Source of the DNA: Burkholderiales bacterium
Lineage (GTDB): Bacteria > Pseudomonadota > Gammaproteobacteria > Burkholderiales > SG8-41
Reading direction: 5' to 3'
Assembly: GCA_038316355.1 (NCBI GenBank)
Contig: JBBQAO010000011.1
Coordinates: 858-64,857 of the forward strand
Length of the DNA: 64,000 nucleotides
Shown: one piece after another, positions 1 to 64,000 of the stretch
How positions within the stretch are numbered: position 1 is the stretch's first letter
How the letters are laid out: the number at the start of each line of letters is the position of its first letter
Program-made: the position numbers and the translations under genes
Notes under the pieces: model-generated
Told to the model about the DNA's origin: nothing
Databases searched by the model: none
The model's input: the letters and a program-made list of their open reading frames with translations, nothing else

Positions 1-99
1 CGGGAATGGTGTCCGGGTTCATCTCAGTGTGCCGCAAGGAGACAGGCAGGATAAAAGGAAAGTCCGTAGAATAACCGCATTGATTTTTGGACGCATGCC

Positions 100-528
100 A
101 TGCCGGACATCAGCCAGCCACCTTTCCATCTTGCCTTCCCCGTCGATGACCTGGCCCGCGCCCGCGCGTTTTACGGCGGATTGCTGGGCTGTCCCGAGGG
201 GCGCTCATCCCCGGAATGGGTCGATTTCAATTTTTATGGCCACCAGATCGTGGCCCACCTGGCGCCGGGGGAAGTCGGCCATCGCAGCACCGGTGAGGTG
301 GACGGTGACGACGTTCCGGTGCGCCATTTTGGTGCAATCCTGGGCATGGGGGACTGGCAGGCGCTGGCCGACAAACTGGTCAAGGCCGGCACCCAATTCG
401 TGATCGAGCCGCATGTGCGGTTCAAAGGCCAGGTCGGGGAACAGGCGACGATGTTTTTTCTCGATCCCTGCGGCAATGCGCTCGAATTCAAGGCATTCCA
501 GGACATGTCGCAGGTGTTTGCCAAATAG
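100..528 (+). CDS. VOC (glyoxalase/bleomycin-resistance/dioxygenase) family protein
   Basis: 142-aa ORF. The N-terminal [23 protein letters not shown] pattern is typical of the vicinal-oxygen-chelate fold. Confidence 0.65.
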
Positions 529-639
529 GCCCGCTGCGGCGCAGGGTTGACCGTCACCGGGAATCTTCCTAAACTCAAGACAGACCACAATCTGAATCAA
601 AACCGTAGGTCAAAAATCAACCCGTAGGAGGAGAAAGTC

Positions 640-1602
640 ATGCATCAATTATTCAAGGTTCTGGCACTGGCCGCATGTGCGCTGCTTGCGCTGCCGGCAG
701 CGGCCCAGGAAAAAATCAATCTGTCGATTGCCACCGGCGGTACTGGCGGCGTGTATTACCCCTTGGGCGGCGGCATGGCAAACATATTATCGAAAACCAT
801 ACCCGGCATGACGGCCACAGCTGAAGTCACTGGCGGTTCGGTCGACAACATGCGCCTGATCGGCACCGGCAAGCCGTACATTGCCCTGTCCCAGGCCGAT
901 GCGGTAATCGATGCATACAACGGTGAAGGCAAGTTCAAGGGCACCAAAATCCCGGTGCGCGCGATGATGATGCTCTACACCAACATCATGCATGCGGTGA
1001 CGATCGAAGGTACGGGGATCAACAACATCAATGATCTCAGAGGCAAGCGTGTCTCCACCGGTTCGCCGGGCAGCGCGACGGAAGTGTTCGCATTCCGTGT
1101 GTTGGAGGCGGCAGGCCTTGATCCGCAGAAGGACATGAAGATCGAGCGTCTGGGTGCATCGGAGTCGGCCAACGCGATGAAGGACAAGAAAATCGACGCG
1201 TTTTTCTTCGTGGTCGGCCTGCCGACTTCAGCCGTGACCGATCTCGCGGCCACGCCCGGAGTAAAGATCAAGTTCCTTGATCATGCGAATCTGCTGCCGG
1301 CGATGACCAAGAAAAACGGACCCTTGTACATCGCCGACGTGATTCCGAAAGACACTTACCCGGGCATGACGGTGGACAATCAGGCGACTGCCGTGGCCAA
1401 TCTGCTGGTGGCGAATGCCAACATGAGCGAACAGACGGTTTACAACATCGTCAAGACGATTTTCGACAAGCGGCCCGATCTGATCGCGGTGCATAAAATC
1501 GCGGCGGATATCACGATGGATAAACAAAAACCCGAAGCATCGCCGGTGCCGTGGCATCCGGGTGCCGTGAAGTACTTCAAGGAAAAAGGGCTGAAGTTCT
1601 GA
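640..1602 (+). CDS. TRAP transporter, TAXI-family periplasmic solute-binding protein
   Basis: Signal peptide (ALLALPAAAQ) followed by LSIATGGTGGVYYPLGGGMA, the TAXI hallmark. GGAGGAG Shine-Dalgarno before the ATG. A fused TRAP permease lies downstream. Confidence 0.85.
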   Translation: MHQLFKVLALAACALLALPAAAQEKINLSIATGGTGGVYYPLGGGMANILSKTIPGMTATAEVTGGSVDNMRLIGTGKPYIALSQADAVIDAYNGEGKFKGTKIPVRAMMMLYTNIMHAVTIEGTGINNINDLRGKRVSTGSPGSATEVFAFRVLEAAGLDPQKDMKIERLGASESANAMKDKKIDAFFFVVGLPTSAVTDLAATPGVKIKFLDHANLLPAMTKKNGPLYIADVIPKDTYPGMTVDNQATAVANLLVANANMSEQTVYNIVKTIFDKRPDLIAVHKIAADITMDKQKPEASPVPWHPGAVKYFKEKGLKF

Positions 1603-1621
1603 TTTGTGCCCTGCAGGTCAG

Positions 1622-1648
1622 CCCCGTCCGGCTTCGGACGGGGTTTTT
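1622..1648 (+). terminator. Intrinsic terminator/attenuator between the binding-protein and permease genes
   Basis: CCCCGTCCG-gcttc-CGGACGGGG hairpin followed by TTTTT. Confidence 0.6.
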
Positions 1649-1739
1649 CGTTTCTGGACTTGAAATAATCTTGGCGTGTTCCGGGTGCGTGTCAGGAATG
1701 GCATGACAAATCATAAAAAATCCTGGGCTGGAGGAAATA

Positions 1740-3854
1740 ATGGCTGAAAATTCCATTCCAGAGTCATCACGGGGGGGGGCGGTCCTCAGCGATGAGGCTC
1801 GCAAGCGCGTCGAGGAACTGATCGAGGAGGAAGAGGGCGCCCACAACCGTTATGGCGGCGCGCTTGCGGTGATGCTGACGCTCGCCGCCGTGATCATGTC
1901 GCTGTTCCACCTGTATGCCGCGGTGGAGATTGTTCCGGCATTCAGGCTGCGGCCGATCCATGTCGCATTTGCGCTGACACTGGTATTTCTGCTGTTCCCC
2001 TCAGCGAAACGTTTCCGTCATCGCCTGATGTGGTGGGATGTCATTTTCGCCGTCACTTCGATGGCGATCATCGGCTACATACTGTACTGGGGAGACTTGC
2101 TGGGCGACCGGGCGACCGTCCCGACAATGCTGGATCAGGTCGTCGGCGTTGCGCTGATTCTGCTGATTCTCGAGGCGAACAGAAGAAGTTCGACATGGAT
2201 ACTGCCGTTTATTGTGATGCTGTTTCTCGCCTATGCGCTGTTCGGGCCGCAACTGCCGGCACCGTGGACGCACAAGGGTTACGAAATCGCGCGGCTTACC
2301 GGTGCGTTGTACATGACGCTGGAAGGGATTTTTGGCGTCGCCGTGGACGTGTCCTCCACACTGATCATCCTGTTCACCATTTTCGGGGCCTTTCTGCAGT
2401 ATTCCGGAGCAGGGAAGTTTTTCCTCGATTTTTCGTTTGCGGCGATGGGCGGCAAGCCATCGAGCGCAGGACGCGCGGTGGTGATGTCCTCATTTCTTCT
2501 CGGAGGTCCTTCGGGTTCCGGTGTGGCGACCACGGTGACCATCGGCGCCGTGGCTTATCCGCTGCTCGCCAAGGCGGGTTATGGCAAGGAGGCTGCCGGC
2601 GGCTTGCTGGCGGCGGGTGGCTTGGGGGCGATTCTGTCGCCGCCGGTGCTGGGCGCGGCGGCCTTCCTGATCGCCGAGTTCCTCAGGATCTCGTATCTCG
2701 ACGTGATCCTGATGGCGACGATCCCGACCATCCTGTTTTATCTGGGCATTTTTATCATGGTCGAGATCGATGCGCGCAAATTCAACATGAAGGCGGTCGC
2801 CCTCGAGAAGCATCATCGCCCCCTGGAACTGGCCAAGCGCTACTGGTACCACTTTGTGTCGCTGGTATCGATCGTGGTTTTCCTGCTCGTCGGCTATTCA
2901 CCGGTGCTGTCCGTGTTCTATGCCACCCTCGTGACCGCGCTGGTTTCGTTCTTCCGGAGAGACTCAGCGCTGATCCCCTACGACTGGTTCTGCGGTCGCA
3001 TGCCCTGGATCAGGGGGTTCTGGGAATCCGGGTTCATCAAGGCACTGGAAGGTGGTTCGGTCGGCGTACTCAATGTCGCGATGACCTGCGCTTCTGCCGG
3101 CATCATCGTCGGCGTGGTGACATTGACCGGGCTGGGGCTGAAGTTCAGTTCCATCGTGCTGGACTACGCCGATTCCGGTTCGAAAGGGCTGGTCAGCCTG
3201 TGGGTGATGTTCGGCGCGACCGCAACACCCGAATTGCTGCATGACATGAAGCTGCTGCTGACGGCGTTCTTCACTTCGCTGATTGTGTGGGTGGTCGGGC
3301 TGGCCGTGCCCGTAACCGCGTCGTACATCATCTGTGCGGTGATCACCGCGCCGGCGATGATCAAGCTCGGGGTTCCGGATTTTGCCGCGCACATGTTTAT
3401 TTTTTACTATGCCGTATTGTCGGAAGTGTCGCCGCCCACCGCGCTGTCGCCGTTTGCCGCGGCGGCGATTACCGGTGGCGGCCCGTACCGCACGACGCTA
3501 CAGAGCTGGAAATACTGCGCACCGGCGTTCCTGCTGCCCTTCATGTTCGTGCTTGACCCGTCGGGCACCGGCTTGCTGCTTGGCGGTTCCTTCAAGAATC
3601 TGGCGGCTGCCGACTGGGGTTCAATCGCGCTGGTGACGGGTACTGCCGCGGTGGGCATTGCCGCGCTGGCCGGCGGCTTGCAGGGCTGGCTGTTCTGCAA
3701 GACCACCGTGCTTGAGCGCTGGATGCTGATGATCGCCGGTCTCGCGCTGGTGTATCCGACGACTTTTGCCGATATCCTCGGGGTCGTGCTGGTCGCCGTG
3801 GTGGTGGTGTTGCAGAAACTGCGGCCGCCGGATAAAAAGACTGTCACGGCATGA
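1740..3854 (+). CDS. TRAP transporter fused permease (TAXI-associated, 4TM+12TM fusion)
   Basis: 704-aa polytopic membrane ORF immediately after the TAXI binding protein. Its stop overlaps the next start (ATGA). Confidence 0.85.
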   Translation: MAENSIPESSRGGAVLSDEARKRVEELIEEEEGAHNRYGGALAVMLTLAAVIMSLFHLYAAVEIVPAFRLRPIHVAFALTLVFLLFPSAKRFRHRLMWWDVIFAVTSMAIIGYILYWGDLLGDRATVPTMLDQVVGVALILLILEANRRSSTWILPFIVMLFLAYALFGPQLPAPWTHKGYEIARLTGALYMTLEGIFGVAVDVSSTLIILFTIFGAFLQYSGAGKFFLDFSFAAMGGKPSSAGRAVVMSSFLLGGPSGSGVATTVTIGAVAYPLLAKAGYGKEAAGGLLAAGGLGAILSPPVLGAAAFLIAEFLRISYLDVILMATIPTILFYLGIFIMVEIDARKFNMKAVALEKHHRPLELAKRYWYHFVSLVSIVVFLLVGYSPVLSVFYATLVTALVSFFRRDSALIPYDWFCGRMPWIRGFWESGFIKALEGGSVGVLNVAMTCASAGIIVGVVTLTGLGLKFSSIVLDYADSGSKGLVSLWVMFGATATPELLHDMKLLLTAFFTSLIVWVVGLAVPVTASYIICAVITAPAMIKLGVPDFAAHMFIFYYAVLSEVSPPTALSPFAAAAITGGGPYRTTLQSWKYCAPAFLLPFMFVLDPSGTGLLLGGSFKNLAAADWGSIALVTGTAAVGIAALAGGLQGWLFCKTTVLERWMLMIAGLALVYPTTFADILGVVLVAVVVVLQKLRPPDKKTVTA

Positions 3855-4378
3855 CGGGGCGGGGACCGCGGGCGGGGCAGACGGAAACCCGGTACGCCAC
3901 GCCGTTCGCCGTTCTGGGCATCGTCACCGACGGCAGAGTGATCACCAGCCTGCGTTATCTGCCGCGCAGCACGCCGCTGGCTGCGCCGCAGGATCGTGTC
4001 GCCGAACGCGCCTGCCGCGAAGTCGAGCGTTATCTGGCGGACCCCGAGTACTGTTTCACGGTAGCCTATCGTCATGACGGCACACCATTCCAGCAGCGGG
4101 TCTGGCGCGAGATTGAAAAACTCGGTGGGAAAAGCAGCGGGAAAAATTGCTCAATAAAAACAATTACTTATGGCGACATGGCGCAGCGATTGCGCAGCGG
4201 TCCCCGGGCTGTCGGCGGCGCTTGCGGTGCCAATCCGGTGCCGCTGATCGTGCCCTGTCATCGGGTGCTGGCGGCCGGCGGCGGTCTGGGCGGATTCATG
4301 GGCGGCAAGGATCCCTTCCCCTTGAGCGTCAAACGCTGGCTGCTGCGGCATGAAGGAATCCTCAAAGCCGATCATTGA
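3851..4378 (+). CDS. ogt: Methylated-DNA--protein-cysteine methyltransferase
   Basis: PCHRV active-site motif (VPLIVPCHRVL), RAVGGACGANP, and a C-terminal WLLRHEG. Confidence 0.85.
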   Translation: MTGRGPRAGQTETRYATPFAVLGIVTDGRVITSLRYLPRSTPLAAPQDRVAERACREVERYLADPEYCFTVAYRHDGTPFQQRVWREIEKLGGKSSGKNCSIKTITYGDMAQRLRSGPRAVGGACGANPVPLIVPCHRVLAAGGGLGGFMGGKDPFPLSVKRWLLRHEGILKADH

Positions 4379-5249
4379 CGCGTTCTGCGATGCGTTGTGG
4401 CTGGAGGACGGCCTGGCGCGCAACACACTCGACAGTTATCGCCGCGATCTGCAGCAGTTCGCCGCCTGGCTCGAACAACGCAGCAGCACCGGTTTGTTCG
4501 CCGCCGACCAGGCCTTGATCCAGGATTATCTGGCGCACAAATTCCGCAGCAAGGCGCGCGCGTCCACCGCGGCGCGGCTGCTGTCGACGTTAAAACGGTT
4601 CTATCGCCACGCGCTGCGCCAGAATACGATCAAGGCGGACCCGACGCTGCGCATCGACGCACCGAAACTGCCGCGCCCGTTGCCGAAAACGCTGACCGAA
4701 GCGGATGTCGAAAGTCTGCTTGCGGCACCGGCACTGGATCAGCCGCTGGGCCTGCGCGACCGGGCGATGCTGGAGGTAATCTATGCCAGCGGCCTGCGCG
4801 TGTCCGAACTGGTGACACTGAAAGTGCCCCAGATCAGCCGCGACATGGGTGTGGTGCGGGTGATGGGCAAGGGCTCCAAGGAGCGGCTGGTGCCGCTGGG
4901 TGAGGAGGCGCTGTCCTGGCTCGAGCGTTATCTGAAAGAAGCACGGCCGGTGCTGCTCGGTGAAAGAACCAGCGACGCGTTGTTCGTCACCACACGCGCC
5001 GCGGTGATGACGCGGCAGGCGTTCTGGCATTTGCTTAAACGTTATGCGCTGCAGGCGGGGCTCAGCAAACCGATTTCGCCGCACACGCTGCGCCATGCCT
5101 TTGCCACGCATCTGCTGAATCACGGCGCCGATCTGCGTGTGGTGCAACTGCTGCTGGGTCATGCAGATATCTCAACGACGCAGATTTATACCCATGTCGC
5201 GCAGGAAAGGATGAAGCAGTTGCATGCAAAGCACCATCCGCGGGGGTGA
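4350..5249 (+). CDS. xerD: Site-specific tyrosine recombinase XerD
   Basis: Collinear with E. coli XerD as I recall it: FCDALWLEDGLARNTL, GKGSKERLVPLGEEA, LRHAFATHLLNHGADLRVVQLLLGHADISTTQIYTHV. Confidence 0.9.
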   Translation: MKESSKPIIDAFCDALWLEDGLARNTLDSYRRDLQQFAAWLEQRSSTGLFAADQALIQDYLAHKFRSKARASTAARLLSTLKRFYRHALRQNTIKADPTLRIDAPKLPRPLPKTLTEADVESLLAAPALDQPLGLRDRAMLEVIYASGLRVSELVTLKVPQISRDMGVVRVMGKGSKERLVPLGEEALSWLERYLKEARPVLLGERTSDALFVTTRAAVMTRQAFWHLLKRYALQAGLSKPISPHTLRHAFATHLLNHGADLRVVQLLLGHADISTTQIYTHVAQERMKQLHAKHHPRG

Positions 5250-5315
5250 AAAAACAGTGCGGAATGCGGAGAGCAGTGCGCGGAGCGGAAACCGGCACCG
5301 CGTTGCGATATGGCG

Positions 5316-5672
5316 TCAGGTTCTTTGGCCGCGTTCTATGCTGATGCCGAGTTTTTTTACGCCGGCGAGCGGCGTGAGTTTGGCGATGCTGACGCGCAGC
5401 CACGGCGCCTTGAAATCCTTGATCACCATGCCGGCAATCGATTCGGCCGCATGTTCCAGCAATGAAAAATGCTGCTCCGCAAAGAGTTGTTTGATGGCGG
5501 CGACGACTTTTGCGTAATCGATGGTGTCTTCAATGCGGTTGCTGTCGGCCGCATGTTTGCCGCGCAGGCCGATTTCGAGGTCGAGCTGTATGGTTTGTGG
5601 CGCCTGCTGCTCCCAGGCGTAAATGCCGATGCGGGTTTCGATGCGCAGTTCGCTGATGAATATGGTGTCCAT
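5316..5672 (-). CDS. folB: Dihydroneopterin aldolase
   Basis: MDTIFISELRIETRIGIYAWEQ..PQ..DLE pattern. Start moved to the internal Met of ORF 5316..5696. Confidence 0.8.
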   Translation of the reverse strand: MDTIFISELRIETRIGIYAWEQQAPQTIQLDLEIGLRGKHAADSNRIEDTIDYAKVVAAIKQLFAEQHFSLLEHAAESIAGMVIKDFKAPWLRVSIAKLTPLAGVKKLGISIERGQRT

Positions 5673-5743
5673 GTGCGGCAAGGGTGTCCGAAACAACGGG
5701 TCCGGTTGGGCTAAAATGACCGCGCCATTCTAGGGGAAATCAT

Positions 5744-6343
5744 TTGGCGTTACTAATCGTTGTGGTTACAGCGTACCTGATCGGCTCGGTTTCTTTTGCG
5801 GTGGTCGTCAGTCGCGCATTCCGGCTGCCGGATCCGCGCGAATACGGTTCAGGTAATCCGGGTGCGACCAATGTGCTGCGCAGTGGGCGCAAATCAGCGG
5901 CGGCGCTGACTTTGCTCGGTGACAGCGTCAAGGGCTGGCTTGCAGTATTTGTTGCCGGGCAGTGGATCACCGAGGGCACGGCAATGGCGATGGCGCTCGC
6001 TGCGGTGGCGGTGATCCTCGGCCACATGTATCCACTGTTCCATCGTTTTCAGGGCGGTAAAGGCGTGGCGACTGCTTTGGGTGCGCTGCTGGCGCTGAGT
6101 CCGTACCTCGCGCTGGGCGTGCTCGCCACCTGGATCACCATCGCGGTGTTTTTTCGTTACTCCTCGCTCGCCGCGTTGATATCCGCGGTCTTCAGCGTGT
6201 TTTTCGCCTTGTTATTGTTTAACGCGGCACATCCGTTTTTCTTTGCCGTGACGGTGATCGCAGTGCTGCTGATCTGGCGTCATCGTTCAAACATCCGCAA
6301 TTTGCTCAATGGCAGGGAAAGCAAGCTCGGCGCCAGGATTTAA
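5744..6343 (+). CDS. plsY: Glycerol-3-phosphate acyltransferase PlsY
   Basis: YLIGSVSFAVVVSR and GSGNPGATNVLR motifs in a 199-aa membrane protein. TTG start. Confidence 0.9.
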   Translation: MALLIVVVTAYLIGSVSFAVVVSRAFRLPDPREYGSGNPGATNVLRSGRKSAAALTLLGDSVKGWLAVFVAGQWITEGTAMAMALAAVAVILGHMYPLFHRFQGGKGVATALGALLALSPYLALGVLATWITIAVFFRYSSLAALISAVFSVFFALLLFNAAHPFFFAVTVIAVLLIWRHRSNIRNLLNGRESKLGARI

Positions 6344-7360
6344 TCAGGCTTGCTGCAGACTGGCCAGATCCCAGCGCGGACGCACGGTAAACCCCGGATT
6401 TTTTTCGTGAGCCCCCCGCTGCAAACGCAGCGCGCCGGCAAAAGCGATCATCGCGCCGTTGTCGGTGCAGAACTCGAACGGCGGGTAATACACCGTGCAG
6501 CCGAGGCGTTGCGCGGCTGCACTCAATAACGCGCGCAGCCGACGGTTGGCGCCGACGCCGCCGGCGACGACCAATCGTGTCAGACCGGTTTGTTCAATCG
6601 CTGCGATGGACTTGCCAACCAGCACGTCTACGATGGCCGCCTGCAGTTCGGCGGCAAGATCGGCGCGCGCTTGTGTATCCGATGGCAGAGTGCGTACCGC
6701 GGTGAGCACCGCAGTTTTGAGGCCGCTGAAACTGAAGTCAAGGTTGTCACTGCGCAGCATCGGCCGCGGCAAGGGGTATTTGCCAGCATGGCCGGATTCG
6801 GCGAGCGCGGCGATCGCCGGGCCGCCGGGGTAACCGAGAGCCAGCAGTTTTGCTGATTTGTCGAAGGCCTCGCCAGCAGCGTCGTCCAGGGTTTCGCCGA
6901 GCAGCGTGTAGTCGCCGACCCCGCCCACCCGCATCAACTGGGTGTGGCCGCCGGAAACCAGTAACGCGACAAACGGGAACTGCGGGGCAGGATCGGCCAG
7001 CAGCGGCGACAGCAGATGGCCTTCGAGGTGGTGGATGCCGATCGCGGGGATGCCCAAGGCATAGGCAAGGCTGGTGCCGACCCCAGCGCCGACCAGCAGC
7101 GCGCCGGCCAACCCGGGGCCGGCGGTATAGGCCACGGCGTCGAGTTCGCCCAGGGTTGCGCCGGCTTCGCGCAGCACGTCCCGGGTCAGCGGCAAAACCC
7201 GGCGGATGTGGTCGCGGGAGGCCAGTTCCGGCACCACTCCGCCATAATCGGCGTGCAAGGCCACCTGGGAGTGCAGGGCATGGGCGCGCAGGCCGCGCCC
7301 GGTGTCATAAAGGGCGATGCCGGTTTCGTCGCAGGAGGTTTCGATGCCTAGTACAAGCAC
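6344..7360 (-). CDS. tsaD: tRNA N6-adenosine threonylcarbamoyltransferase TsaD
   Basis: [39 protein letters not shown]. Confidence 0.95.
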
Positions 7361-7412
7361 GGGTTTCTGGCCGGGGCGGGTAGGGTCGGGCTGGCAGCGG
7401 TGTTCCGGGCCC

Positions 7413-7441
7413 TGTAAATCCGGGCTGGATCTGGTTATAAT
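7413..7441 (+). promoter_or_regulatory. Candidate sigma70 promoter for rpsU
   Basis: Perfect TATAAT at 7436-7441. Weak -35 (TGTAAA, 7413-7418) with a 17-bp spacer. Confidence 0.4.
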
Positions 7442-7505
7442 ACGCGCCTTTCCGATTTCATCTGCTGAATTCCGGCAGGATAGATCAGGGTATTTGAGGG
7501 ATTAC

Positions 7506-7718
7506 ATGACGACAGTACGCGTAAAAGAAAATGAACCGTTTGAAGTGGCCCTGCGCCGTTTCAAGCGCACCGTGGAAAAAACCGGGCTGCTGACCGAATT
7601 GCGTGCCCGCGAGTTCTACGAAAAACCGACCTCCGAGCGCAAGCGCAAGCTGGCCGCCGCAGTGAAGCGCACGTATAAACGCCTGCGTTCACAACTGCTG
7701 CCGCCGAAGCTCTACTAA
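7506..7718 (+). CDS. rpsU: 30S ribosomal protein S21
   Basis: 70 aa, [42 protein letters not shown]. This is the internal start of ORF 7317..7718. Confidence 0.95.
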
Positions 7719-7796
7719 GTCCGGCGCGCCGTTCAGGCCGTCAAAGGGTGCAGGGGCTTCAGCCTCGCACCCTTTTGTCATTTCTGGAGCCCATCC

Positions 7797-8246
7797 ATGT
7801 CCCTTCGTGAACAGATCAACGACGACCTCAAGGCGGCAATGCGCAGCGCCGACGTTGCGCGCCGCGACACCATCCGCCTGCTGCTGGCTGCGCTGAAGCA
7901 GCGTGAAGTCGATGAGCGCAAGACGCTGACCGACGCCGACGTGCTGGGCATTATCGAAAAGATGCTCAAGCAGCGCCGCGACTCAATCACCCAGTTCGAG
8001 CAGGGCGGCCGCCAGGATCTGGCCGACAAGGAAAAGCAGGAGCTCGGTCTGTTACAGGCCTATATGCCGCAGGCCCTGGGTGCTGATGAAATCGCTGCGG
8101 CTGTTGCTGCGGCCGTCGCCGAGGCCGGCGCGGTCGCGCCGTCCGACATGGGCAAGGTGATGGCGGTGCTGAAACCGAAGCTGGCCGGGCGCGCCGACAT
8201 GTCACAAGTATCGGCTGCGGTCAAAGCGCATCTCACCAAATCATAG
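7797..8246 (+). CDS. GatB/YqeY domain-containing protein
   Basis: MSLREQINDDLKAAMRS.D..RRDTIRLLLAALKQ pattern, and the conserved position between rpsU and dnaG. Confidence 0.85.
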   Translation: MSLREQINDDLKAAMRSADVARRDTIRLLLAALKQREVDERKTLTDADVLGIIEKMLKQRRDSITQFEQGGRQDLADKEKQELGLLQAYMPQALGADEIAAAVAAAVAEAGAVAPSDMGKVMAVLKPKLAGRADMSQVSAAVKAHLTKS

Positions 8247-8249
8247 TTC

Positions 8250-8285
8250 GTTGTTTTTGTGGTTGTTTTTGTGGTTGTTTTTGCC
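8250..8285. repeat. Three tandem copies of a 12-bp T-rich unit (GTTGTTTTTGTG)
   Basis: Read directly: gttgtttttgtg gttgtttttgtg gttgtttttgcc, just after the yqeY stop. Confidence 0.8.
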
Positions 8286-8402
8286 GGCTTTGTCTACGGG
8301 TGTCACTGCCGTCGCTGACGCAGCGCGCTACCCTATAATTCCCTGATTGCCACGGCCCGCCAGTGGGCCGCCGGTTCCCGAGTGGAGCAAGTTGCCGCGC
8401 GC

Positions 8403-10163
8403 ATGATTCCGCAGTCGTTCATCCAGGATTTGCTCGGCCGGGTCGACGTCGTCGAAGTGGTCGATCGCCACGTGAAGTTGAAACGCAGCGGCGCCAATTA
8501 TTCAGCCTGCTGTCCCTTCCACACCGAAAAATCCCCGTCCTTTACCGTCAGCCCGACCAAACAGTTCTATCACTGCTTCGGTTGTGGCGCGCACGGCACT
8601 GCCATCGGTTTCATGATGGAGTACAGCGGCATGGGTTTTGTCGATGCGGTGAAGGATCTCGCACAAAGCGTCGGCATGCAGGTGCCGGAAGAGGCCCGCT
8701 CGGAGTACACCCAGCGCCGTGCCGAAGAAGGCCCGGATCTGTACGGTGTGCTGCTGCAGGCGGCGCAGTTCTACCGCAACCAGCTGAAGGACGCGCCGCA
8801 GGCGATTGAATACCTGAAGCGTCGTGGCCTGTCGGGAGAAATCGCCAAGCATTTCGGCATCGGTTATGCGCCCGACGGCTGGCAGAACCTCGAACAGGTG
8901 TTCCCCGATTACGCCGACAAGTCGCTGAATGTCGCGGGGCTGGTGAAGCAGAACGAGGAGGGCCGGCGTTACGACGTGTTCCGCGACCGCATCATGTTTC
9001 CGATTGTCGACGTCAAAGGCAACATCATCGGTTTCGGCGGGCGTGTGCTCGGCGATGGCGAACCGAAATACCTGAACTCTCCAGAAACACCGGTGTTCGA
9101 AAAGGGCCGTGAACTCTATGGCCTGTTCCATGCGCGGCGCGCAATCCGCGATGCTGCTTGCGTGATCGTGGTCGAAGGCTACATGGACGTGGTGGCGCTG
9201 GCGCAGGCGGAGGTCGGGTACGCGGTGGCGACGCTGGGTACTGCGACCACGCCGAACCATGTGCAGAAACTGCTGCGCCAGTCGGACGAGATCGTGTTTT
9301 GTTTCGACGGTGACGCTGCCGGCCGTCGCGCAGCATGGCGGGCGCTGGAGAACAGCCTCACGCAACTGGTCGACGGCAAGCAACTGCGCTTCCTGTTCCT
9401 GCCCGATGGCGAGGATCCCGATACCTATGTGCGAGCGAATGGCAAGGCCGCGTTCGAAGCTCTGCTCGCCAAGGCGCAACCGCTGTCGCGGTTTCTGATC
9501 GATGAATTGCGCTCGAATGTCGATAGCCATACTTCCGAAGGTCGCGCCAAGCTGATGCAGCAGGCGAAACCGCTGGTCAAACAGATTGCCGCGCCGATGT
9601 TGTCGCTGCTGATCCGCAAGGAACTGGCGCAACTGGTTGGAGTGTCGCAGCAGGAACTCGACGCGAATTTTGAAATCAGGACACAGGCTGCTCCAGCACC
9701 GGCCCGGCGTGCAGCGCCGGTGACGCAGTCGATTCTGCGCACGGCGCTCGAACTGCTGATTGTGGAGCCGCGGTTTGCTGCGCTGATCAAGCGCGGAGAT
9801 CTGGCCGAGGCTGTGGATGTTCCCGGCGTGGATCAAGGGGATCTGCTGGCGCTGGACGCGGCGCTGGAAGTTGTCGGCAGCGGCGAGGTGCTGGTCAGTC
9901 TGGGCGAGGTATTTCGCGGTTCGCCGCATGAGGCGGCGGTCCGGCAGGCGGAGGCCGGGGCCTTGCGCTGGCAGGATCGGACACTGGAACCGGGGGAGTT
10001 TGAGGCGGAGTTCCGCGGGGCCTGGGATCAGGCTATGGTGTTGATTCGTAAGGCCAGAATCAATGCGTTGTTGGAAAAATCCAAACGCCAAGGCTGGAAT
10101 TCTGATGAACAAGCACAATATCGTCTTTTGCAACAAGCACTTAACGTACCAGCCAGCAAGTGA
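8403..10163 (+). CDS. dnaG: DNA primase
   Basis: Zinc-ribbon CCPFHTEKSPSFTVSPTKQFYHCFGCGAHG, and Toprim EGYMDVVAL / FDGDAAGRRAA. Start taken at MIPQSF. Confidence 0.95.
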   Translation: MIPQSFIQDLLGRVDVVEVVDRHVKLKRSGANYSACCPFHTEKSPSFTVSPTKQFYHCFGCGAHGTAIGFMMEYSGMGFVDAVKDLAQSVGMQVPEEARSEYTQRRAEEGPDLYGVLLQAAQFYRNQLKDAPQAIEYLKRRGLSGEIAKHFGIGYAPDGWQNLEQVFPDYADKSLNVAGLVKQNEEGRRYDVFRDRIMFPIVDVKGNIIGFGGRVLGDGEPKYLNSPETPVFEKGRELYGLFHARRAIRDAACVIVVEGYMDVVALAQAEVGYAVATLGTATTPNHVQKLLRQSDEIVFCFDGDAAGRRAAWRALENSLTQLVDGKQLRFLFLPDGEDPDTYVRANGKAAFEALLAKAQPLSRFLIDELRSNVDSHTSEGRAKLMQQAKPLVKQIAAPMLSLLIRKELAQLVGVSQQELDANFEIRTQAAPAPARRAAPVTQSILRTALELLIVEPRFAALIKRGDLAEAVDVPGVDQGDLLALDAALEVVGSGEVLVSLGEVFRGSPHEAAVRQAEAGALRWQDRTLEPGEFEAEFRGAWDQAMVLIRKARINALLEKSKRQGWNSDEQAQYRLLQQALNVPASK

Positions 10164-10188
10164 AAGAGCTGGTGGTTTGCGGTATAAT
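10160..10188 (+). promoter_or_regulatory. Candidate sigma70 promoter for rpoD
   Basis: GTGAAA (10160-10165), 17-bp spacer, perfect TATAAT (10183-10188), 44 bp before the ATG. Confidence 0.45.
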
Positions 10189-10231
10189 TTCCGGCTTTTT
10201 CACCGAACCATCGCCCGGCGGAGCCTAATCC

Positions 10232-12592
10232 ATGGCCAAGCAATCCAAAACATCCAAATCCAAGGCAACCAAGGCAAAAAACGCGAAAGCGAAAAATGCC
10301 GGCGCGAAAAACGCCAAAGCGAAAGGCGCAGCACGCGCTAAAACAGGATCCGCAAAATCCGCCGTCAAAACCAAGGCGCGCGTTGCAACAAAATCCAAGG
10401 TGGTGAAATCAAAGGCGCCGCAGCGCGCCGCCAAGCCGCGTCCGGCAGCAAAGGGCGCGGCCAAAACCAAGGGCAAGGTTACGCCGAAAGCAGCGGCCAA
10501 GTCGAAGGCGGTATTACGCAAGGAACAGCAGCGGCTGGCGAACTTCAAGGCGGTGGCGAAACAGGCGCTGGCCAAGGTCAAGGCGGCCGCGCAGAAACTC
10601 GACAAGACTGCACCGCAGCCGGCAGCGCCGGTTGCCGCCGTCAAGGCCGGTGGCAAGCAGCGGCCAACGCGCGGACTGACCGCGCGCGAACGCGCGCTGG
10701 TCAAGGAATTCGAGCGGCGTGAACTCTCGCCGGCGGACGCCGAAGCACGGCGCCTGCGGCTGAAAAATCTGGTGGTGCTCGGCAAGGAACGCGGTTACCT
10801 GACCTATGCCGAGATCAACGATCACCTGCCCGATGACATGCTCGACGCCGAGGCGATCGAGAACATCATCGGCATGATCAACGACATGGGCATCCAGGTC
10901 TACGACGAAGCACCGGATGCCGAGACCTTGCTGATGTCCGAATCCACGCCGGCGGTGGCGGACGAAGATGCGGTCGAGGAAGCCGAAGCCGCGCTGTCCA
11001 CGGTGGATTCCGAGTTCGGCCGCACCACCGACCCGGTGCGCATGTACATGCGCGAAATGGGCTCGGTCGAACTGTTGACGCGCGAGGGCGAGATCGAGAT
11101 CGCCAAGCGCATCGAGGACGGCCTGCGCCACATGATCCTGGCCATTTCCGCCTGCCCGACGACGATTGCCGAAATCCTCACGCTGGCCGAAAAAATCGAG
11201 AAGGAAGAAATCCGCGTCGATGATGTCGTCGACGGGCTGGCTGACCTCGAAATGAAAGCAGCCATTGTTGAAGAGGTTGCCGAAGATGAGGCTGGTGACG
11301 ATGAGGATGTCGATGCCGAGGACGCCGAGGACGATGACGGCGCTGCCAGCGCCGCCGCCGCCGCCGCCGACCTGGCGCGGCTGAAGGAAGCTGCGCTGGT
11401 GCACTTTGCCGACATCCGCAGCAATTACCAGAAAATGATGCGCGCGCTGCAGAAACACGGCTCGCGTGGCCGGCCCTACATTCAGGCGCGCGAAGCCATT
11501 TCCGAAGAGTTGATGAAAATCCGCTTCGGGGCAAAGCAGATCGAAGGCCTGTGTGACGGCGTGCGCAAGCTGGTTGAAGAAGTGCGCACCTACGAGCGCA
11601 CGATCATGGCGCTGTGCATCGACAAGGCGCGTATGCCGCGCCAGCATTTCATCAAGGAATACCCGGGCAAGGAAACCAGCGCGCGGTGGATTCGCGGCGA
11701 GGTGGAATCCGCCAAGCCGTGGAGCGAGGCGCTGCTGCGTTTCGAACCGGCGGTTGTCGAGCAGCAGCAGAAACTGCTCGACCTGCAGAGCCGGATCGGC
11801 ATCCCGATCAAGGAACTGAAGGAAATCAACCGCCAGATGACCAGTGGTGAAGCACGGGCACGGCGCGCAAAACGTGAAATGACCGAGGCCAACCTGCGGT
11901 TGGTAATTTCGATCGCCAAGAAATACACCAACCGCGGCCTGCAGTTCCTCGACCTGATCCAGGAAGGCAACATTGGCCTGATGAAGGCGGTGGACAAGTT
12001 CGAATACCGCCGCGGTTACAAATTTTCGACCTACGCGACCTGGTGGATCCGTCAGGCGATCACCCGCTCGATCGCCGACCAGGCGCGCACGATCCGTATT
12101 CCCGTGCACATGATCGAGACCATCAACAAGATGAACCGCATCTCGCGGCAGATCCTCCAGGAAACCGGCTCCGAGCCGGATCCGGCGACGCTGGCCGCGA
12201 AGATGGAAATGCCCGAGGAGAAGATCCGCAAGATCCTCAAGATCTCCAAGGAACCGATTTCGATGGAGACGCCGATCGGCGACGACGACGATTCACATCT
12301 GGGCGATTTCATCGAAGACCAGTCGACGATGGCACCCAGCGACGCCGCGGTTTACGGCAGTCTGCGCGATGTCACCGGCGACGTGCTCGACACGCTGACC
12401 CCGCGCGAAGCCAAAGTGCTGCGCATGCGTTTCGGCATCGAAATGAACACCGATCACACGCTGGAAGAAGTCGGCAAGCAGTTCGACGTCACCCGCGAGC
12501 GCATCCGCCAGATTGAGGCCAAGGCGCTGCGCAAGCTGCGCCATCCGTCGCGTTCGGAGCGGCTGCGCAGTTTTCTCGATAACGAAAGCTGA
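10232..12592 (+). CDS. rpoD: RNA polymerase sigma factor RpoD (sigma70) with a Lys/Ala-rich N-terminal extension
   Basis: Regions 2-4 are unmistakable ([48 protein letters not shown]; [30 protein letters not shown]). The first ~175 codons are AKxK repeats. Confidence 0.95.
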
Positions 12593-12596
12593 AATC

Positions 12597-12620
12597 GTCC
12601 GCCCGCGGTTACGGGCGGAC
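12597..12620 (+). terminator. Hairpin after rpoD (no U-tract)
   Basis: GTCCGCCCG-cggtta-CGGGCGGAC. No T-run follows, so terminator function is uncertain. Confidence 0.35.
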
Positions 12621-12708
12621 ACCAGCCGGAATTGATTTCGCTCGCTGCAGCCTTTCGGGCTAGCCCGGCATCGCCGGATATTTCATCAACGCCGCCCCGG
12701 AGGGGCTC

Positions 12709-13803
12709 ATGAATGAACCGCGCCGTGACCTCGCGCGCACCACCCTGGTCGTGCTGTTTATCGGCGGCCTGATTTTTGCCTCGTTATGGACCATCCGGCC
12801 ATTCCTTGCGCCAGTGATCTGGGCGGCCATGATCGTCGTCGCGACCTGGCCTTTGATGCGCCGTGTCCAGCGCCGACTGTGGGGCAGCAGGGCGCTGGCG
12901 GTGACGGCGATGATACTGGTACTGCTGCTGGTGTTTGTGGTGCCGCTGACGATGGCGATTGCCACCATCGTCGAACATGCCAATGAGATTGTCAGTTGGG
13001 CAAAAGAACTGACCGGGCTTCGCCTGCCGCCGCCACCCGACTGGCTGCGTAATCTGCCGCTCGTGGGTGACCACGTAGTCCTGCTCTGGGAAAAGATTGC
13101 AGCCATAACTTCGCGCGATCTTGCCACCAGGGCCGAACCGTACGCAGGCGCGGCCACCCGCTGGTTTATTGCCGAAGTCGGCAGCTTTGGACTGGTGTTC
13201 GTCCAGTTTTTGCTGACGATCATCCTGTCCGCCGTGCTCTACGCGAGTGGTGAAGCCTGGGCACATTGGATGATTCGATTCGGCGGCAGACTGGCTACTG
13301 TGCACGGCGAGCGCGCGGTGATGCTCGCCGGTCAGGCGATACGCGGTGTTGCCCTGGGCGTAGTAGTGACCGCCTTGGCCCAGTCCATACTCGGCGGCAT
13401 CGGACTGGTAATCGCCGATGTGCCTTTCGCCGCGATGCTGACGGCCGTCATGTTCATGCTCTGCATTGCCCAACTCGGGCCGGTGCTGGTGCTGCTGCCG
13501 GCCGTGGGCTGGCTCTACTGGAGCGACAGCACCGGCTTGGCCGTTTTTCTGCTGGTGTGGACGATGATTGTCGGCACCATCGATAACGTCATTCGCCCCT
13601 TCCTGATCCGGCAGGGCGCAGACTTGCCGCTGCTGCTGATTTTTGCCGGCGTCATCGGCGGTCTGCTGTCTTTTGGTCTGGTCGGTATTTTCGTCGGCCC
13701 GGTAGTGCTGGCTGTGGCCTATACCTTGATCGATGCCTGGGTCAAAGATGACGGACAGGACGAAGCGGTAGCCGTTTCGGTTGACCCCGTCGCCAGGAAA
13801 TAG
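12709..13803 (+). CDS. AI-2E family transporter (PerM/YdiK-like permease)
   Basis: 364-aa polytopic protein. N-terminal FLAPVIWAAMIVVATWPL and C-terminal GLLSFGLVGIFVGPVVLAV are typical of this family. Confidence 0.8.
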   Translation: MNEPRRDLARTTLVVLFIGGLIFASLWTIRPFLAPVIWAAMIVVATWPLMRRVQRRLWGSRALAVTAMILVLLLVFVVPLTMAIATIVEHANEIVSWAKELTGLRLPPPPDWLRNLPLVGDHVVLLWEKIAAITSRDLATRAEPYAGAATRWFIAEVGSFGLVFVQFLLTIILSAVLYASGEAWAHWMIRFGGRLATVHGERAVMLAGQAIRGVALGVVVTALAQSILGGIGLVIADVPFAAMLTAVMFMLCIAQLGPVLVLLPAVGWLYWSDSTGLAVFLLVWTMIVGTIDNVIRPFLIRQGADLPLLLIFAGVIGGLLSFGLVGIFVGPVVLAVAYTLIDAWVKDDGQDEAVAVSVDPVARK

Positions 13804-13821
13804 CGTACCGTTTGCCCGTGC

Positions 13822-13854
13822 GGCCGCGGGCAGCCAGCCCGCGGCCGTTTTTTT
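13822..13854 (+). terminator. Intrinsic terminator
   Basis: GGCCGCGGG-cagccag-CCCGCGGCC followed by gTTTTTTT. Confidence 0.7.
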
Positions 13855-14027
13855 GACGTGAGCCGGTGACAGCCATGGCGGCTCCTTGCTGGTAACGGTG
13901 TCTGTGATCGATGACGGGTCATGGTTGCCGGAATGATAAAATAGTGCCGTTGTCGGCCAGGCTTGGCGATTATCCGTATAACGTCCGGCTCCTTCAGGAT
14001 CAGCGGGGGGCCGCGTTTTCTGCAACA

Positions 14028-14104
<77 letters not shown>

Positions 14105-14189
14105 GTACGGCCGCGGGCCGGCATGACCTCTCAAAAAAATCCGGGGTGTCCGGTCACGGAGTGTTTGAAATGTGATGGAGGAGCGCAAT

Positions 14190-14996
14190 ATGACCGGCAC
14201 CGTTATTGCAGAAAATCCGGTAAAAACGATGATGTGCGCGGGCAAGGTCGCCCTCGGCATGAACGTGCGTCTGGCGCGTTCCGGCGACATCGCCCGGATC
14301 GCCAAGTCGAGTGGCCACGATTTCATTTTCATCGACATGCAGCATTCGCTGTTCAATCTCGAAACGGTCGGCCATATCGCGCAGGCGGCACTGGGCTGCG
14401 GCATTGCGCCGCTGGTGCGCGTACGCAGTTGCGATGATCCCGATACCTCAGTGCTGCTGGACAACGGCGTGACCGGCATCGTGTTTCCGGACATCAGCAC
14501 CGCAGACGAGGCGCGCCGCGCCGTGAGCCGCGCCAAGTTTCCGCCGATCGGCAAACGTTCGGTGTCCGGCGGATATGCAATTTTTGATTTTCGTCCGATG
14601 TCCACCGCCGATGCGGTGCCGGCGCTGCAGGAAAATACATTGGTGGTGTGCATGATCGAAACCCGCGCTGGCGTCGAGAACATTGATGCCATTGCTGCGG
14701 TCGAAGGGGTTGATGTGATCCATGTCGGGGCCAATGACCTGCTGACCGCGCTGGGCAAGCCCGGACAGTTCGGTGATGCGGAAGGCGCGGCAGCGATCGA
14801 GAAAGTGATTGCGTCCGCCGTCCGTCACGGCAAGATTGCAGGTGTCGGCGGTGATCGCAATCTGGCGCGGCAGATGGAATACATTCGCCGCGGCGCGCGC
14901 TTCATTACCACCAACAGCGAGATCGCTTTCATCATGGCGGAAGCGACGCGCGTGACGGGCGAGTTGCGGCGGGCTTTGCAGTCGGCCGGTAATTGA
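14190..14996 (+). CDS. HpcH/HpaI-family aldolase (2-keto-3-deoxy-acid aldolase type)
   Basis: GHDFIFIDMQHS, MIETRAGVENIDAIAAVEGVDVIHVGANDL. Start chosen at the ATG 6 nt after GGAGGAG. Confidence 0.8.
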   Translation: MTGTVIAENPVKTMMCAGKVALGMNVRLARSGDIARIAKSSGHDFIFIDMQHSLFNLETVGHIAQAALGCGIAPLVRVRSCDDPDTSVLLDNGVTGIVFPDISTADEARRAVSRAKFPPIGKRSVSGGYAIFDFRPMSTADAVPALQENTLVVCMIETRAGVENIDAIAAVEGVDVIHVGANDLLTALGKPGQFGDAEGAAAIEKVIASAVRHGKIAGVGGDRNLARQMEYIRRGARFITTNSEIAFIMAEATRVTGELRRALQSAGN

Positions 14997-15058
14997 GAGT
15001 GAGAGCAGGGTAAATACGCAAGTATTTGATTTTATTGATATTTTTTGGAGAACGTCAG

Positions 15059-16036
15059 ATGAAAAAAATCCTCAAACCAGCCCTCAGCGGCATAATCGCA
15101 GCAGCACTGGTGCTGTCGGCATGGGCGCAGGCCGCTGAATGGGCGCCGACCAAACCGATACGCGTCATCGTGCCGTTCCCGCCGGGCGGCAGCAATGACA
15201 TCGTCGGTCGCCTCGTTGCCAGTGACCTGAGCCCGCTGCTCGGCCAGCAGGTGGTGATCGACAACCGCGGCGGCGCGGGCGGCATCATCGGTTCCGAAAT
15301 CGCCGCGAATGCGCAGCCCGACGGGCACACGCTGCTGATTGCTTCGGTGGCGTTTGCCTACAATCCCGCGATCTACAAATCGCAGGTGCGTTTTGATCCG
15401 GAGAAGTCGTTTACGCCGATTGCACTGATCGGCACCGGTCCCAGCGCGCTGACCGTGCATCCGAAGATGGCGGCGAAGACCACCAAGGATCTGATCGACA
15501 TGGCGAAGGCCAGGCCCGGCACGCTGAACTACGCCACCGCCGGCATCGGCAGCTTCCAGCACCTGAGCACGGAACTGCTGAAACTGCAGGCCAAGATCAG
15601 CATTGTGCATATCCCGTTCAAGGGCGGCGGCCCGGCGATGGCTGACGTGATTGCCGGCAACACGCAGATCACCATGGGTTCACTGCTGCAATTGGTGCCG
15701 CATATCCAGAGCAACCGGCTGCGGCTGCTCGCCGTGGGCAGCGCCAAACGCAACAGCGCGTTCCCCGACACGCCGACCGTTGCTGAAACCGTGCCCGGCT
15801 ACGAGGCGAACAACTGGTGGGGCATACTGGCGCCGGCCGGTGTGTCACCCGAGATCGTGCGCCGGTTGGAAGCGGCTGTTTCGAAAGTAGTGAATAATCC
15901 CGAAATGCAAAAGAAATTTGATTCGCAGGGCGCTGATGTCGATTACAAGAACTCGGCGGATTACGGCAAGTTCATCAAGGTCGAAACAAGCAAATGGTCC
16001 AAGGTGGTCCGCGACGCGGGCATCAAGGCTGAATAA
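15059..16036 (+). CDS. Bug-family (TctC-like) tripartite tricarboxylate transporter substrate-binding protein
   Basis: Signal peptide, then PIRVIVPFPPGGSNDIVGRL and the NYATAGIGSFQHL motifs typical of Bug proteins. Confidence 0.85.
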   Translation: MKKILKPALSGIIAAALVLSAWAQAAEWAPTKPIRVIVPFPPGGSNDIVGRLVASDLSPLLGQQVVIDNRGGAGGIIGSEIAANAQPDGHTLLIASVAFAYNPAIYKSQVRFDPEKSFTPIALIGTGPSALTVHPKMAAKTTKDLIDMAKARPGTLNYATAGIGSFQHLSTELLKLQAKISIVHIPFKGGGPAMADVIAGNTQITMGSLLQLVPHIQSNRLRLLAVGSAKRNSAFPDTPTVAETVPGYEANNWWGILAPAGVSPEIVRRLEAAVSKVVNNPEMQKKFDSQGADVDYKNSADYGKFIKVETSKWSKVVRDAGIKAE

Positions 16037-16045
16037 TCCCGACAA

Positions 16046-16068
16046 GCGGCGCAAGCCGCCCTTTTTTT
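16046..16068 (+). terminator. Intrinsic terminator
   Basis: GCGGC-gcaa-GCCGC, then ccTTTTTTT. Confidence 0.55.
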
Positions 16069-16078
16069 GGAGACTCAA

Positions 16079-17050
16079 ATGCCGCATGTCATACGCATAC
16101 ATCAGCACGGTGGACCGGAGCAGATGCGCTGGGAGGAAGTGGCCGTTGCTGAGCCGGGCCCGGGCGAAGTCCGTGTACGCAATACCGCGGTAGGTCTGAA
16201 CTACATCGACACCTACCATCGTTCCGGCCTCTACCCCATGCCGCTGCCGCTGACGCTGGGCTCGGAAGGCGCAGGCGTGGTCGAAGCTGTCGGACCCAAG
16301 GTCAAGGAGTTCAAGGTCGGCGATCACGTCGCTTACGCGCAGCCCATTGGCGCCTATGCCGAAGTGCTGCTGCGTCCGGTGGCGCGGTTGGTAAAAATCC
16401 CCGCCGGCATCAAGGACGAAACGGCGGCGGCGATGATGCTCAAAGGCATGACCGCCTGGTACCTGTGCCGGCGCACTTACCGCGTGAAAAAGGGCGATAC
16501 CATCGTCGTCCATGCTGCCGCGGGCGGTGTCGGGCAGATACTCTGCCAATGGGCAAAACATCTGGGCGCCACCGTGATCGGCACCGTGGGCAGCGATGAA
16601 AAAGTCGCGCTGGCGAAAAAAGCCGGCTGCAAACACGTGGTGGTGATGTCGCGCGAAAAACTCTCCGAGCGCGTCAAAGCCATCACCAAAGGCAAGGGTG
16701 TGCCGGTGGTGTACGACGGCGTCGGCAAAGATACCTTCGTGGAATCGCTGGACTGTCTGGCGCCGCTGGGCCTGATGGCGAGTTTCGGCAATGCTTCGGG
16801 CGCCGTGGCGCCGGTCAACATCGGCATTCTCGCGCAGAAGGGTTCGCTGTACCTGACGCGCCCGACGCTGGTCAATTACACCTCCGCCCGCGAAGATCTG
16901 CTGGCTGCAGCCCGGGACCTGTTTGCCGTGGTCAAAAAGGGGGCGGTGAAAATCACCATCAACCAGCGCTATCCGCTGCGCGAGGCGGCGCAGGCCCATC
17001 GCGACCTTGAGGCGCGCAAGACCACCGGCTCCACGGTGTTGCTGCCTTAG
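16079..17050 (+). CDS. qor: NADPH:quinone oxidoreductase (zeta-crystallin type MDR)
   Basis: HGGPEQMRWEEV..PGPGEVRVRNTAVGLNYID, AAAGGVGQI, and a C-terminal AHRDLEARKTTGSTVLLP. Confidence 0.85.
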   Translation: MPHVIRIHQHGGPEQMRWEEVAVAEPGPGEVRVRNTAVGLNYIDTYHRSGLYPMPLPLTLGSEGAGVVEAVGPKVKEFKVGDHVAYAQPIGAYAEVLLRPVARLVKIPAGIKDETAAAMMLKGMTAWYLCRRTYRVKKGDTIVVHAAAGGVGQILCQWAKHLGATVIGTVGSDEKVALAKKAGCKHVVVMSREKLSERVKAITKGKGVPVVYDGVGKDTFVESLDCLAPLGLMASFGNASGAVAPVNIGILAQKGSLYLTRPTLVNYTSAREDLLAAARDLFAVVKKGAVKITINQRYPLREAAQAHRDLEARKTTGSTVLLP

Positions 17051-17113
17051 AGCGCTTGATGGTCAGGCGCTGTCAATCCCCGCCGTATCCGGGCGCAGCG
17101 GTATCATTGCCGC

Positions 17114-19222
17114 ATGTCGGAACACACGCCCGCTACTGACCAAAATGCACTTGCCGCGGCGCCCGCTGCTGACAGCGATGCTGTCAACCGCCTGGCGCTG
17201 CGGCTGATTGCCGCCAACGCGCGCGTCAATGCCATTGCCCTGGTGGTCGCGGTCAGCCTGATCGCCCTGGGCGCCTGGGCGTATTCCGGCATCGAGCAGT
17301 CGCTGCGCGACATGCGCACAGCGGGACTCACCGCGGTGCTTGATGCCGAAGTACAGGCGCTTGGTCTGTGGATTGAAGACCGCAAGGACGAAGTGCGGCA
17401 CTGGGCGGCGGATCCGCGGATCCGCGCCGCCACTGTAGCGCTGTCCAGTGGCGCTGCCCCGGAAAAGGCGCGGGGGAATCTTGCCGCGGCGCTGGCCCCG
17501 GCCCTGAAGGAATCGGGTGCCGTGGCCTACAACGTCATCGACCGGCAGGGTGTGGTCATTGCATCGTCGGCGACCGAGTATCTCGGCCGTCGCATCAGTC
17601 CCGGTGAGTATCTGGGGGCGGTGCGTGATGTGCTCGGGGGAATCACGCGTTTTGTCCGGCCCTATCGCGAGCGCGACCGCATTGAGGGCGAACCCAGCGC
17701 GGTATTTGCGCAGCCGATGGTCTGGTTCAAAACACCGGTTCTGGATGCCGCCGGTCGTGCAGTCGCCGGACTTGGTTTTGCGCGTCATGCCGACAGCCGG
17801 TTCACCGGGATACTAGGCGCAGCCAGTCCGGGCGTCAGTGGCGAGATTTATGCACTGACCGCCGATGGACTGATGTTGTCGGACAGTCGATTCGCCACGG
17901 AACTGCGCGCGGCCGGCGCGCTGCCTGCGGATGCCGGCAACGGCGCGTTGCAGGTGCAGATTCGTGATCCCGGCGGCGCATTTGCCGAAGGCCACAAGTT
18001 GCCGGTGGACTGGGCAGCGGCGCCGCTGACCCGGATGGCGGCGCTGGCGGGGGCGGCCCGCGGTAAAACGGATCCGGCGGATTTGCGTGGGGTGATCCTG
18101 GAGCCTTACCGCAATTACCGCGGCAGTGAAGTGATCGGTGCCTGGCGCTGGCTGGCCGATTACGATTTTGCGGTGGCCGTTGAAATGTCGCGTGATGAAG
18201 CCTACGCGCCGCTGCGTTATCTCAATTTTGCCTTTGGCCTGCTCGGCACGCTGGTCGGCCTGGCAGTGCTCGCGGTGCTGGGGTCGATGTGGAACGTGCG
18301 CCGTTTGCGCCTGGCTGTGGGTGATGCGCGGGTCATCGGCCAGTACCGGCTGGAACGGCAACTCGGCGAAGGCGCGATGGGCAAGGTTTACCTCGCGCGG
18401 CATGCGCTGCTGAAGCGGCCGACGGCGATCAAGCTGCTGAAGGCGCATCTGGCCACGGACGAGATGATCGGGCGTTTCGAGCGCGAAGCGCGCCTGGCCA
18501 GCCAGCTGGTGCATCCGAACACGATCGGAATTTACGACTACGGGCGCACGCCGGACGGTATTTTTTATTACGTGATGGAGTATCTGGAAGGGCGCTCGCT
18601 CGACGAAATCATCGCGGCTGACGGCGCGCTGCCGGTGGCACGGGTGATCCACGTGCTGCGCCAGACCTGCGCCGCACTGCGCGAGGCGCATGGTCGCGGG
18701 CTGATTCACCGCGACATCAAGCCGCATAATCTGATGCTGTGCCAGCGCGGCGGCGAGTTTGATGTGGTCAAGATTCTCGATTTCGGCCTGGTCAAGGATC
18801 TGACAACGTTGCAATCGCGCAATATCACCCAGTTCCAGCGCGTAGTCGGCACTCCCGTGTACATGGCGCCGGAACGCGTGCGCAATGCAGCTGCTGCGGA
18901 CAACCGCTCGGACATTTACTCGGTCGGCGCGACGGCGTTTCAACTGCTCACCGGACGTCCGCCGTACGAAGCTGCCGGCGAACACGACCTCACGTATCAG
19001 ATCCTGCATGCGCCGGTGCCCGTGATTGCTGATTACGCGTCTCAGGTGCCGCCACGTCTGAGCGAGCTGATCACACGCTGCCTGGCCAAGGAGCGCAGCG
19101 AACGCCCGCACGATATCGTGGTCGTACTGGCGGCACTGGAAGTGCTGGCCGTGATGCATCCATGGACACAGCGTGATGCTGCCGCTTGGTGGGTCGCCGC
19201 CGAAGTGCGTGCGGCATCATGA
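17114..19222 (+). CDS. Membrane sensor Ser/Thr protein kinase (periplasmic sensor domain plus Hanks-type kinase)
   Basis: Two TM segments flank a ~330-aa extracytoplasmic region. The kinase motifs are GEGAMGKVYLARH, AIK, HRDIKPHNLML, DFGLVK, GTPVYMAPE. Confidence 0.85.
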   Translation: MSEHTPATDQNALAAAPAADSDAVNRLALRLIAANARVNAIALVVAVSLIALGAWAYSGIEQSLRDMRTAGLTAVLDAEVQALGLWIEDRKDEVRHWAADPRIRAATVALSSGAAPEKARGNLAAALAPALKESGAVAYNVIDRQGVVIASSATEYLGRRISPGEYLGAVRDVLGGITRFVRPYRERDRIEGEPSAVFAQPMVWFKTPVLDAAGRAVAGLGFARHADSRFTGILGAASPGVSGEIYALTADGLMLSDSRFATELRAAGALPADAGNGALQVQIRDPGGAFAEGHKLPVDWAAAPLTRMAALAGAARGKTDPADLRGVILEPYRNYRGSEVIGAWRWLADYDFAVAVEMSRDEAYAPLRYLNFAFGLLGTLVGLAVLAVLGSMWNVRRLRLAVGDARVIGQYRLERQLGEGAMGKVYLARHALLKRPTAIKLLKAHLATDEMIGRFEREARLASQLVHPNTIGIYDYGRTPDGIFYYVMEYLEGRSLDEIIAADGALPVARVIHVLRQTCAALREAHGRGLIHRDIKPHNLMLCQRGGEFDVVKILDFGLVKDLTTLQSRNITQFQRVVGTPVYMAPERVRNAAAADNRSDIYSVGATAFQLLTGRPPYEAAGEHDLTYQILHAPVPVIADYASQVPPRLSELITRCLAKERSERPHDIVVVLAALEVLAVMHPWTQRDAAAWWVAAEVRAAS

Positions 19223-19271
19223 TGCCGCCGGCATTAACATGCAGACCGATCAACATGACGGGTACCGATAG

Positions 19272-19637
19272 ATGAACATGCGACGATCGATATTGACTGC
19301 CGCGTTGTGCGTGGCGGGACTGGCGCAGGCACAGGCTCCGGTGGAAGATCGTGGTGATGCGCTTCGGCAGGGCCAGTATCACGCCGGTGTCGCCTGGCGC
19401 GAACTGGAGCAGGCGCGCCATGATGCAAAACTTGCGGAGCAGGATGTGTTGAACCTGCGCGATGCGCACGTGGCTGCGCAACAGCAGGCGGATTTGCGCA
19501 AGCGGGAACTCGATGCCGCGCTCAAAGCGTTTGGAGCAGCGCGCGCCCGGCTTGCGGCGACGCAGCAGGCTTACGATAAAGCAGTCAGCGCCGTCGATGC
19601 GGCGCACCGCGCGGCGCCTTCCTTGCCACTCAAATAA
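19272..19637 (+). CDS. Hypothetical secreted coiled-coil protein
   Basis: Signal peptide MNMRRSILTAALCVAGLAQAQA, then Ala/Gln/Arg-rich helical sequence. I recognise no family. Confidence 0.45.
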   Translation: MNMRRSILTAALCVAGLAQAQAPVEDRGDALRQGQYHAGVAWRELEQARHDAKLAEQDVLNLRDAHVAAQQQADLRKRELDAALKAFGAARARLAATQQAYDKAVSAVDAAHRAAPSLPLK

Positions 19638-19650
19638 GGCTGGCAGCCGA

Positions 19651-20427
19651 TCAGGCGCGCCGGCTGCTGGCACCGCCGTCGACGGTGATGATGGTGCCGG
19701 TGGTGTAACCCGAAAGCGGCGAACACAGGAAGGTCACCAAAGCACCGATCTCTTCCACGGTGGCCATGCGGCCGAACGGCGATTTGCCGACCAGTTCCTG
19801 CCAGCGCTCGGCGTTGCCCAGTTCCTTGCCTGCGCGTTCGCGCAATCGTTTCACCGCGCGATCGGTGGCGGTGCCGCCGGGATTGATGCCGACCACGCGC
19901 ACGCCGAATTCCGGGCTTTCAGCGCCGAGAGCGCGGGTCATCGCCATCAGCGCGGCGTTGCCCATGCTGCCGGCAATGTAACTGGCGACCGGGCGTTCGC
20001 CGGCGGCGCCGATCACGTTGACGATGACGCCGCTGCGGCGCTCGCGCATGTGTTTGTAGATTTCGCGGGTGATATCGATGAAACCGAAGACCTTGAGGTC
20101 CCAGGACTGTTTCCACGTCGCATCATCCAGTGCGTCCAGCGTGCCCTGTGGAATGGCGCCGGCGTTGTTCACCAGAAAATCGACATCACCGCATTCCCGC
20201 GCCAGCGCGACGGCGTTTGTGGCATGCGACAGGTCCACTGCGTGGCAGCTGATTTCGACCGCGTGATTGCGCAGAATTCCGGCTTTTGCGGTTTCCAGGT
20301 CGACGGCGCTGCGCGCGGCCAGATGCAAATGGCATCCTTCCCCGGCCAGCAATTGCGCCGCGCCCAGGCCGATGCCGCGGGAGCCCCCGGTGATCAGCGC
20401 GCGTTTTCCCTGCAGTCCCAGTTTCAT
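19651..20427 (-). CDS. SDR-family oxidoreductase
   Basis: KRALITGGSRGIG, NNAG and YIAGSMGNAA motifs. Start moved to MKLGLQGK. Confidence 0.85.
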   Translation of the reverse strand: MKLGLQGKRALITGGSRGIGLGAAQLLAGEGCHLHLAARSAVDLETAKAGILRNHAVEISCHAVDLSHATNAVALARECGDVDFLVNNAGAIPQGTLDALDDATWKQSWDLKVFGFIDITREIYKHMRERRSGVIVNVIGAAGERPVASYIAGSMGNAALMAMTRALGAESPEFGVRVVGINPGGTATDRAVKRLRERAGKELGNAERWQELVGKSPFGRMATVEEIGALVTFLCSPLSGYTTGTIITVDGGASSRRA

Positions 20428-20599
20428 GTTGGATCTCCCGCGAAGAGTCGTGATTTGGCGATGTTTTTGCGATGTTAACACCGCGACGGGACCGCATCGT
20501 CAACCGGGATGCGCTACAGGCGTTATGGGCATACGACCCGAAAGTTCGGGACGAATCGCGCAACAACGCGAACGACATCATTCAGAAACTGGAGAAAAC

Positions 20600-20893
20600 A
20601 TGAACAAACTGCTGACCACCCTGCTTGCCGCGACCTTTGCCGCAATGACCTTCAATGCTGTTGCCCAGACCACCCCGGCAACGCCGGCGACCCCGGCCGC
20701 CCCGGCGAAATCCGACGCAGCGAAAGCGGCTCCGGCAGCGCCTGCTGCTGCAGCGAAGTCGGAAGCGCCGAAAAAAGCCAAGGCTGACAAGCCGAAAAAA
20801 GCCAAAGCCGACAAGCCGAAAAAAGCCAAGGCCGACAAGCCGAAAAAAGCCAAAGCGCCCAAAGCGGAAGCTGCTCCGGCACCGGCGAAGTAA
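20600..20893 (+). CDS. Small secreted Lys/Ala/Pro-rich repeat protein
   Basis: Signal peptide MNKLLTTLLAATFAAMTFNAVAQ, then PATPATPAAPAK... and KKAKADKP x3. GGAGAAAA Shine-Dalgarno upstream and a terminator downstream. Confidence 0.6.
   Translation: MNKLLTTLLAATFAAMTFNAVAQTTPATPATPAAPAKSDAAKAAPAAPAAAAKSEAPKKAKADKPKKAKADKPKKAKADKPKKAKAPKAEAAPAPAK
20771..20842 (+). repeat. Three tandem 24-bp coding repeats (AAAAAAGCCAARGCYGACAAGCCG)
   Basis: Read directly. Each unit encodes KKAKADKP. Confidence 0.85.
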
Positions 20894-20938
20894 GCACCTA
20901 GTACACGGCCGCCGGTTTCGGCGGCACGCTACAATTGA

Positions 20939-20972
20939 GAAGGCAGGCGCCATGCGCCTGCCTTCTTTTTTT
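20939..20972 (+). terminator. Intrinsic terminator
   Basis: GAAGGCAGGCGC-cat-GCGCCTGCCTTC followed by TTTTTTT. Confidence 0.8.
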
Positions 20973-21046
20973 GCTGTGCAGCCGGACTGGAGTTAGTACT
21001 CACTTTGATGTCGCTTCCAGCATCTTAATTAATTATTTTAAAATCA

Positions 21047-22183
21047 ATGACTTATATAGACTCTCAAAGTGGCGCCCGATATCCGTCCACCGTAGTCAGG
21101 TGGTGTGGTGACAGCGGTGCTTACCTCAATCTCGCGCCCGGGCCGGGACTGAAACGCGACGCGATCAACCGGCACGACCGTTCCGTGTGGCGTTATGCGC
21201 AGGCCATCAATGTGGATGCGCGCAAAGCGGTGTCGCTGGGCGAAGGCGGCACGCCCTTGCTCAGCCGCGAGTGGGGCGGTGTAGCGGTGCGTTTCAAGCT
21301 CGAGTTCATGATGCCCACCGGTTCGTTCAAGGATCGCGGCATGACGGTGATGGTCAGTTATCTGAAAAGCTGCGGCATTGATCACGTGCTGGAGGATTCA
21401 TCAGGTAATGCCGGCGCGTCGCTGTCGGCCTATGCGGCGGCGGCGGGCATGCGCTGCCGCATCCTGGTGCCGGAAACTGCGTCTTATCCGAAGATTGCGC
21501 AGATTGCCGCCTGCGGCGCCGACGTGGTGACGGTGCCGGGCACGCGCCAGGACGTCGCCGATGCCGCAATGCGCATGAGCAACGAAATTTTTTATGCCAG
21601 TCACAACTGGCAGCCGTTTTTCATCGAAGGCACCAAAACGCTGGCCTACGAATTGTGGGAGACGCTGGGTTTTCGCGCGCCGGACAACGTGGTGACACCG
21701 CTGGGTTATGGCAGCAACGTGCTCGGCCTTGATCGTGGTTTTGACGAGCTGCTGCGCAACGGCGAAATCAAAAAACGGCCGCGCATTTTCGGCGTGCAGG
21801 CGGCGAATTGTGCGCCCTGCCATGCGGCGTGGCAGGCGGGCGGCGAGTCGCCGGTGCCGACCGCCATCAGTCCGACCGTGGCCGAAGGCATCGCCTCGTC
21901 GCAGCCGACACGGTTGCGCGAAGTGTTGCGCGCGGTGCGTGGCTCCGAAGGTGCCATTGCCGCGGTCAGCGAAACCGAAATCGTCGATGCGCTGCGCGGG
22001 CTCGCCAATATGGGGTTTTATGTGGAACCGACCTGCGCGGCTGCCGCTGCAGGATTGACCCAATTGCTGGCTTCAGGTGCTATTCGCCGTGATGAAGAAA
22101 CCGTCTTGGTACTGACTGGCAGCGGGCTGAAAAGCTCAGAACGTATCGGCCAGTTGCTGAAACTGCAGCCGCGCATGTTGTAA
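21047..22183 (+). CDS. Threonine-synthase-like PLP-dependent enzyme (PALP fold)
   Basis: FKLEFMMPTGSFKDRG (Lys-PLP motif) and EDSSGNAGASLSAYAAAAG. Confidence 0.75.
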   Translation: MTYIDSQSGARYPSTVVRWCGDSGAYLNLAPGPGLKRDAINRHDRSVWRYAQAINVDARKAVSLGEGGTPLLSREWGGVAVRFKLEFMMPTGSFKDRGMTVMVSYLKSCGIDHVLEDSSGNAGASLSAYAAAAGMRCRILVPETASYPKIAQIAACGADVVTVPGTRQDVADAAMRMSNEIFYASHNWQPFFIEGTKTLAYELWETLGFRAPDNVVTPLGYGSNVLGLDRGFDELLRNGEIKKRPRIFGVQAANCAPCHAAWQAGGESPVPTAISPTVAEGIASSQPTRLREVLRAVRGSEGAIAAVSETEIVDALRGLANMGFYVEPTCAAAAAGLTQLLASGAIRRDEETVLVLTGSGLKSSERIGQLLKLQPRML

Positions 22184-22318
22184 CGCTGCGGCTGTGACGC
22201 AGTACCACGCGGTCGCATGTTGGACCGGCGTTGTCGTTCTTGACACGGCGAATGCCGGGCGCATAGATTCAGACCCTTCGATTTTATTTTCGATCCGTTA
22301 ACGAAGGGCAATGCCGTC

Positions 22319-23470
22319 ATGAAAATCACTGCTGTCAAAAGTTATGCCGTGCATCCCGGCTGGCGCAAGAACCTCATTTTCGTCAAAGTTGAAACCGATG
22401 CCGGCATCCACGGCTGGGGTGAAGCCTATTCGCAGTACGACCGCGACACCGCGGTGATGGCACAGCTCAATGCGCTGGGGCCGTATCTCGTCGGTCGCAG
22501 CCCCTTCGACATCAAACATTTCACCCAGTTTGCCTTCGACGATTACGCGGCGCGCCGCGGTTCGGTGGAGTTGTTCTGCGCGATCAGCGGTATCGAGCAG
22601 GCGCTGTGGGACATCGTTGGCAAGGCGACGAAGCAGCCGGTGTACAACCTGCTCGGCGGCAAATACCGCGACAAGATCCGCGTCTATGCCAACGGCTGGA
22701 GTTACGGCATGAAGGAGCCTGCGGACTATGCACGCGCCGCTGAAAAAGTGGTGAAGCAGGGTTTTACCGCGATGAAGTTCGATCCGCTGCCGTCGCCGTG
22801 GCGCAGCTGGATTCCCAAGGAACATGAAAAGCGCGCGATCAGCGTGGTGAAAGCGATCCGCGATGCGGTCGGTCCTGATATCGATCTGCTGATCGAGCAG
22901 CACCGGCGCCTCGCGCCGATGCACGCGATCCGGCTCGACAAACAGCTCGCTGAATTCGATCTGTACTGGATGGAAGAATCCTGTCAGGCAGAGTTCCCCG
23001 ACGAGCTGGCGCAGATCCGCCGCGAGATCGGTGTGCCGGTGGTGATCGGTGAGGCGACTTACACCAAGACCGGTTTCCGGCCGCTGCTGGAAAAACGTTC
23101 GGCCGATATTCTGAATCCCGACGTTGCCTGCGTCGGCGGCATATTGGAGCTCAAGGAAATCGCCGCAATGGCGGAATCCTTCCTGGTTGCCATGTCACCG
23201 CACAATTACAACTCGACGCTGGTGGCGCTGGCATCGACGGTGCACGCGTCGGCAACCATGCCCAACTTCATCATCACCGAATATTTCCTGCCCTTCGTCG
23301 ATTTCTGCGACACGATTTCGCCGAACCAGCTGAAGCCGAAAAACGGTTATATTGAATTGCCGACCGCGCCGGGCTTGGGCATTGATGTTGATGAAGAAGC
23401 GCTGAAAAAGCATCCGGCCAAGGTGTACCCACAACGCAAGCTGCGCACCCCGGCCGATGAGGGCCCGTAA
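22319..23470 (+). CDS. Enolase-superfamily enzyme (mandelate racemase/galactonate dehydratase-like)
   Basis: MKITAVKSY....IFVKVETDAGIHGWGEA, ALWDIVGKATKQPVYNLLGG, and metal-ligand regions (DLLIEQH, MEES). Confidence 0.85.
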   Translation: MKITAVKSYAVHPGWRKNLIFVKVETDAGIHGWGEAYSQYDRDTAVMAQLNALGPYLVGRSPFDIKHFTQFAFDDYAARRGSVELFCAISGIEQALWDIVGKATKQPVYNLLGGKYRDKIRVYANGWSYGMKEPADYARAAEKVVKQGFTAMKFDPLPSPWRSWIPKEHEKRAISVVKAIRDAVGPDIDLLIEQHRRLAPMHAIRLDKQLAEFDLYWMEESCQAEFPDELAQIRREIGVPVVIGEATYTKTGFRPLLEKRSADILNPDVACVGGILELKEIAAMAESFLVAMSPHNYNSTLVALASTVHASATMPNFIITEYFLPFVDFCDTISPNQLKPKNGYIELPTAPGLGIDVDEEALKKHPAKVYPQRKLRTPADEGP

Positions 23471-23510
23471 AGCAGCACCTTAAAATAATAATAAAATCAA
23501 TGAATTACGT

Positions 23511-23540
23511 GTTTACCGCCACCTTCAGGTGGCAGTAAAC
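23511..23540. terminator. Hairpin between convergent genes
   Basis: GTTTACCGCCACC-ttca-GGTGGCAGTAAAC with one mismatch. The loop contains the CapA stop codon. There is no clear U-tract. Confidence 0.4.
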
Positions 23541-24568
23541 ACGGCCTTGTTGCCGTCCATCCTGATTGCGGTGTTGAATTTCGCGCTGCTCTTGCGCAAG
23601 ACTTCCAGCGCCGCCTGTTCACTGGCCAGATCGCAGATCACGGTTTCGTTGTGATCGTTGTGGCGGACGAATTCGAAGGACGCGCTTTCACAGTTTCTGC
23701 CGTTCAGCTGCACCCGCGCCAGCATGCCGATCCAGTTGCCGTGCTGGATGCCGCCATGGCCGGTGTGAAACGAGAAACTGCCGAGGCCGTAAAACACCGG
23801 CTTGCCTTTGTAGATTTCCACCGGCAGCGAATAGTGCGGGCCGTGGCCGATGACGATGTCGGCGCCGGCATCGATCACGGCATGGGCGATCTCGGTCATG
23901 TAATCGAGCACGTCTTCCTTGAGGCCCCAGTGCTGTGAGGCGACCAGCACATCCACTTCCTTGCGCAGTGCGGTGATTTCAGCGACGTACTCGGCGAGGT
24001 ATTTCGGGTCAGCCCAGGTCACGATCACCGGCGGCACGCCGGGGCGGTTGGACGGCGGCATGTCCTGGCGGGTCTTGTGCAGCGGCAACTGGTACGCGGT
24101 ATTGCCGCGCAAGGCGGCAACCCCGGTGGAGTGTTCACCGGCTTCGTGATTGGTCGGCCAGTAGACGGAAGTGCGCTGCACGAAGCCGTAACGTACGCCA
24201 TTGCGGGTGATGATCACCGGCTTGCGCGCCTGCGCGCGATTGAGTCCGGTGCCGGTGACAGGGATGCCGAGTTTTTCCAGTTCGCGCAGCGAGGATTTGA
24301 TGGCCTCGGCGCCGTAATTGACGTTATTGGCATTGCCGATGGCGTGATAACCGGCGATTTTCAGCGCCTGGCCTGCGGCCGGAGCGGCATAAAAACCTTC
24401 ATCCGTTACCGATACTTCGGCGGAGGGCTGATACAGGCAGCATTCCAGGTTGCCGAACAGCACGTCGGCGCTGCGCAGGGTGTCGACGACGCGCGAGAGC
24501 GGCAGTGTGGGGTCGGCTACATTCATCAGGTTGATGTCGCCAGTGAACATCATCAGCGTACTGCTCAT
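23525..24568 (-). CDS. CapA-family (PGA_cap, metallophosphatase-like) protein
   Basis: FTGDINL, FGNLEC, GNANNVNYG, LVASQHWG, VIGHGPHY, YGLGSFSF. Confidence 0.8.
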   Translation of the reverse strand: MSSTLMMFTGDINLMNVADPTLPLSRVVDTLRSADVLFGNLECCLYQPSAEVSVTDEGFYAAPAAGQALKIAGYHAIGNANNVNYGAEAIKSSLRELEKLGIPVTGTGLNRAQARKPVIITRNGVRYGFVQRTSVYWPTNHEAGEHSTGVAALRGNTAYQLPLHKTRQDMPPSNRPGVPPVIVTWADPKYLAEYVAEITALRKEVDVLVASQHWGLKEDVLDYMTEIAHAVIDAGADIVIGHGPHYSLPVEIYKGKPVFYGLGSFSFHTGHGGIQHGNWIGMLARVQLNGRNCESASFEFVRHNDHNETVICDLASEQAALEVLRKSSAKFNTAIRMDGNKAVFTAT

Positions 24569-24797
24569 GCTTGTTTCTCTCCAGGGTTGTGATGTGAATC
24601 GCGCCGTATGCGCGATACGAGAACATGGGTTTATCGCCTGGAGGCGGGTGCGTCAAGCTTGCGCGAACCTTGCGGATCCGCGCCGCCGGGCACATTTTGT
24701 GATGCAGATCACGGCCGTCCTGGAAAAAATCCGCTTCGCCTTAGTTATTCTAATTCGTTCGACAATAAAATTTATATTGCGAAGCAGCAAAAACCGC

Positions 24798-24825
24798 TTG
24801 ACGGCCAAATTGGTGATGGCAAAAT
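24798..24825 (+). promoter_or_regulatory. Candidate sigma70 promoter of the putative sRNA
   Basis: TTGACG (24798-24803), 16-bp spacer, CAAAAT (24820-24825). Confidence 0.35.
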
Positions 24826-24831
24826 AGCACC

Positions 24832-24926
24832 TGTGTTGGGTGTCTTTACAGACATCGGCACACATCCTCCAAAACCTCCTCCTTTGGTGGAACTTCAGCG
24901 CAACCCTCCGGGGTTGCGCTTTTTTT
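24832..24926 (+). ncRNA. Candidate small RNA (about 95 nt) with CU-rich anti-SD-like motifs
   Basis: A promoter-like element lies upstream. Internal hairpin TGTCT-ttac-AGACA, the single-stranded-looking CAUCCUCCAAAACCUCCUCC stretch, and a strong terminator GCGCAACCC-tccg-GGGTTGCGC plus T7. No plausible ORF. Confidence 0.4.
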
Positions 24927-25292
24927 GTGCTGTCGATGCGGCAACGCAACATACTAGTGGAAAACGACAAGTAACGCTGTACCTTCCATCAGCTGAACCG
25001 CTGTGCCCCGGGCTTGAAGTGGTAGGCCCTGAGTCACCGAAAGTGGCGGAGAAAGGCGGCAGTGGAGCGTGCGTGATGCTGTTGCAGAACAGGGGACAGC
25101 AACCATGAAAATGCATGGTGCTGCAGTGCGGGGTCGTCATAGTGCTTTGGTATACTCGATTTGCAGCAATATTCCGCGGCAATATTTCCGGAGTCATTCG
25201 CCCTGGCGCGAGGGTCATGTGCCGAGGTCTTTCCCGATTAAAACCTGTATGCGGTATTCGCCGCCCCCGCGGTTTGTGCAATCGCGGGTTTA

Positions 25293-25306
25293 TTGACTGC
25301 GGTCAA
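25293..25306. promoter_or_regulatory. FixK/Fnr-type palindrome TTGACTGCGGTCAA upstream of sucC
   Basis: Perfect inverted half-sites TTGAC/GTCAA. It lies 23 bp upstream of TAGATT (25330-25335), which is class II activator geometry. Confidence 0.45.
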
Positions 25307-25337
25307 GGCTGGCGTTACAGCCGCTGTAATAGATTTG

Positions 25338-25367
25338 GCGTCCCTGCGGAACCGGGACGCTTTTTTT
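25338..25367 (+). terminator. Intrinsic terminator 30 nt before the sucC start
   Basis: GCGTCCC-tgcggaacc-GGGACGC followed by TTTTTTT. Confidence 0.65.
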
Positions 25368-25396
25368 AACGAGCGCATTTGACGCGGATCAGAATA

Positions 25397-26566
25397 ATGA
25401 AAATTCACGAGTACCAGGCCAAAGAACTGCTGCGCAAATACGGCGTGCCCACGCCGCGCGGCATCCCCTGCTTCAGCGTTGACGAAGCCGTCAGCGCCGC
25501 CGCCAAACTCGGCGGCAGCGTGTGGGTCGTCAAGGCGCAGATCCATGCCGGCGGTCGCGGCAAGGGCGGTGGTGTCAAAGTCGCCAAGTCGCCGGCTGAG
25601 GTGAAAACCTATGCCAGCAGCATCCTCGGCATGCAGCTGAAGACTCACCAGACCGGCCCCGAAGGACAGAAGGTGCGGCGGCTGCTGATCGAAGAAGGCG
25701 CCGACATCAAGAAGGAACTGTATGTCGGCATGGTGATCGACCGCGGCACGCAGCGCGTGGTGCTGATGGCCTCCAGCGAAGGCGGCATGGACATCGAGGA
25801 AGTGGCAGCGCATACCCCGGAAAAAATCCACAAGATCGCGATTGACCCGGTGAAAGGGCTGACCGATGGCGACGCCGATGCGGTGGCGGGCAAGATCGGC
25901 GTCCCGGCGGCGTCAGTGCCGCAGGCGCGCGCGTTGCTGCAGGCTTTATACAAGGCGTTCGACGAAACCGATGCCTCGCTGGCCGAAATCAATCCGCTGA
26001 TCCTCACCGGCGACGGCAAGGTGATCGCGCTGGATGCCAAGATCGATTTCGACGGCAACGCGCTGTTTCGCCATCCCGACCTGGTCGCGTTGCGCGACCT
26101 CGATGAAGAGGATCCCGCGGAAGTCGAGGCCTCCAAACACGATCTTAATTACATCCAGCTCGACGGCAACATCGGCTGCCTGGTCAACGGCGCCGGCCTC
26201 GCGATGGCGTCGATGGACATCATCAAGCTCTACGGCGGCAGTCCCGCCAACTTCCTCGACGTCGGCGGCAGCGCCACCGCGGAGAAAGTCACCGAAGCGT
26301 TCAAGATCATGCTGCGCAACCCGCAGCTGAAAGCGATCCTGGTGAACATTTTCGGTGGAATCATGAAGTGCGATGTCATCGCGCAGGGCGTGGTGGCTGC
26401 GGCGCGGCAGGTCAGCCTCAGCGTGCCGCTGGTGGTGCGCCTCGAAGGCACCAACGTCGATCTCGGCAAGAAAATCCTCGCCGAATCCGGGTTGCCGATC
26501 ATTTCCGCGAACAACATGGCTGATGCCGCGCTGAAAGTCGTTGCTGCAGCGAAGGGGAAGAACTGA
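25397..26566 (+). CDS. sucC: Succinyl-CoA ligase (ADP-forming) beta subunit
   Basis: [63 protein letters not shown]. Confidence 0.95.
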
Positions 26567-27450
26567 TGTCCATCCTGATCAATAAAAACTCCCGGGTCAT
26601 GACCCAGGGCATCACCGGCAAGACGGGGATGTTTCATACCAAGACCGGCAAGGAATACGCCAACGGCAAAAATTGTTATGTCGCCGGTGTGACGCCGAAA
26701 AAGGGCGGCCAGAGTTACGAAGGCATTCCGATTTTCAATTCGGTGCGCGAAGCGAAAGATGCGACCGGCGCGAATGTTTCGGTGATCTACGTGCCGCCGC
26801 CCTATGCCGCCGCGGCGATCGAGGAGGCGGTGGATGCGCAACTGGAACTGGTGATCTGCATTACCGAAGGCATTCCGGTGCGCGACATGGTCCGTCTCAA
26901 ATACAAGATGGAGCAACAGTGCAGCAAGACGCTGCTGATCGGCCCCAACTGCCCTGGCGTGATCACGCCCGACGAAATCAAGATCGGCATCATGCCCGGC
27001 CATATCCATAAAAAAGGCCCGATCGGCGTGGTGTCGCGCTCTGGCACACTGACCTATGAAGCGGTCGGCCAGTTGATGGAAATCGGCCTCGGCCAGTCGT
27101 CCTGCGTCGGTATCGGCGGCGACCCGGTGAATGGCTTAAAGCACATCGATGTGATGAAAATGTTCAACGATGATCCGCAGACGGAAGCGGTGATCATGGT
27201 CGGCGAAATAGGCGGCTCGAACGAGGAAGAGTGCGCGCGCTGGATCAAGACCAATATGAAAAAACCCGTGGTCGGTTTCATCGCCGGCGTGACGGCCCCC
27301 CCGGGCAAACGCATGGGCCATGCCGGCGCGATTATTTCCGGCGGCAAGGGCACTGCGGAAGAAAAACTTGCGGTGATGGAAGAGTGTGGCATCAAGACCA
27401 CCAAGAATCCCGCCGAAATGGGCAGGTTGTTGCAGTCGGTGCTTAAATAA
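26566..27450 (+). CDS. sucD: Succinyl-CoA ligase alpha subunit
   Basis: [31 protein letters not shown], and the phosphohistidine loop [14 protein letters not shown]. Start overlaps the sucC stop. Confidence 0.95.
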
Positions 27451-27524
27451 ATCCGGTGTTGTAAGCAGGAGCTACGGCGGATGTCGGCGCGATAAACGAT
27501 AGAGATAAGTGAGGAGCAGAGATT

Positions 27525-29222
27525 TTGGAAGGTGGCATCGTGAAGCGCGGCAAACGTAACCGTGGGTCCCTCAGGGGACGCGCGGTGGATACGCGTGCGT
27601 TGACGCAAGTGCAGGCCTTGCTGGCAGAAGCGCAGCACGAGACCGGCGTCGAGCCGCGGCGCCGCGACCTGCTGATCGAAAATCTGCACCGCATCCAGGA
27701 TCGCTACGGCCACATTGCCGCTGCGCACATCGTCGCACTGGCGCGTGAAATGAAGCTGGCGATGACCGAGGTTTATGAAGTTGCCACCTTCTATCACCAC
27801 TTTGATGTGGTGAAGGAAGGCGATAAAGCGCCGCCGGCATTGACGGTGCGCGTCTGTGATTCGTTGTCCTGCGAGCTGTCCGGCGCAGGCGCGTTGATGA
27901 CCGGTCTGAAAAAAGCGCTGGGTGATGGCGTGCGCGTGATCCCGGCGCCCTGCGTCGGTCGCTGCGAGCAGGCACCGGTGGCGGTGGTCGGGCAGAATCC
28001 GGTGGCGCAGGCCACTGTTGATAAAGTCAAAACGCTGGTGGCTGCGAAAAAGACGCATTGTGCTGTCGGCAAGTACGTGGCGTATGCCGAGTATCGCAAG
28101 CAGGGCGGTTACACCATCCCGGCGGAATGCCTGGCCGGCAAACGCGATGCGGAAACCCTGATCAAGACCATGGAAAATTCCAGCCTGCGCGGTTTGGGCG
28201 GCGCGGGTTTTCCGACGGGGCGCAAATGGCGCATTGTGCGTGGCGAAAAGGGCCCGCGCGTGATGGCGATCAACATCGACGAGGGCGAACCCGGCACGTT
28301 CAAGGATCGCCATTATCTGGAAACCGATCCGCATCGTTTTCTCGAAGGTATGCTGATTGCGGCATGGACCGTACAGGTGTCCGAGGTCTATATCTACCTG
28401 CGCGATGAGTACGCCGGTGTGCGCGCCATTTTCAAAAAAGAAATCAAGGCGCTGCAGGCCGATCCGCCGTGCCCGCTGCCGCCGATATTCCTGCGTCGTG
28501 GTGCCGGCGCCTATATCTGCGGTGAAGAATCCGCGATGATCGAATCCATCGAAGGCAAACGCGGCATGCCGCGGTTGCGACCGCCGTACGTGGCACAGGT
28601 CGGTTTGTTCGGTTACCCGACGCTCGAACACAACATGGAAACCCTGCACTGGGTGCGCGAAATCCTCGAAAAAGGTGCCGACTGGTTTGCCGGTCATGGC
28701 CGTAACGGTCGCAAGGGGCTGCGTTCGTTTTCGGTATCGGGTCGTGTGCAGAAGCCTGGCGTACATCTCGCGCCGGCGGGCATCACCGTTAAAGAGCTGA
28801 TTGCCGAGTATTGCGGCGGCATGTTGCCGGGACACGAGTTTTACGGCTATCTGCCGGGCGGGGCATCCGGCGGCATCCTGCCGGCGTCGTTGGGGGATGT
28901 GCCGCTGGATTTCGACACGCTGCATCCCCACGGCTCATTTATCGGTTCCGCGGCGGTAATTATTTTGTCGGATCAGGACAAGGCCAGCGGTGCTGCGCGC
29001 AACATCATGAAATTTTTCGCCGAGGAATCCTGCGGCCAGTGCACGCCCTGCCGTGTTGGCACCGCGAAGGCGCTGCAATTGATGGAGTCGCCGAGCTGGG
29101 ATCAGGGACTGCTCGAAGAACTGTCGGCGGCGATGGCCGATGCCTCGATCTGCGGCCTGGGCCAGGCGGCGCCCAATCCGATCCGCACGGTAATGAAATA
29201 TTTTTCCAAGGAAATTCTGTGA
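27525..29222 (+). CDS. NAD-dependent formate dehydrogenase, fused gamma-beta (NuoE-like plus NuoF-like) subunit
   Basis: The N-terminal NuoE-like part (VATFYHHF..VRVCDSLSC..APCVGRCEQAP) is fused to a NuoF-like part (GLGGAGFPTGRKW, YICGEESAMIESIEGKRG, ESCGQCTPCRVG). The start (TTG) is uncertain. Confidence 0.85.
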   Translation: MEGGIVKRGKRNRGSLRGRAVDTRALTQVQALLAEAQHETGVEPRRRDLLIENLHRIQDRYGHIAAAHIVALAREMKLAMTEVYEVATFYHHFDVVKEGDKAPPALTVRVCDSLSCELSGAGALMTGLKKALGDGVRVIPAPCVGRCEQAPVAVVGQNPVAQATVDKVKTLVAAKKTHCAVGKYVAYAEYRKQGGYTIPAECLAGKRDAETLIKTMENSSLRGLGGAGFPTGRKWRIVRGEKGPRVMAINIDEGEPGTFKDRHYLETDPHRFLEGMLIAAWTVQVSEVYIYLRDEYAGVRAIFKKEIKALQADPPCPLPPIFLRRGAGAYICGEESAMIESIEGKRGMPRLRPPYVAQVGLFGYPTLEHNMETLHWVREILEKGADWFAGHGRNGRKGLRSFSVSGRVQKPGVHLAPAGITVKELIAEYCGGMLPGHEFYGYLPGGASGGILPASLGDVPLDFDTLHPHGSFIGSAAVIILSDQDKASGAARNIMKFFAEESCGQCTPCRVGTAKALQLMESPSWDQGLLEELSAAMADASICGLGQAAPNPIRTVMKYFSKEIL

Positions 29223-29300
29223 AGGCGTGAATGAGTGAAGGCGTGAACGGGGTGCCCCTTTCACACCTTTACGTCTTCACTCCTTCACCGGGAGTAATCC

Positions 29301-32111
29301 ATGACTGCGATGAACAAGGACGAACTGGCGGCAATGCCGGTCGAATTCAAGCTGAATGGCAGGGATGTCGTCGGCTACGCGTCGGAGACGATCATCCAGA
29401 CCGCGAAGCGCCACGGCGTCGAGATTCCGCACCTCTGCTACAAGGATGGCATGCGGCCCGACGGCAACTGCCGTGCCTGCGTGGTCGAGGTCAAGGGAGA
29501 GCGGGTGCTGGCCGCATCCTGCTGTCGCAAGCCGTCAGCGGGCATGGAAGTCATCACCGACAATGCGCGCGCGCTGGCGTCGCAAAAAATGGTCATGGAG
29601 CTGCTGCTTTCCGACATGCCGGAAAAACGCCATACCCGCAATTCCGAGCTCGACCAATGGGTGGCCAAACTCAAGGTCGGCAAGCCGCGTTTCAAGGCGC
29701 GCCACCAGCCACAGGCCGATGTGTCGCATTACGGCATCGCGGTGAATCTCGATTCCTGCATCCAGTGCACGCGCTGTGTGCGCGCCTGCCGTGAGGAACA
29801 GGTCAACGATGTCATCGGTTACGCCTTCCGTGGCGAACATTCGTCCATCGTGTTCGATCTCGGTGACCCGATGGGGGAGTCGACCTGTGTCGCCTGCGGC
29901 GAATGTGTGCAGGCCTGCCCGACCGGCGCGCTGATGCCGGCGCGGGAGGCGGGATTGGTCAAACCCGACAAGCAGGTGCACTCGGTGTGTCCGTATTGCG
30001 GCGTCGGTTGCCAGTTGACCTACAACATCAAGGATAACAAGATCATCTCCGTCGATGGTCGCGACGGGCCGTCGAATCACGAGCGGCTATGCGTCAAGGG
30101 GCGATACGGATTCGACTATGTACATCACAAGCAGCGCCTGACCAAACCGCTGATCCGCAAGCCGGGCGCCCCCAAACACGCCGACTTCACGATGGACCCG
30201 GCGAATCCGCTGGAGTATTTCCGCGAAGCGAGTTGGGAAGAGGCGCTGGACCTGGCGGCGGGCAAGCTGCGCGCGATTCGCGATCAGAGCGGCAACAAAG
30301 GGCTGGCCGGCTTCGGTTCGGCGAAAGGCAGCAACGAGGAAGCCTATCTGTTCCAGAAACTGGTACGTACGGGTTTTGGCTCAAATAACGTCGATCACTG
30401 CACGCGCCTGTGCCATGCCTCGAGCGTGGCGGCGCTGATGGAGGCGGTGAATTCCGGCGCGGTGTCGAACCAGGTCAGTGATGTGGCGAATGCTGAAGTT
30501 ATTTTCCTGATCGGCGCCAACCCGACCTCCAACCATCCGGTGGCGGCGACCTGGATCAAGAATGCGATTAAAAACGGCGCCAAGCTGATTTATGCCGATC
30601 CGCGGCGCTCTGATCTGTCGCGCCATGCCGCGTATTCGCTGCAGTTCAAGGCCGACACCGACGTCGCGCTGCTGAACGCGATGATGCACGTCATCGTCCA
30701 CGAAGGTCTGGTCGACGAAGACTTCATCAAGTCGCGCACCATCGGGTACGAGGACCTGAAGAAAAACGTCGAGGGCTACAGCCCCGAAGCGATGGCGCCG
30801 GTGTGCGGCATCCCCGCTGAGACCATCAGGGAAGTGGCGCGGGTTTACGCGACCTCCAAAAGTTCGATGATTCTGTGGGGTATGGGCATCTCTCAACACA
30901 TCCACGGCACCGACAATGCGCGCTGCCTGATCGCCTTGTGCCTGATGACCGGTCAGATCGGCCGCCCCGGCACGGGATTACATCCGCTGCGCGGCCAGAA
31001 CAACGTGCAGGGCGCGTCCGACTCGGGCCTGATCCCGATGGTGTTCCCGGATTACCAGCGTGTCGACAATCCGCAGGCGCTGGCGCGGTTCGAGAAGCTG
31101 TGGGGCATGAAACTCGATCCCAAGCCCGGCCTGACGGTGGTTGAAATCATCCACGCGACTTTGAAGGGCGAGATCCGCGGCATGTATGTGATGGGCGAAA
31201 ACCCGGCGATGTCGGATCCCGATGCACACCATGCGCGCGAAGCGCTGGCGAAACTCGACTGCCTGGTGGTGCAGGAAATTTTTCTCACCGAAACCTGTTA
31301 CTACGCCGATGTGATTTTTCCGGCGACGGCATGGCCGGAAAAAGACGGCACGGTGACCAACACCGATCGCATGGTGCAGATGGGTCGCAAGGCGCTGGAT
31401 GCGCCGGGTGAGGCAAAACCCGACCTGTGGATCATCCAGGAACTGGCGCGTCGCTTGGGGCTCGACTGGAATTACAACGGGCCGAAGGATGTGTTCAACG
31501 AAATGCGCCGCGCGATGAATTCGATCGCCGGCATCACCTGGGAGCGGCTGGAAGCTGAGAGCTGTGTCACCTATCCTTGTGAAGAAGAAGGTGATCCGGG
31601 GCAACCTATTGTTTTTATTGATAAATTTCCAACTGCTACAGGCAGGGCGAAGTTTGTGCCCGCCGACATCATTCCGGCCAACGAACGTCCGGATCGCGAG
31701 TTTCCGTTTGTGCTGATCACCGGTCGCCAGCTCGAACACTGGCATACCGGTGCGATGACGCGCCGCGCCGGCGTGCTCGATGCGATCGAGCCGGAACCGA
31801 CGGTGTCCATGCATCCGCTGGATCTTGATCAGATCGGTGCCCAGGGTGGCGATGTGATCACCGTCGAATCGCGGCGCGGCATCATTTCCCTGCACGCGCG
31901 GCCCGACGACGGCACACCACGCGGTGCTGTGTTCATCCCGTTCTGTTTTTACGAGGCGGCAGTGAACCTGTTGACTAATGCTGCGCTTGATCCGGTTGGC
32001 AAGATTCCGGAATTCAAATACTGCGCGGTGAAGGTGATGAAGGGCGGCGAACTGACACCGCGTTCCAGCTACGGCGGCGGGCAGATTCTGGCGCAACTGG
32101 CGAAAACATGA
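29301..32111 (+). CDS. fdsA: NAD-dependent formate dehydrogenase alpha (molybdopterin) subunit, Cys type
   Basis: N-terminal 2Fe-2S/4Fe-4S cysteine clusters (CYKDGMRPDGNCRACVVEV; CIQCTRCVRAC; CVACGECVQACP) and the MopB active-site region VDHCTRLCHASSV. No in-frame TGA. Confidence 0.9.
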   Translation: MTAMNKDELAAMPVEFKLNGRDVVGYASETIIQTAKRHGVEIPHLCYKDGMRPDGNCRACVVEVKGERVLAASCCRKPSAGMEVITDNARALASQKMVMELLLSDMPEKRHTRNSELDQWVAKLKVGKPRFKARHQPQADVSHYGIAVNLDSCIQCTRCVRACREEQVNDVIGYAFRGEHSSIVFDLGDPMGESTCVACGECVQACPTGALMPAREAGLVKPDKQVHSVCPYCGVGCQLTYNIKDNKIISVDGRDGPSNHERLCVKGRYGFDYVHHKQRLTKPLIRKPGAPKHADFTMDPANPLEYFREASWEEALDLAAGKLRAIRDQSGNKGLAGFGSAKGSNEEAYLFQKLVRTGFGSNNVDHCTRLCHASSVAALMEAVNSGAVSNQVSDVANAEVIFLIGANPTSNHPVAATWIKNAIKNGAKLIYADPRRSDLSRHAAYSLQFKADTDVALLNAMMHVIVHEGLVDEDFIKSRTIGYEDLKKNVEGYSPEAMAPVCGIPAETIREVARVYATSKSSMILWGMGISQHIHGTDNARCLIALCLMTGQIGRPGTGLHPLRGQNNVQGASDSGLIPMVFPDYQRVDNPQALARFEKLWGMKLDPKPGLTVVEIIHATLKGEIRGMYVMGENPAMSDPDAHHAREALAKLDCLVVQEIFLTETCYYADVIFPATAWPEKDGTVTNTDRMVQMGRKALDAPGEAKPDLWIIQELARRLGLDWNYNGPKDVFNEMRRAMNSIAGITWERLEAESCVTYPCEEEGDPGQPIVFIDKFPTATGRAKFVPADIIPANERPDREFPFVLITGRQLEHWHTGAMTRRAGVLDAIEPEPTVSMHPLDLDQIGAQGGDVITVESRRGIISLHARPDDGTPRGAVFIPFCFYEAAVNLLTNAALDPVGKIPEFKYCAVKVMKGGELTPRSSYGGGQILAQLAKT

Positions 32112-32229
32112 ATGTGGCATAAAAGCGGCGGCATAACAGCGACATAACAGCAACCGTTCGGAACTGCAGGCAAAAAAATACAGCCCGTCCCGCGGGCGTT
32201 CATCGGATTACGTTCAGAAGAGGAACAAT

Positions 32230-33906
32230 ATGGCACTGTCGGATATTGAAATTGCCCAAGCGGCGAAAATGGAGCGCATCGTCAAGATTGCGCAGAAGCT
32301 GGGCATTCCTGAAGAACATCTGGTGCCCTACGGTCATACCAAGGCCAAGGTGTCGTTGGAATATGTCGACAGCCTGAAAGACAGGAAAAACGGCAAACTG
32401 ATCCTGGTCACTGCCATCAGCCCGACGCCCGCCGGCGAAGGCAAGACCACGACCACCGTCGGCCTCGGCGATGCGCTGAACAAGATCGGCAAAAAGGCCA
32501 TCATCTGCCTGCGCGAGCCCTCCCTGGGTCCCGTGTTCGGCATGAAGGGCGGGGCTGCCGGCGGCGGTTATGCGCAGATCGTGCCGATGGAGGACATCAA
32601 CCTCCATTTCACCGGCGATTTCAATGCCATCGCGCTGGCCAATAACCTGCTGGCCGCAGCAATGGACAACCATATCCACCACGGCAACGAACTCGGTATC
32701 GACGTGCGCCGCATCACCTGGAAACGGGTGATGGACATGAACGACCGCGCGCTGCGCGACATCACGGTGTCGCTGGGCGGCCCGGGCAATGGTTATCCGC
32801 GCCAGGACGGCTTCGACATTGTCGTCGCTTCCGAAGTGATGGCGATTTTCTGTTTGGCGACTTCGCTGAAGGACCTGAAAACGCGGCTGGGCAACATCGT
32901 TGTCGCTTCCACCCGCGATCTGAAACCGGTACGCGCGAAAGACTTGAAGGTGCACGGCGCGATGACGGTGCTGCTGAAAGATGCGCTGGCGCCGAACCTG
33001 GTGCAGACGCTGGAGAACAACGCGGCGTTTGTGCATGGCGGCCCGTTTGCCAACATCGCCCACGGCTGCAACACCGTGATCGCCACCCAGACTGCACTGA
33101 AACTGGCCGATTATGTGGTGACTGAAGCCGGCTTCGGCGCCGACCTCGGCGCCGAGAAGTTTGTCGACATCAAGTGCCGCAAATCCGGCCTGCGGCCCGA
33201 TGCCTGCGTCATTGTCGCCACCATCCGCGCCTTGAAGTTCCACGGTGGTGTCGATGTCAGGGAACTCAACAAGGAAAACCTCGCGGCGCTGGAAAAAGGT
33301 GTGGCCAACCTCGAGCGCCATGTCAAAAATGTGCGCGAGAACTACGGCCTGAAATGCGTAGTGTCGATCAATCACTTCACCTTCGACACCGATGCCGAGA
33401 TCGAACTGCTGAAAAAGAAAATGGCGCCGCACAATGTGCCGGTGCTGCTGGCGCGGCACTGGGCAGATGGCGGCGCGGGCGCGACTGAAGTGGCGAAAAC
33501 CGTGGTCGAGCTGATCGACCAGGGTGAGAACCAGTTCAAATTCGTTTACGACGAGAAACTGCCGCTGTGGGACAAGATGAAAACCATCGCCACCAAGATT
33601 TACGGCGCTGCTGACATTTCCGCCGACAACAAGGTGCGCGGCCAGATCAAGAAACTGCAGGAAGACGGTTACGGCGACTACCCGGTGTGCGTGGCCAAGA
33701 CGCAGTACTCGTTCTCGACAGACCCCGGGCTGCGCGGCGCGCCCTCGGGACATATGGTTAACATCCGCGAGGTACGATTGTCGGCCGGTGCCGAGTTCGT
33801 GGTGATGGTCTGCGGCGATGTCATGACCATGCCCGGCCTGCCGAAAATCGCTTCGGCGGAAAAAATTGATCTGACCGACGAAGGCAAGGTCGTCGGATTG
33901 TTCTGA
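32230..33906 (+). CDS. fhs: Formate--tetrahydrofolate ligase
   Basis: [40 protein letters not shown], and a C-terminal DEGKVVGLF. Confidence 0.95.
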
Positions 33907-34295
33907 GTAACTGTTCTGAGTATCGTGTCGATGGCGGCCATGACCATGGCCGTTGTTGACGCTTCTGAAGCCGGCATGGTAGATAGAATATGGTAGAAAA
34001 GCGGGTGCGTGTTCCGGCTTGGGGAGCTGTTCTGGGATGCCGCTACAAAGGGGAGTAGCTACGGCGGCAACAATATCAGAACGCCGCCGCGGCAGGGCCG
34101 TCATCACGGGATGCGGGATTCATCCGCTTCCCCGGTCTTGTCGGCATGCAGTATCGCAAGCGAGACCTTTGCCTGTATGACAGTGCGGCAGTTGTTTGCC
34201 GCGTTGATCTGTGAGGTAAAGGCCGAGCTGTGATGCGCCCTAAAGCGCTCCCGGCATCCGGTCCTGGCAATTGACGATCAGGCTAAGGGAGATGC

Positions 34296-35693
34296 ATGCA
34301 GATCCGGATTCAAACTCAATATTGTGCGCGCCAGCAGCGCCTGCCGTTGTTCGCGATGTTGCCCATGGGCGCGCTGCTGGCATTTTATTCCGGCCTCGCG
34401 GCAGCCGCCGAAGCGCCGCAGGTGTTTGGCATACCCGTCGACTTCATCCTGTTCGGCCTGACGTTGCTGGGCGTCGCACTGTTCCACAAGTACACGCTGC
34501 AGGTGGCGCTGACCGGACTTGCGATCATCATGCTCTACAAGCTGGGTTTTACCGGATTCAAGACCGGGGACGGCCTGCCCGGCCTGCTCAGTCACCTGTT
34601 CCATGAGTGGGTGATCATCACCAACCTGCTCGGTCTGCTGGTCGGGTTTGCGCTGCTGTCGAATCATTTCGAGAAAAGCCATCTGCCGCTGGTGCTGCCC
34701 AAATACCTGCCCGACGACTGGAAGGGTGCGTTCATGCTGTTGGTGATGGTCTGGGTGATGTCGGGTTTTCTCGACAACATCGCTGCCGCGTTGATCGGCG
34801 GCACCCTTGCCGCGACGTTGTTTCGTCGTAAAGTACATATCGGCTACCTGGCGGCGATTGTTGCCGCGTCCAACGCCGGCGGCGCCGGCAGCGTGGTCGG
34901 CGATACCACGACCACCATGATGTGGCTGGATGGCGTCGATCCGCGCGATGTGCTGCATGCCTATGTGGCGGCGGCCGCAGCGCTGCTGGTGCTCGGCATT
35001 CCGGCAGCGCTGCTGCAGCAGAAGTATTCGCCGATCGTCAAGGATGAGGGCAAACACGCGCCGGTGGACTGGGCGCGGGTGGCCATCGTGGCGCTGATCC
35101 TGGCTGCCGCGATTGTCACCAATGTCACGATCAACCTGCAGTTCAACCACCTGTCCCATGTCTTCCCGTTCATCGGTGTCGCGGTGTGGGTGGTGATCCT
35201 GGCCTGTGTGCCGTGGCGCAAACCGCAGTGGGATCTGGTGCCGGAGGCGGCTAAAGGCAGCATATTCCTGCTGTCGCTGGTGTTGTGTGCGTCGATGATG
35301 CCAGTGGAAAAACTGCCGGAGGCGTCGTGGCAGTCGGCGTTCGGCCTCGGCTTCATTTCAGCGGTGTTCGACAATATTCCACTGACTGCGCTGGCGCTGA
35401 AACAGGGCGGTTACGACTGGGGTGTGCTGGCGTATGCCGTGGGTTTCGGCGGATCGATGATCTGGTTCGGTTCGAGCGCCGGTGTCGCGCTGTCCAATAT
35501 GTACCCTGAGGTCCGTTCAGTAGGTTTGTGGTTGCGCCACGGCTGGTTCATACCTATTGCGTATGTCGTGGGATTTTTCGTGATGCTGGGCTTTGTGGGG
35601 TGGGAGCCGCACGAGCGGCACAAACCTCTGCCCACAGGCACCTCGATATCGACTTCGGCGTTGCAGTCCGCAGTCCCGTTTGCCAAACCGTAA
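34296..35693 (+). CDS. NhaD-type Na+/H+ antiporter-like permease (ArsB/NhaD superfamily)
   Basis: 465-aa polytopic protein. FLDNIAAALIGG and FDNIPLTALAL motifs are typical of NhaD/ArsB-fold carriers. AAGGGAG Shine-Dalgarno before the ATG. Confidence 0.7.
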   Translation: MQIRIQTQYCARQQRLPLFAMLPMGALLAFYSGLAAAAEAPQVFGIPVDFILFGLTLLGVALFHKYTLQVALTGLAIIMLYKLGFTGFKTGDGLPGLLSHLFHEWVIITNLLGLLVGFALLSNHFEKSHLPLVLPKYLPDDWKGAFMLLVMVWVMSGFLDNIAAALIGGTLAATLFRRKVHIGYLAAIVAASNAGGAGSVVGDTTTTMMWLDGVDPRDVLHAYVAAAAALLVLGIPAALLQQKYSPIVKDEGKHAPVDWARVAIVALILAAAIVTNVTINLQFNHLSHVFPFIGVAVWVVILACVPWRKPQWDLVPEAAKGSIFLLSLVLCASMMPVEKLPEASWQSAFGLGFISAVFDNIPLTALALKQGGYDWGVLAYAVGFGGSMIWFGSSAGVALSNMYPEVRSVGLWLRHGWFIPIAYVVGFFVMLGFVGWEPHERHKPLPTGTSISTSALQSAVPFAKP

Positions 35694-35731
35694 CCGACGT
35701 TTTTCGATAATTCACCAGAAGAGATAATCCC

Positions 35732-37048
35732 ATGGATGCAATGCAATGGCTGACACTGATCGTGTTTGCCCTGACGATCGTGGTGGTGATCACCAATGTG
35801 ATTGACGCCACGCTGGCGGCGCTGATCGGCGTCGGCGCGATGTGCTGGCTCGGCATCATGACCGAGGCCGAGGCTTTCAAATACGTCGACTGGAACGTGA
35901 TGGCGATCCTGCTCGGCATCTGGATCATCGCCGGACATTTCGGCAAATCCGGGGTGCCGAGCTGGCTGTCGATACAGGCGCTGAAATTGTCGGGAGGCCG
36001 CCCCGGTTTTCTGGTGATGATCCTGACCTTTCTTGCCGGTGTGATTTCGATGTTTGTCGACAACGTGGTGACCATCCTGATGATGGCGCCGGTGGCGCTG
36101 CCGCTGGCGCGGGCGCTGAAGCTGTCACCGGTGCCGGTGATCCTGATGATCGGTTTCGGCGCCAATTTCATGGGCACCGCTCTGCTGATCGGTGACCTGC
36201 CACCGCAGATGCTGCACAGCGTCGCCGGCGCCGAGTTCTGGGATTTTTTCTGGCAACACGGGCGTGCATCTTCGTTTCCGATCCTGATGGTGACCTTTGT
36301 GATCACCCTTGCCGTGATGTGGGCCTACGGTTTCCGCGGCCATAAACGCGTCGCCGACCTGAACAGCCTTGGCCTTACGGCCAGGATCGAAAACCCGCTG
36401 TTTGCGGGCATCGTCGTGGTCTGGTTCATCGGCACCGTGGTGGCGATGTCGATGCGTGAATATATCGGCGTTCAGCTCGGTTTTATTTCGATGACCGGCG
36501 CGATCACGCTGGTGCTGGTGCTGGCGTTGCTCGGTGACCGTGTCAAACAGGCCGACAGTTTCGAGGAAAGCATGCAGGAACTGGACTGGCGGGCGATATT
36601 CTTCTATGTCGCGCTGTTTGCGCTGGTCGGCGGACTTGAAAAGAGCCATATCCTTGACCTGTTGGCCAATCAGATCAAACCGATTTTCCTCGAAAACTAT
36701 GCGCTGGGCGCGACGCTGCTGTACTGGGTCACCGTGCCCATCGTCGGCATCGTCGAACACGACGCCTATATCCTGACCTTCCTGCGCACCATCAAGGACT
36801 TGGGGGAGTCGGGGATCGAGCCGTGGCCGCTGTACTGGATGCTGCTATGGTCCGGCACGCTGGGCAGCAACCTGACGGTGGCCGGTGCACCGGCACTGTA
36901 TGTCGCGCTGAGTCTTGGCGAGAAGGAAGAGGGGCGCAAGGTGTCGTTGCGCGAGTTTCTGGCGTGGAGCATACCCTTCACGCTGGTTTGTTCGGTGATC
37001 TGTTATATCCTCGGCATGCTGATCTGGGTGCTGCCGTACGCAAAATGA
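35732..37048 (+). CDS. ArsB/NhaD-superfamily anion permease (CitMHS/SLC13-like)
   Basis: 438-aa polytopic protein with FVDNVVTILMMAPV and GSNLTVAGAPA re-entrant-loop-like motifs. Confidence 0.65.
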   Translation: MDAMQWLTLIVFALTIVVVITNVIDATLAALIGVGAMCWLGIMTEAEAFKYVDWNVMAILLGIWIIAGHFGKSGVPSWLSIQALKLSGGRPGFLVMILTFLAGVISMFVDNVVTILMMAPVALPLARALKLSPVPVILMIGFGANFMGTALLIGDLPPQMLHSVAGAEFWDFFWQHGRASSFPILMVTFVITLAVMWAYGFRGHKRVADLNSLGLTARIENPLFAGIVVVWFIGTVVAMSMREYIGVQLGFISMTGAITLVLVLALLGDRVKQADSFEESMQELDWRAIFFYVALFALVGGLEKSHILDLLANQIKPIFLENYALGATLLYWVTVPIVGIVEHDAYILTFLRTIKDLGESGIEPWPLYWMLLWSGTLGSNLTVAGAPALYVALSLGEKEEGRKVSLREFLAWSIPFTLVCSVICYILGMLIWVLPYAK

Positions 37049-37082
37049 GGTCGTACGAAAATGAGAATTTACCCGAAACGAG

Positions 37083-37535
37083 GTGATGCAAATGTATAAA
37101 AACATAATGGTTCCCACCGACGGTTCCGCGCTGTCGCGTTCCGCGATTGCTGCCGCCATCAAGCTGGCCAAATCCACAGGTGCCAAAGTGACCGCGTTTT
37201 ACGCGGCGCCGCCGGCGACGCCGCTGGTTTACGGGGGGCTGCTGCCGGTCAGTTATGTCTCGCCTGGCGAACATTCGGCCATCATCAAAAAAGCGGCGGA
37301 GCGCTACCTCGGCGTCGCTGCAATGGCGGCGAAAGCCGCAGGCGTGAAATGCAAGCTGGCGCACGTGACCAGCGATTTCCCGGCGGAGGCGATCATCGCG
37401 GCGGCACGCAAGGAAAAGTGCGATCTGATTTTTATTTCATCCCACAGCCGCCGTGGCATTGCGCGCATGTTGCTGGGCAGCGAAACGCAGAAAGTCATCG
37501 CCAACGCGAAAATCCCGGTGCTGGTGCACCGTTAA
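37083..37535 (+). CDS. Universal stress protein (UspA family)
   Basis: YKNIMVPTDGSALS, and a C-terminal GSETQKVIANAKIPVLVHR. The exact start is ambiguous (GTG 37083, ATG 37086 or 37092). Confidence 0.85.
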   Translation: MMQMYKNIMVPTDGSALSRSAIAAAIKLAKSTGAKVTAFYAAPPATPLVYGGLLPVSYVSPGEHSAIIKKAAERYLGVAAMAAKAAGVKCKLAHVTSDFPAEAIIAAARKEKCDLIFISSHSRRGIARMLLGSETQKVIANAKIPVLVHR

Positions 37536-37756
37536 TTTCCCCGATATAGCGGCGGGATGGTCGGCCGATACTTTTAAGTAATTGTTTTTAAAGTATTTTT
37601 AGACATAAAGCGCGGTCGGCGTATGCTGGCCGCATCTGCCGCCCAGCGCCATCACGGGCCGCACCGACGCCGGGCCGGATGTTCAGCGTCAGTTAAGCGG
37701 ACGCACCCGGCGCAGCCCGTCGCGACACTCCTGACGGTGACGGATATACTCGAATC

Positions 37757-37770
37757 TTGATTTTGGTCAA
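37757..37770. promoter_or_regulatory. FixK/Fnr-type box TTGATTTTGGTCAA upstream of tctC
   Basis: Half-sites TTGAT/GTCAA. It lies 23 bp upstream of AAGAAT (37794-37799). Confidence 0.4.
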
Positions 37771-37890
37771 TTCTTTCCCGGCGACAAACGCGAAAGAATG
37801 GCTTCTACGACGTTCCAATAAGGTTGGGCTGCGGCAACTGCCGCAGATAAAAACTCAGCACCCGTCGTTCAATTGATAAGGAGGAGTCAC

Positions 37891-38901
37891 ATGGGTATTC
37901 AACGAGTATTCTCGCGCGGCCTGCTGCCGCTGGTCGCTGCATTCGGTCTCGCCGTATCCGGTACCGCCGCAGCCTGGGAACCGACCAAGTCTGTCGAGTT
38001 CATCATTCCCGCCGGCACCGGCGGCGGCGCTGACCAGATGGCGCGCCTGATTCAGGGCATCGTTGCCAAACACAAGCTGATGAAAGAGGCGCTGATTCCC
38101 GTCAACAAGTCAGGCGGCGCCGGTGCCGAAGGTTTCCTCGAGGTGAAAGCTGCGAAGGGCGACCCGCACAAGATCATCATCACTCTGTCAAACCTGTTCA
38201 CGACGCCGATGGCGACCGGTGTGCCTTTCAACTGGAAGGAACTGACGCCGGTCGCGATGCTGTCGCTGGACAACTTCGTGTTGTGGGTGAATTCCGAGAC
38301 GCCCTACAAAACACCCAAGGACTATCTGGATGCGGTGAAAAAGGGCGGCCCGAACACCTTCAAGATGGGCGGCACGGGCTCCAAGCAGGAAGACCAGATC
38401 ATCACCGTGGCGATCGAGAAGGCGGCCGGCATCAAATTCACCTACATTCCGTTCAAGGGCGGTGGCGCGGTGGCGACGCAACTGGTCGGCAAACATATCG
38501 ACTCGAGCGTCAACAATCCGATCGAGGCGGTGGCGCAATGGCGCGCCGGCGCGCTGCGCGCGTTGTGCGTGTTTGATGCCGAACGCATGCCGTACAAGGA
38601 AAAGGTCACCGCAACGCAGTCCTGGAACGACATCCCGACCTGCAAGGAAGCCGGCATCCCGATGGATTACGTGATGCTGCGCGGCATTTTCATGCCGGCC
38701 GGGGTATCGCCGGACGTGGTGGCTTTTTATGTCGACCTGTTCACCAAAGTGCGCGCGACTCCGGAATGGAAAAAATTCATGGAAGACGGCGCATTCAACC
38801 AGTCTTTCATGACCGGCAAGGCCTACTCAGACTGGGTGGCCAAGGCGGAATCGCTGCACCGCGACCTGATGAAGGAAGCCGGGTTCCTCGCCAAACCCTG
38901 A
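37891..38901 (+). CDS. tctC: Tripartite tricarboxylate transporter (TTT) substrate-binding protein
   Basis: Signal peptide, PTKSVEFIIPAGTGGGADQMARL, FKGGGAVATQLVGKHID. AAGGAGG Shine-Dalgarno 6 nt before the ATG at 37891. Confidence 0.85.
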   Translation: MGIQRVFSRGLLPLVAAFGLAVSGTAAAWEPTKSVEFIIPAGTGGGADQMARLIQGIVAKHKLMKEALIPVNKSGGAGAEGFLEVKAAKGDPHKIIITLSNLFTTPMATGVPFNWKELTPVAMLSLDNFVLWVNSETPYKTPKDYLDAVKKGGPNTFKMGGTGSKQEDQIITVAIEKAAGIKFTYIPFKGGGAVATQLVGKHIDSSVNNPIEAVAQWRAGALRALCVFDAERMPYKEKVTATQSWNDIPTCKEAGIPMDYVMLRGIFMPAGVSPDVVAFYVDLFTKVRATPEWKKFMEDGAFNQSFMTGKAYSDWVAKAESLHRDLMKEAGFLAKP

Positions 38902-39005
38902 TTGGCTGTGTTGTCCCGACGGGCCTCCCGGTCCGTCGGGTCGTTGCATCCCCCGGGGATGCGTCCGGTATTCAAGATTTTCCTTAAAGCGCTGGGTTGA
39001 ATTGC

Positions 39006-39530
39006 ATGGAAGACAAACAGGTTTCCGGTGAAGTGGTGTCCTCGGGCATCTCGGTACGGGCTGCAGAGATTGCCGTAGCCGTATTTCTGCTGATCCTCGG
39101 CGGGTTGGTCATGTACGACAGCGTCCGTCTGGGATTTCGCTGGGTGGGGGACGGCCCTGAGGCGGGTTATTTCCCGTTTTACATCGCCGTGTTCATCTGC
39201 GTCTCCAGCCTGGGTGTCCTGGGCCAGGTGTTCTTCGGCAAGGGGCGTGGCGTGCACAAGGTGTTCGTCGAGTGGGAGCAGTTGAAGCTGGTGCTGTCGG
39301 TGCTGATACCGGCCGCGGTTTTTGTATTCGGCATCCAGATGGTCGGCATTTATGTCGCGTCGGTGGCTTATATCGCGTTTTTCATGGTCTGGCTCGGCAA
39401 ATACACCTGGATCAAGAGCGTGGTGCTGGGCATCGCCGTCAGCGTCGCCACTTTCATGATGTTCGAAATATGGTTCAAGGTGCCGCTGTTCAAGGGTGCA
39501 TTCAATCCCCTCAGCATCTTCGGTTACTGA
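39006..39530 (+). CDS. tctB: TTT small membrane subunit
   Basis: A ~175-aa four-TM protein between tctC and tctA, with the GPEAGYFPFYIAV motif. Confidence 0.8.
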   Translation: MEDKQVSGEVVSSGISVRAAEIAVAVFLLILGGLVMYDSVRLGFRWVGDGPEAGYFPFYIAVFICVSSLGVLGQVFFGKGRGVHKVFVEWEQLKLVLSVLIPAAVFVFGIQMVGIYVASVAYIAFFMVWLGKYTWIKSVVLGIAVSVATFMMFEIWFKVPLFKGAFNPLSIFGY

Positions 39531-39557
39531 CCGCATTGATTTAGAGGAGCAGGCGAC

Positions 39558-41057
39558 TTGGAAGAAATCAACGCCCTATTTCACGGGTTCTCCGTTGCGC
39601 TGACGCCGTTCAACCTGATGTTGATGGTGATCGGGGTCGTATTGGGCGTGCTGATTGGCGTGCTGCCCGGCCTTGGCGGCGCCAACGGCATCGCGATCCT
39701 GCTGCCGCTGACGTTCACGATGCCGCCGACCTCTGCGGTGATCATGCTGTCATGCATTTACTGGGGCGCGCTGTTCGGTGGCGCGATCACCTCCATCCTG
39801 TTCAACATTCCGGGCGAGCCATGGTCGGTGGCGACCACCTTCGACGGTTACCCGATGGCGCAGCAGGGCAAGGCGGGCGAGGCGTTGACCACGGCGTTTA
39901 CGTCTTCCTTTATCGGTGCGTTTTTTGCGGTGGTGATGATCACTTTCCTCGCGCCACTGGTGGCCAAATTTGCATTGAAATTCGGACCACCGGAGTTCTT
40001 TTCGGTGTTTTTCCTGACCTTCTGCAGTTTCATCGGCATGGGCAAGGAACCGCCGTTCAAGATTGTCGCGGCAATGATGCTTGGCTTCGCGCTGGCCGCG
40101 GTGGGCATCGACACAGTGACTGGGCAACTGCGGCTGATCTTCGGCTGGCATGAGCTGATGCGCGGCTTTGACTTCCTGATCGCGGTGATTGGTCTTTTCG
40201 GCATCGGCGAGATCCTGCTGTCGATGGAGGAAGGCCTGTCGTTCCAGGGGCGCACTGCGAAAATCAACATGCGCATCGTCATCGAAACCTGGAAAAAGCT
40301 GCCGAAGTACTGGCTGACCTCGCTGCGCAGCTGCATCATCGGCTGCTGGATGGGCATCACGCCGGGCGGCGCCACGCCGGCCTCGTTCATGAGTTACGGT
40401 GTCGCCAAACGCATGTCTCCTGATGGTGCCAAATTCGGCACCGGCATGCCGGAAGGCATTGTCGCCCCTGAAACTGCGGCGCATGCGGCCGGCACGGCGG
40501 CATTGCTGCCGATGCTGTCGCTGGGCATCCCGGGTTCGCCCACTGCCGCGGTGCTGCTGGGCGGCCTGCTGATCTGGGGCCTGCAGCCGGGGCCGCTGCT
40601 GTTTGTCGAGCAGAAGGATTTTGTCTGGGGCCTGATTGCCAGCATGTACCTGGGCAACATCGTTGGCCTGATCATCGTGCTGACTTGTGTGCCGCTGTTC
40701 GCTGCAATCCTGCGTATCCCGTTCTCGATCGTGGCGCCGGTGATCATCGTGATCTGCGCCATCGGCGCTTTCACGGTGAACAACGCGATGCTGGACATCT
40801 GGTTCATGCTGCTGTTCGGTGTCATGGGTTACGCTTTCAAGAAACTGTCCTACCCGCTGGCACCGCTGGTGCTGGCCCTGGTGCTGGGCGACCAGGCCGA
40901 GGATGCTTTCCGTCAGTCGATGCTGATTTCGCAGGGTGACGTGCGGGTGTTTTTCTCCAACGGGCTGGTTGGCAGCATCATGGGTCTGGGACTGCTGATG
41001 CTGGTGTGGCCGCTGATCGGCAAGCTGAAGGCTGCATTGCGCAACAGCGCAGCCTGA
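39558..41057 (+). CDS. tctA: TTT large permease subunit
   Basis: 499-aa protein. GVLPGLGGANGIAILLPLTF and GCWMGITPGGATPASFMSY are typical of TctA. TTG start after GAGGAG. Confidence 0.9.
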   Translation: MEEINALFHGFSVALTPFNLMLMVIGVVLGVLIGVLPGLGGANGIAILLPLTFTMPPTSAVIMLSCIYWGALFGGAITSILFNIPGEPWSVATTFDGYPMAQQGKAGEALTTAFTSSFIGAFFAVVMITFLAPLVAKFALKFGPPEFFSVFFLTFCSFIGMGKEPPFKIVAAMMLGFALAAVGIDTVTGQLRLIFGWHELMRGFDFLIAVIGLFGIGEILLSMEEGLSFQGRTAKINMRIVIETWKKLPKYWLTSLRSCIIGCWMGITPGGATPASFMSYGVAKRMSPDGAKFGTGMPEGIVAPETAAHAAGTAALLPMLSLGIPGSPTAAVLLGGLLIWGLQPGPLLFVEQKDFVWGLIASMYLGNIVGLIIVLTCVPLFAAILRIPFSIVAPVIIVICAIGAFTVNNAMLDIWFMLLFGVMGYAFKKLSYPLAPLVLALVLGDQAEDAFRQSMLISQGDVRVFFSNGLVGSIMGLGLLMLVWPLIGKLKAALRNSAA

Positions 41058-41107
41058 TCACCGCAGGATCGGGTGCCGGATTCAAACCGGGGTTGTCGGA
41101 CTTGCGC

Positions 41108-41150
41108 AAAAAACCCGGCTCAGGCGAATATCGCCTGAGCCGGGTTTTTT
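41108..41150. terminator. Bidirectional intrinsic terminator between tctA and oxc
   Basis: AAAAAA-CCCGGCTCAGGCG-aata-CGCCTGAGCCGGG-TTTTTT. Confidence 0.85.
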
Positions 41151-41187
41151 GTCGCCTTGCCCTGTAACTGCTGCCCGGCAGTCCAGC

Positions 41188-42924
41188 TTATTTCTTTTTT
41201 GCCGCCGTCGGATTCAGACTGGTGATGCGGCCGCTTTCAGTGCCGGCGGTTTCATCGATGACGGCATTGATCAGCGTCGGTTTGCGCGAACGCACGGCTT
41301 CTTCCACCGCGCGGCGCAATTCCGCCGGGGTCGTGGCATGCACGCCGACGCCGCCAAAGGCTTCCATCAGCTTGTCGTAGCGCGCGCCCTTGACGAACAC
41401 GGTGGGCGCCACATCGGGGCCGCCGGTCGGATTGACGTCAGTGCCCTTGTAAACGCCGTTGTTGTTCATGACCACCACGCACACCGGCAGGTTGTAGCGG
41501 CAGATGGTTTCGACTTCCATGCCGGAGAAACCGAAGGCGCTGTCGCCTTCCACCGCGATTACCGGCTGGCCGCTGACCACGGCTGCGGCGACGGCGAAGC
41601 CCATGCCGATGCCCATCACGCCCCAGGTGCCAACGTCAAGGCGTTTGCGCGGCTTGTACATGTCGACGATGCTGCGCGTGAAGTCCAGTGCGTTGGCGCC
41701 TTCGTTGACCAGCATCGCATCCGGGTTGGCCTTGATGATGTCGCGCATCACGTTCAGTGCGCTGTGGAAATTCATCGGCGAGGGATCCTTGGCCAGGGTC
41801 TCGGCCATTTTTGCGATGTTCCTGGTTTTGCGTTCGTCGATCGCACCCAGCCAATCCGCGGACGGTGCGGGCCAGCCACCCCCCGCAGCACTGATGCCGC
41901 CGAGCATGGCCGACACGCAGGAGCCGATGTCACCGACCACCGGCGCATCGATGCGCACATTGCTGTCCGCTTCCTGTGGCGAGATGTCGATCTGGATGAA
42001 CCTCTGTCCGCCCCAGTCCTTGTGCGACTTGCCGCCCCAGGTCTTGCCCTTGCCGTGCGACAGCAGCCAGTTCAGCCGCGCGCCGATCAGCAGCACCACG
42101 TCGGCTTCCGGCAGCACATAGGAGCGGGCGGCGGCCGCGGACTGTTTGTGGTCGTCCGGCAGCAGTCCCTTGGCCATCGACATCGGCAGATAGGGGATGC
42201 CGGTTTTTTCGATCAGAGTGCGGATGTCGGCGTCGGCCTGGGCATAAGCTGCGCCCTTGCCGAGCACGATCAACGGGCGTTTGGCGGTTTTCAGCAGCGT
42301 CAGCGCGCGTTGCACGGCGTCCGGGGCCGGGATCTGGCGCGGCGCCGGATCGACCACCTTGATCAGCGAGGCCTTGCCGGCCGCGGCGTCCATGCTTTGC
42401 GCGAACAGCTTTGCCGGCAAGTCAAGATAGACGCCGCCGGGGCGGCCGGAGACGGCGGCGCGAATGGCGCGCGCAATGCCGATACCGATGTCTTCGGCAT
42501 TGAGCACGCGGAAGGCGGCCTTGCACAGCGGTTTGGCGATGGCCAACTGGTCCATCTCCTCGTAGTCACCCTGTTGCAGATCGACGATCTCGCGCTCGCT
42601 GGAGCCGCTGATCAGGATCATCGGGAAGCAGTTGGTGGTGGCATTGGTCAGTGCATTCAGGCCGTTGAGGAAGCCGGGAGCGGACACGGTCAGGCAGATG
42701 CCGGGCTTTTGCGTCAGGAAGCCGGCGATGGCGGCGGCGTTGCCGGCGTTCTGTTCATGACGGAACGAAATCATGCGCATGCCCGCAGCCTGTATCTTGC
42801 GCGTGAGATCGGTGATCGGGATGCCGGGCAGACCGAAGATGGTGTCAATGCCGTTGAGTTTGAGGGCATCGATGACCAGATTGAAGCCGTCGGTCTGTTC
42901 TGGTGATTGTGTTTCAGTTGTCAT
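41188..42924 (-). CDS. oxc: Oxalyl-CoA decarboxylase (ThDP-dependent)
   Basis: 578 aa. [29 protein letters not shown], the ThDP motif [31 protein letters not shown], and pairing with frc. Confidence 0.95.
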
Positions 42925-43103
42925 GTTGAGAAGTCTCGTCTTCTTGCCGTCAGTTAAACAAGCGTTTTTCCGGGATATATCTGCCGCAGAATGTGGGCAA
43001 GGCCGGATCCAGGGTATCTCCTCGCTTCACGGCTGATCCAGGCCATCTAAATGTGGCCGTGATTTAACCGGTGGATCATAGGGGGAGGGGTATAAATGTA
43101 CTC

Positions 43104-43117
43104 TTGACCCCGGTCAA
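43104..43117. promoter_or_regulatory. FixK/Fnr-type palindrome TTGACCCCGGTCAA upstream of oxc
   Basis: Perfect half-sites. On the minus strand it lies 23 bp upstream of TATGAT (43080-43075). Confidence 0.5.
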
Positions 43118-43240
43118 TTTTCGCAACAGGACGGCCCAACCTACCTTTCCGCTTATGGGTAGCCGGATGCGGGGAATGGGTTGGATAATGGCGAGTATTG
43201 CGATGCATCAAATGCCCCGTGTTTTATACGGCCGGGCGCG

Positions 43241-43849
43241 CTAGATTTTGCCGCGCCGCTTCAAGCGGCTCAGCGTCTCCGGCGACAGGTTCAGGTACGA
43301 GGCCAGTTCTTTTTTCGGCAGGCGCTCGGCGAGCTCGATGTGTTTGCGCATGAAGCGCTGCACCCGTCCCGGCGCATTGAGCAGATGCAGGGTGATGGTG
43401 TGCGCCATGACTTCGCTCATCAGCTTCATCACTTCAAGTTCAAACTCGCTCTTGATTTTCGCGTGCCGTTCAAGGAACGCGGCCCACTGCAGCATCGACA
43501 GCTTGGCGGCGCGGACACGGGTGACCGCACGTATCGAATACGGCATGGGGGTCTTCAGGCGCCATGCCGCATAACTGGTGTCGATGTCGCTTTCGGCGGC
43601 AAAACGCAGAATCATTTCCTTGCCATGGGCATTGGACACGGTGCGTTTCAGAATGCCGTCGATGATGAAATACTGTTCCATGGCATGCGTGCCCTGGAGC
43701 TCCAGGGTTTCGCCCTTGGCATAGTCAGTAATCTCCAGCAGGGGCTCGAATTCGTTCCACTGCGCCACGCCGAGGTTTTGCAAAACCATGTTCTGGCGTA
43801 ATTGCAGGCGGATGATTTTGGACTGGGGGTGCAGCGCAAGCTGGGTCAT
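43241..43849 (-). CDS. Crp/Fnr-family transcriptional regulator (no Fe-S cysteine cluster)
   Basis: 202 aa with a cNMP-binding-like beta-roll (GETLELQGTHAMEQYFIIDGILK) and a C-terminal HTH with an E--SR recognition motif (LSPETLSRLKRRG). It lacks the N-terminal Cys cluster of FNR. Confidence 0.85.
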   Translation of the reverse strand: MTQLALHPQSKIIRLQLRQNMVLQNLGVAQWNEFEPLLEITDYAKGETLELQGTHAMEQYFIIDGILKRTVSNAHGKEMILRFAAESDIDTSYAAWRLKTPMPYSIRAVTRVRAAKLSMLQWAAFLERHAKIKSEFELEVMKLMSEVMAHTITLHLLNAPGRVQRFMRKHIELAERLPKKELASYLNLSPETLSRLKRRGKI

Positions 43850-43952
43850 GGTCGGTGAATTAAAGTGAAGATGCAGTGAGGGCGCAGCGCCGAGCAGGTG
43901 ATTGAATTTTATAACTATTTGTTTATTTTAAGTAAATGATTGAAATGGAATC

Positions 43953-43966
43953 TTGACTCCGGTCAA
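43953..43966. promoter_or_regulatory. FixK/Fnr-type palindrome TTGACTCCGGTCAA upstream of frc, in the divergent region shared with the regulator gene
   Basis: Perfect half-sites. It lies 22 bp upstream of TATAGT (43989-43994), which places the box centre near -41.5. Confidence 0.5.
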
Positions 43967-44129
43967 GGCCGGGGTGATGGCCATTATTTATAGTGGCGAC
44001 CTCTTGCTATGTACAATTATTAAAAATGTTGCGGGCGTACTCACGGTATGGTGCTGAGCGCCGGCGATCACAGCGACGCATGCAAGGGCAGCCCGCCGTT
44101 CATCCGCCGCGGAATTTTTGGAGACCAGA

Positions 44130-45398
44130 ATGGAAGCTTTGAAGGGTGTTCGGATTCTCGACATGACCCACGTGCAGGCGGGTCCGACCTGCTCACAGTT
44201 GCTGGCGTGGATGGGCGCCGACGTGATCAAGTTCGAGCCGCCGCAGGGTGACGCGACACGCGGCCAGTTGCGCGACGTGCCGAACGCGGACAGCCTGTAT
44301 TTCACCATGCTCAACTGCAACAAGCGCTCGATCACGGTCAACATGAAATCGGCCGAAGGCAAAACGGTGTTTGTCGATCTGCTGAAACAGTGCGACATCG
44401 TGATGGAAAACTTCGGCCCCGGCGTGCTCGACCGTTTTGGATTCACCTGGGAAAAAATCCGCGAAATCAATCCGAAGATCGTCATGGGCTCGATCAAGGG
44501 TTTCGGTTCCAGCGGGCCGTATGCCGAGTTCAAGGCCTACGAAAACGTGGCGCAGGCGATGGGCGGCGCGATGAGCACGACAGGTGTTCCCGACGGCCCG
44601 CCGTTTGTCACCGGCGCGCAGATTGGCGATTCCGGCACGGGGCTGCATCTGGCGATCGGTCTGCTCGCAGCGCTGCATCAGGCGAATCGTACCGGCAAGG
44701 GGCAGTATGTCGAAGTGGCGATGATGGACGGCGTGATGAACCTGTGCCGTGTCAAATGGCGCGATCACCAGCGGCTGACCCGGCAGTCACTGTCGGAGTA
44801 TTCGGTGCCCACCAGTCAGGGCATGGGCGATGTGCCGCGCGCCGGCAATGACTCCGGCGGGGGACAACTGGGCAATGCCATCCAGTGCAAACCGGGCGGC
44901 CCGAATGATTTCATTTATGTCGTGGTGCAGGAGGCGGTGTGGGATGCGCTGGCGAAATGCATCGGGCCGGGTCTCGGCCTGCCGGATCTCGCCACCGACC
45001 CGAAATTTGCGTCCATCGGCGAGCGTCGCAAGAACCAGGGCGAGATGTGGGCGCTGATTACGAAGTTCGCGTCGAACCACACCAAGCGTGAATTCATGGC
45101 CATGCTCAATCCGCTGGATGTGCCCTGCGGCCCGATCATGTCCACCGAGGATCTCGCCAATGACGAACATATCCGCGGCCGCGACATGTATGTCGAACTG
45201 GATCATCCGCAGCGCGGAAAGTGGTACAACGTCGGCATGCCGATCAAGCTCTCGGAGTCGCCCGCGGTGATCAAACGTTCGCCGTTGCTCGGCGAGCACA
45301 CCGATGAAGTGCTGAAGGACGTGCTGGGTTACGGCGACGAGCAGATCGGCAAGCTGAGGACCGCAGGCGCGTTCAGCATGCCGCCGAAGAAAAAATAA
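44130..45398 (+). CDS. frc: Formyl-CoA:oxalate CoA-transferase
   Basis: [35 protein letters not shown] (family III CoA-transferase) and [22 protein letters not shown] 6 nt before the ATG at 44130. Confidence 0.95.
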
Positions 45399-45451
45399 CT
45401 TCCCGGCAATAAGCGGCGGGTTAATTGCAGGGGATTTACAGAGGATTCAAC

Positions 45452-46384
45452 ATGAAAATGGCAATTATTGGGCAGCAGGATTTTGGCAAGGAAGTGCTCG
45501 AAGCGTTTCTCGCGCGCAAAGATGATGTTGCCGGCGTGTTCTGTGCCCCGGAGAAACCCGGCGCCAAGGCCGATCCGCTGCGTACTGCGGCCGAAGCGCA
45601 CGGACTGAAGGTGTTCCAGTTTCCGTCGCTGCGGGTGCCGGAAGCGCATGACGCACTGAAGGCACTGAATGTCGATATCGCCGTGATGGCCTATGTCCTG
45701 CAATTTGCGCCGGATACCTTTGTCCACCTGCCGCGCCTGGGAACGATCCAGTATCACCCGTCGCTGCTGCCGAAGTACCGTGGCCCGTCGTCGATCAACT
45801 GGCCGATCATCCGCGGTGACAGCAAAACCGGGCTGACCATCTTCCGCCCGAACGAGGGGCTCGACGAAGGCCCGGTGATCCTGCAGAAGACCTGCGACAT
45901 CGGGCCCGACGAAACCATCGGTGAAGTTTATTTCAACAAGCTGTCTCCGATGGGCGTGAAAGCCATGCTGGAGGCTGCCGATCTGGTGTTTGCCGGCAAA
46001 CACACGGAGACGGTGCAGGACGAGTCACAGGCCAGTTACGAAGGCTGGTGTCGTGCCGGTGAGGCCCACATCCAGTGGTCCGGCCATGTTGATTTTGTCT
46101 ACAACGTGATCCGCGGCAGCAATCCGGCGCCGGGGGCATGGACCACACTGAACGGCAAAAAAGTGCAGATTTTTGATGCCCGCAAGCACTTGTTCCGCCG
46201 CTTTGCCGATGTCACCGGCAAAATCGGCGAAGTTGCCGAAGTCACCGAGGGCAGTTTCAAGGTGACGGCGCAGGGTGGCGTGATCGAGGTACTGCGCGCA
46301 CGCGGTGAAGACGGAAAAAAACTGTCAGGCGGCGACTTTGCGCGCGCCAACGGTCTGGCAAAAGGCGCATTGCTCGGCACCTGA
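45452..46384 (+). CDS. Formyltransferase-fold protein resembling the N-terminal hydrolase domain of 10-formyl-THF dehydrogenase
   Basis: MKMAIIGQQDFGKEV, YHPSLLPKYRGPSSINWPII, GLDEGPVILQ, plus a Formyl_trans_C-like tail (NPAPGAWTTLNGKKVQIF). Confidence 0.8.
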   Translation: MKMAIIGQQDFGKEVLEAFLARKDDVAGVFCAPEKPGAKADPLRTAAEAHGLKVFQFPSLRVPEAHDALKALNVDIAVMAYVLQFAPDTFVHLPRLGTIQYHPSLLPKYRGPSSINWPIIRGDSKTGLTIFRPNEGLDEGPVILQKTCDIGPDETIGEVYFNKLSPMGVKAMLEAADLVFAGKHTETVQDESQASYEGWCRAGEAHIQWSGHVDFVYNVIRGSNPAPGAWTTLNGKKVQIFDARKHLFRRFADVTGKIGEVAEVTEGSFKVTAQGGVIEVLRARGEDGKKLSGGDFARANGLAKGALLGT

Positions 46385-46407
46385 TCGGCGCCGCCTTCAG
46401 GGCAAGG

Positions 46408-46430
46408 CCACGCTGCGGCGTGGTTTTTTT
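46408..46430 (+). terminator. Intrinsic terminator
   Basis: CCACGC-tgcg-GCGTGG followed by TTTTTTT. Confidence 0.7.
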
Positions 46431-46568
46431 GTTGTAAATTCATAACTTATTGTTTTTATTGATATTTTAATCGGCGCCCGGCATTATTCGCTGTGCTCAG
46501 GGTTTGCGCGGTGCGTTTGTCGGTGTGCGAAGACCGGCGGTCGGAAGTGTCGCCATGGGGTGTGACGT

Positions 46569-46597
46569 TTGGCACCAAGTTCTCAAAAAAACATAAT
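46569..46597 (+). promoter_or_regulatory. Candidate sigma70 promoter of the signalling cluster
   Basis: TTGGCA (46569-46574), 17-bp spacer, CATAAT (46592-46597), about 90 nt before the kinase start. Confidence 0.5.
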
Positions 46598-46687
46598 GCT
46601 TAGAGGCGGATATCGTAAAATCTCTTAAACTCCGCCGTTAAGCCATTCAGCGGAAACAAAAAAACAAGCGGAACGGGCGCAAAAGAG

Positions 46688-49251
46688 ATGAAAAAGCTGA
46701 ATTTCTGGAAGGCCGACTGGTTTGTCGGGCTCATTGTTGCCGTGATCATGCTGATTGCGGCGCGCGGCGACCTGATCCAGAGCCTGGAACGCAAGGCCTA
46801 TGACCTTGGCGTTCAGGCGGCCAGCCGTACGCCGTCCGACCGCATCGCGGTGATCGCCATCGACGATGCCAGTATCGCCAACATCGGCCGCTGGCCTTGG
46901 TCGCGTGATGTCCATGCCCGCATGATCGACCTGCTGGCGGGTGCCAAAGCCAAGGTCATTGCCAACACCACGTTTTTTTTCGAGCCGCAGCGTGATGCCG
47001 GGCTGGTCTACGTCGAAAAACTGCTGAATCTGCACAATGAGCTGACCACCGATCCGAAGGCGGCCGGCAACGAAGGACTGGCGCGGATCGGCGCGGTGCT
47101 GACCGAGGCCGAACAGGCGCTCAACACCGACCGCAAACTCGCCAGCAGCACGAAGGCGGCCGGCAATGTCGTGCTGCCGCTGGTGTTCCAGCAACTGGCC
47201 GAACCCCAGGGCAATCCGGACAAACCGCTGCCACCTTACGTGCTGGCCAGCGGCATGGCCGGCCCGCGCGGCGTGGACACGCTGCCGCCCCCGGGCGTGT
47301 TCCCGCTGTATCCGGTGGCTGAACTCGGACCGGCGGTCGCCGGCATCGGTCATCTGAATGCGGATATCGACGTCGACGGTGCGGTGCGTTCGGAACCGCT
47401 GCTGGTGCGTTATTACGATCAAGTGTTTCCGGCCTTGTCGGTGGTGGTGGCGGCGCGCAGCCTGAATCTGGGTGTTGCCGACATCAAACCGGCCTGGGGT
47501 GAAGCGCTGCAAATCGGCAAGCTGCGGGTGCGCACGGATGCCGAACTGCGCATGCACACCTTCTTTTATGCCGACCGCGACGGCCGTTCGGCGTTTCCGG
47601 TGGATTCTTTTTTTGACGTGCTGAGCGGCAAGGTGCCGGCGGCCAAATTTCAGGACAAGATTGTGCTGATCGGCGCCACGGCGGCCGGCCTCGGTTCGGC
47701 GCAGGTCACGCCGATATCGCCGGCCACAGCACCGGTACTGACTCTGGCGCACACAGTATCGAGCATCCTCGGCGAACATTTTTTTGTGACACCGTCGTGG
47801 GGTATCTGGGTGCAGATCGGCGTCTTTTTGCTGGTGGCGCTGTACCTGATTGTTGCGCTGCCACGGCTCAAGGCCGGTATCGCCGCGTTGCTCAGCCTGG
47901 CGATCGGTGTGGCGCTGCTCGGTGCGCATTTCGGCTTGATGGTGACGCAGCTGACCTGGATCCCGCTGATGGCATCGGTGGCGCTGCTGGCCGTGGGTTA
48001 CGCCGGGCTGACAACCAAACGTTTTCTGGTGACCGAGCGCGGCAAGGAAAAATCCGATGCTGATTCCGCGGAATCCAATCGCATGCTGGGCATTGCCTAC
48101 CAGGCCCAGGGACAACTGGATCTGGCCTGGGACAAGTTCCGGCAATGTCCGCTGGCGGATCCCGTAATGGAAAATCTTTATGCGCTGGCGCTGGATTTCG
48201 AACGCAAGCGGCAGTTCAACAAGGCCGAATCCGTGTTTCAGTACATGGCCGAATTTAATCCGAAATTCCGCGACCTCGAACAGCGGCTGACGCGCGCCAA
48301 AGCGCTGTCGGAAACGGTGATTCTTGGCGGCGCGCAGGGACATCCCGGCGGCACCATGATGCTGCCCGGCGGCGGCATGGAAAAGCCGATGCTCGGTCGC
48401 TACCAGATCGAGAAAGAGCTCGGCAAGGGCGCGATGGGCGTGGTTTATCTCGGCAAGGATCCCAAGATCGGCCGCGTGGTGGCGATCAAGACCATGGCCT
48501 TGTCGCAGGAATTTGAGGGCGATGAGCTGGTCGAGGTCAAAGAGCGCTTTTTCCGCGAAGCGGAAACCGCGGGTCGCCTGACGCACCCCAGCATCGTCAC
48601 CATTTACGATGCCGGCGAAGAACATGATCTGGCGTATATCGCAATGGAATTTCTCAAGGGCCGCGATCTGGCGCCGTTTACCAAACCCGATGCGCTGCTG
48701 CCGATGCTGCAGGTGCTGTCGATCGTTGCCCGCGTCGCCGAGGCGCTGGGTTATGCGCACCTGCAGAATGTCGTGCATCGCGATATCAAACCGGCGAACA
48801 TCATGTACGAGCCGGAAAGTGACATTGCGAAAGTGACCGACTTCGGTATTGCACGGGTGACCGATTCCTCCAAAACCAAGACCGGCATGGTGCTCGGCAC
48901 CCCGTCCTACATGTCGCCGGAACAACTGGCCGGGAAGAAAGTGGAGGGGCGCTCCGACTTGTTTCGCTGGGCGTCATGCTCTACCAGATGTTGAGCGGCA
49001 GTCTGCCTTTCCAGGGTGAATCAATGGCGCAGCTGATGTTCAAGATCGCCAACGAGCCCCACCTTGATATCCGCAAGGTGAAGCCGGATCTGCCTGCGTG
49101 CGTGGCGGCGATCACCAACAAGGCGCTGGCCAAGGATCCCGACCAGAGGTATCAGAACGGCGAGCAGATGGCCAAGGCCATCCGTCTTTGCCTCGGTACC
49201 CTGGTGGACAAACCCCACGCTGATACCGCTGCATCCTTAGGCCCCGAATGA
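46688..49251 (+). pseudogene. CHASE2-sensor Ser/Thr protein kinase, interrupted by a 1-nt frameshift (or a sequence error) in kinase subdomain IX
   Basis: CHASE2-like N-terminus (AVIAIDDASIANIGRWPWSRDVHA), TM segments, a TPR-like linker, and kinase motifs GKGAMGVVYLG, HRDIKPANIM, DFGIAR, GTPSYMSPEQ. ORF 46688..48994 ends RSDLFRWASCSTRC. The next frame continues SLGVMLYQMLSG..PF (ORF 48976..49251). Confidence 0.8.
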
Positions 49252-50060
49252 ACGACTTGTCCAACGTCATTGAAATCACCACCGCCACCCATCCGGGCAT
49301 GGTGCGGTCGCATAACGAGGACAGCATTTCCGCCGACGCCGCGACCGGTCTCGCGGTGCTGGCTGACGGCATGGGCGGTTACAATGCCGGCGAGGTGGCC
49401 AGCGGCATTGCGGTGGCAATGATCAGCGCGGAGCTGAAAAAAGCGCTGGCGGCGGCCAACGGCGAACTCGATGCGGCGGCCGTGGAACGCCTGGTCGGCG
49501 AACATGCGGTGCGCGCCAACAATGCGATTTTTCAGGCTGCGCAAAATCAGGCGCAATACGCCGGCATGGGCACCACGCTGGTTGTTGCGCTGTGGCATGA
49601 CAACTCGCTGGTGGTCGGGCACATCGGCGATTCACGGTTGTACCGGTTTCGTGACAACAAGCTTGAGCAGGTCACGCGCGACCACTCGCTGCTGCAGGAA
49701 CAGATCGACAGCGGCTTGATTACCAAGGCGCAGGCCCGCCATTCGCAGAACAAGAATCTGGTGACGCGGGCGGTGGGCATTGATCCGGAAGTCGAGACCG
49801 AAGTCCACAGCTACCCGGTTCAGGCCGGCGATATCTACCTGCTGTGTTCGGACGGGCTCAACGACATGGTGACGGATGAGGACATGGAGTTGACGCTGGC
49901 GTCGCTGCAGGCCAATCTGCCCCTGGCCGCAGCGCAACTGGTGCAGCAGGCGAACGACAATGGCGGGCGTGACAATGTTTCGGTTATTCTGGCGCGTGTG
50001 CTGAAGAGTTTTCCGGCGCGCTCCGGGTTGGTCGACCGGTTGAAGTCCTGGTTCAGATAA
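49248..50060 (+). CDS. PP2C-family Ser/Thr protein phosphatase
   Basis: HPGMVRSHNEDS, LADGMGG, and LLCSDGLNDMV..DNGGRDNVSVILARV. Start overlaps the kinase stop (ATGA). Confidence 0.9.
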   Translation: MNDLSNVIEITTATHPGMVRSHNEDSISADAATGLAVLADGMGGYNAGEVASGIAVAMISAELKKALAAANGELDAAAVERLVGEHAVRANNAIFQAAQNQAQYAGMGTTLVVALWHDNSLVVGHIGDSRLYRFRDNKLEQVTRDHSLLQEQIDSGLITKAQARHSQNKNLVTRAVGIDPEVETEVHSYPVQAGDIYLLCSDGLNDMVTDEDMELTLASLQANLPLAAAQLVQQANDNGGRDNVSVILARVLKSFPARSGLVDRLKSWFR

Positions 50061-50077
50061 GCAACGGGGATACTACT

Positions 50078-50875
50078 ATGGCGAAGTTGATACTTTCTCT
50101 TGAAGGCTCGATGATCCGCGAGGTTGCGCTCGACAAGGAGCGGATCATGATCGGCCGCAAGCCTTCCAACGAGATCCAGATCGAGAATCTGGCGGTCAGC
50201 GGCGAGCACGCCTGCATTGTGACCATCCTCAACGATTCGTTTCTTGAGGACATGGGTTCGACCAACGGCACCCTGGTCAACGGCAATCCGATCAAGAAGC
50301 ACATTCTGCAGAACAACGATGTGATCGAGATCGGCAAATACAAGCTGAAATACGTTGCAGAGGCGCCGGCGGCAGGCCATGGCAACGAGGATTTCGAGAA
50401 AACGATGATATTGCGCGCCCCGTCCAAGGCGGCGGCTGCGGCGCCCAAGCCGGCCAATGAACCTGCGCCGCCGCCGAAACCCTCGACTCCGCCGCCCACG
50501 CCGCGGTCGGTGCCGCCGCCGGCCAAACCTGCTGAACCCGCACCCGCATCCGCATCCGTACCCGCACCTGCGCCGGCCGCGGTTGCGCCAGCCAAGCCCG
50601 CCGATGCACAGCCCCTCGCTGCGGTGCAGATCCTGAGCGGCCCCAGCGCGGGCAAAGAGCTCGACCTCGTCAAGAACCTGACCACGCTGGGCAAACCCGG
50701 CCTCCAGGTGGCGGTGATTACGCGCCGTCCGCAGGGTTATTTCATCACCCATGTTGAAGGCGCAAAGTTCCCGATCATCAACGGCAAGATGATTGATGCC
50801 CAGGCGCAGCCCCTGCAGGATCATGACGTGATTGAGCTGGCTGGCGTGAAAATGGAATTTTTTGTAAAGCAATAA
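50078..50875 (+). CDS. FHA-domain protein (N-terminal FHA, Pro/Ala-rich linker, second FHA-like C-terminal domain)
   Basis: IMIGRKPSNEIQIENLAVSGEHACI...DMGSTNGTLVNG...L.NNDVIEIG. The C-terminus has LTTLGKPG....HDVIELAGVKMEF. Confidence 0.85.
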   Translation: MAKLILSLEGSMIREVALDKERIMIGRKPSNEIQIENLAVSGEHACIVTILNDSFLEDMGSTNGTLVNGNPIKKHILQNNDVIEIGKYKLKYVAEAPAAGHGNEDFEKTMILRAPSKAAAAAPKPANEPAPPPKPSTPPPTPRSVPPPAKPAEPAPASASVPAPAPAAVAPAKPADAQPLAAVQILSGPSAGKELDLVKNLTTLGKPGLQVAVITRRPQGYFITHVEGAKFPIINGKMIDAQAQPLQDHDVIELAGVKMEFFVKQ

Positions 50876-51003
50876 AAAGATCGCGCGGTGCGTTTTTGTG
50901 AAATGCGCGCTGCGCGACAGACAGCATGGGGGCCGGGCGGATCTGCGGCGCGCCCGGACGATGTGATGGCCCTGTTACGGCAGGGCTGCTTTAGGACGAC
51001 AGG

Positions 51004-53235
51004 GTGAAAAAACATCTGGCGCGCATAGCGATAGGCATGGCGATTGTCGCTTTGTTTCTCGCCCATGCAGTACATGTCTTGCGGGTTCCGCTGCTCGACA
51101 ATCTCGAGGCCATTGTTTACGACACGCGGCTGCGTTTGACGATGCCGCGCACCGTCGATCCGCGCGTGGTCATTCTCGACATCGACGAAAAAAGCCTGCA
51201 GGAAAAGGAAAAAGGCGGCGAAGGCCGCTGGCCATGGCCGCGCGACCGGCTGGCATTGCTGCTCGACAAGCTGTTCGACAAGTACGGCATCGCCGTCGTC
51301 GGCTTCGACGTGGTGTTTGCCGAGCGCGATGAGTCTTCGGGCATCCGTGTGCTCGAGCGGCTGGGGCAGCGCGAGCTGAAGGGGGTGCCGCAATTCCAGT
51401 CCGTGCTGGACCAGGTGCGGCCGCAGCTCGAATACGACGACATCTTCGCACGCAAAATGAAGGGTCGCGCGGTGGTGCTGGGGCATGTGTTCCTCAGCGA
51501 CGATCCGGCCAATGCCACCAAAAAGGGGATGTTGCCGCCACCGGTGCTGCCGGCCGGCGCTTTTGGCGCGCGCAAGGTCGGCGTCACCTCGTGGTCCGGC
51601 TATACCGCAAACCTGGAACGGCTGCAGCGCGCAGCAAGCAGTTCGGGACACATCAATCCGCTGCCGGATCAGGATGGCATTACCCGGCGCGTACCGATAC
51701 TGGTCGAACATGCCGGCGCCTATTACGAGCCGCTGTCGCTGGCAATGGTGCGGGCGGTGCATGGCCAGCCGCCGGTGGTGCCGGTGGTCAATCAGGACAG
51801 TGGCGATTACAGCGGTCTGGAATGGATCAAGACCGGGCCGTTTGAAATCCCGGTCGATTTTCAGGCGGCGGCGCTGGTGCCTTATCGTGGCGCCAAGGGC
51901 AGCTACCGGTATTACTCGCTGGTCGATGTGCTGAACGAGCGCGTTCCTGTCGAAGAACTCCGCGGCAAAATCGCGCTGATCGGCACCACGGCGCCAGGCC
52001 TGCTGGACCTGCGGGCGACACCGGTGGATCCGGTGTATCCCGGGGTGGAGATCCACGCCAACCTGATCAGCGGCATACTCGACGGCAACATCAAGCAGCG
52101 TCCGCCCTATGTGGTCGGCGCCGAGTTTGTGCTGCTGCTGCTGTCCGGCGTGGTGCTGACGCTGCTGTTGCCGCGGCTGACACCGTTCAAATCGATGCTG
52201 GTGACGGCGCTTGCGCTGGTGGCGGTGGTTGTCGCCAATCTGGTGGTGTTCCATACCGGGCATCTGGTGCTGCCACTGGCTTCCGGACTGCTGCTGGTGT
52301 TGATCCTGTTTACCTTCAACATGGCCTACGGCTTCCTGGTCGAGGCGCGCGGCACACGATTGATCACCGGGCTGTTCGGGCAATATGTGCCGCCCGAACT
52401 GGTCGAACAGATGGCGCTCAACCCCGAGCAATTCAACATGGCACCGCGCGCCGAAGATCTCACGGTGCTGTTTTCCGACGTGCGCGGGTTCACCACGATT
52501 TCGGAGAGCCTCTCGCCCGAGGACCTGTCGGTATATATCAATGATTACCTGACTACGATGAGCATGGTGATCCGCGAAGGACATCGCGGCACGCTGGACA
52601 AGTACATCGGCGACGCGATCATGGCTTTCTGGGGCGCCCCGATGGCGGATCTGAACCATGCTCAGAACGCCGTGCTGGCCGCGCTCGACATGATGAAACA
52701 GGCAGTGGTGCTCAACAAAAAATTCAGTGAAAAAGGCTGGCCGCCGTTTGCGATCGGCATCGGCGTCAACTCCGGTGTGATGCGCGTCGGCGACATGGGT
52801 TCGAAGATCCGCAAGGCCTATACCGTGATGGGCGACGCGGTTAATCTGGGCTCCCGGCTGGAAGGCATTACCAAGCAGTATGGGGTCGACATCATCATCG
52901 GTGAACCCACCAAACAGCGTATCACCGGCATCGTGCTGCGTGAAATCGACCTGGTGCAGGTCAAGGGCAAGGATCATCCGGTGGCGATCTACGAGCCGTT
53001 CGGGTTGGAAGGCGAAGTTGAACAAAGCCGGCTCAATGAAATCAAACTCTGGAACCAGGCGCTGCGGTTTTATCGCGCCCAGGAATGGGACAAAGCGGAG
53101 TTGCAACTCATCAATCTCAAGAAAGTTTCAGTGAAGCCCTACCTCTACGACGTGTTTCTGGAGCGTATCGCCGGGTACCGTGCCAATCCGCCGGATTCCG
53201 CATGGAACGGCGTGCACAAGTTTGATACCAAGTAA
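51004..53235 (+). CDS. CHASE2-sensor class III nucleotide cyclase (adenylate-cyclase-like)
   Basis: CHASE2 (VVILDIDEKSL....GRWPWPRDRLA), a TM block, and cyclase motifs LTVLFSDVRGFTTISE, LDKYIGDAIMAFWGAP, YTVMGDAVNLGSRLEG. GTG start. Confidence 0.9.
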   Translation: MKKHLARIAIGMAIVALFLAHAVHVLRVPLLDNLEAIVYDTRLRLTMPRTVDPRVVILDIDEKSLQEKEKGGEGRWPWPRDRLALLLDKLFDKYGIAVVGFDVVFAERDESSGIRVLERLGQRELKGVPQFQSVLDQVRPQLEYDDIFARKMKGRAVVLGHVFLSDDPANATKKGMLPPPVLPAGAFGARKVGVTSWSGYTANLERLQRAASSSGHINPLPDQDGITRRVPILVEHAGAYYEPLSLAMVRAVHGQPPVVPVVNQDSGDYSGLEWIKTGPFEIPVDFQAAALVPYRGAKGSYRYYSLVDVLNERVPVEELRGKIALIGTTAPGLLDLRATPVDPVYPGVEIHANLISGILDGNIKQRPPYVVGAEFVLLLLSGVVLTLLLPRLTPFKSMLVTALALVAVVVANLVVFHTGHLVLPLASGLLLVLILFTFNMAYGFLVEARGTRLITGLFGQYVPPELVEQMALNPEQFNMAPRAEDLTVLFSDVRGFTTISESLSPEDLSVYINDYLTTMSMVIREGHRGTLDKYIGDAIMAFWGAPMADLNHAQNAVLAALDMMKQAVVLNKKFSEKGWPPFAIGIGVNSGVMRVGDMGSKIRKAYTVMGDAVNLGSRLEGITKQYGVDIIIGEPTKQRITGIVLREIDLVQVKGKDHPVAIYEPFGLEGEVEQSRLNEIKLWNQALRFYRAQEWDKAELQLINLKKVSVKPYLYDVFLERIAGYRANPPDSAWNGVHKFDTK

Positions 53236-54002
53236 TGAGGCTGCGCATCCTCGGCTGCAGCGGCGGCATCGGCGGCAACCTGCGCACCACCTCGATGCTG
53301 CTCGACGACGATGTGCTGATTGATGCCGGGACCGGCGTCGGCGATCTGTCGCTGCAGCAACTGGCGGACATCGACCATATTTTCCTGACGCACTCCCATC
53401 TGGATCATGTGACCTCAATCCCGTTCCTGCTCGACACCGTCGGCTGGCAGCGCAGCAAACCGGTCACGCTGTATGCGATAGAGGAGACGCTCGACATCCT
53501 CAGCGAGCACCTGTTCAACTGGAAGCTGTGGCCCGATTTCCGGCAGATTCCGCACGCGCAGTCGCCAGTGCTGCGTTATGCCCCGGTCCGGGTGGGGGTG
53601 CCGGTGCGTCTTACCGGCGGGCGGACCATCACACCGGTGGCGGCGAACCACGTGGTGCCTGCCGTGGGTTTTCACCTGGATTCCGGTGCCGCCAGCCTGG
53701 TCTTTACCGGAGACACCACCAGCCAGGACGAATCCTGGAAATATATTAATAAAATCAATAATTTAAAGCACATCATCATCGAGTCGGCGTTGTCGGATGC
53801 GGAGCGCGAACTTGCGGTAATCTCCAAGCATCTCTGTCCGGGCCTGCTGGCGGAGGAACTGGCCAAACTGCAGTTGGACCCGGCCATTTATGTGACACAC
53901 TTCAAACCACGGGAAGCGGAGCTGATCATGGAGCAGATCGTGGCCCGGGTGCCCGGGCGACGGTTGCGCATGCTGGAGCAGAATCAGGTTTTTGAATTCT
54001 GA
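53235..54002 (+). CDS. Class II 3',5'-cyclic-nucleotide phosphodiesterase (MBL fold)
   Basis: MRLRILGCSGGIG....TSMLLDDDVLIDAGTG and HIFLTHSHLDHV (HxHLDH signature). Start overlaps the cyclase stop by 1 nt. Confidence 0.8.
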   Translation: MRLRILGCSGGIGGNLRTTSMLLDDDVLIDAGTGVGDLSLQQLADIDHIFLTHSHLDHVTSIPFLLDTVGWQRSKPVTLYAIEETLDILSEHLFNWKLWPDFRQIPHAQSPVLRYAPVRVGVPVRLTGGRTITPVAANHVVPAVGFHLDSGAASLVFTGDTTSQDESWKYINKINNLKHIIIESALSDAERELAVISKHLCPGLLAEELAKLQLDPAIYVTHFKPREAELIMEQIVARVPGRRLRMLEQNQVFEF

Positions 54003-54035
54003 GTCCGGCGCGGCGCTGCAGGACCCCGCGTCGGC

Positions 54036-54107
54036 ACCAGCAGCAACAGCAGCACCAGCAGCAACAGCAGTAACAGCAGTAACAGCAGTAACAGTAGCAA
54101 CAGTAGC
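54036..54107. repeat. Eight tandem 9-bp units (AMC AGY AGY), a CAG/CAA-rich microsatellite
   Basis: Read directly: accagcagc aacagcagc accagcagc aacagcagt x3 aacagtagc x2. Confidence 0.9.
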
Positions 54108-54128
54108 AACGGAAACAGAGGGGTGATC

Positions 54129-56507
54129 ATGAGTACAGTACTCCAGAGCAAGCCGGTAGCCGCCGAAAATCTGGCTGAAAAAGTAAACTTTCAGCAGAAG
54201 CTGCAGGTCGTTACCAACAAGATCCATGCGACCAAGAACATCGACGAGATCATTCTCGAGATGTCGCAGGAACTCTGCACCCTGTTCAATGCCGACCGCC
54301 TGACCATTTATCTGCTCAGCGAGGACAAGGGCTCAATCATTTCCAAGGTCAAGACCGGGCTGACTTCGTTCAAGGACATCAAGCTCCCGATCAACGAGCA
54401 GTCCATCGCCGGCTTCGTCGCCACCAACAAGCGTGTGGTCAACATCCGTGACGTCTATGACGATGCGGAGCTCAAATCCTACAGCGCGCAGCTGAATTTC
54501 CTCAAAGCGGTCGATGCCAAGACCGGGTACCGCACCAAGCAGATGCTGGTGGCCCCGGTGCTGGATGCCAAAGCCAAGGACCTGATCGGCGTGGTCCAGA
54601 TCATCAACAACAAGGGCGGGCAGCCGTTTCCGCCGATGATGGAAGAGGGTGTGTTGTCGCTGACCGAGACGCTGGCCATTGCCTTCCGCCAGCGCCAGGG
54701 TCCGATGATGCAGGTGCGCAGCAAGTACGACGGGCTTGTCACCAACGCGGTGATTTCGGGTGAAGAACTCGAACTCGCCCAGCGTTCGGCGCGGCGCAAG
54801 AACCTCGACGTCGAAATCGTGCTGAAGGACGAGTTCCAGGTCAAGCTGCCGGCGCTGGGTGATGCGCTGGGAAGCTATTTCGGCGTGCCCTACGAGCCGT
54901 TCAAACAGGATCGCATCAAGCCGCCGGATCTGATGAAAAACATGAACCGCGAGTTCTGTCAGACCAATCAGTGGATGCCGCTGGACGAAACCAAAGACGG
55001 CATTGTCGTGATGACCACCGACCCGGAGCGGGTCAAGGCATCACGCATGGTCAGCAATGTGTTTCCGAAGAGCAAGATTGTCTTCCGGGTCACCACCAAC
55101 AGCGAGTTTGTAAGCACGCTGGACCAGATGTTTGGCGCGAGCAGCGGGCTTGAGGATTCCGGCAACATCGAGGACATGCTCGGCACGCTGGATGACGATG
55201 CCGAAGGCGAAGGCACCGGTGGTGATGATGTGGCCTCTGCCGCGGCCGACAACGAGCTGGTCAAACTCGTCAACAAGATCATCATCGATGCTTACCAGAT
55301 GGGCGCTTCGGACATCCACATCGAACCTTATCCCGGCAAGGCGAAAACCGAAATCCGCTTTCGTCGTGACGGCACGCTGCAGCCGTACATCCAGATTCCG
55401 GCAAGTTACCGCAGTGCGCTCGCCGCGCGGCTGAAAATCATGTGCGACCTGGATATTTCGGAGCGCCGTCGTCCGCAGGACGGCAAGATCAAATTCAAGA
55501 AATACGGGCCGCTGGACATCGAATTGCGGGTGGCGACCATCCCGTCCGCCGGTGGCGTCGAAGACATCGTGATGCGGATACTGGCGGCGGGGGAGCCGAT
55601 CCAGCTGGATAAGCTCGGCCTGACCAAATACAACCTCGAGACGCTGAAGGAGGTCGTGTCCAAGCCGTACGGCCTGTTCTTTGTCTGTGGCCCGACCGGC
55701 TCCGGCAAGACGACAACGCTGCACTCGGTGCTGGGTTACCTGAATACTTCGGACACCAAAATCTGGACCGCGGAAGACCCGGTCGAGATTACGCAAAAAG
55801 GCCTGCGCCAGGTGCAGATGAACCCCAAGGCGGGGATGACCTTTGCGGTGGCAATGAAGGCCTTCCTGCGCGCTGACCCGGACATCATCATGGTCGGCGA
55901 GATGCGCGACAAGGAAACCGCCGGCACCGGTATTGAGGCTTCGCTGACGGGTCACCTGGTGTTCGCCACACTGCATACCAACAGTGCGCCGGAATCGATC
56001 ATCCGCCTGCTCGACATGGGTATGGATCCGTTCAACTTTGCCGATGCGCTGTTGGGCATTCTGGCGCAGCGTCTGGCCAAGCGACTGTGCGGCAAGTGCA
56101 AGAAACCGCACAATGCGACTGCCGAGGAGATTCAGGCGCTGATGGTCGAGTATGCGATGGAACTGAAAAACACCGAGACCTGGAAAAAGGATCCCAAGGC
56201 GGCCGAAGCCAAACTGCTGGAAGACTGGATTGCCAATTATGGCGGCGAGAGCGGCAAGCTGGTGATTCACGACCCGGTGGGTTGCGAAACCTGCGGCGGC
56301 AGTGGTTACAAGGGGCGGGTGGGTCTGCACGAGCTGCTGGTGGGCACCGACGCGCTGAAAAAGAACATCCAGGAACATGCGCGCGTTGCGGAAATGGTGG
56401 CGACCGCACTGGAATACGGCATGCGTACCCTGAAGCAGGACGGTATCGAGAAAGTGCTGATGGGCATCACCGACATGAAGCAGGTCCGCGCTGTCTGTAT
56501 CAAATAG
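54129..56507 (+). CDS. PilB/GspE-family secretion/pilus ATPase with N-terminal GAF domain
   Basis: GAF-like residues ~25-190 (DEIILEMSQELCTLFNADRLTIYLL...SIAGFVA...GYRTKQMLVAPV..LIGVVQIINN), a T2SSE_N-like region, Walker A GPTGSGKTTTL, the Asp box and Walker B region (DPDIIMVGEMRD), the His box (TGHLVFATLHTN), and tetracysteine CGKCKK...CETCGGSGYKGR. GAGGGG Shine-Dalgarno before the ATG at 54129. Confidence 0.9.
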   Translation: MSTVLQSKPVAAENLAEKVNFQQKLQVVTNKIHATKNIDEIILEMSQELCTLFNADRLTIYLLSEDKGSIISKVKTGLTSFKDIKLPINEQSIAGFVATNKRVVNIRDVYDDAELKSYSAQLNFLKAVDAKTGYRTKQMLVAPVLDAKAKDLIGVVQIINNKGGQPFPPMMEEGVLSLTETLAIAFRQRQGPMMQVRSKYDGLVTNAVISGEELELAQRSARRKNLDVEIVLKDEFQVKLPALGDALGSYFGVPYEPFKQDRIKPPDLMKNMNREFCQTNQWMPLDETKDGIVVMTTDPERVKASRMVSNVFPKSKIVFRVTTNSEFVSTLDQMFGASSGLEDSGNIEDMLGTLDDDAEGEGTGGDDVASAAADNELVKLVNKIIIDAYQMGASDIHIEPYPGKAKTEIRFRRDGTLQPYIQIPASYRSALAARLKIMCDLDISERRRPQDGKIKFKKYGPLDIELRVATIPSAGGVEDIVMRILAAGEPIQLDKLGLTKYNLETLKEVVSKPYGLFFVCGPTGSGKTTTLHSVLGYLNTSDTKIWTAEDPVEITQKGLRQVQMNPKAGMTFAVAMKAFLRADPDIIMVGEMRDKETAGTGIEASLTGHLVFATLHTNSAPESIIRLLDMGMDPFNFADALLGILAQRLAKRLCGKCKKPHNATAEEIQALMVEYAMELKNTETWKKDPKAAEAKLLEDWIANYGGESGKLVIHDPVGCETCGGSGYKGRVGLHELLVGTDALKKNIQEHARVAEMVATALEYGMRTLKQDGIEKVLMGITDMKQVRAVCIK

Positions 56508-56532
56508 CATAGCCCCCTTCGTCCCGACCCCC

Positions 56533-58152
56533 ATGAATCAACCGGAACTTTTGCCGGCGGCGACCGAACTGGCCCACCGGCTCGGCGAGCTGCTGCGCAT
56601 CGGTGTCGCGTTGTCCCGCGAGCGCGACATCAACCGCCTGCTCGAGGCCATCCTGATTGCGGCGAAGGACATCACCAACGCCGATGGCGGCACCCTCTAC
56701 CGGATGACCGATGAGAAGTCACTGCGCTTCGAGATCATGCGCAATGACACGCTGGGCATTGCCATGGGCGGCACCAGCGGCGTGGATATCCCGTTTTATC
56801 CGGTCAACCTGTTCGGCAAGGATGGCGGCGCCAACAACAGCATGGTTGCCACCTATGCCGTGCACCACGACTGTTCGGTAAACGTTGCGGATGCCTACAC
56901 GGAAGCCGGATTCGATTTCTCCGGCACCAAGAATTTCGATAAGAAAACCGGTTACCGGTCAACGTCATTCCTCACCGTGCCGATGAAGAATCACGAGAAT
57001 GAAATCATCGGCGTGCTGCAGTTGATCAATGCGAAGAACAGCAAAACCGGGGAGGTGGTGCCGTTCTCGCAAAACGACCAGCAACTGGCGGAGTCACTGG
57101 CTTCGCAGGCGGCGATTGCGCTGACCAACCGGCTGCTGATCAATCATCTGGAAAGCCTGTTCGAGTCCTTCATCCAGATGATCAATGCCGCGATCGACGA
57201 CAAGTCTCCGTACACCGGCGGACATTGCGAGCGGGTGCCGACGCTGACCCTGCTGCTCGCCGAGGCGGTCAACAATTGCAAGGTCGGGCCGCTCAGGGAT
57301 TTCGCCATGACCGACCGTGATCGATATGAACTGAAAATCGCCGGCCTGCTGCACGATTGCGGCAAGGTGACGACCCCCGTTCATGTGGTCGACAAGGCGA
57401 CCAAGCTGCAGACAATTTATGACCGCATCGAACTGATCGACACGCGGTTCGAGGTCATCAAGCGCGACGCCCAGTTGGCGCTGCTGACCGGCGGCGCATC
57501 GTCAACGGTGACTGAGGCCCTGCTGCGTGACATCGAGCAGGACCGCGAATTCCTGCGACGGACCAATGTCGGCGGCGAGTTCATGCGCGAGGAAGACATG
57601 GCCCGGGTCAAGGCGATCGCCACCCGCTACCGCTGGCAGCGCCCCGATGGCAGCATCGGTGATTTCCTGACGGCGGACGAAATTGAAAACCTGACCATAC
57701 GTGCCGGCACGCTGACGCCCGCCGAGCGGCAGATCATCAATCACCATATCGACGTCACCATCCAGATGCTGGAGTCATTGCCATGGCCCCGCCATCTGAA
57801 GCGGGTGCCGGAATATGCCGGCGGCCACCACGAGCGCATGGACGGCAAGGGCTACCCGCGGGGGCTGACGCGCGACCAGATGTCGGTGCAGGCGCGCTGC
57901 ATGGGTATCGCGGATATTTTTGAGGCGCTGACGGCGAAGGACAGGCCCTACAAGAAAGGCAAGACCCTGACCGAGTCATTGACCATACTCGGCAAGTTCA
58001 AGCTGAACGGGCACGTCGATCCGGATCTGTTCGACGTGTTCATGTGGGAGAAGGTCTACGAGAAATATGCCAGTGAATTCCTCGATCCTGAACAGATTGA
58101 TGCCGTGGACGTCTCGCGGATTCCGGGTTACCAGCCGCCGCCAGGCCAATAA
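56533..58152 (+). CDS. GAF-domain HD-GYP phosphohydrolase
   Basis: N-terminal GAF (LLEAILIAAKDITNADGGTLY...GYRSTSFLTVPM..IIGVLQLINA), and HD-GYP motifs LLHDCGKV and GGHHERMDGKGYPRGL. Confidence 0.9.
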   Translation: MNQPELLPAATELAHRLGELLRIGVALSRERDINRLLEAILIAAKDITNADGGTLYRMTDEKSLRFEIMRNDTLGIAMGGTSGVDIPFYPVNLFGKDGGANNSMVATYAVHHDCSVNVADAYTEAGFDFSGTKNFDKKTGYRSTSFLTVPMKNHENEIIGVLQLINAKNSKTGEVVPFSQNDQQLAESLASQAAIALTNRLLINHLESLFESFIQMINAAIDDKSPYTGGHCERVPTLTLLLAEAVNNCKVGPLRDFAMTDRDRYELKIAGLLHDCGKVTTPVHVVDKATKLQTIYDRIELIDTRFEVIKRDAQLALLTGGASSTVTEALLRDIEQDREFLRRTNVGGEFMREEDMARVKAIATRYRWQRPDGSIGDFLTADEIENLTIRAGTLTPAERQIINHHIDVTIQMLESLPWPRHLKRVPEYAGGHHERMDGKGYPRGLTRDQMSVQARCMGIADIFEALTAKDRPYKKGKTLTESLTILGKFKLNGHVDPDLFDVFMWEKVYEKYASEFLDPEQIDAVDVSRIPGYQPPPGQ

Positions 58153-58198
58153 CGCCACAACGCCACAACGCCGGATCTCGGGGTCGGGTATTGCGCGA

Positions 58199-58519
58199 TT
58201 AATCTTTTTTCGAAACCGCCACCACCAGCTTTTCGGTGACTGCTTCTATGAACCCTGCGTCGTAGCCGCGTTCCTTCATTTCCCAGCGGAAGGTATTGGC
58301 GAGGCGGGCCTTTTTGTAAATGCCGAGTTTGTGCTGCTTGCGGAATGCGGTGGCTTTTTCGAATAACTCGTCCACTTTGCGCTCCAGATTTTTCAGTGAC
58401 AGGCCGGGATTGCCTGGCACCATCTTTCCCTCGGGCGGACGAAGCTGGCTGACCTCGACTGCAAGTGCGCAGGCAAATTCATCCACTTGTTTTCCGGAAG
58501 CGGAGCCAAACAGTCCCAT
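58199..58519 (-). CDS. Hypothetical protein (106 aa, soluble, Lys-rich C-terminus)
   Basis: A clean ORF on the minus strand, divergent from the TPR genes. I recognise no family. The coding call rests only on ORF length and its position against the implausible plus-strand extension. Confidence 0.45.
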   Translation of the reverse strand: MGLFGSASGKQVDEFACALAVEVSQLRPPEGKMVPGNPGLSLKNLERKVDELFEKATAFRKQHKLGIYKKARLANTFRWEMKERGYDAGFIEAVTEKLVVAVSKKD

Positions 58520-58652
58520 GCGTGCATCCTTGTCAGTCGAGCGGCCGGTCCGGCCGTGTAGAATGCAAGGATACCAAGTGAATCAAGTCCGGTGTAGCCC
58601 CCGACACGCCATTCAAGGGCCGGGCGCGCAAATCCAGGCCTGCCGCACAAGC

Positions 58653-60443
58653 ATGCTGAAAAACCTGATGATGCACCTGCTGCGCGCTCCGGCACTAGTG
58701 CTGCGTGCACGGCGCGAACGCAGCGCGGTGTCCGCGCTGGAACCTGCGCTGGCCTGGTTTGGCGAAAAAAAATACGAAGATGCAGTCCGGGCCAGCAAGG
58801 CAGTGATTGCGCAAGCGCCGCGCAGCGCGCAGGCCAACCATCTTTGCGGGCGGGCATTGTCGGCGCTGGGACGCCATGCCGAGGCCATGCAGTATCTGCG
58901 CGCGGCTGCCGCGACGGATCCTGAGCTGGCGGCGGCGCATGCCGATCTTGCCGATGTATTGTTCCAATCTGGCCAACTCAAGGGTGCTGAAAGCAGCAGC
59001 CGGCGCGCCGTTGCCTTGCGGCCCGACGAACTCGAATACCGCCTGCGTCTGGTGGAGATACTGGAGAACGCCGGCGAGACGGCGGAGGCGCTCGCTGAAT
59101 TGTCGTTTGCCCAGGAATTTGCGCCCGAGCGTTTTGACCTGTTGATCCGGCTGTTCAGGGCGCTCAGCCGGCTGGGCATGTGCCCAGAAGCCTTGCAGAT
59201 TGCAGAGCGTGCCGTGCTGGAAAACGGCGAAACCGATCAGACCCTGTACCTGCTCGCAGCCGCGCGTTACGCCGTCGCGGATATGCAGGGTGCTGTCGAG
59301 GCTTGTCAGAAAACACTGGCCTGCCGTGCCGACCGGCCTGAGGTTCACGTGACGCTGGGATCCGCTTTTTTTGCCTTGGGGCGGATTGAAGACGCCACCG
59401 CAGCCTATCAGCGCGCACTGACCATAGCCCCGGATTTTCCAGATGCGCTGTTTCACATGGGTTTGATCAAGCTGATGTCGGCGGAGTACCGCGAAGGCTG
59501 GCAGGGTTTTGAGCAGCGCTTCCGGCGCGATAAAAACAAGGCAATGCGGCCATGTTCACCGCCCTGGGACGGGACATCGCTGCAGGGGCGCACCGTGCTG
59601 GTGATGCGTGAGCAGGGACTGGGCGACGAGATCATGTTTGCGTCCTGTTACCCGCAGTTGATCCGCCAGGCGCAGTACTGTTTCATCGAGTGCGACCCGC
59701 GCCTGGAGAAGTTGTTTGCACGATCATTCCCGGACGCGGTGTTCTATCCACTCACAGACATCAAAACAGCCGTGCAGACCAACCCGGGTGCCGCGGTTGA
59801 CGCCCGGGTTTACGCGGGGAGCCTTCCCCAGTATTCGCGCAGAGTGCCCGGGGATTTTCCCGCGCACCATGGGTACCTCAAAGTGGATCCGCAGCGGACC
59901 GCTTACTGGCGTACCCGGCTGGAGTCGCTGGGTCCCGGCCTGAAAGTCGGCCTCTCCTGGCGCGGAGGCACGGTATTTACCCACCGCGAGCGGCGGACAT
60001 TGTCGCTGGAAACCATGTTGCCGGTGCTGTCCGTGCCAGGAGTACGCTGGATCAATCTGCAATACGGCAAACGTGAACATGAAATTGCAGCGTTGCGGGC
60101 GATGAGCGGCATGGAGATTGTTGACTGGCCGGAAGCGATTGATGACGACTACGACGAAACTGCGGCGCTGGTCAGTGCGCTGGATCTGGTGATCAGTGTC
60201 TGCACCTCGGTCGTCCATCTGACGGGTGCGCTGGGCCAGCTGGCCTGGGTCATCACGGCACGTGTTCCGGAGTGGCGTTATGGCTTGCGCGGCGCATCCA
60301 CGCCCTGGTATCCGTCAGTAACACTGTTCCGGCAGGAAGCGCAGGGCGTGTGGGACCCTGTCCTTGTCAATATTGAACAGGCATTAAGGCAGCGGGTTGC
60401 CGCTGTGACATCCGAAGCCGCTACAATCGCCCCGCTGAAATGA
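58653..60443 (+). CDS. TPR-repeat protein with C-terminal GT9-like (heptosyltransferase-fold) glycosyltransferase domain, copy 1
   Basis: Start set at MLKNLMMHLLRAP by alignment with the downstream paralog. TPR helices (AQANHLCGRAL...AMQYLRAAAATDP). The C-terminal part has VMREQGLGDEIMF, GLSWRGG, GVRWINLQYG, DYDETAALVSALDLVISVCTSVVHLTGALG. Confidence 0.75.
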   Translation: MLKNLMMHLLRAPALVLRARRERSAVSALEPALAWFGEKKYEDAVRASKAVIAQAPRSAQANHLCGRALSALGRHAEAMQYLRAAAATDPELAAAHADLADVLFQSGQLKGAESSSRRAVALRPDELEYRLRLVEILENAGETAEALAELSFAQEFAPERFDLLIRLFRALSRLGMCPEALQIAERAVLENGETDQTLYLLAAARYAVADMQGAVEACQKTLACRADRPEVHVTLGSAFFALGRIEDATAAYQRALTIAPDFPDALFHMGLIKLMSAEYREGWQGFEQRFRRDKNKAMRPCSPPWDGTSLQGRTVLVMREQGLGDEIMFASCYPQLIRQAQYCFIECDPRLEKLFARSFPDAVFYPLTDIKTAVQTNPGAAVDARVYAGSLPQYSRRVPGDFPAHHGYLKVDPQRTAYWRTRLESLGPGLKVGLSWRGGTVFTHRERRTLSLETMLPVLSVPGVRWINLQYGKREHEIAALRAMSGMEIVDWPEAIDDDYDETAALVSALDLVISVCTSVVHLTGALGQLAWVITARVPEWRYGLRGASTPWYPSVTLFRQEAQGVWDPVLVNIEQALRQRVAAVTSEAATIAPLK

Positions 60444-60484
60444 CTTGATGGTTTGTTGCACAGAAACCCGCTGATTACCGGACC

Positions 60485-62242
60485 ATGCTGAAAAACCTGC
60501 TGCTCCATCTGCTGCGCACGCCGGTACGGCTGTTGCGTTCCCGTCGTGACTCCCGCGTATGGTCTGACCTTGAATCCGCAATCGCGGATTTTAATCAGCG
60601 CAACTACACCGAAGTGATTGCCAAATGCCGGGCTGCGCTGGCGCGGGAGCCGCGCAGCGCCCAGGCCAACCATCTGTGCGGCCGCGCCCTGATCGAACTG
60701 GACCGGCATGCCGAGGCGGCGCCTTACCTCAGCGCTGCGGTGGCTGCGGACCCCGCACTGGCGGAAGCGCATTCCGATTTTGCGCTGGTGATGCTCAAGG
60801 CCGGTGATCACCGGGCCGCAGAACGGTCTTGCCGGCAGGCCGTGACAGTGCAGCCGAAGGAACCCAGATACCGGCTGCATCTGGCGGAAATCCTCGAATC
60901 CACGGGCCGCGACAAAGAGGCCCTTGATGAACTGTTGGCTGCGCAGGAATACGCGCCGGAGCAGGCCGATGTGCTGCAGCAACTGATCATCAAACTGGAT
61001 CAGCTGGGCCTGTACTCTGAAGCCCTGCATGTCGCGGAGCGATCATTCACGGAACTGGGAGAAACCTTCGAGACCTGGTTTTTTCTGGCCTATGCCCGGT
61101 ATTCAACCGGTGATCTGCAGGGCGCGGTTGCGGCAGGCCGCAAGGCCATCGGTTTTCGCAAGGATGTGCCGGGTATCTATGTGACTTTGGGCTCAGCGCT
61201 GCTCTCATTGGGAGAAATTGACGAAGCCGCTGCAGCGTATAAACGCGCGCTCAAGGTCTTGCCGGACTATCCCGATGCAATGTTCCATCTCGGCATGCTG
61301 AACCTGATGCGCGGGCGTTACCGGGATGGCTGGGCCGGGTTCGAGTATCGGTTCAAGATCCGGCGCGCGATCAGGCGTGTCTGTGAGCCGCGCTGGAACG
61401 GCACTTCCTTGCGCGAGCGGACCATTCATGTGATGCGCGAGCAGGGTATCGGCGACGACATCATGTATTCGTCCTGTTTCCCGCAACTGATCCGCGATGC
61501 AAAACATTGTTATATCGAATGTGAGCCGCGGCTGGAGAAACTGCTGGCCAGGTCTTTTCCTGAAGCGACGTTTATCCCAATGGTGGATAACGCGATCAAG
61601 GAAGCGGTATTGCGCCGCGACGATTTTGATGTGCGGATTTTCAGCGCCAGCGTGCCGGGGTACCTCAGGAACTCGCTGCGTGATTTTCCACCGCATCAGG
61701 GGTATCTCAAGGTCGATGCGGGACGCGCAGCCCATTGGCGGGAAAAGCTGGCTGCGCTGGGTAATGGCCTGAGGGTTGGTATTTCCTGGAAAGGCGGCAC
61801 GGTTTATACCAATCGCAACCGGCGCACCCTGTCACTGGAGGCATTACATCCGGTGCTTGCGCTGCCCGGGGTGCGCTGGATCAATCTGCAATATGGTGAG
61901 CGTGCCGCGGAGACTGCTGGCTTCAAGGAAGCCCACGCCATTGAAATCACGGACTGGCCGCAGGCTATCGATGGTGACTATGACGAAACCGCAGCGCTGG
62001 TCAGCGAACTGGATCTGGTGATCAGCGTTTGTACTTCGGTTATTCATCTGGCTGGAGCTCTGGGCAGGCCGGTCTGGGTGATGGTGCCCCATGCGCCCGA
62101 GTGGCGTTATGGCCTGGAAGGCGAGGCGATGCCCTGGTATCCGACCGCCAAACTGATGCGCCAAACCGAGGCCGGGACATGGGATGCGGTGATTCGCAGG
62201 ACGACTGAGGACCTCGCCCGTCGTTTAATAACCAGTTCTTGA
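60485..62242 (+). CDS. TPR-repeat protein with C-terminal GT9-like glycosyltransferase domain, copy 2 (tandem paralog)
   Basis: Collinear with copy 1 over its entire length (MLKNLLLHLLRTP, PRSAQANHLCGRAL, VMREQGIGDDIMY, GVRWINLQYG, DYDETAALVSELDLVISVCTSVIHLAGALG). Confidence 0.75.
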   Translation: MLKNLLLHLLRTPVRLLRSRRDSRVWSDLESAIADFNQRNYTEVIAKCRAALAREPRSAQANHLCGRALIELDRHAEAAPYLSAAVAADPALAEAHSDFALVMLKAGDHRAAERSCRQAVTVQPKEPRYRLHLAEILESTGRDKEALDELLAAQEYAPEQADVLQQLIIKLDQLGLYSEALHVAERSFTELGETFETWFFLAYARYSTGDLQGAVAAGRKAIGFRKDVPGIYVTLGSALLSLGEIDEAAAAYKRALKVLPDYPDAMFHLGMLNLMRGRYRDGWAGFEYRFKIRRAIRRVCEPRWNGTSLRERTIHVMREQGIGDDIMYSSCFPQLIRDAKHCYIECEPRLEKLLARSFPEATFIPMVDNAIKEAVLRRDDFDVRIFSASVPGYLRNSLRDFPPHQGYLKVDAGRAAHWREKLAALGNGLRVGISWKGGTVYTNRNRRTLSLEALHPVLALPGVRWINLQYGERAAETAGFKEAHAIEITDWPQAIDGDYDETAALVSELDLVISVCTSVIHLAGALGRPVWVMVPHAPEWRYGLEGEAMPWYPTAKLMRQTEAGTWDAVIRRTTEDLARRLITSS

Positions 62243-62243
62243 G

Positions 62244-62268
62244 TGACTATTTTTGTCACATCCTGACA
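62244..62268. promoter_or_regulatory. Candidate enhancer (UAS): overlapping inverted repeats GTGAC-N6-GTCAC and TGTCA-N5-TGACA
   Basis: Read directly. It lies about 200 bp upstream of the sigma54 -24/-12 element. TGTC-containing repeats are typical of PilR-type enhancer-binding-protein sites. Confidence 0.3.
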
Positions 62269-62445
62269 GTTTACGCATGGCGGCAAGAGATTGTTCGTAA
62301 TGTGGAGCAATGAACGCTTAAACCCATCCAAAAAATGTGCGTGATGTCACAGCGGTTTGATTCGGAGTTTAAATTGGACTAAAAAAATTAATAAAAACAA
62401 TGAGTTATGTTCTATTTTGGAAGGGGTGGCTTTATGTGTTTCGGC

Positions 62446-62460
62446 TGGTACAGCTCTTGC
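62446..62460 (+). promoter_or_regulatory. Sigma54 (-24/-12) promoter of the pilin gene
   Basis: TGGTAC-AGCTC-TTGC matches TGGCAC-N5-TTGC with exact GG-N10-GC spacing, 62 nt before the pilin ATG. Confidence 0.6.
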
Positions 62461-62522
62461 TCAATAGGTATCGCGGGCACTGACCTGCTTAACGTATTTC
62501 AATTTTTTGGGAGCTTCATCAT

Positions 62523-62957
62523 ATGAGAAACCTGCAAAAAGGCTTTACGCTGATCGAACTGATGATCGTTGTGGCGATTATCGGCATTCTGGCGGCGATT
62601 GCGATTCCGCAGTATCAGGACTACATCACCCGTGCGAAGTGGCAGGACAATATCGCCCGCGTGCAATCCTGGAAAACCGCGATTGCCGAGTGCCTGCAGA
62701 ACAACGCCGGCTCACAATCCGAGTGCGACACCACCGCTGAAGTGACTTCGGCTACCGGCGCCGTGTTCCCCACCGGCACCAGCGCCAACCTGTCGAGCAT
62801 CTCGTTCAGCGTCGCCGGGATCATGATCGCCGGCACCCCGGCAGTGTCGGATTGCAACGTTCTGGTTGTTCCGCAAATCAGCGCGACTTCAGTGACTTGG
62901 GGCTACACGGTCAGCGGCACCGGCTGCGGCAAATCGAAAACCGGCGTGGGCACCTGA
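62523..62957 (+). CDS. pilA: Type IVa major pilin
   Basis: Class III signal peptide [34 protein letters not shown] and a C-terminal Cys pair (SDC....GTGC). Confidence 0.9.
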
Positions 62958-62984
62958 TCCATTCTGTTTGGTTGTAATGAAAAA

Positions 62985-63009
62985 GCCCCGGGAAACCGGG
63001 GCTTTTTTT
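62985..63009 (+). terminator. Intrinsic terminator after pilA
   Basis: GCCCCGG-gaaa-CCGGGGC (GNRA loop) followed by TTTTTTT. Confidence 0.8.
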
Positions 63010-63112
63010 CGTACACGGGGGCGGGCAGCCTGTCTGCGTGATGCACTGTGTATTGGCAAAACCGGCGGCTTCCGTGATGATCGCAGGATTGTCCGGTTAC
63101 TGAATGGCTTCC

Positions 63113-64000
63113 ATGTCTGCCGATCAACTCCAGTACGGGATGTCCGGAAATCTGCGCCCTCCCTTGCGCTCGCTGCCATGGGTGATATGCGCCGTCGCCG
63201 CTTTTGTTTTTCTGGCACTGAATATTGATTTTACCGTTGACCTTGCGTGGCACGACGGGCAACGCCTGGCCCAGCTGGTGCTGCTGTTTGCAGTGTTGCC
63301 GGCGCTGGCCGTTCCCGGCGCTGCAGCGCCGGCGGCGGCCGTCTGGAGCGGACTTTCACGCGCAATCCGCCTTGCACTGCTCAGCGCATTGGTATTTGGT
63401 CTGATGTCGAGCCTGATTGCACCCTTGCCGCGCTGGGCGCTGCTGGAATGGGGCCAGACGTGGCTGTTGTTGCTGCTCGTTCTGGGCGTCGCCGCGGAGC
63501 GGGGCCGGTTCGGGGATCGTCTTGACCCGCTGCTGGTTCTGTTGTTTTTTGCGACAGCGACTGCGTATGCCGTCACCACCTGCAGTGTGTATGTGACCAT
63601 GCTGCTGGTCGGTCCGGTTTATGGCCTTGGTTTTAATGTGCGCGAGTTGTACGGCAGTTTTTCGAACCTGCGTTTCTTCGGTCATATCCAGACAATGCTG
63701 CTGCCGTTTCTATTGTTGCCGGCCATGTGGTGGGGAACGACGCGGCTGCGCCGTGCGCTGTGGTGGAGCATTCCGGCGATCTGGTGGATGCTGGCTGTCG
63801 GATCCGGTACGCGCGGCACCTGGGTCGCACTGCTGGTCGGCGTCATTGCGGTATCCATCTACTGCGGGCAGACCGGTCGCCAGTGGATCAAGTGGCAGTT
63901 GCGCGGCCTGTTGTGCGGGGCGCTGTGTTACGGCGTATTCATCTGGGCGATTCCGCAGTTGCTGGAGCAGCCCGTATGGTTTTTGCACCGTGCAGGAGAC
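63113..64000 (+). CDS. O-antigen-ligase-like (Wzy_C/TfpO/PglL-type) polytopic membrane protein, 3' end outside the window
   Basis: I translated this myself. The frame is open from the ATG at 63113 to the window end (296 codons), so it is absent from the ORF track. It has multiple TM segments and a GSGTRGTWVALLVGV motif, and it sits directly downstream of the pilin gene. Confidence 0.55.
   Translation, partial: MSADQLQYGMSGNLRPPLRSLPWVICAVAAFVFLALNIDFTVDLAWHDGQRLAQLVLLFAVLPALAVPGAAAPAAAVWSGLSRAIRLALLSALVFGLMSSLIAPLPRWALLEWGQTWLLLLLVLGVAAERGRFGDRLDPLLVLLFFATATAYAVTTCSVYVTMLLVGPVYGLGFNVRELYGSFSNLRFFGHIQTMLLPFLLLPAMWWGTTRLRRALWWSIPAIWWMLAVGSGTRGTWVALLVGVIAVSIYCGQTGRQWIKWQLRGLLCGALCYGVFIWAIPQLLEQPVWFLHRAGD

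Follow-up and report, generated by a model that had tools for sequence, protein, structure and literature searches.

Four palindromes of the TTGAY-N4-RTCAA type in the window, i.e. the whole 64-kb stretch of DNA analysed here, are probably the operators of a Crp/Fnr-family regulator encoded among them, which is predicted to drive an oxalate-formate regulon by class II activation (Table 1). As the layout of boxes and regulator is conserved in about 80 related uncultured bacteria, the boxes and the regulator very likely form a real, undescribed genetic switch for oxalate use, operating via a well-known mechanism. The initial annotation had proposed such a regulon, and each of its computationally testable predictions (conservation, geometry, adjacency of the regulator and absence of the box where the regulator is missing) agrees with what we found.

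Table 1. Features of the predicted oxalate-formate regulon in the window. The -10-like hexamers were read from the sequence; scores are weight-matrix scores.
Feature	Position	Strand	Remarks
Box 1, TTGACTGCGGTCAA	25293..25306	+	upstream of sucCD-fdsGB-fdsA-fhs; exact match; score 24.6
-10-like hexamer TAGATT	25330..25335	+	23 nt after box 1
Probable operon sucC-sucD-fused FDH gamma/beta-FDH alpha-fhs	25397..33906	+	NCBIfam; co-transcription predicted
sucC	25397-26566	+	NCBIfam
sucD	26566-27450	+	NCBIfam
Fused FDH gamma/beta subunit (NuoE/F-fused FDH beta)	27525-29222	+	NCBIfam
FDH alpha	29301-32111	+	NCBIfam
fhs	32230-33906	+	NCBIfam
Box 2, TTGATTTTGGTCAA	37757..37770	+	upstream of tctCBA; score 24.9
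-10-like hexamer AAGAAT	37794..37799	+	23 nt after box 2
tctC	37891-38901	+	Pfam TctC
tctB	38997-39530	+	Pfam TctB
tctA	39558-41057	+	Pfam TctA
oxc, oxalyl-CoA decarboxylase	41188..42924	-	NCBIfam NF006721, 999 bits
-10-like hexamer TATGAT	43075..43080	-	23 nt after box 3
Box 3, TTGACCGGGGTCAA	43104..43117	-	perfect palindrome; upstream of oxc; score 30.9
Crp/Fnr-family regulator	43241..43849	-	202 aa, C-terminal ...SPETLSRLKRRGKI; Pfam, profile and fold matches
Putative regulator promoter	43908..43936	-	TTTACT (43931-43936), 17-nt spacer, TATAAA (43908-43913)
Box 4, TTGACTCCGGTCAA	43953..43966	+	between divergent regulator and frc genes; score 27.8
-10-like hexamer TATAGT	43989..43994	+	22 nt after box 4
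frc, formyl-CoA transferase	44130-45398	+	NCBIfam and Pfam
Fmt-like formyltransferase	45425-46384	+	NCBIfam and Pfam
CHASE2 cyclase gene	51004-53235		about 5 kb beyond frc-fmt

Searched with the generic FNR pattern TTGAYNNNNRTCAA, TTGAY-N4-RTCAA boxes occur exactly four times in the 64-kb window, against 0.22 expected, and none of 100 shuffles reaches four. The stricter pattern TTGAYNNNGGTCAA also gives four sites, against 0.04 expected from dinucleotide-preserving shuffles, the perfect palindrome at 43104 matching on both strands in this count. When up to two mismatches were allowed, the only sites in the window with at most one mismatch were the four boxes. A weight matrix derived from 141 unique orthologous sites gave a bimodal picture, with the boxes scoring 24.6-30.9 and no other position of the 64 kb above 5.6; in shuffled sequence, the top score averaged 6.7. 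The weight-matrix scan revealed no weaker copies in the window, and neither search revealed copies within or after its genes. All four boxes reported in the initial annotation are thus present where it had placed them, and its statement that there are no further copies holds for the whole 64 kb. It had also described similar flanks: 'tc' precedes TTGA at three of the four sites, but the sucC site exhibits 'ta'. Beyond the generic FNR core, the sites have in common a C at position 6, a G at position 9 and a C/A flank. C is preferred at positions 5 and 6, and the extended consensus is (C/A)TTGAC C-nn-G GTCAA(G/T).

Each box is followed by a -10-like hexamer on the correct strand, at 23, 23, 23 and 22 nt for sucC, tctC, oxc and frc, respectively; these spacings, which we re-read, agree with those given previously. 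The class II spacing proposed from them is retained in the relatives, where a -10 follows the box at 22-23 nt in the orthologous promoters of frc (46/46), oxc (68/68) and fhs (6/6). The hexamer is TATAGT or TATATT in all 46 unique frc promoters and TATGAT, TATATT, TATCAT or a similar TAnnnT in all 68 unique oxc promoters. In the sucC promoters of loci L081-L085 and L091, GCTGTAATAGATT or TATAGATT is kept 22-23 nt from the box. AAGAAT occurs at 23 nt in 19 of the 45 unique tctC promoters, the remainder mostly exhibiting nAnnnT at 22 nt; as a -10, the AAGAAT of tctC is weak. The spacer sequence drifts, and the distance to the ATG varies between about 70 and 236 nt. The distance from the box to the conserved -10 places the predicted box centre at -41.5 or -42.5. 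In a consensus scan, none of the four promoters yielded a sigma-70 -35/-10 pair, and the conserved -10 is not preceded by a -35-like hexamer at 16-18 nt. Given the putative regulator promoter, TTTACT-17-TATAAA, the centre of box 4 would be near -58.5 for the regulator gene; among loci with the gene order of the window, 46 retain TTTACT-17-TAnAAT between the shared box and the regulator gene.

Our main comparison comprised 80 species-level genomes with a regulator 77-98% identical to that of the window (loci L001-L080). Their 1.137 Mb contain 182 boxes, against 1.5 in shuffles, and only four of these are not at expected promoters; away from the regulon promoters, the box is as frequent as chance predicts. 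That the sites exist, are conserved, keep their geometry and co-occur with the regulator is direct observation. An exact box is present upstream of oxc in 66/66 loci and within 350 bp of the start of the regulator gene in 78 of the 80 loci (80/80 by weight matrix). For tctC, the corresponding figure is 40/49, with two additional near-matches; five of 47 orthologous tctC loci have no box. For frc it is 44/64, with 18 of the 20 misses being frc genes inside an oxc-frc-fmt operon, and a box, in two cases a near-match, precedes every frc that heads an operon. All 262 gene starts internal to operons are box-free; the frc-fmt pair, kept in about 58 loci, has no box between its two genes, and the weight matrix found none in the 74-118 bp gaps between the genes of the sucC-fhs operon of the window. 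The box also moves with the genes through rearrangement, as it is kept in at least two gene orders, A (frc<-box->reg, box->oxc) and B (fmt-frc-oxc<-box->reg), with tctCBA syntenic with the regulator in both. Where fhs or fdsGB form units of their own, separate boxes precede them (L065, L067, L072, L077, L078, L080, L083, L085, L086 and L093). As judged from its retention upstream of oxc, frc, tctC, fhs/fds and fds-linked sucC in at least 80 species-level genomes, the box is under selection.

The membership of sucCD, on which the initial annotation had hedged, can now be specified: conservation of the sucC box is confined to loci in which sucCD is joined to fds/fhs. It is found in 9/9 metagenome loci with fds after sucCD and in 13/72 sucC loci overall. 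L106 is the single locus with a box outside the close (at least 80%) sucC group, and none of about 55 generic sucCD loci has one. In L104, the regulator is only 55% identical and again divergent from an operon, here of a frc-like CoA-transferase and sucCD; two boxes lie 40 bp apart, with TATGAT 23 nt after the proximal one. The oxc loci of cultured Cupriavidus, Paraburkholderia, Azospirillum and Caballeronia have neither regulator nor box. A GntR-family gene precedes oxc-fds in Azospirillum, and the oxlT-oxc-frc locus of Paraburkholderia has no Crp/Fnr gene.

With regard to the regulator, its layout is that of the Crp/Fnr superfamily, comprising a cNMP-type beta-barrel, a long dimerisation helix and a C-terminal helix-turn-helix. 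The N-terminal domain matches Pfam PF00027 cNMP_binding (E=2.4e-8; 34.3 bits, cut-off 27.5). The AF2 model exhibits beta strands at residues 38-117 (pLDDT 72-90) and helices at 129-156, 161-168, 170-174, 178-184 and 189-197; the helix-turn-helix is modelled with low confidence (pLDDT 40-56), and Pfam HTH_Crp_2 gives no match to the regulator. Foldseek matched the model to the full-length Crp/Fnr proteins Dnr, GlxR, CRP and FNR, with Dnr as the top match, yet only 23% identical. Profile matches were PDB 3DN7, CRP and Dnr, the alignments covering residues 34-199 (to 3DN7) and 15-199 (to Dnr). Alignment to FNR with hhalign (E=3.9e-5) spans residues 26-198 (alignment columns 35-207), including the helix-turn-helix, and pairs the previously noted ETLSR, as E190-T-L-S193-R194, with E209-T-I-S212-R213 of FNR. 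E190, S193 and R194 are invariant among 20 homologues. Only 8 residues follow the SR of the recognition helix, so that the protein has no C-terminal wing. Relatives of the regulator are encoded in 477 species-level genomes.

The FNR-type cysteine cluster, reported as missing in the initial annotation, is indeed absent: none of the 202 residues is a cysteine. The position of FNR Cys122 is occupied by Tyr103, and the hhalign alignment starts after the FNR cysteine cluster. The regulator therefore cannot carry the [4Fe-4S] O2 sensor of FNR (Cys20, Cys23, Cys29 and Cys122), which we rejected as a candidate. We also rejected the cAMP receptor type (CRP/Vfr/GlxR), as G71, E72, R82 and S83 of CRP correspond to T90, S91, M/I101 and P102 in the profile alignment, and the CRP-type R-E--R helix with its TGTGA-N6-TCACA site, as the helix of the regulator reads P-E-T-L-S-R and the sites are of the TTGAC type. 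With neither an Fe-S cluster nor the residues that contact the cAMP phosphate, the regulator should respond to another signal, most plausibly a pathway metabolite such as oxalate, oxalyl-CoA, formyl-CoA or formate. It may thus be ligand-responsive; the sequence excludes only the Fe-S and cAMP options. The segment RFAAESDIDTSYAAWR of the sensor domain is almost invariant in homologues, which suggests a conserved pocket. Tentatively, the cNMP-type domain of this short, wing-less and cysteine-free clade may directly bind oxalate, an oxalate-derived CoA thioester or formate.

Binding by the regulator, activation and the effector are what we infer in the following model. A regulator dimer would bind each box via its FNR-type E--SR recognition helix, with the box centre at about -41.5 or -42.5, the usual place of the -35 element that is absent from these promoters. 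The bound dimer would recruit or activate sigma-70 RNA polymerase in class II fashion. The regulon would cover uptake via tctCBA (37891..41057), which by its Pfam domains is a tripartite tricarboxylate-type transporter, activation and decarboxylation of oxalate via frc and oxc, and disposal of formate via the NAD-linked FDH and formate-THF ligase, here from the sucC promoter.

Given the similarity of TTGACT and TTGACC to the sigma-70 -35 consensus TTGACA, the boxes might instead be ordinary -35 hexamers (TTGACn), or else chance palindromes or repetitive extragenic elements. However, the TTGAC half-site lies 30-31 nt from the -10, compared with 16-19 nt in a -35/-10 pair. Together with the shuffles, the conservation of 182 boxes at orthologous promoters against 1.5 expected, and the lack of copies inside or after genes, this spacing refutes such origins and leaves them virtually no probability. 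The overlap of the box with the -35 position, from which some Crp/Fnr proteins repress, would also suit a repressor that blocks RNA polymerase there until an inducer releases it. This is very improbable, as the promoters, in which no -35-like hexamer precedes the -10, should be weak without an activator. Moreover, a phasing as strict as 22-23 nt across more than 120 promoters is the signature of class II activation, whereas repression needs no phasing, and the tandem sites of L104 are reminiscent of activator arrangements that combine class II with class I.

Two further explanations concern what acts at the boxes and what controls it. A global O2-, NO- or redox-sensing FNR, Anr or Dnr encoded elsewhere could serve them, the oxalate and formate genes being an anaerobic regulon and the local regulator secondary or competing. 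The core is the generic FNR-class box, and the E--SR helix, common to all FNR-class proteins, does not tell paralogues apart, so that these boxes could also be bound by an FNR, Anr or Dnr paralogue of the same cell; in addition, Dnr is the top structural match of the local regulator, some homologues bear the JGI automatic name 'dissimilatory nitrate respiration regulator', and the box counts in this genome cover 64 kb. Nevertheless, we consider this improbable, because the regulator gene adjoins a box in all of the 80 loci, rearranged ones included, and still does so where identity falls to 55%, and because cultured Burkholderiales oxalate loci without the regulator also have no box. The bases shared beyond the core, the chance rate outside the regulon promoters and the absence of denitrification or anaerobic genes from the neighbourhood, and of denitrification genes from the window as a whole, argue in the same direction. 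Rather unlikely, too, is that the local regulator binds the boxes with no pathway metabolite controlling it, being ligand-free like FixK, a heme/NO sensor like Dnr or responsive to a cyclic nucleotide from the CHASE2 cyclase. The near-invariance of RFAAESDIDTSYAAWR, the replaced cAMP contacts and the fact that regulators embedded in catabolic clusters usually sense a compound of the pathway speak for a metabolite, whereas the effector is not readable from sequence, FixK-type proteins likewise have no cysteine cluster, the sensor domain has a cNMP-binding fold and the regulator has its own conserved -35/-10-like promoter beside the box. The cyclase gene and a class-II phosphodiesterase-like gene come after the cluster in most loci; however, a kinase/PP2C/FHA/cyclase module directly follows sucCD in 16/26 genomes without the oxalate block, so that this adjacency reflects ancestral synteny and not a functional link.

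The cluster-encoded, metabolite-controlled activator that we favour has its closest functional analogy in CprK of Desulfitobacterium, a Crp/Fnr protein within a catabolic cluster that activates several neighbouring promoters. CprK acts at class II position on the 'dehalobox', a 14-bp palindrome TTAAT-N4-ATTAA, and its effector is the pathway compound o-chlorophenol acetate, not O2 or cAMP. Cluster location, 14-bp palindrome and, as predicted here, class II position are common to both systems, whereas box, effector, phylum and pathway differ. With FNR-dependent class II promoters (E. coli FNR, Anr, FnrL), the present system shares the core TTGAY-N4-RTCAA, the E--SR helix and the predicted box centre near -41.5, which replaces the -35 element. 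In contrast to FNR, the regulator is a protein of 202 aa without N-terminal cysteine cluster or C-terminal wing, its box prefers C at positions 5 and 6, and its regulon is a local catabolic pathway rather than global anaerobiosis. FixK/FixK2 of rhizobia, FNR-class class II activators that govern microoxic respiration genes and are controlled through FixLJ and oxidation or proteolysis, resemble it in having no cysteine cluster, in the C at position 6 of their TTGA(T/C)C-N2-GATCAA-like box and in their class II promoters, a type predicted for the present boxes as well, but FixK has a full-length C-terminal domain and the present regulator is short. Among solved structures, the best match (E=3.8e-11) is PDB 3DN7, a 'cyclic nucleotide binding regulatory protein' of Cytophaga hutchinsonii from structural genomics. 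It has the same short architecture (194 aa), and the alignment extends to within 3 residues of both C-termini; identity is about 20-25%, and its helix reads E-Y-L-S-E instead of E-T-L-S-R. Dnr/NnrR sense NO in a heme-dependent manner and target nir/nor/nos.

Via the oxalate-carbonate pathway, the turnover of oxalate accounts for a large flux of carbon in soil and fresh water. In E. coli, frc and oxc are under EvgAS acid-stress control. In lactobacilli and bifidobacteria, their expression depends on pH (PMC13409138). Like the GntR-family gene of Azospirillum, these controls concern the same target genes by unrelated mechanisms. A 2024 review describes the regulation of frc and oxc as 'understudied' and cites only pH effects (PMC13409138). 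Our literature searches found no dedicated oxalate-responsive factor and nothing comparable to a Crp/Fnr-type oxalate regulon, in line with the initial annotation, to which no such regulon was known.

As a mechanism, activation of class II promoters by an FNR-class dimer is textbook knowledge, and the advance therefore lies in a new regulon and a new subfamily, not in a new principle. The regulatory model is testable, comprising one protein, a 14-16 bp operator and four promoters with predicted start sites, and the modelled regulon spans uptake to formate disposal. Its conservation extends to hundreds of species of uncultured Burkholderiales. Within the large set of short Crp/Fnr proteins that have no annotation, one branch would thereby gain a probable role. 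Should oxalate or a CoA ester prove to be the effector, regulator and box could become an oxalate biosensor. Direct binding of oxalate, a CoA thioester derived from it or formate, if true, would make this the first dedicated oxalate-sensing transcription activator, with a new effector class for the superfamily, and one that controls oxalotrophy in a widespread group of uncultured freshwater and soil Burkholderiales.

Two points at the sucC promoter speak against the model: full dependence on an activator would be odd if sucCD is the sole copy in the genome, and the stretch from the -10 to the ATG contains a G+C-rich hairpin of 8 bp with U7 behind it.

The exact pattern TTGAYNNNGGTCAA is matched at four sites in the window (25293, 37757, 43104 and 43953, of which 43104 is a perfect palindrome and is hence counted on both strands), against an expectation of 0.04 matches in dinucleotide-preserving shuffles. 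The generic FNR-class pattern TTGAYNNNNRTCAA retrieves the same four sites and no others (0.22 expected), and four sites were reached in none of 100 shuffles. A search of the window allowing up to two mismatches gave only these four sites at one mismatch or fewer. All four boxes are intergenic; boxes 1 to 4 lie upstream of sucC, tctC, oxc and frc, respectively, box 4 being shared between frc and the divergent regulator gene (43241-43849, minus strand). The initial annotation had described these boxes, each followed after 23, 23, 23 and 22 nt by a -10-like hexamer on the strand of the downstream gene, and had found no further copies in the other intergenic regions it had read. This observation is confirmed: the boxes are exact pattern matches, the hexamers can be read directly from the flanks, and mismatch-tolerant and weight-matrix searches gave no additional box in the window. 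The same searches revealed no weaker box before fdsGB, fdsA, fhs, the two CitMHS-type transporter genes or usp, and the intergenic region between fhs and the transporters contains nothing resembling a box.

Promoter elements associated with the boxes of the window
Feature	Position	Strand	Relation to box
-10-like hexamer TAGATT	25330-25335	+	23 nt from box 1
-10-like hexamer AAGAAT	37794-37799	+	23 nt from box 2
-10-like hexamer TATGAT	43075-43080	-	23 nt from box 3
-10-like hexamer TATAGT	43989-43994	+	22 nt from box 4
Putative regulator promoter	TTTACT 43931-43936, TATAAA 43908-43913	-	box near -58.5

Relatives of the regulator were gathered by two regulator-specific peptide patterns from 477 species-level genomes, and the counts refer to the best 80 loci (L001-L080), whose regulators are 77-98% identical to that of the window. 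The hosts are uncultured Burkholderiales or Betaproteobacteria known as metagenome-assembled genomes from lakes, groundwater and soil. A tblastn search of 72,556 plasmids and chromids found no cultured close relative, the matches being at most 34% identical and belonging to Bacteroidota and Clostridia. The window proteins were mapped onto the relative loci before the box was searched, and two gene orders emerged. Order A, that of the window, has one box between the divergent fmt-frc and regulator units, one before oxc and one before tctABC. Order B (L053-L080) has one box between the fmt-frc-oxc and regulator units, one before tctABC, and often an extra one before fhs. Counting only exact matches in the 350 bp before the start codon, the box precedes oxc in 66/66 cases, the regulator gene in 78/80 (80/80 at a weight-matrix score of at least 15), tctC in 40/49 and frc in 44/64. 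The nine tctC misses include two unrelated paralogues and two near-matches. Eighteen of the 20 frc misses come from order-B genomes, where the oxc operon includes frc as an inner gene; two more (L043 and L050) are near-matches, and the more distant locus L104 has a 400-nt leader. None of 262 operon-internal genes (fmt, tctB, tctA, sucD, fdsA, usp, trB) carries a box. Over the 1.137 Mb of these loci, 182 boxes are observed versus 1.5 in shuffles, and the four that lie away from expected promoters are at about the chance rate.

Alignment of the sites on the box shows a conserved box, a spacer with little conservation and, after it, a sharply conserved -10 element. Among unique sequences, frc promoters exhibit TATAGT or TATATT in 46/46, at 22 nt (39) or 23 nt (7), and oxc promoters exhibit TATGAT, TATATT, TATCAT or a similar TAnnnT at 22-23 nt in 68/68. 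A conserved -10 is present in 6/6 fhs promoters; tctC promoters mostly show AAGAAT at 23 nt or nATnAT at 22 nt, and the sucC promoters of closer relatives show TAGATT at 22-23 nt. As the box lies anywhere from about 70 to 236 nt from the start codon, it is tied to the -10 element and not to translation. Setting the -10 at -12 to -7 places the box centre at -41.5 or -42.5 relative to the predicted start sites, which in the window fall near 25342, 37806, 43068 (minus strand) and 44001. The flanks of the box-aligned sites show no -35-like hexamer 16-18 nt upstream of these -10 elements, and none of the four window sites is picked up as a sigma-70 promoter in a consensus scan. With 30-31 nt between it and the -10, the TTGAC half-site cannot itself serve as a -35. 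Read from the sequence, this promoter anatomy is that of activator-dependent class II promoters. Between the shared box and the regulator gene, order-A loci conserve TTTACT-17-TAnAAT, a putative promoter. Class II autoregulation of the regulator gene was considered and rejected as a conserved feature: the TAAAAT found in the window 22 nt from box 4 (minus strand) is not conserved in orthologues, an nAnnnT hexamer being present there in about 10/78 orthologous sequences (TAnnnT in 7 of these).

The sucC site was studied in 80 metagenome loci retrieved with SucC (61-93% identical). Wherever fds follows sucCD (nine loci), an exact box lies 50-110 bp upstream of sucC, and four more close sucC relatives, on short contigs, also carry it, whereas about 55 generic sucCD loci, with the single exception of L106, have none. 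The initial annotation had included sucCD in the regulon with a reservation; the sucC box is conserved where fds follows sucCD and not at generic loci. Four SucC-derived loci (L083, L085, L086 and L093) and six order-B loci have an additional box of their own at fdsGB or fhs. The window has no internal box from sucC to fhs, with intergenic gaps of 74-118 bp, so the sucC box is the only candidate for bringing fds and fhs into the regulon. In 16/26 generic loci from other Betaproteobacteria (L097-L153), sucCD is directly followed by a kinase/PP2C/FHA/(cyclase)/PDE module, which in this neighbourhood takes the form CHASE2-kinase/PP2C/FHA/CHASE2-cyclase/PDE. In the window and in most of L001-L080 with enough flank, the module follows fmt instead. 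The roughly 19-kb fdsGB-fmt block (27451-46687) thus sits inside an older sucCD-module neighbourhood, and it looks as if the oxalate-formate block was inserted into this synteny, sucC gaining its box at the same time. The same synteny speaks against sucCD being a specialised paralogue and suggests an ordinary orthologue.

The regulator comprises 202 aa, none of them cysteine; its only Pfam match is the cNMP-binding domain, and no NCBIfam family is specific to it. A profile of 20 homologues matches PDB 3DN7, a Cytophaga structural-genomics protein of 194 aa with a similarly short architecture, at E=3.8e-11, CRP at about 1e-7 and Dnr at 1.6e-6. The AF2 model is of moderate quality (pLDDT 68.9, with a poorly resolved HTH) and matches full-length Dnr, GlxR, Mtb CRP, Clr and FNR over about 200 columns. 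With a manually entered E. coli FNR sequence, hhalign (E=3.9e-5) pairs KKELASYLNLSPETLSRLKRR with the corresponding FNR stretch, so that E190/S193/R194 are equivalent to FNR E209/S212/R213; this alignment begins past the N-terminal cysteine cluster and places FNR Cys122 opposite Tyr103. The E--SR helix and the lack of an FNR-type cysteine cluster, both claimed initially, are borne out by this alignment and by the cysteine-free protein. The chain ends eight residues past the SR of the recognition helix and therefore lacks the beta-hairpin wing present in CRP and FNR. With its fold and HTH, the regulator is a member of the Crp/Fnr superfamily. Its residues indicate that it is not an FNR sensu stricto, as it has no cysteine, nor a cAMP receptor, as both the ligand residues and the type of site differ: the cAMP-phosphate-contact residues of CRP (G71, E72, R82 and S83) correspond to T, S, M/I and P in the regulator alignment.

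Several observations argue that this local regulator binds the boxes. Its gene adjoins a box in 80/80 loci, through rearrangement. A 55% identical regulator (L104) is again divergent from an operon of an frc-like CoA-transferase and sucCD; two boxes (7866 and 7906) lie 40 bp apart, the proximal one being followed by TATGAT at 23 nt. The oxc loci of Cupriavidus, Paraburkholderia, Azospirillum and Caballeronia (Oxc 72-77% identical) have neither regulator nor box, and in Azospirillum a GntR gene occupies the regulator's place. Finally, the motif has features beyond the generic FNR core, namely a C at position 6, a G at position 9, and a flanking base that is C or A and never G or T. The L104 locus (7211-12048) has no oxc nearby and a leader of about 400 nt before the transferase. 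Genes resembling frc are also linked to sucCD in L119 and in a Cupriavidus campinensis chromid (L161), a linkage that hints at a succinyl-CoA-dependent step.

Within the reach of sequence analysis, these observations support the regulon interpretation. It is likely that the local regulator occupies, as a dimer, the palindrome centred at -41.5 or -42.5 and thereby activates sigma-70 RNA polymerase at the four promoters; uptake through the TTT transporter, the frc/oxc steps, and formate oxidation and assimilation would thereby be coordinated in one oxalate-formate route. Alternatively, a global FNR-type protein could serve the boxes, and a co-resident FNR paralogue could indeed share such sites; given the adjacency, the L104 case, the joint absence in four genera and the additional motif features, this is improbable. 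A repressor role, set beside the activator-dependent promoter anatomy, is very improbable, and chance occurrence, set beside the shuffles, deserves practically no credence.

A further alternative concerns the effector only: the same regulator might respond to a different ligand or to none (FixK-like, heme/NO or cNMP), which has a modest chance of being correct. Signalling through an FNR-type cysteine-ligated [4Fe-4S] cluster is ruled out by the predicted protein, and its residues argue against canonical cAMP binding. The conserved synteny of the CHASE2 cyclase with the cluster made cNMP control by this neighbour a candidate; it was rejected because that synteny is ancestral to sucCD and present without the oxalate block, and because the cAMP-contact residues are missing. 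A pathway metabolite appears to be the most plausible effector of the local regulator.

The proposed mode of action is that of FNR-class class II activators. The closest functional analogue is CprK, which acts on the dehalobox: its gene lies in a catabolic cluster, a compound of the pathway activates this Crp/Fnr protein, and several local promoters are served. In the open-access literature, no dedicated bacterial regulator responding to oxalate was found, whether of Crp/Fnr type or of another, in agreement with the initial annotation, which was aware of no described Crp/Fnr-type oxalate regulon. The regulation of frc and oxc was termed understudied in a 2024 review (PMC13409138). The proposed regulon and the regulator subfamily are new; the mechanism is textbook and introduces no new principle. 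The regulatory model is testable and relevant to ecology.

NCBIfam and Pfam identify sucC, sucD, fhs, tctCBA, oxc (minus strand), frc, an Fmt-like formyltransferase, a Usp protein, two CitMHS-like transporters of the IT superfamily, and an NAD-type formate dehydrogenase composed of an alpha subunit and a gamma/beta subunit in which NuoE and NuoF are fused. Pfam also recognises the cNMP-binding domain of the 202-aa protein encoded on the minus strand. No second transcription factor is present among the annotated genes of the cluster. The remaining window is ordinary chromosome (tsaD, dnaG, rpoD and xerD-like genes) and also holds the Ser/Thr-kinase, PP2C, FHA, cyclase and phosphodiesterase signalling module. 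The diaphorase subunit of the formate dehydrogenase (27525-29222, plus strand) is one NuoE-NuoF fusion of 565 aa; the same fusion adjoins oxc on Azospirillum brasilense plasmid p4 (L163, 7821-9551), behind a GntR-family regulator gene. No separate box accompanies the two CitMHS/ArsB-type anion transporters and Usp (34296-37535, plus strand), which come after fhs; many loci contain them, in some cases inverted beside the tctC box (L015, L039 and L050). The Fmt-like formyltransferase (45425-46384, plus strand; 319 aa, Formyl_trans_N and Formyl_trans_C) is encoded directly downstream of frc, an adjacency kept, with no box separating the pair, in about 58 of L001-L080; a possible role is to connect formyl-CoA or formate with the 10-formyl-THF pool.

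In an Rfam scan of the whole window, one tRNA was the sole match; the long 5' leaders preceding frc, oxc and tctC gave neither a riboswitch nor a leader RNA. The convergent tctA/oxc gap (41113-41145) contains paired terminator-like hairpins with T-runs on both strands, which fit separate transcription units. Upstream of sucC, a 166-aa ORF (24608-25108, plus strand) has no family match, contains a strong terminator-like hairpin with T7 (24897-24927) and is probably not a gene. A further hairpin (25266-25288) abuts box 1. Another one (25337-25367, plus strand; 8 bp, G+C-rich, -14.1 kcal/mol, z=-2.3), followed by U7, starts 1 nt past the sucC -10 hexamer, the predicted start site being inside its 5' arm. 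A conserved attenuator was rejected, as the two closest relatives (L081 and L082) have a hairpin again but no U-tract; candidate roles of the sucC hairpin are 5' stabilisation, insulation and attenuation.

Follow-up and report, generated by a model that had tools for sequence, protein, structure and literature searches.

Several assembly ATPases are controlled directly by a nucleotide second messenger: c-di-GMP acts on the motor itself in MshE of V. cholerae, PilB of M. xanthus, PilB2 of C. perfringens and PilF of T. thermophilus. The ATPase described here, from a Burkholderiales bacterium, has in common with them the N-terminal MshEN/GSPII domain, the N2D and CTD domains and the tetracysteine Zn site, but it has no RLG...Q motifs, an added cNMP-type GAF domain stands in front, and its predicted ligand is cAMP. 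GAF domains of this type occur in Anabaena CyaB1 and CyaB2 and in mammalian PDE2, PDE5, PDE6 and PDE10, which share the elements ...IAG..., VDxxTGYRT and VQxxNK with the GAFs of this locus. CyaB2 GAF domains bind cAMP. In this locus, however, the output domain is neither a cyclase nor a phosphodiesterase (PDE) but, in one protein, a secretion-superfamily ATPase and, in the other, an HD-GYP enzyme; the GAF occurs singly instead of in tandem, and the NKFDE motif is approximate. The GAF-HD-GYP architecture is found in PmGH (solved structure) and in Tlr0485 of Thermosynechococcus, a c-di-GMP phosphodiesterase activated by cAMP, and Lcd1 is a GAF-GGDEF protein also activated by cAMP. As Tlr0485 is already a cAMP-activated GAF-HD-GYP, this half of the locus is not new in kind. 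Tlr0485 and PmGH come from a different phylum, whereas the gene described here lies in a predicted operon with a cyclase, a PDE and a pilus-type ATPase; its HD-GYP domain has all catalytic residues and an insertion of ~80 aa, and its ligand is predicted.

Cyclic AMP is linked to type IV pili in P. aeruginosa through CyaB, CpdA and Vfr. The CyaB of that circuit is a class IIIb Lys/Thr adenylate cyclase and the closest solved relative of the cyclase described here, but in P. aeruginosa cAMP acts on transcription via Vfr, and the circuit pairs a MASE2 sensor on the cyclase with a class III PDE. The present locus has a CHASE2 sensor and a metallo-beta-lactamase (MBL)-fold PDE, and the predicted target of cAMP is the motor protein itself. 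By analogy, the PpkA/PppA/Fha1 trio of type VI secretion also combines a membrane Ser/Thr kinase with a PP2C phosphatase and an FHA protein beside a component of a secretion-type nanomachine. The FHA protein of this locus matches TagH and GltG models weakly; in contrast to the type VI systems, no T6SS genes accompany it, the kinase sensor is CHASE2, some relatives lack this arm, and in the window it carries a frameshift.

Layout and enzymes of the seven-gene module

Open reading frame calls and a Pfam scan of the whole stretch of DNA analysed (64 kb, hereafter the window) place seven genes on the plus strand, in the order kinase, PP2C, FHA, cyclase, PDE, ATPase and HD-GYP; all features given below lie on this strand. 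The original prediction, made from the sequence alone, had its genes, domains, junctions and motifs at the correct places, with each named domain above its Pfam gathering cut-off and the motifs DKYIGDAIM, YTVMGDAVN and THSHLDH all present. Kinase and PP2C genes overlap by an ATGA at 49248, followed by gaps of 17 nt (PP2C–FHA) and 128 nt (FHA–cyclase), a 1-nt overlap at 53235 (cyclase/PDE), and gaps of 120–126 nt (PDE–ATPase) and 25 nt (ATPase–HD-GYP). No terminator-like sites were found between the module genes on the plus strand. The PDE–ATPase spacer contains an imperfect CAG/CAA/TAA repeat (54037..54110) whose length varies between strains, with a 9-bp difference relative to the JGI metagenome contig L081.

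At the 5′ boundary, a strong terminator-like hairpin (46404..46427; 10-bp stem, then a T-run) ends the upstream formyltransferase gene, which like the CoA-transferase III gene also found upstream is unrelated to the module. Shortly 3′ of this hairpin lies a candidate for the good sigma-70-like promoter that had been claimed before the first gene (TTGGCA-17-CATAAT, 46569..46597), the −35 element of which is the start coordinate originally given for the locus. It is the best match in the region (10/12) by consensus only, and promoter-like sites across the region showed no excess over chance (6 versus 4.0 ± 1.9 expected).

The first gene (46688..49251) encodes a CHASE2 sensor (Pfam, 6e-52), three transmembrane segments and a Ser/Thr protein kinase (Pkinase, 1e-41) whose K, HRD and DFG residues are invariant among 36 orthologues. 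It had been taken for one intact gene, overlooking a 1-nt deletion at 48962, where a TTTT run has lost one T in kinase subdomain IX (SDLF/SLGV), splitting the gene into two ORFs, 46688..48994 (768 aa) and 48976..49251 (91 aa). All relatives retain the extra T, as does L081 (99.8% identical, with an intact 854-aa kinase), hence the deletion is either an assembly error in the homopolymer or a lesion at strain level. The PP2C-type Ser/Thr phosphatase (49248..50060; PP2C_2, 1.5e-16) scores 246.7 bits against the Stp1/IreP family (cut-off 230). The following protein (50078..50875) consists of an N-terminal FHA domain (2.5e-20), a Pro/Ala-rich linker and a C-terminal domain, and its phosphothreonine-binding residues (GR, SxxH, NG) are invariant in 38 orthologues. 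The kinase is absent from several relatives, some of which have neither kinase nor cyclase; this absence, together with the broken gene in the window, suggests the kinase arm is dispensable.

The cyclase gene (51004..53235) encodes a CHASE2 sensor (Pfam, 8e-58), a transmembrane region and a class IIIb nucleotide cyclase domain (Guanylate_cyc, 1e-19). The Lys/Thr pair that had been proposed to specify the purine holds up, since all 57 orthologues have both of its residues and the four catalytic ones unchanged (D492, K533, D537, T607, N614, R618), and this pair specifies ATP. Adenylate cyclases, among them P. aeruginosa CyaB (3R5G, 3.5e-30), are its closest solved relatives. The enzyme is thus predicted to be a catalytically complete adenylate cyclase.

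Assignment of the next gene (53235..54002) to the class II cNMP phosphodiesterases held in part. Its THSHLDH fits both HxHLDH and [T/S]HxHxDH as found across class II enzymes (yeast PDE1, V. fischeri CpdP) and atypical class II enzymes (M. tuberculosis Rv1339, C. glutamicum CpdA); it has the MBL fold in common with them, aligns end to end with NF041851, and shares an FN..IWPD segment with yeast PDE1, its best solved relative (profile E = 2.8e-11, positions 47–214). The metal ligands are invariant among orthologues. Class II membership itself is borderline, as the PDEase_II match (54 bits, alongside Lactamase_B_2) is partial and spans only ~60 residues, and the NCBIfam cyclic-nucleotide PDE model gives 42 bits, far under its curated cut-off of 400. 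At 255 aa the protein is also much shorter than PDE1, and RNase Z, which scores almost equally, and beta-CASP nucleases follow close behind PDE1 in the search.

The GAF-bearing ATPase and HD-GYP enzyme

The ATPase gene (54129..56507, with an alternative GTG start at 54123; JGI-called product 792 aa) encodes a GAF domain (4e-8, approximately aa 30–190), a degenerate MshEN (1e-12, aa 200–340) and a PilB-like, hexameric T2SSE ATPase (2e-114, aa 373–790). In the MshEN region the two c-di-GMP-binding RLG...Q motifs are gone family-wide, with S/T-K-Y-D... instead. Residues 205–792 match the PilB model from end to end (model positions 6–562) at 493 bits (cut-off 675), against 448 bits for GspE (cut-off 630), which places the protein under both equivalog cut-offs; PilB and PilF are its best solved relatives, with M. 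xanthus PilB first. PilC, PilD and secretin genes were detected neither in the window nor conserved nearby in relatives, bearing out the reported lack of a GspF/PilC platform or secretin across the 64 kb. No paper describing a GAF-PilB-like ATPase was found in the literature searched, in agreement with the view that no GAF-gated PilB/GspE has been characterised, and GAF domains go unmentioned in a 2024 review on how PilB is regulated.

The last gene (56533..58152) encodes a GAF domain (Pfam, 5e-12) and an HD-GYP phosphodiesterase (HD_5, 7e-41). HD and HHExxDGxGYP are invariant in 62/62 sequences, and from these residues the enzyme is catalytically complete.

The identity of the two N-terminal domains had been set as a test of the original prediction; both score as GAF, within the cNMP-binding GAF group, and their best solved relatives are CyaB2, PDE2, PDE5, PDE6 and PDE10. 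The ATPase GAF is closest to CyaB2 (E = 4e-29, 32% identity; PDE2A GAF-B, 2e-12), and the HD-GYP GAF to PDE5 (4e-19; CyaB2, 2e-14), with PmGH also among its matches. (T/S)GYR(T/S), IAG and V-Q-x-I-N are ≥90% conserved in the GAFs of 74 ATPases and 62 HD-GYPs, and the canonical NKFDE motif is only approximated. Certain ligand specificity is not readable from a GAF sequence, so that cGMP or another ligand is possible.

Downstream of the module, where a pilin locus had been noted at 4.4 kb, lies a type IVa prepilin gene (62523..62957; leader MRNLQKG/FTLIEL, N_methyl motif). This gene is the most common neighbour outside the module, within 1.5 kb of the HD-GYP gene in 27/55 loci and within 6.5 kb in 35/55, and it is missing in about a third of loci. 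A CRP-like palindrome (TGTGCGTGATGTCACA, 62336..62351) 187 nt 5′ of the pilin gene is a weak lead; CRP-like matches across the whole window showed no excess over chance. The two closest relatives both have a CRP-like site at that offset, against a background of 0.004 per 400 nt.

Conservation across betaproteobacterial species

Conserved gene order was likewise a set test, and among 50 species-representative loci with enough flanking sequence, all seven genes were collinear in 33, in betaproteobacterial species with only 50–70% amino-acid identity. The remaining loci hold subsets retaining a PDE-ATPase(-HD-GYP) core. Order and strand persist while the flanking genes change between genera, and the ATPase family is present on at least 600 genome contigs. 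Approximately 20–29 relatives have a cNMP_binding and Rhodanese protein between PDE and ATPase, a predicted third cNMP reader inside the block, and in some lineages, Nitrosomonas and Methylophilaceae, the ATPase is retained but no cyclase lies nearby.

Alternative readings and the proposed circuit

The reading we favour, at a probability of roughly 55%, is that this conserved chromosomal operon, found in both cultured and uncultured Betaproteobacteria (Burkholderiales sensu GTDB), encodes a threonine-phosphorylation switch and, coupled to it, a local cAMP circuit. The original interpretation, a writer, an eraser and two readers, is well supported by computation from the sequence. The same circuit could instead end on an ATPase that is not a pilus extension motor, serving another machine of the type IV filament class encoded elsewhere (a pilus of the DNA-uptake or MSH type, or a secretion pseudopilus) or acting as a stand-alone nucleotide-gated regulator. 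We regard this as unlikely, though the scores under both equivalog cut-offs, the platform, peptidase and secretin genes not found nearby and the third of loci without a nearby pilin would fit it, as would the related Sideroxydans and Gallionella, which have both type IVa and MSH pilus gene sets (PMC3770913). Against this stand the end-to-end PilB alignment with a score above that of GspE, the PilB and PilF structures as best solved relatives, and the frequent prepilin neighbour. Still less likely, the GAFs may sense cGMP or a ligand other than a cyclic nucleotide, in which case the adjacent cyclase and PDE would not feed them directly. GAF domains in general bind many ligands, and the approximate NKFDE motif, the resemblance of the HD-GYP GAF to the cGMP-binding PDE5 GAF-A and the lineages in which the ATPase has no adjacent cyclase are consistent with this; the invariant Lys/Thr pair of the cyclase, the similarity of the ATPase GAF to CyaB2, the PDE retained directly alongside, joined in many genomes by a CAP-type cNMP-binding protein, and the direct precedent of Tlr0485 for cAMP acting on a GAF-HD-GYP argue for cAMP.

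It is improbable that the genes are neighbours merely by shared ancestry or genome organisation, with the kinase/PP2C/FHA trio and the cyclase-to-HD-GYP group as two unrelated units. The 128-nt gap between these groups, the relatives that lack the kinase or both kinase and cyclase, and the broken kinase in the window point that way, but genera that differ in their flanks share the order and strand of these genes at 50–70% identity, the junctions within kinase-PP2C-FHA and cyclase-PDE overlap or nearly abut, and the plus strand between the genes has no terminator-like site. It is highly improbable that the module serves anti-phage defence as an island of Pycsar or kinase type, with the cyclase signalling to effectors. 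PADLOC matched the cyclase domain to PycC models (2.5e-26) and the kinase domain to PD-T4-6, and a precomputed Pfam table gives Anti-Pycsar_Apyc1 for the PDE. However, the PycC and PD-T4-6 matches are at superfamily level only, the Apyc1 match was not reproduced in our own Pfam scan, and FHA, PDE and HD-GYP proteins match no defence model, the ATPase giving one marginal hit (mad8, E = 1e-4). Defence is also at odds with the cyclase, whose Lys/Thr pair specifies ATP and which has an extracytoplasmic sensor, and with the chromosomal position, which is syntenic in many genera and flanked by housekeeping genes.

In the favoured cAMP circuit, an extracytoplasmic signal at CHASE2 would raise cAMP, which the PDE would reset. 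Binding of cAMP to the ATPase GAF may allosterically switch a PilB-type extension motor of type IV pili, the GAF taking the role held in MshE and PilB by the c-di-GMP-binding MshEN. On the HD-GYP GAF, cAMP would, as it does for Tlr0485, switch on hydrolysis of c-di-GMP. By analogy to PpkA/PppA/Fha1, a second CHASE2-fed, post-translational gate could be formed by the kinase, the phosphatase and the FHA protein, with the cyclase, the ATPase or the assembly of these two as its target. Our analysis indicates that the module is real and conserved, a variant on known signalling logic; if both GAF readers are activated by cAMP, high cAMP would mean pili on and c-di-GMP down in these bacteria.

Gene content and conservation of the block

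The ORF listing and translation placed seven consecutive genes on the plus strand between 46688 and 58152. These encode a CHASE2 Ser/Thr kinase (46688-49251; Pfam CHASE2 6e-52, Pkinase 1e-41), a PP2C phosphatase (49248-50060; PP2C_2 1.5e-16), an FHA protein (50078-50875; FHA 2.5e-20), a CHASE2 cyclase (51004-53235; CHASE2 8e-58, Guanylate_cyc 1e-19), a phosphodiesterase (PDE; 53235-54002; Lactamase_B_2 2e-16, PDEase_II 1.6e-14), an ATPase (54123/54129-56507; GAF 4e-8, MshEN 1e-12, T2SSE 2e-114) and an HD-GYP protein (56533-58152; GAF 5e-12, HD/HD_5 7e-41). For the ATPase, the JGI annotation starts at ATG 54129, with a product of 792 aa. Every domain named in the original prediction scored above its Pfam gathering cut-off, and the predicted overlaps and gaps at the gene junctions were reproduced exactly. 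The proposed promoter stood in position, 46569 being the -35 element of the region's best promoter-like site, which follows a strong terminator-like hairpin at the end of the unrelated upstream gene, but promoter-like matches across the whole region were not above chance, so it is retained as a candidate.

The kinase had been taken as one intact gene, but in the window it is split into ORFs of 768 aa and 91 aa in different frames. One T is absent from a T4 run at 48962 (GAC TTG TTT CGC TGG, against TTG TTT TCG CTG in every relative), and this 1-nt deletion truncates the kinase after subdomain VIII/IX. In a JGI metagenome contig with 99.8% identity over 14 kb (L081) the T is present and the kinase is 854 aa. 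As this near-identical contig and all relatives keep the intact frame, the missing T is either a very recent lesion that has made a pseudogene in this strain, or an error in assembling the homopolymer.

Relatives of the ATPase were sought in one genome per species, giving at least 600 contigs, and the best 80 of these were used for synteny work. All 80 are from Betaproteobacteria, including Gallionella, Sideroxydans, Nitrosomonas, Rhodocyclaceae, Sulfuritalea, Sulfuricella, Methyloversatilis, Chitinimonas, Parachitinimonas, Noviherbaspirillum and Methylophilaceae. Complete genomes with the module include those of Sideroxydans lithotrophicus ES-1, Chitinimonas viridis, Parachitinimonas caeni and Nitrosomonas sp. 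Nm51, and OZ242188.1. Each window protein was searched against the 80 loci with tblastn, and gene order was tallied in the 50 loci whose flanks reached 9 kb or more upstream and 1.8 kb or more downstream. In 33 of the 50 the complete set of seven was collinear and on one strand, with 50-70% amino-acid identity, which bears out the conservation across Betaproteobacteria that had been proposed as a check. The other loci lacked the kinase, lacked both kinase and cyclase, or kept PDE-ATPase(-HD-GYP) only. In Noviherbaspirillum the ATPase gene diverges from the cyclase, HD-GYP and PDE genes, which lie on the other strand. By sequence comparison, the core of the block is the PDE and the GAF-ATPase, with or without the GAF-HD-GYP protein. 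All-against-all clustering of the flanking ORFs recovered only a prepilin gene as recurrent, with the same housekeeping flanks also present in the closest relatives. That the seven-gene order is kept while the other flanks vary indicates that the block is a unit under selection.

The immediate flanks are unrelated to the module: on the upstream side are a CoA-transferase and a formyltransferase, and on the downstream side come a short, conserved ORF on the minus strand, genes for two TPR proteins and the type IVa prepilin gene. Convergent with the HD-GYP gene, a 106-aa ORF (58199-58519, minus strand) has no family match and occurs in the same place in several relatives with 33-78% identity. 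The PDE-ATPase spacer (54037-54110) holds an imperfect trinucleotide/9-nt repeat of CAG/CAA/TAA (CAGCAACAG..., CAGCAGTAA three times, CAGTAGCAA twice), whose length differs by 9 bp between the window and L081; this suggests a slippage-prone tract just 5' of the ATPase ribosome-binding site. An Rfam scan of the entire window returned one tRNA and nothing else, with no riboswitch 5' of the module or the pilin gene. Elsewhere in the window, a formate/oxalate metabolism cluster (27525-45398) includes NAD-linked formate dehydrogenase subunits, formate-tetrahydrofolate ligase, an oxalyl-CoA-decarboxylase-like TPP enzyme, a family III CoA-transferase and TctABC-type transporters. Amid its oxalate-metabolism genes, 2.8 kb upstream of the module, is a 202-aa protein with a cNMP_binding domain (43241-43849, minus strand), possibly Crp/Fnr-like. 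Another Ser/Thr protein kinase, of 702 aa with a C-terminal kinase domain, is encoded at 17114-19222.

Predicted cyclic-nucleotide turnover and readers, and the phosphorylation arm

The best solved relatives of the cyclase domain are adenylate cyclases, including Pseudomonas aeruginosa CyaB (3.5e-30). A Lys and Thr pair specifies ATP in class IIIb cyclases, which are often bicarbonate-responsive. The purine-specifying pair first picked out by eye corresponds to K533 and T607, and this substrate pair, the metal residues D492 and D537 and the transition-state residues N614 and R618 were invariant in 57 of 57 orthologues. The domain therefore carries the residue set of a class III (IIIb) adenylate cyclase, and its nearest solved enzymes make cAMP.

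The PDE is a metallo-beta-lactamase (MBL) fold protein and has the HxHLDH signature that was read from the sequence, in the form THSHLDH. This and the MBL metal ligands of class II enzymes (PF02112) are present, with H53, H55, D57, H58, H139, D160 and H222 invariant in 27 sequences. PF02112 itself covers residues 45-104 only (model positions 82-143 of 340), and the protein scored 42 bits against the curated model NF041851, for which the cut-off is 400. When a profile of the family was searched, yeast PDE1 was the best solved match (2.8e-11, positions 47-214, with an FN..IWPD segment common to both), followed closely by RNase Z, Cas14 and beta-CASP nucleases. THSHLDH fits both the class II HxHLDH signature and the [T/S]HxHxDH signature of the 'atypical class II' enzyme Rv1339. 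Since the scores fall below the curated cut-offs, we regard the protein as a probable cNMP phosphodiesterase related to class II, its membership being unproven. A precomputed table assigns Anti-Pycsar_Apyc1 to the protein, an entry that an independent Pfam scan did not recover.

Both N-terminal domains that were expected to be GAF domains scored as such and fell in the cNMP-binding group. The ATPase GAF matched Anabaena CyaB2 at 4e-29, aligning with both GAF-A and GAF-B (32% identity to GAF-B), with PDE2A GAF-B, PDE6, PDE5 and PDE10 next; the GAF domains of CyaB2 bind cAMP. The HD-GYP GAF matched PDE5 GAF-A/B (4e-19), CyaB2 (2e-14) and the GAF of PmGH, a known GAF-HD-GYP protein. Both domains are closer to solved cAMP- or cGMP-bound GAFs than to other GAF types, and nearly all their significant PDB matches are of the cNMP type, PmGH being the one exception. 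The two domains are 27% identical to each other, and they belong to families in which SIAG.VA, VD..TGYR(T/S)...L..P and GV.Q.IN.K...PF are at least 90% conserved (74 ATPases and 62 HD-GYP proteins). The NKFDE motif is approximated only, as NNK..PF....EE and NAK..PF...DQ, with nucleotide contacts mapped by eye from the PDE2A structure. An AlphaFold2 model of the full ATPase, built from a 34-sequence alignment at 80-97% identity, was unusable (mean pLDDT 50.9, pTM 0.29) and too poor for a fold search, so the assignment of these GAF domains to the cNMP type is drawn from sequence comparison.

In the HD-GYP protein, H274, D275 and H432-H433-E434...D437..G440-Y441-P442 were invariant in 62 of 62 sequences, providing the HD dyad and the HHExxDGxGYP motif. 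The GAF-HD-GYP architecture is already known from PmGH, and this half of the pair is therefore not new in kind. In some 20-29 relatives a further gene of ~355 aa lies between the PDE and ATPase genes (L054, 8900-10000; also for example L020, L040 and L061) and is absent from the window; its product has a degenerate and a canonical CAP-type cNMP_binding domain (6e-21) fused to rhodanese. The insertion of a third cyclic-nucleotide reader at exactly the PDE-ATPase junction lends independent support to a circuit.

The phosphorylation arm retains its key residues, namely the kinase Lys, HRD and DFG, the PP2C metal motifs and the FHA GR, SxxH and NG, and the phosphatase scores above the Stp1/IreP cut-off. 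A parallel can be drawn, by analogy only, between the kinase/PP2C/FHA trio and the type VI secretion gate made up of PpkA, PppA and Fha1. Five relatives (for example L022, 17848-19221) have, downstream of the module, a Ser/Thr kinase fused to a C-terminal cNMP-binding domain, which is a further neighbourhood link between cNMP signalling and phosphorylation.

The GAF-bearing PilB-like ATPase

The ATPase aligns end to end with the PilB model TIGR02538 but scored 493 bits against a cut-off of 675.65, and it reached 448 bits against the GspE model TIGR02533 (cut-off 630.25), with no gsp genes nearby. Its best solved relatives are Myxococcus xanthus and Geobacter PilB and Thermus PilF, with EpsE behind. 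On these comparisons it is PilB-like and belongs to a separate subfamily. The c-di-GMP motif of MshEN comprises two copies of RLGxxL(L/V/I)xxG(L/V/I/F)(L/V/I)xxxxLxxxLxxQ, in which Arg and Gln are critical (PMC12943098). When compared with the MshEN of M. xanthus PilB, motif I of the ATPase reads SKYDGLV...A and motif II reads DVEIVLK...Y, so the c-di-GMP receptor residues are lacking, and across the 74-member family alignment K-Y-D is conserved instead of R-L-G, with the hydrophobic core alone retained. The MshEN fold has survived the loss of its ligand residues, and we infer that regulation has passed to the added GAF domain.

When the N-terminal 262 residues of the ATPase were used in an exhaustive search, 192 cluster representatives (50% identity) were recovered at E <= 1e-30. 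Among these, P0137, P0155 and P0157 (940-1125 aa) have two or three tandem GAFs ahead of MshEN-T2SSE, so the architecture is not confined to the sampled betaproteobacterial relatives and reaches proteins of greater divergence. The original prediction knew of no characterised GAF-gated PilB/GspE ATPase, and the literature searched agrees: GAF is never mentioned in a 2024 review of PilB regulation, a search for GAF with PilB, GspE, T2SSE or MshEN found no GAF-gated PilB, and one pairing CHASE2 with FHA, PP2C and cyclase did not retrieve any account of the seven-gene module.

A pilin locus had been placed 4.4 kb downstream of the module, and a typical type IVa prepilin gene is indeed located there. 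Between it and the module are two large TPR proteins (58320-60443 and 60485-62242), the second with a GT9-like C-terminus; such TPR/glycosyltransferase-like proteins recur by the pilin in some 10-18 relatives and may modify it. The start codon of the pilin gene is preceded, at a distance of 187 nt, by a CRP/Vfr-like palindrome (TGTGCGTGATGTCACA, 62336-62351). Only the two closest relatives (L001, 6708; L002, 16358) have a comparable site at that offset; none was found 5' of 54 other pilin genes, and CRP-like sites across the window were not above chance frequency. The palindrome may mean that cAMP-CRP regulates transcription of the pilin gene in this clade, and we treat it as a lead rather than a finding.

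A proposed circuit, its alternatives and its significance

The original prediction, of a self-contained circuit with a writer, an eraser and two readers, survived every available computational test, and the finding is real in its parts list, its catalytic competence as judged from sequence, its cNMP-type GAF domains and its conserved gene order. What is new is the putatively GAF-gated PilB-like motor and the conserved seven-gene wiring, rather than the single domains or the GAF-HD-GYP enzyme. In the mechanism we propose, CHASE2 would gate cAMP synthesis by the cyclase and the PDE would reset it; cAMP binding to the GAF of the PilB-like ATPase would switch pilus extension, and binding to the GAF of the HD-GYP enzyme would lower c-di-GMP, while the CHASE2 kinase, PP2C phosphatase and FHA protein would add a second, post-translational gate. 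We put the probability of this whole mechanism at roughly 0.55.

The partners of the ATPase bear on which machine it serves. The platform and secretin partners said to be missing from the window were not detected: T2SSF, peptidase A24 and secretin domains were not among its large genes in Pfam searches, and PilC, PilD and secretin genes were neither in the window nor conserved near the module in the 80 loci, where PilD was near it in one Methylophilaceae locus only. Of 55 loci, 27 have a prepilin gene no more than 1.5 kb downstream of the HD-GYP gene and 35 have one within 6.5 kb, and a second ATPase was absent from all 80 loci (~10 kb flank). The excerpted part of the Sideroxydans and Gallionella genome paper (PMC3770913) describes pilMNOPQ, minor pilins, pilT/U and an MSH cluster, with the type IVa sets dispersed, and that part does not mention an extension ATPase for these pili. 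At one Methylophilaceae locus (L076, 3322-12346) none of the PDE, cyclase and HD-GYP genes accompanies the GAF-ATPase, which lies downstream of pilD-coaE-zapD at a distance of 5.6 kb, with neither pilB nor pilC adjoining pilD; this hints that in some lineages it could itself be the pilus extension motor. With a separate subfamily on one side and recurrent prepilin genes on the other, it is unlikely, though worth serious consideration, that the ATPase serves another type IV filament machine or is a stand-alone regulatory ATPase.

A ligand other than cAMP for the GAF domains, to which the imperfect NKFDE motif leaves some room, seems improbable beside their similarity to CyaB2 and the adenylate cyclase residues of the writer. 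The kinase/PP2C/FHA arm is missing from several relatives, as would be expected of two unrelated units that are merely adjacent, but with the full order kept in 33 loci we hold this to be very improbable. A role in anti-phage defence (Pycsar or kinase type) would fit the kinase and cyclase domains; PADLOC, however, yielded only generic matches to these, with no whole defence gene set, and the block occupies a syntenic place in the core chromosome, not in a defence island. We have rejected this explanation on account of the generic matches and consider it barely credible.

The cAMP-motor mechanism can be extended, more tentatively and with the odds somewhat against it, to a large PilB-like family (at least 600 species-level genomes; 192 clusters) that may have swapped MshEN c-di-GMP sensing for direct cAMP sensing through one to three GAFs. 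In the betaproteobacterial operon, a local cAMP pool set by the CHASE2 cyclase and the dedicated PDE would then switch the pilus motor on and, through the GAF-HD-GYP enzyme, c-di-GMP down at once, with a second CHASE2 input through a threonine-phosphorylation gate like that of type VI secretion.

Bacteria use type IV pili to attach, to move by twitching, to take up DNA and to enter biofilms, and second messengers are known to reach these pili by two routes, c-di-GMP acting on the motor via MshEN, PilZ or FimX and cAMP acting on transcription via Vfr/CRP. A motor with its own cAMP-type GAF would represent a third route, of direct and fast cAMP control, hard-wired to c-di-GMP turnover within one operon, and, if real, it would be the first type IV filament motor shown to be controlled post-translationally by cAMP. 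We know of no ligand for the CHASE2 sensor domain, which would gain two readable outputs in a single operon, and the gene set is compact, with all parts amenable to enzymatic testing. Its carriers include environmentally important iron oxidisers (Gallionella, Sideroxydans), ammonia oxidisers (Nitrosomonas) and Rhodocyclaceae.
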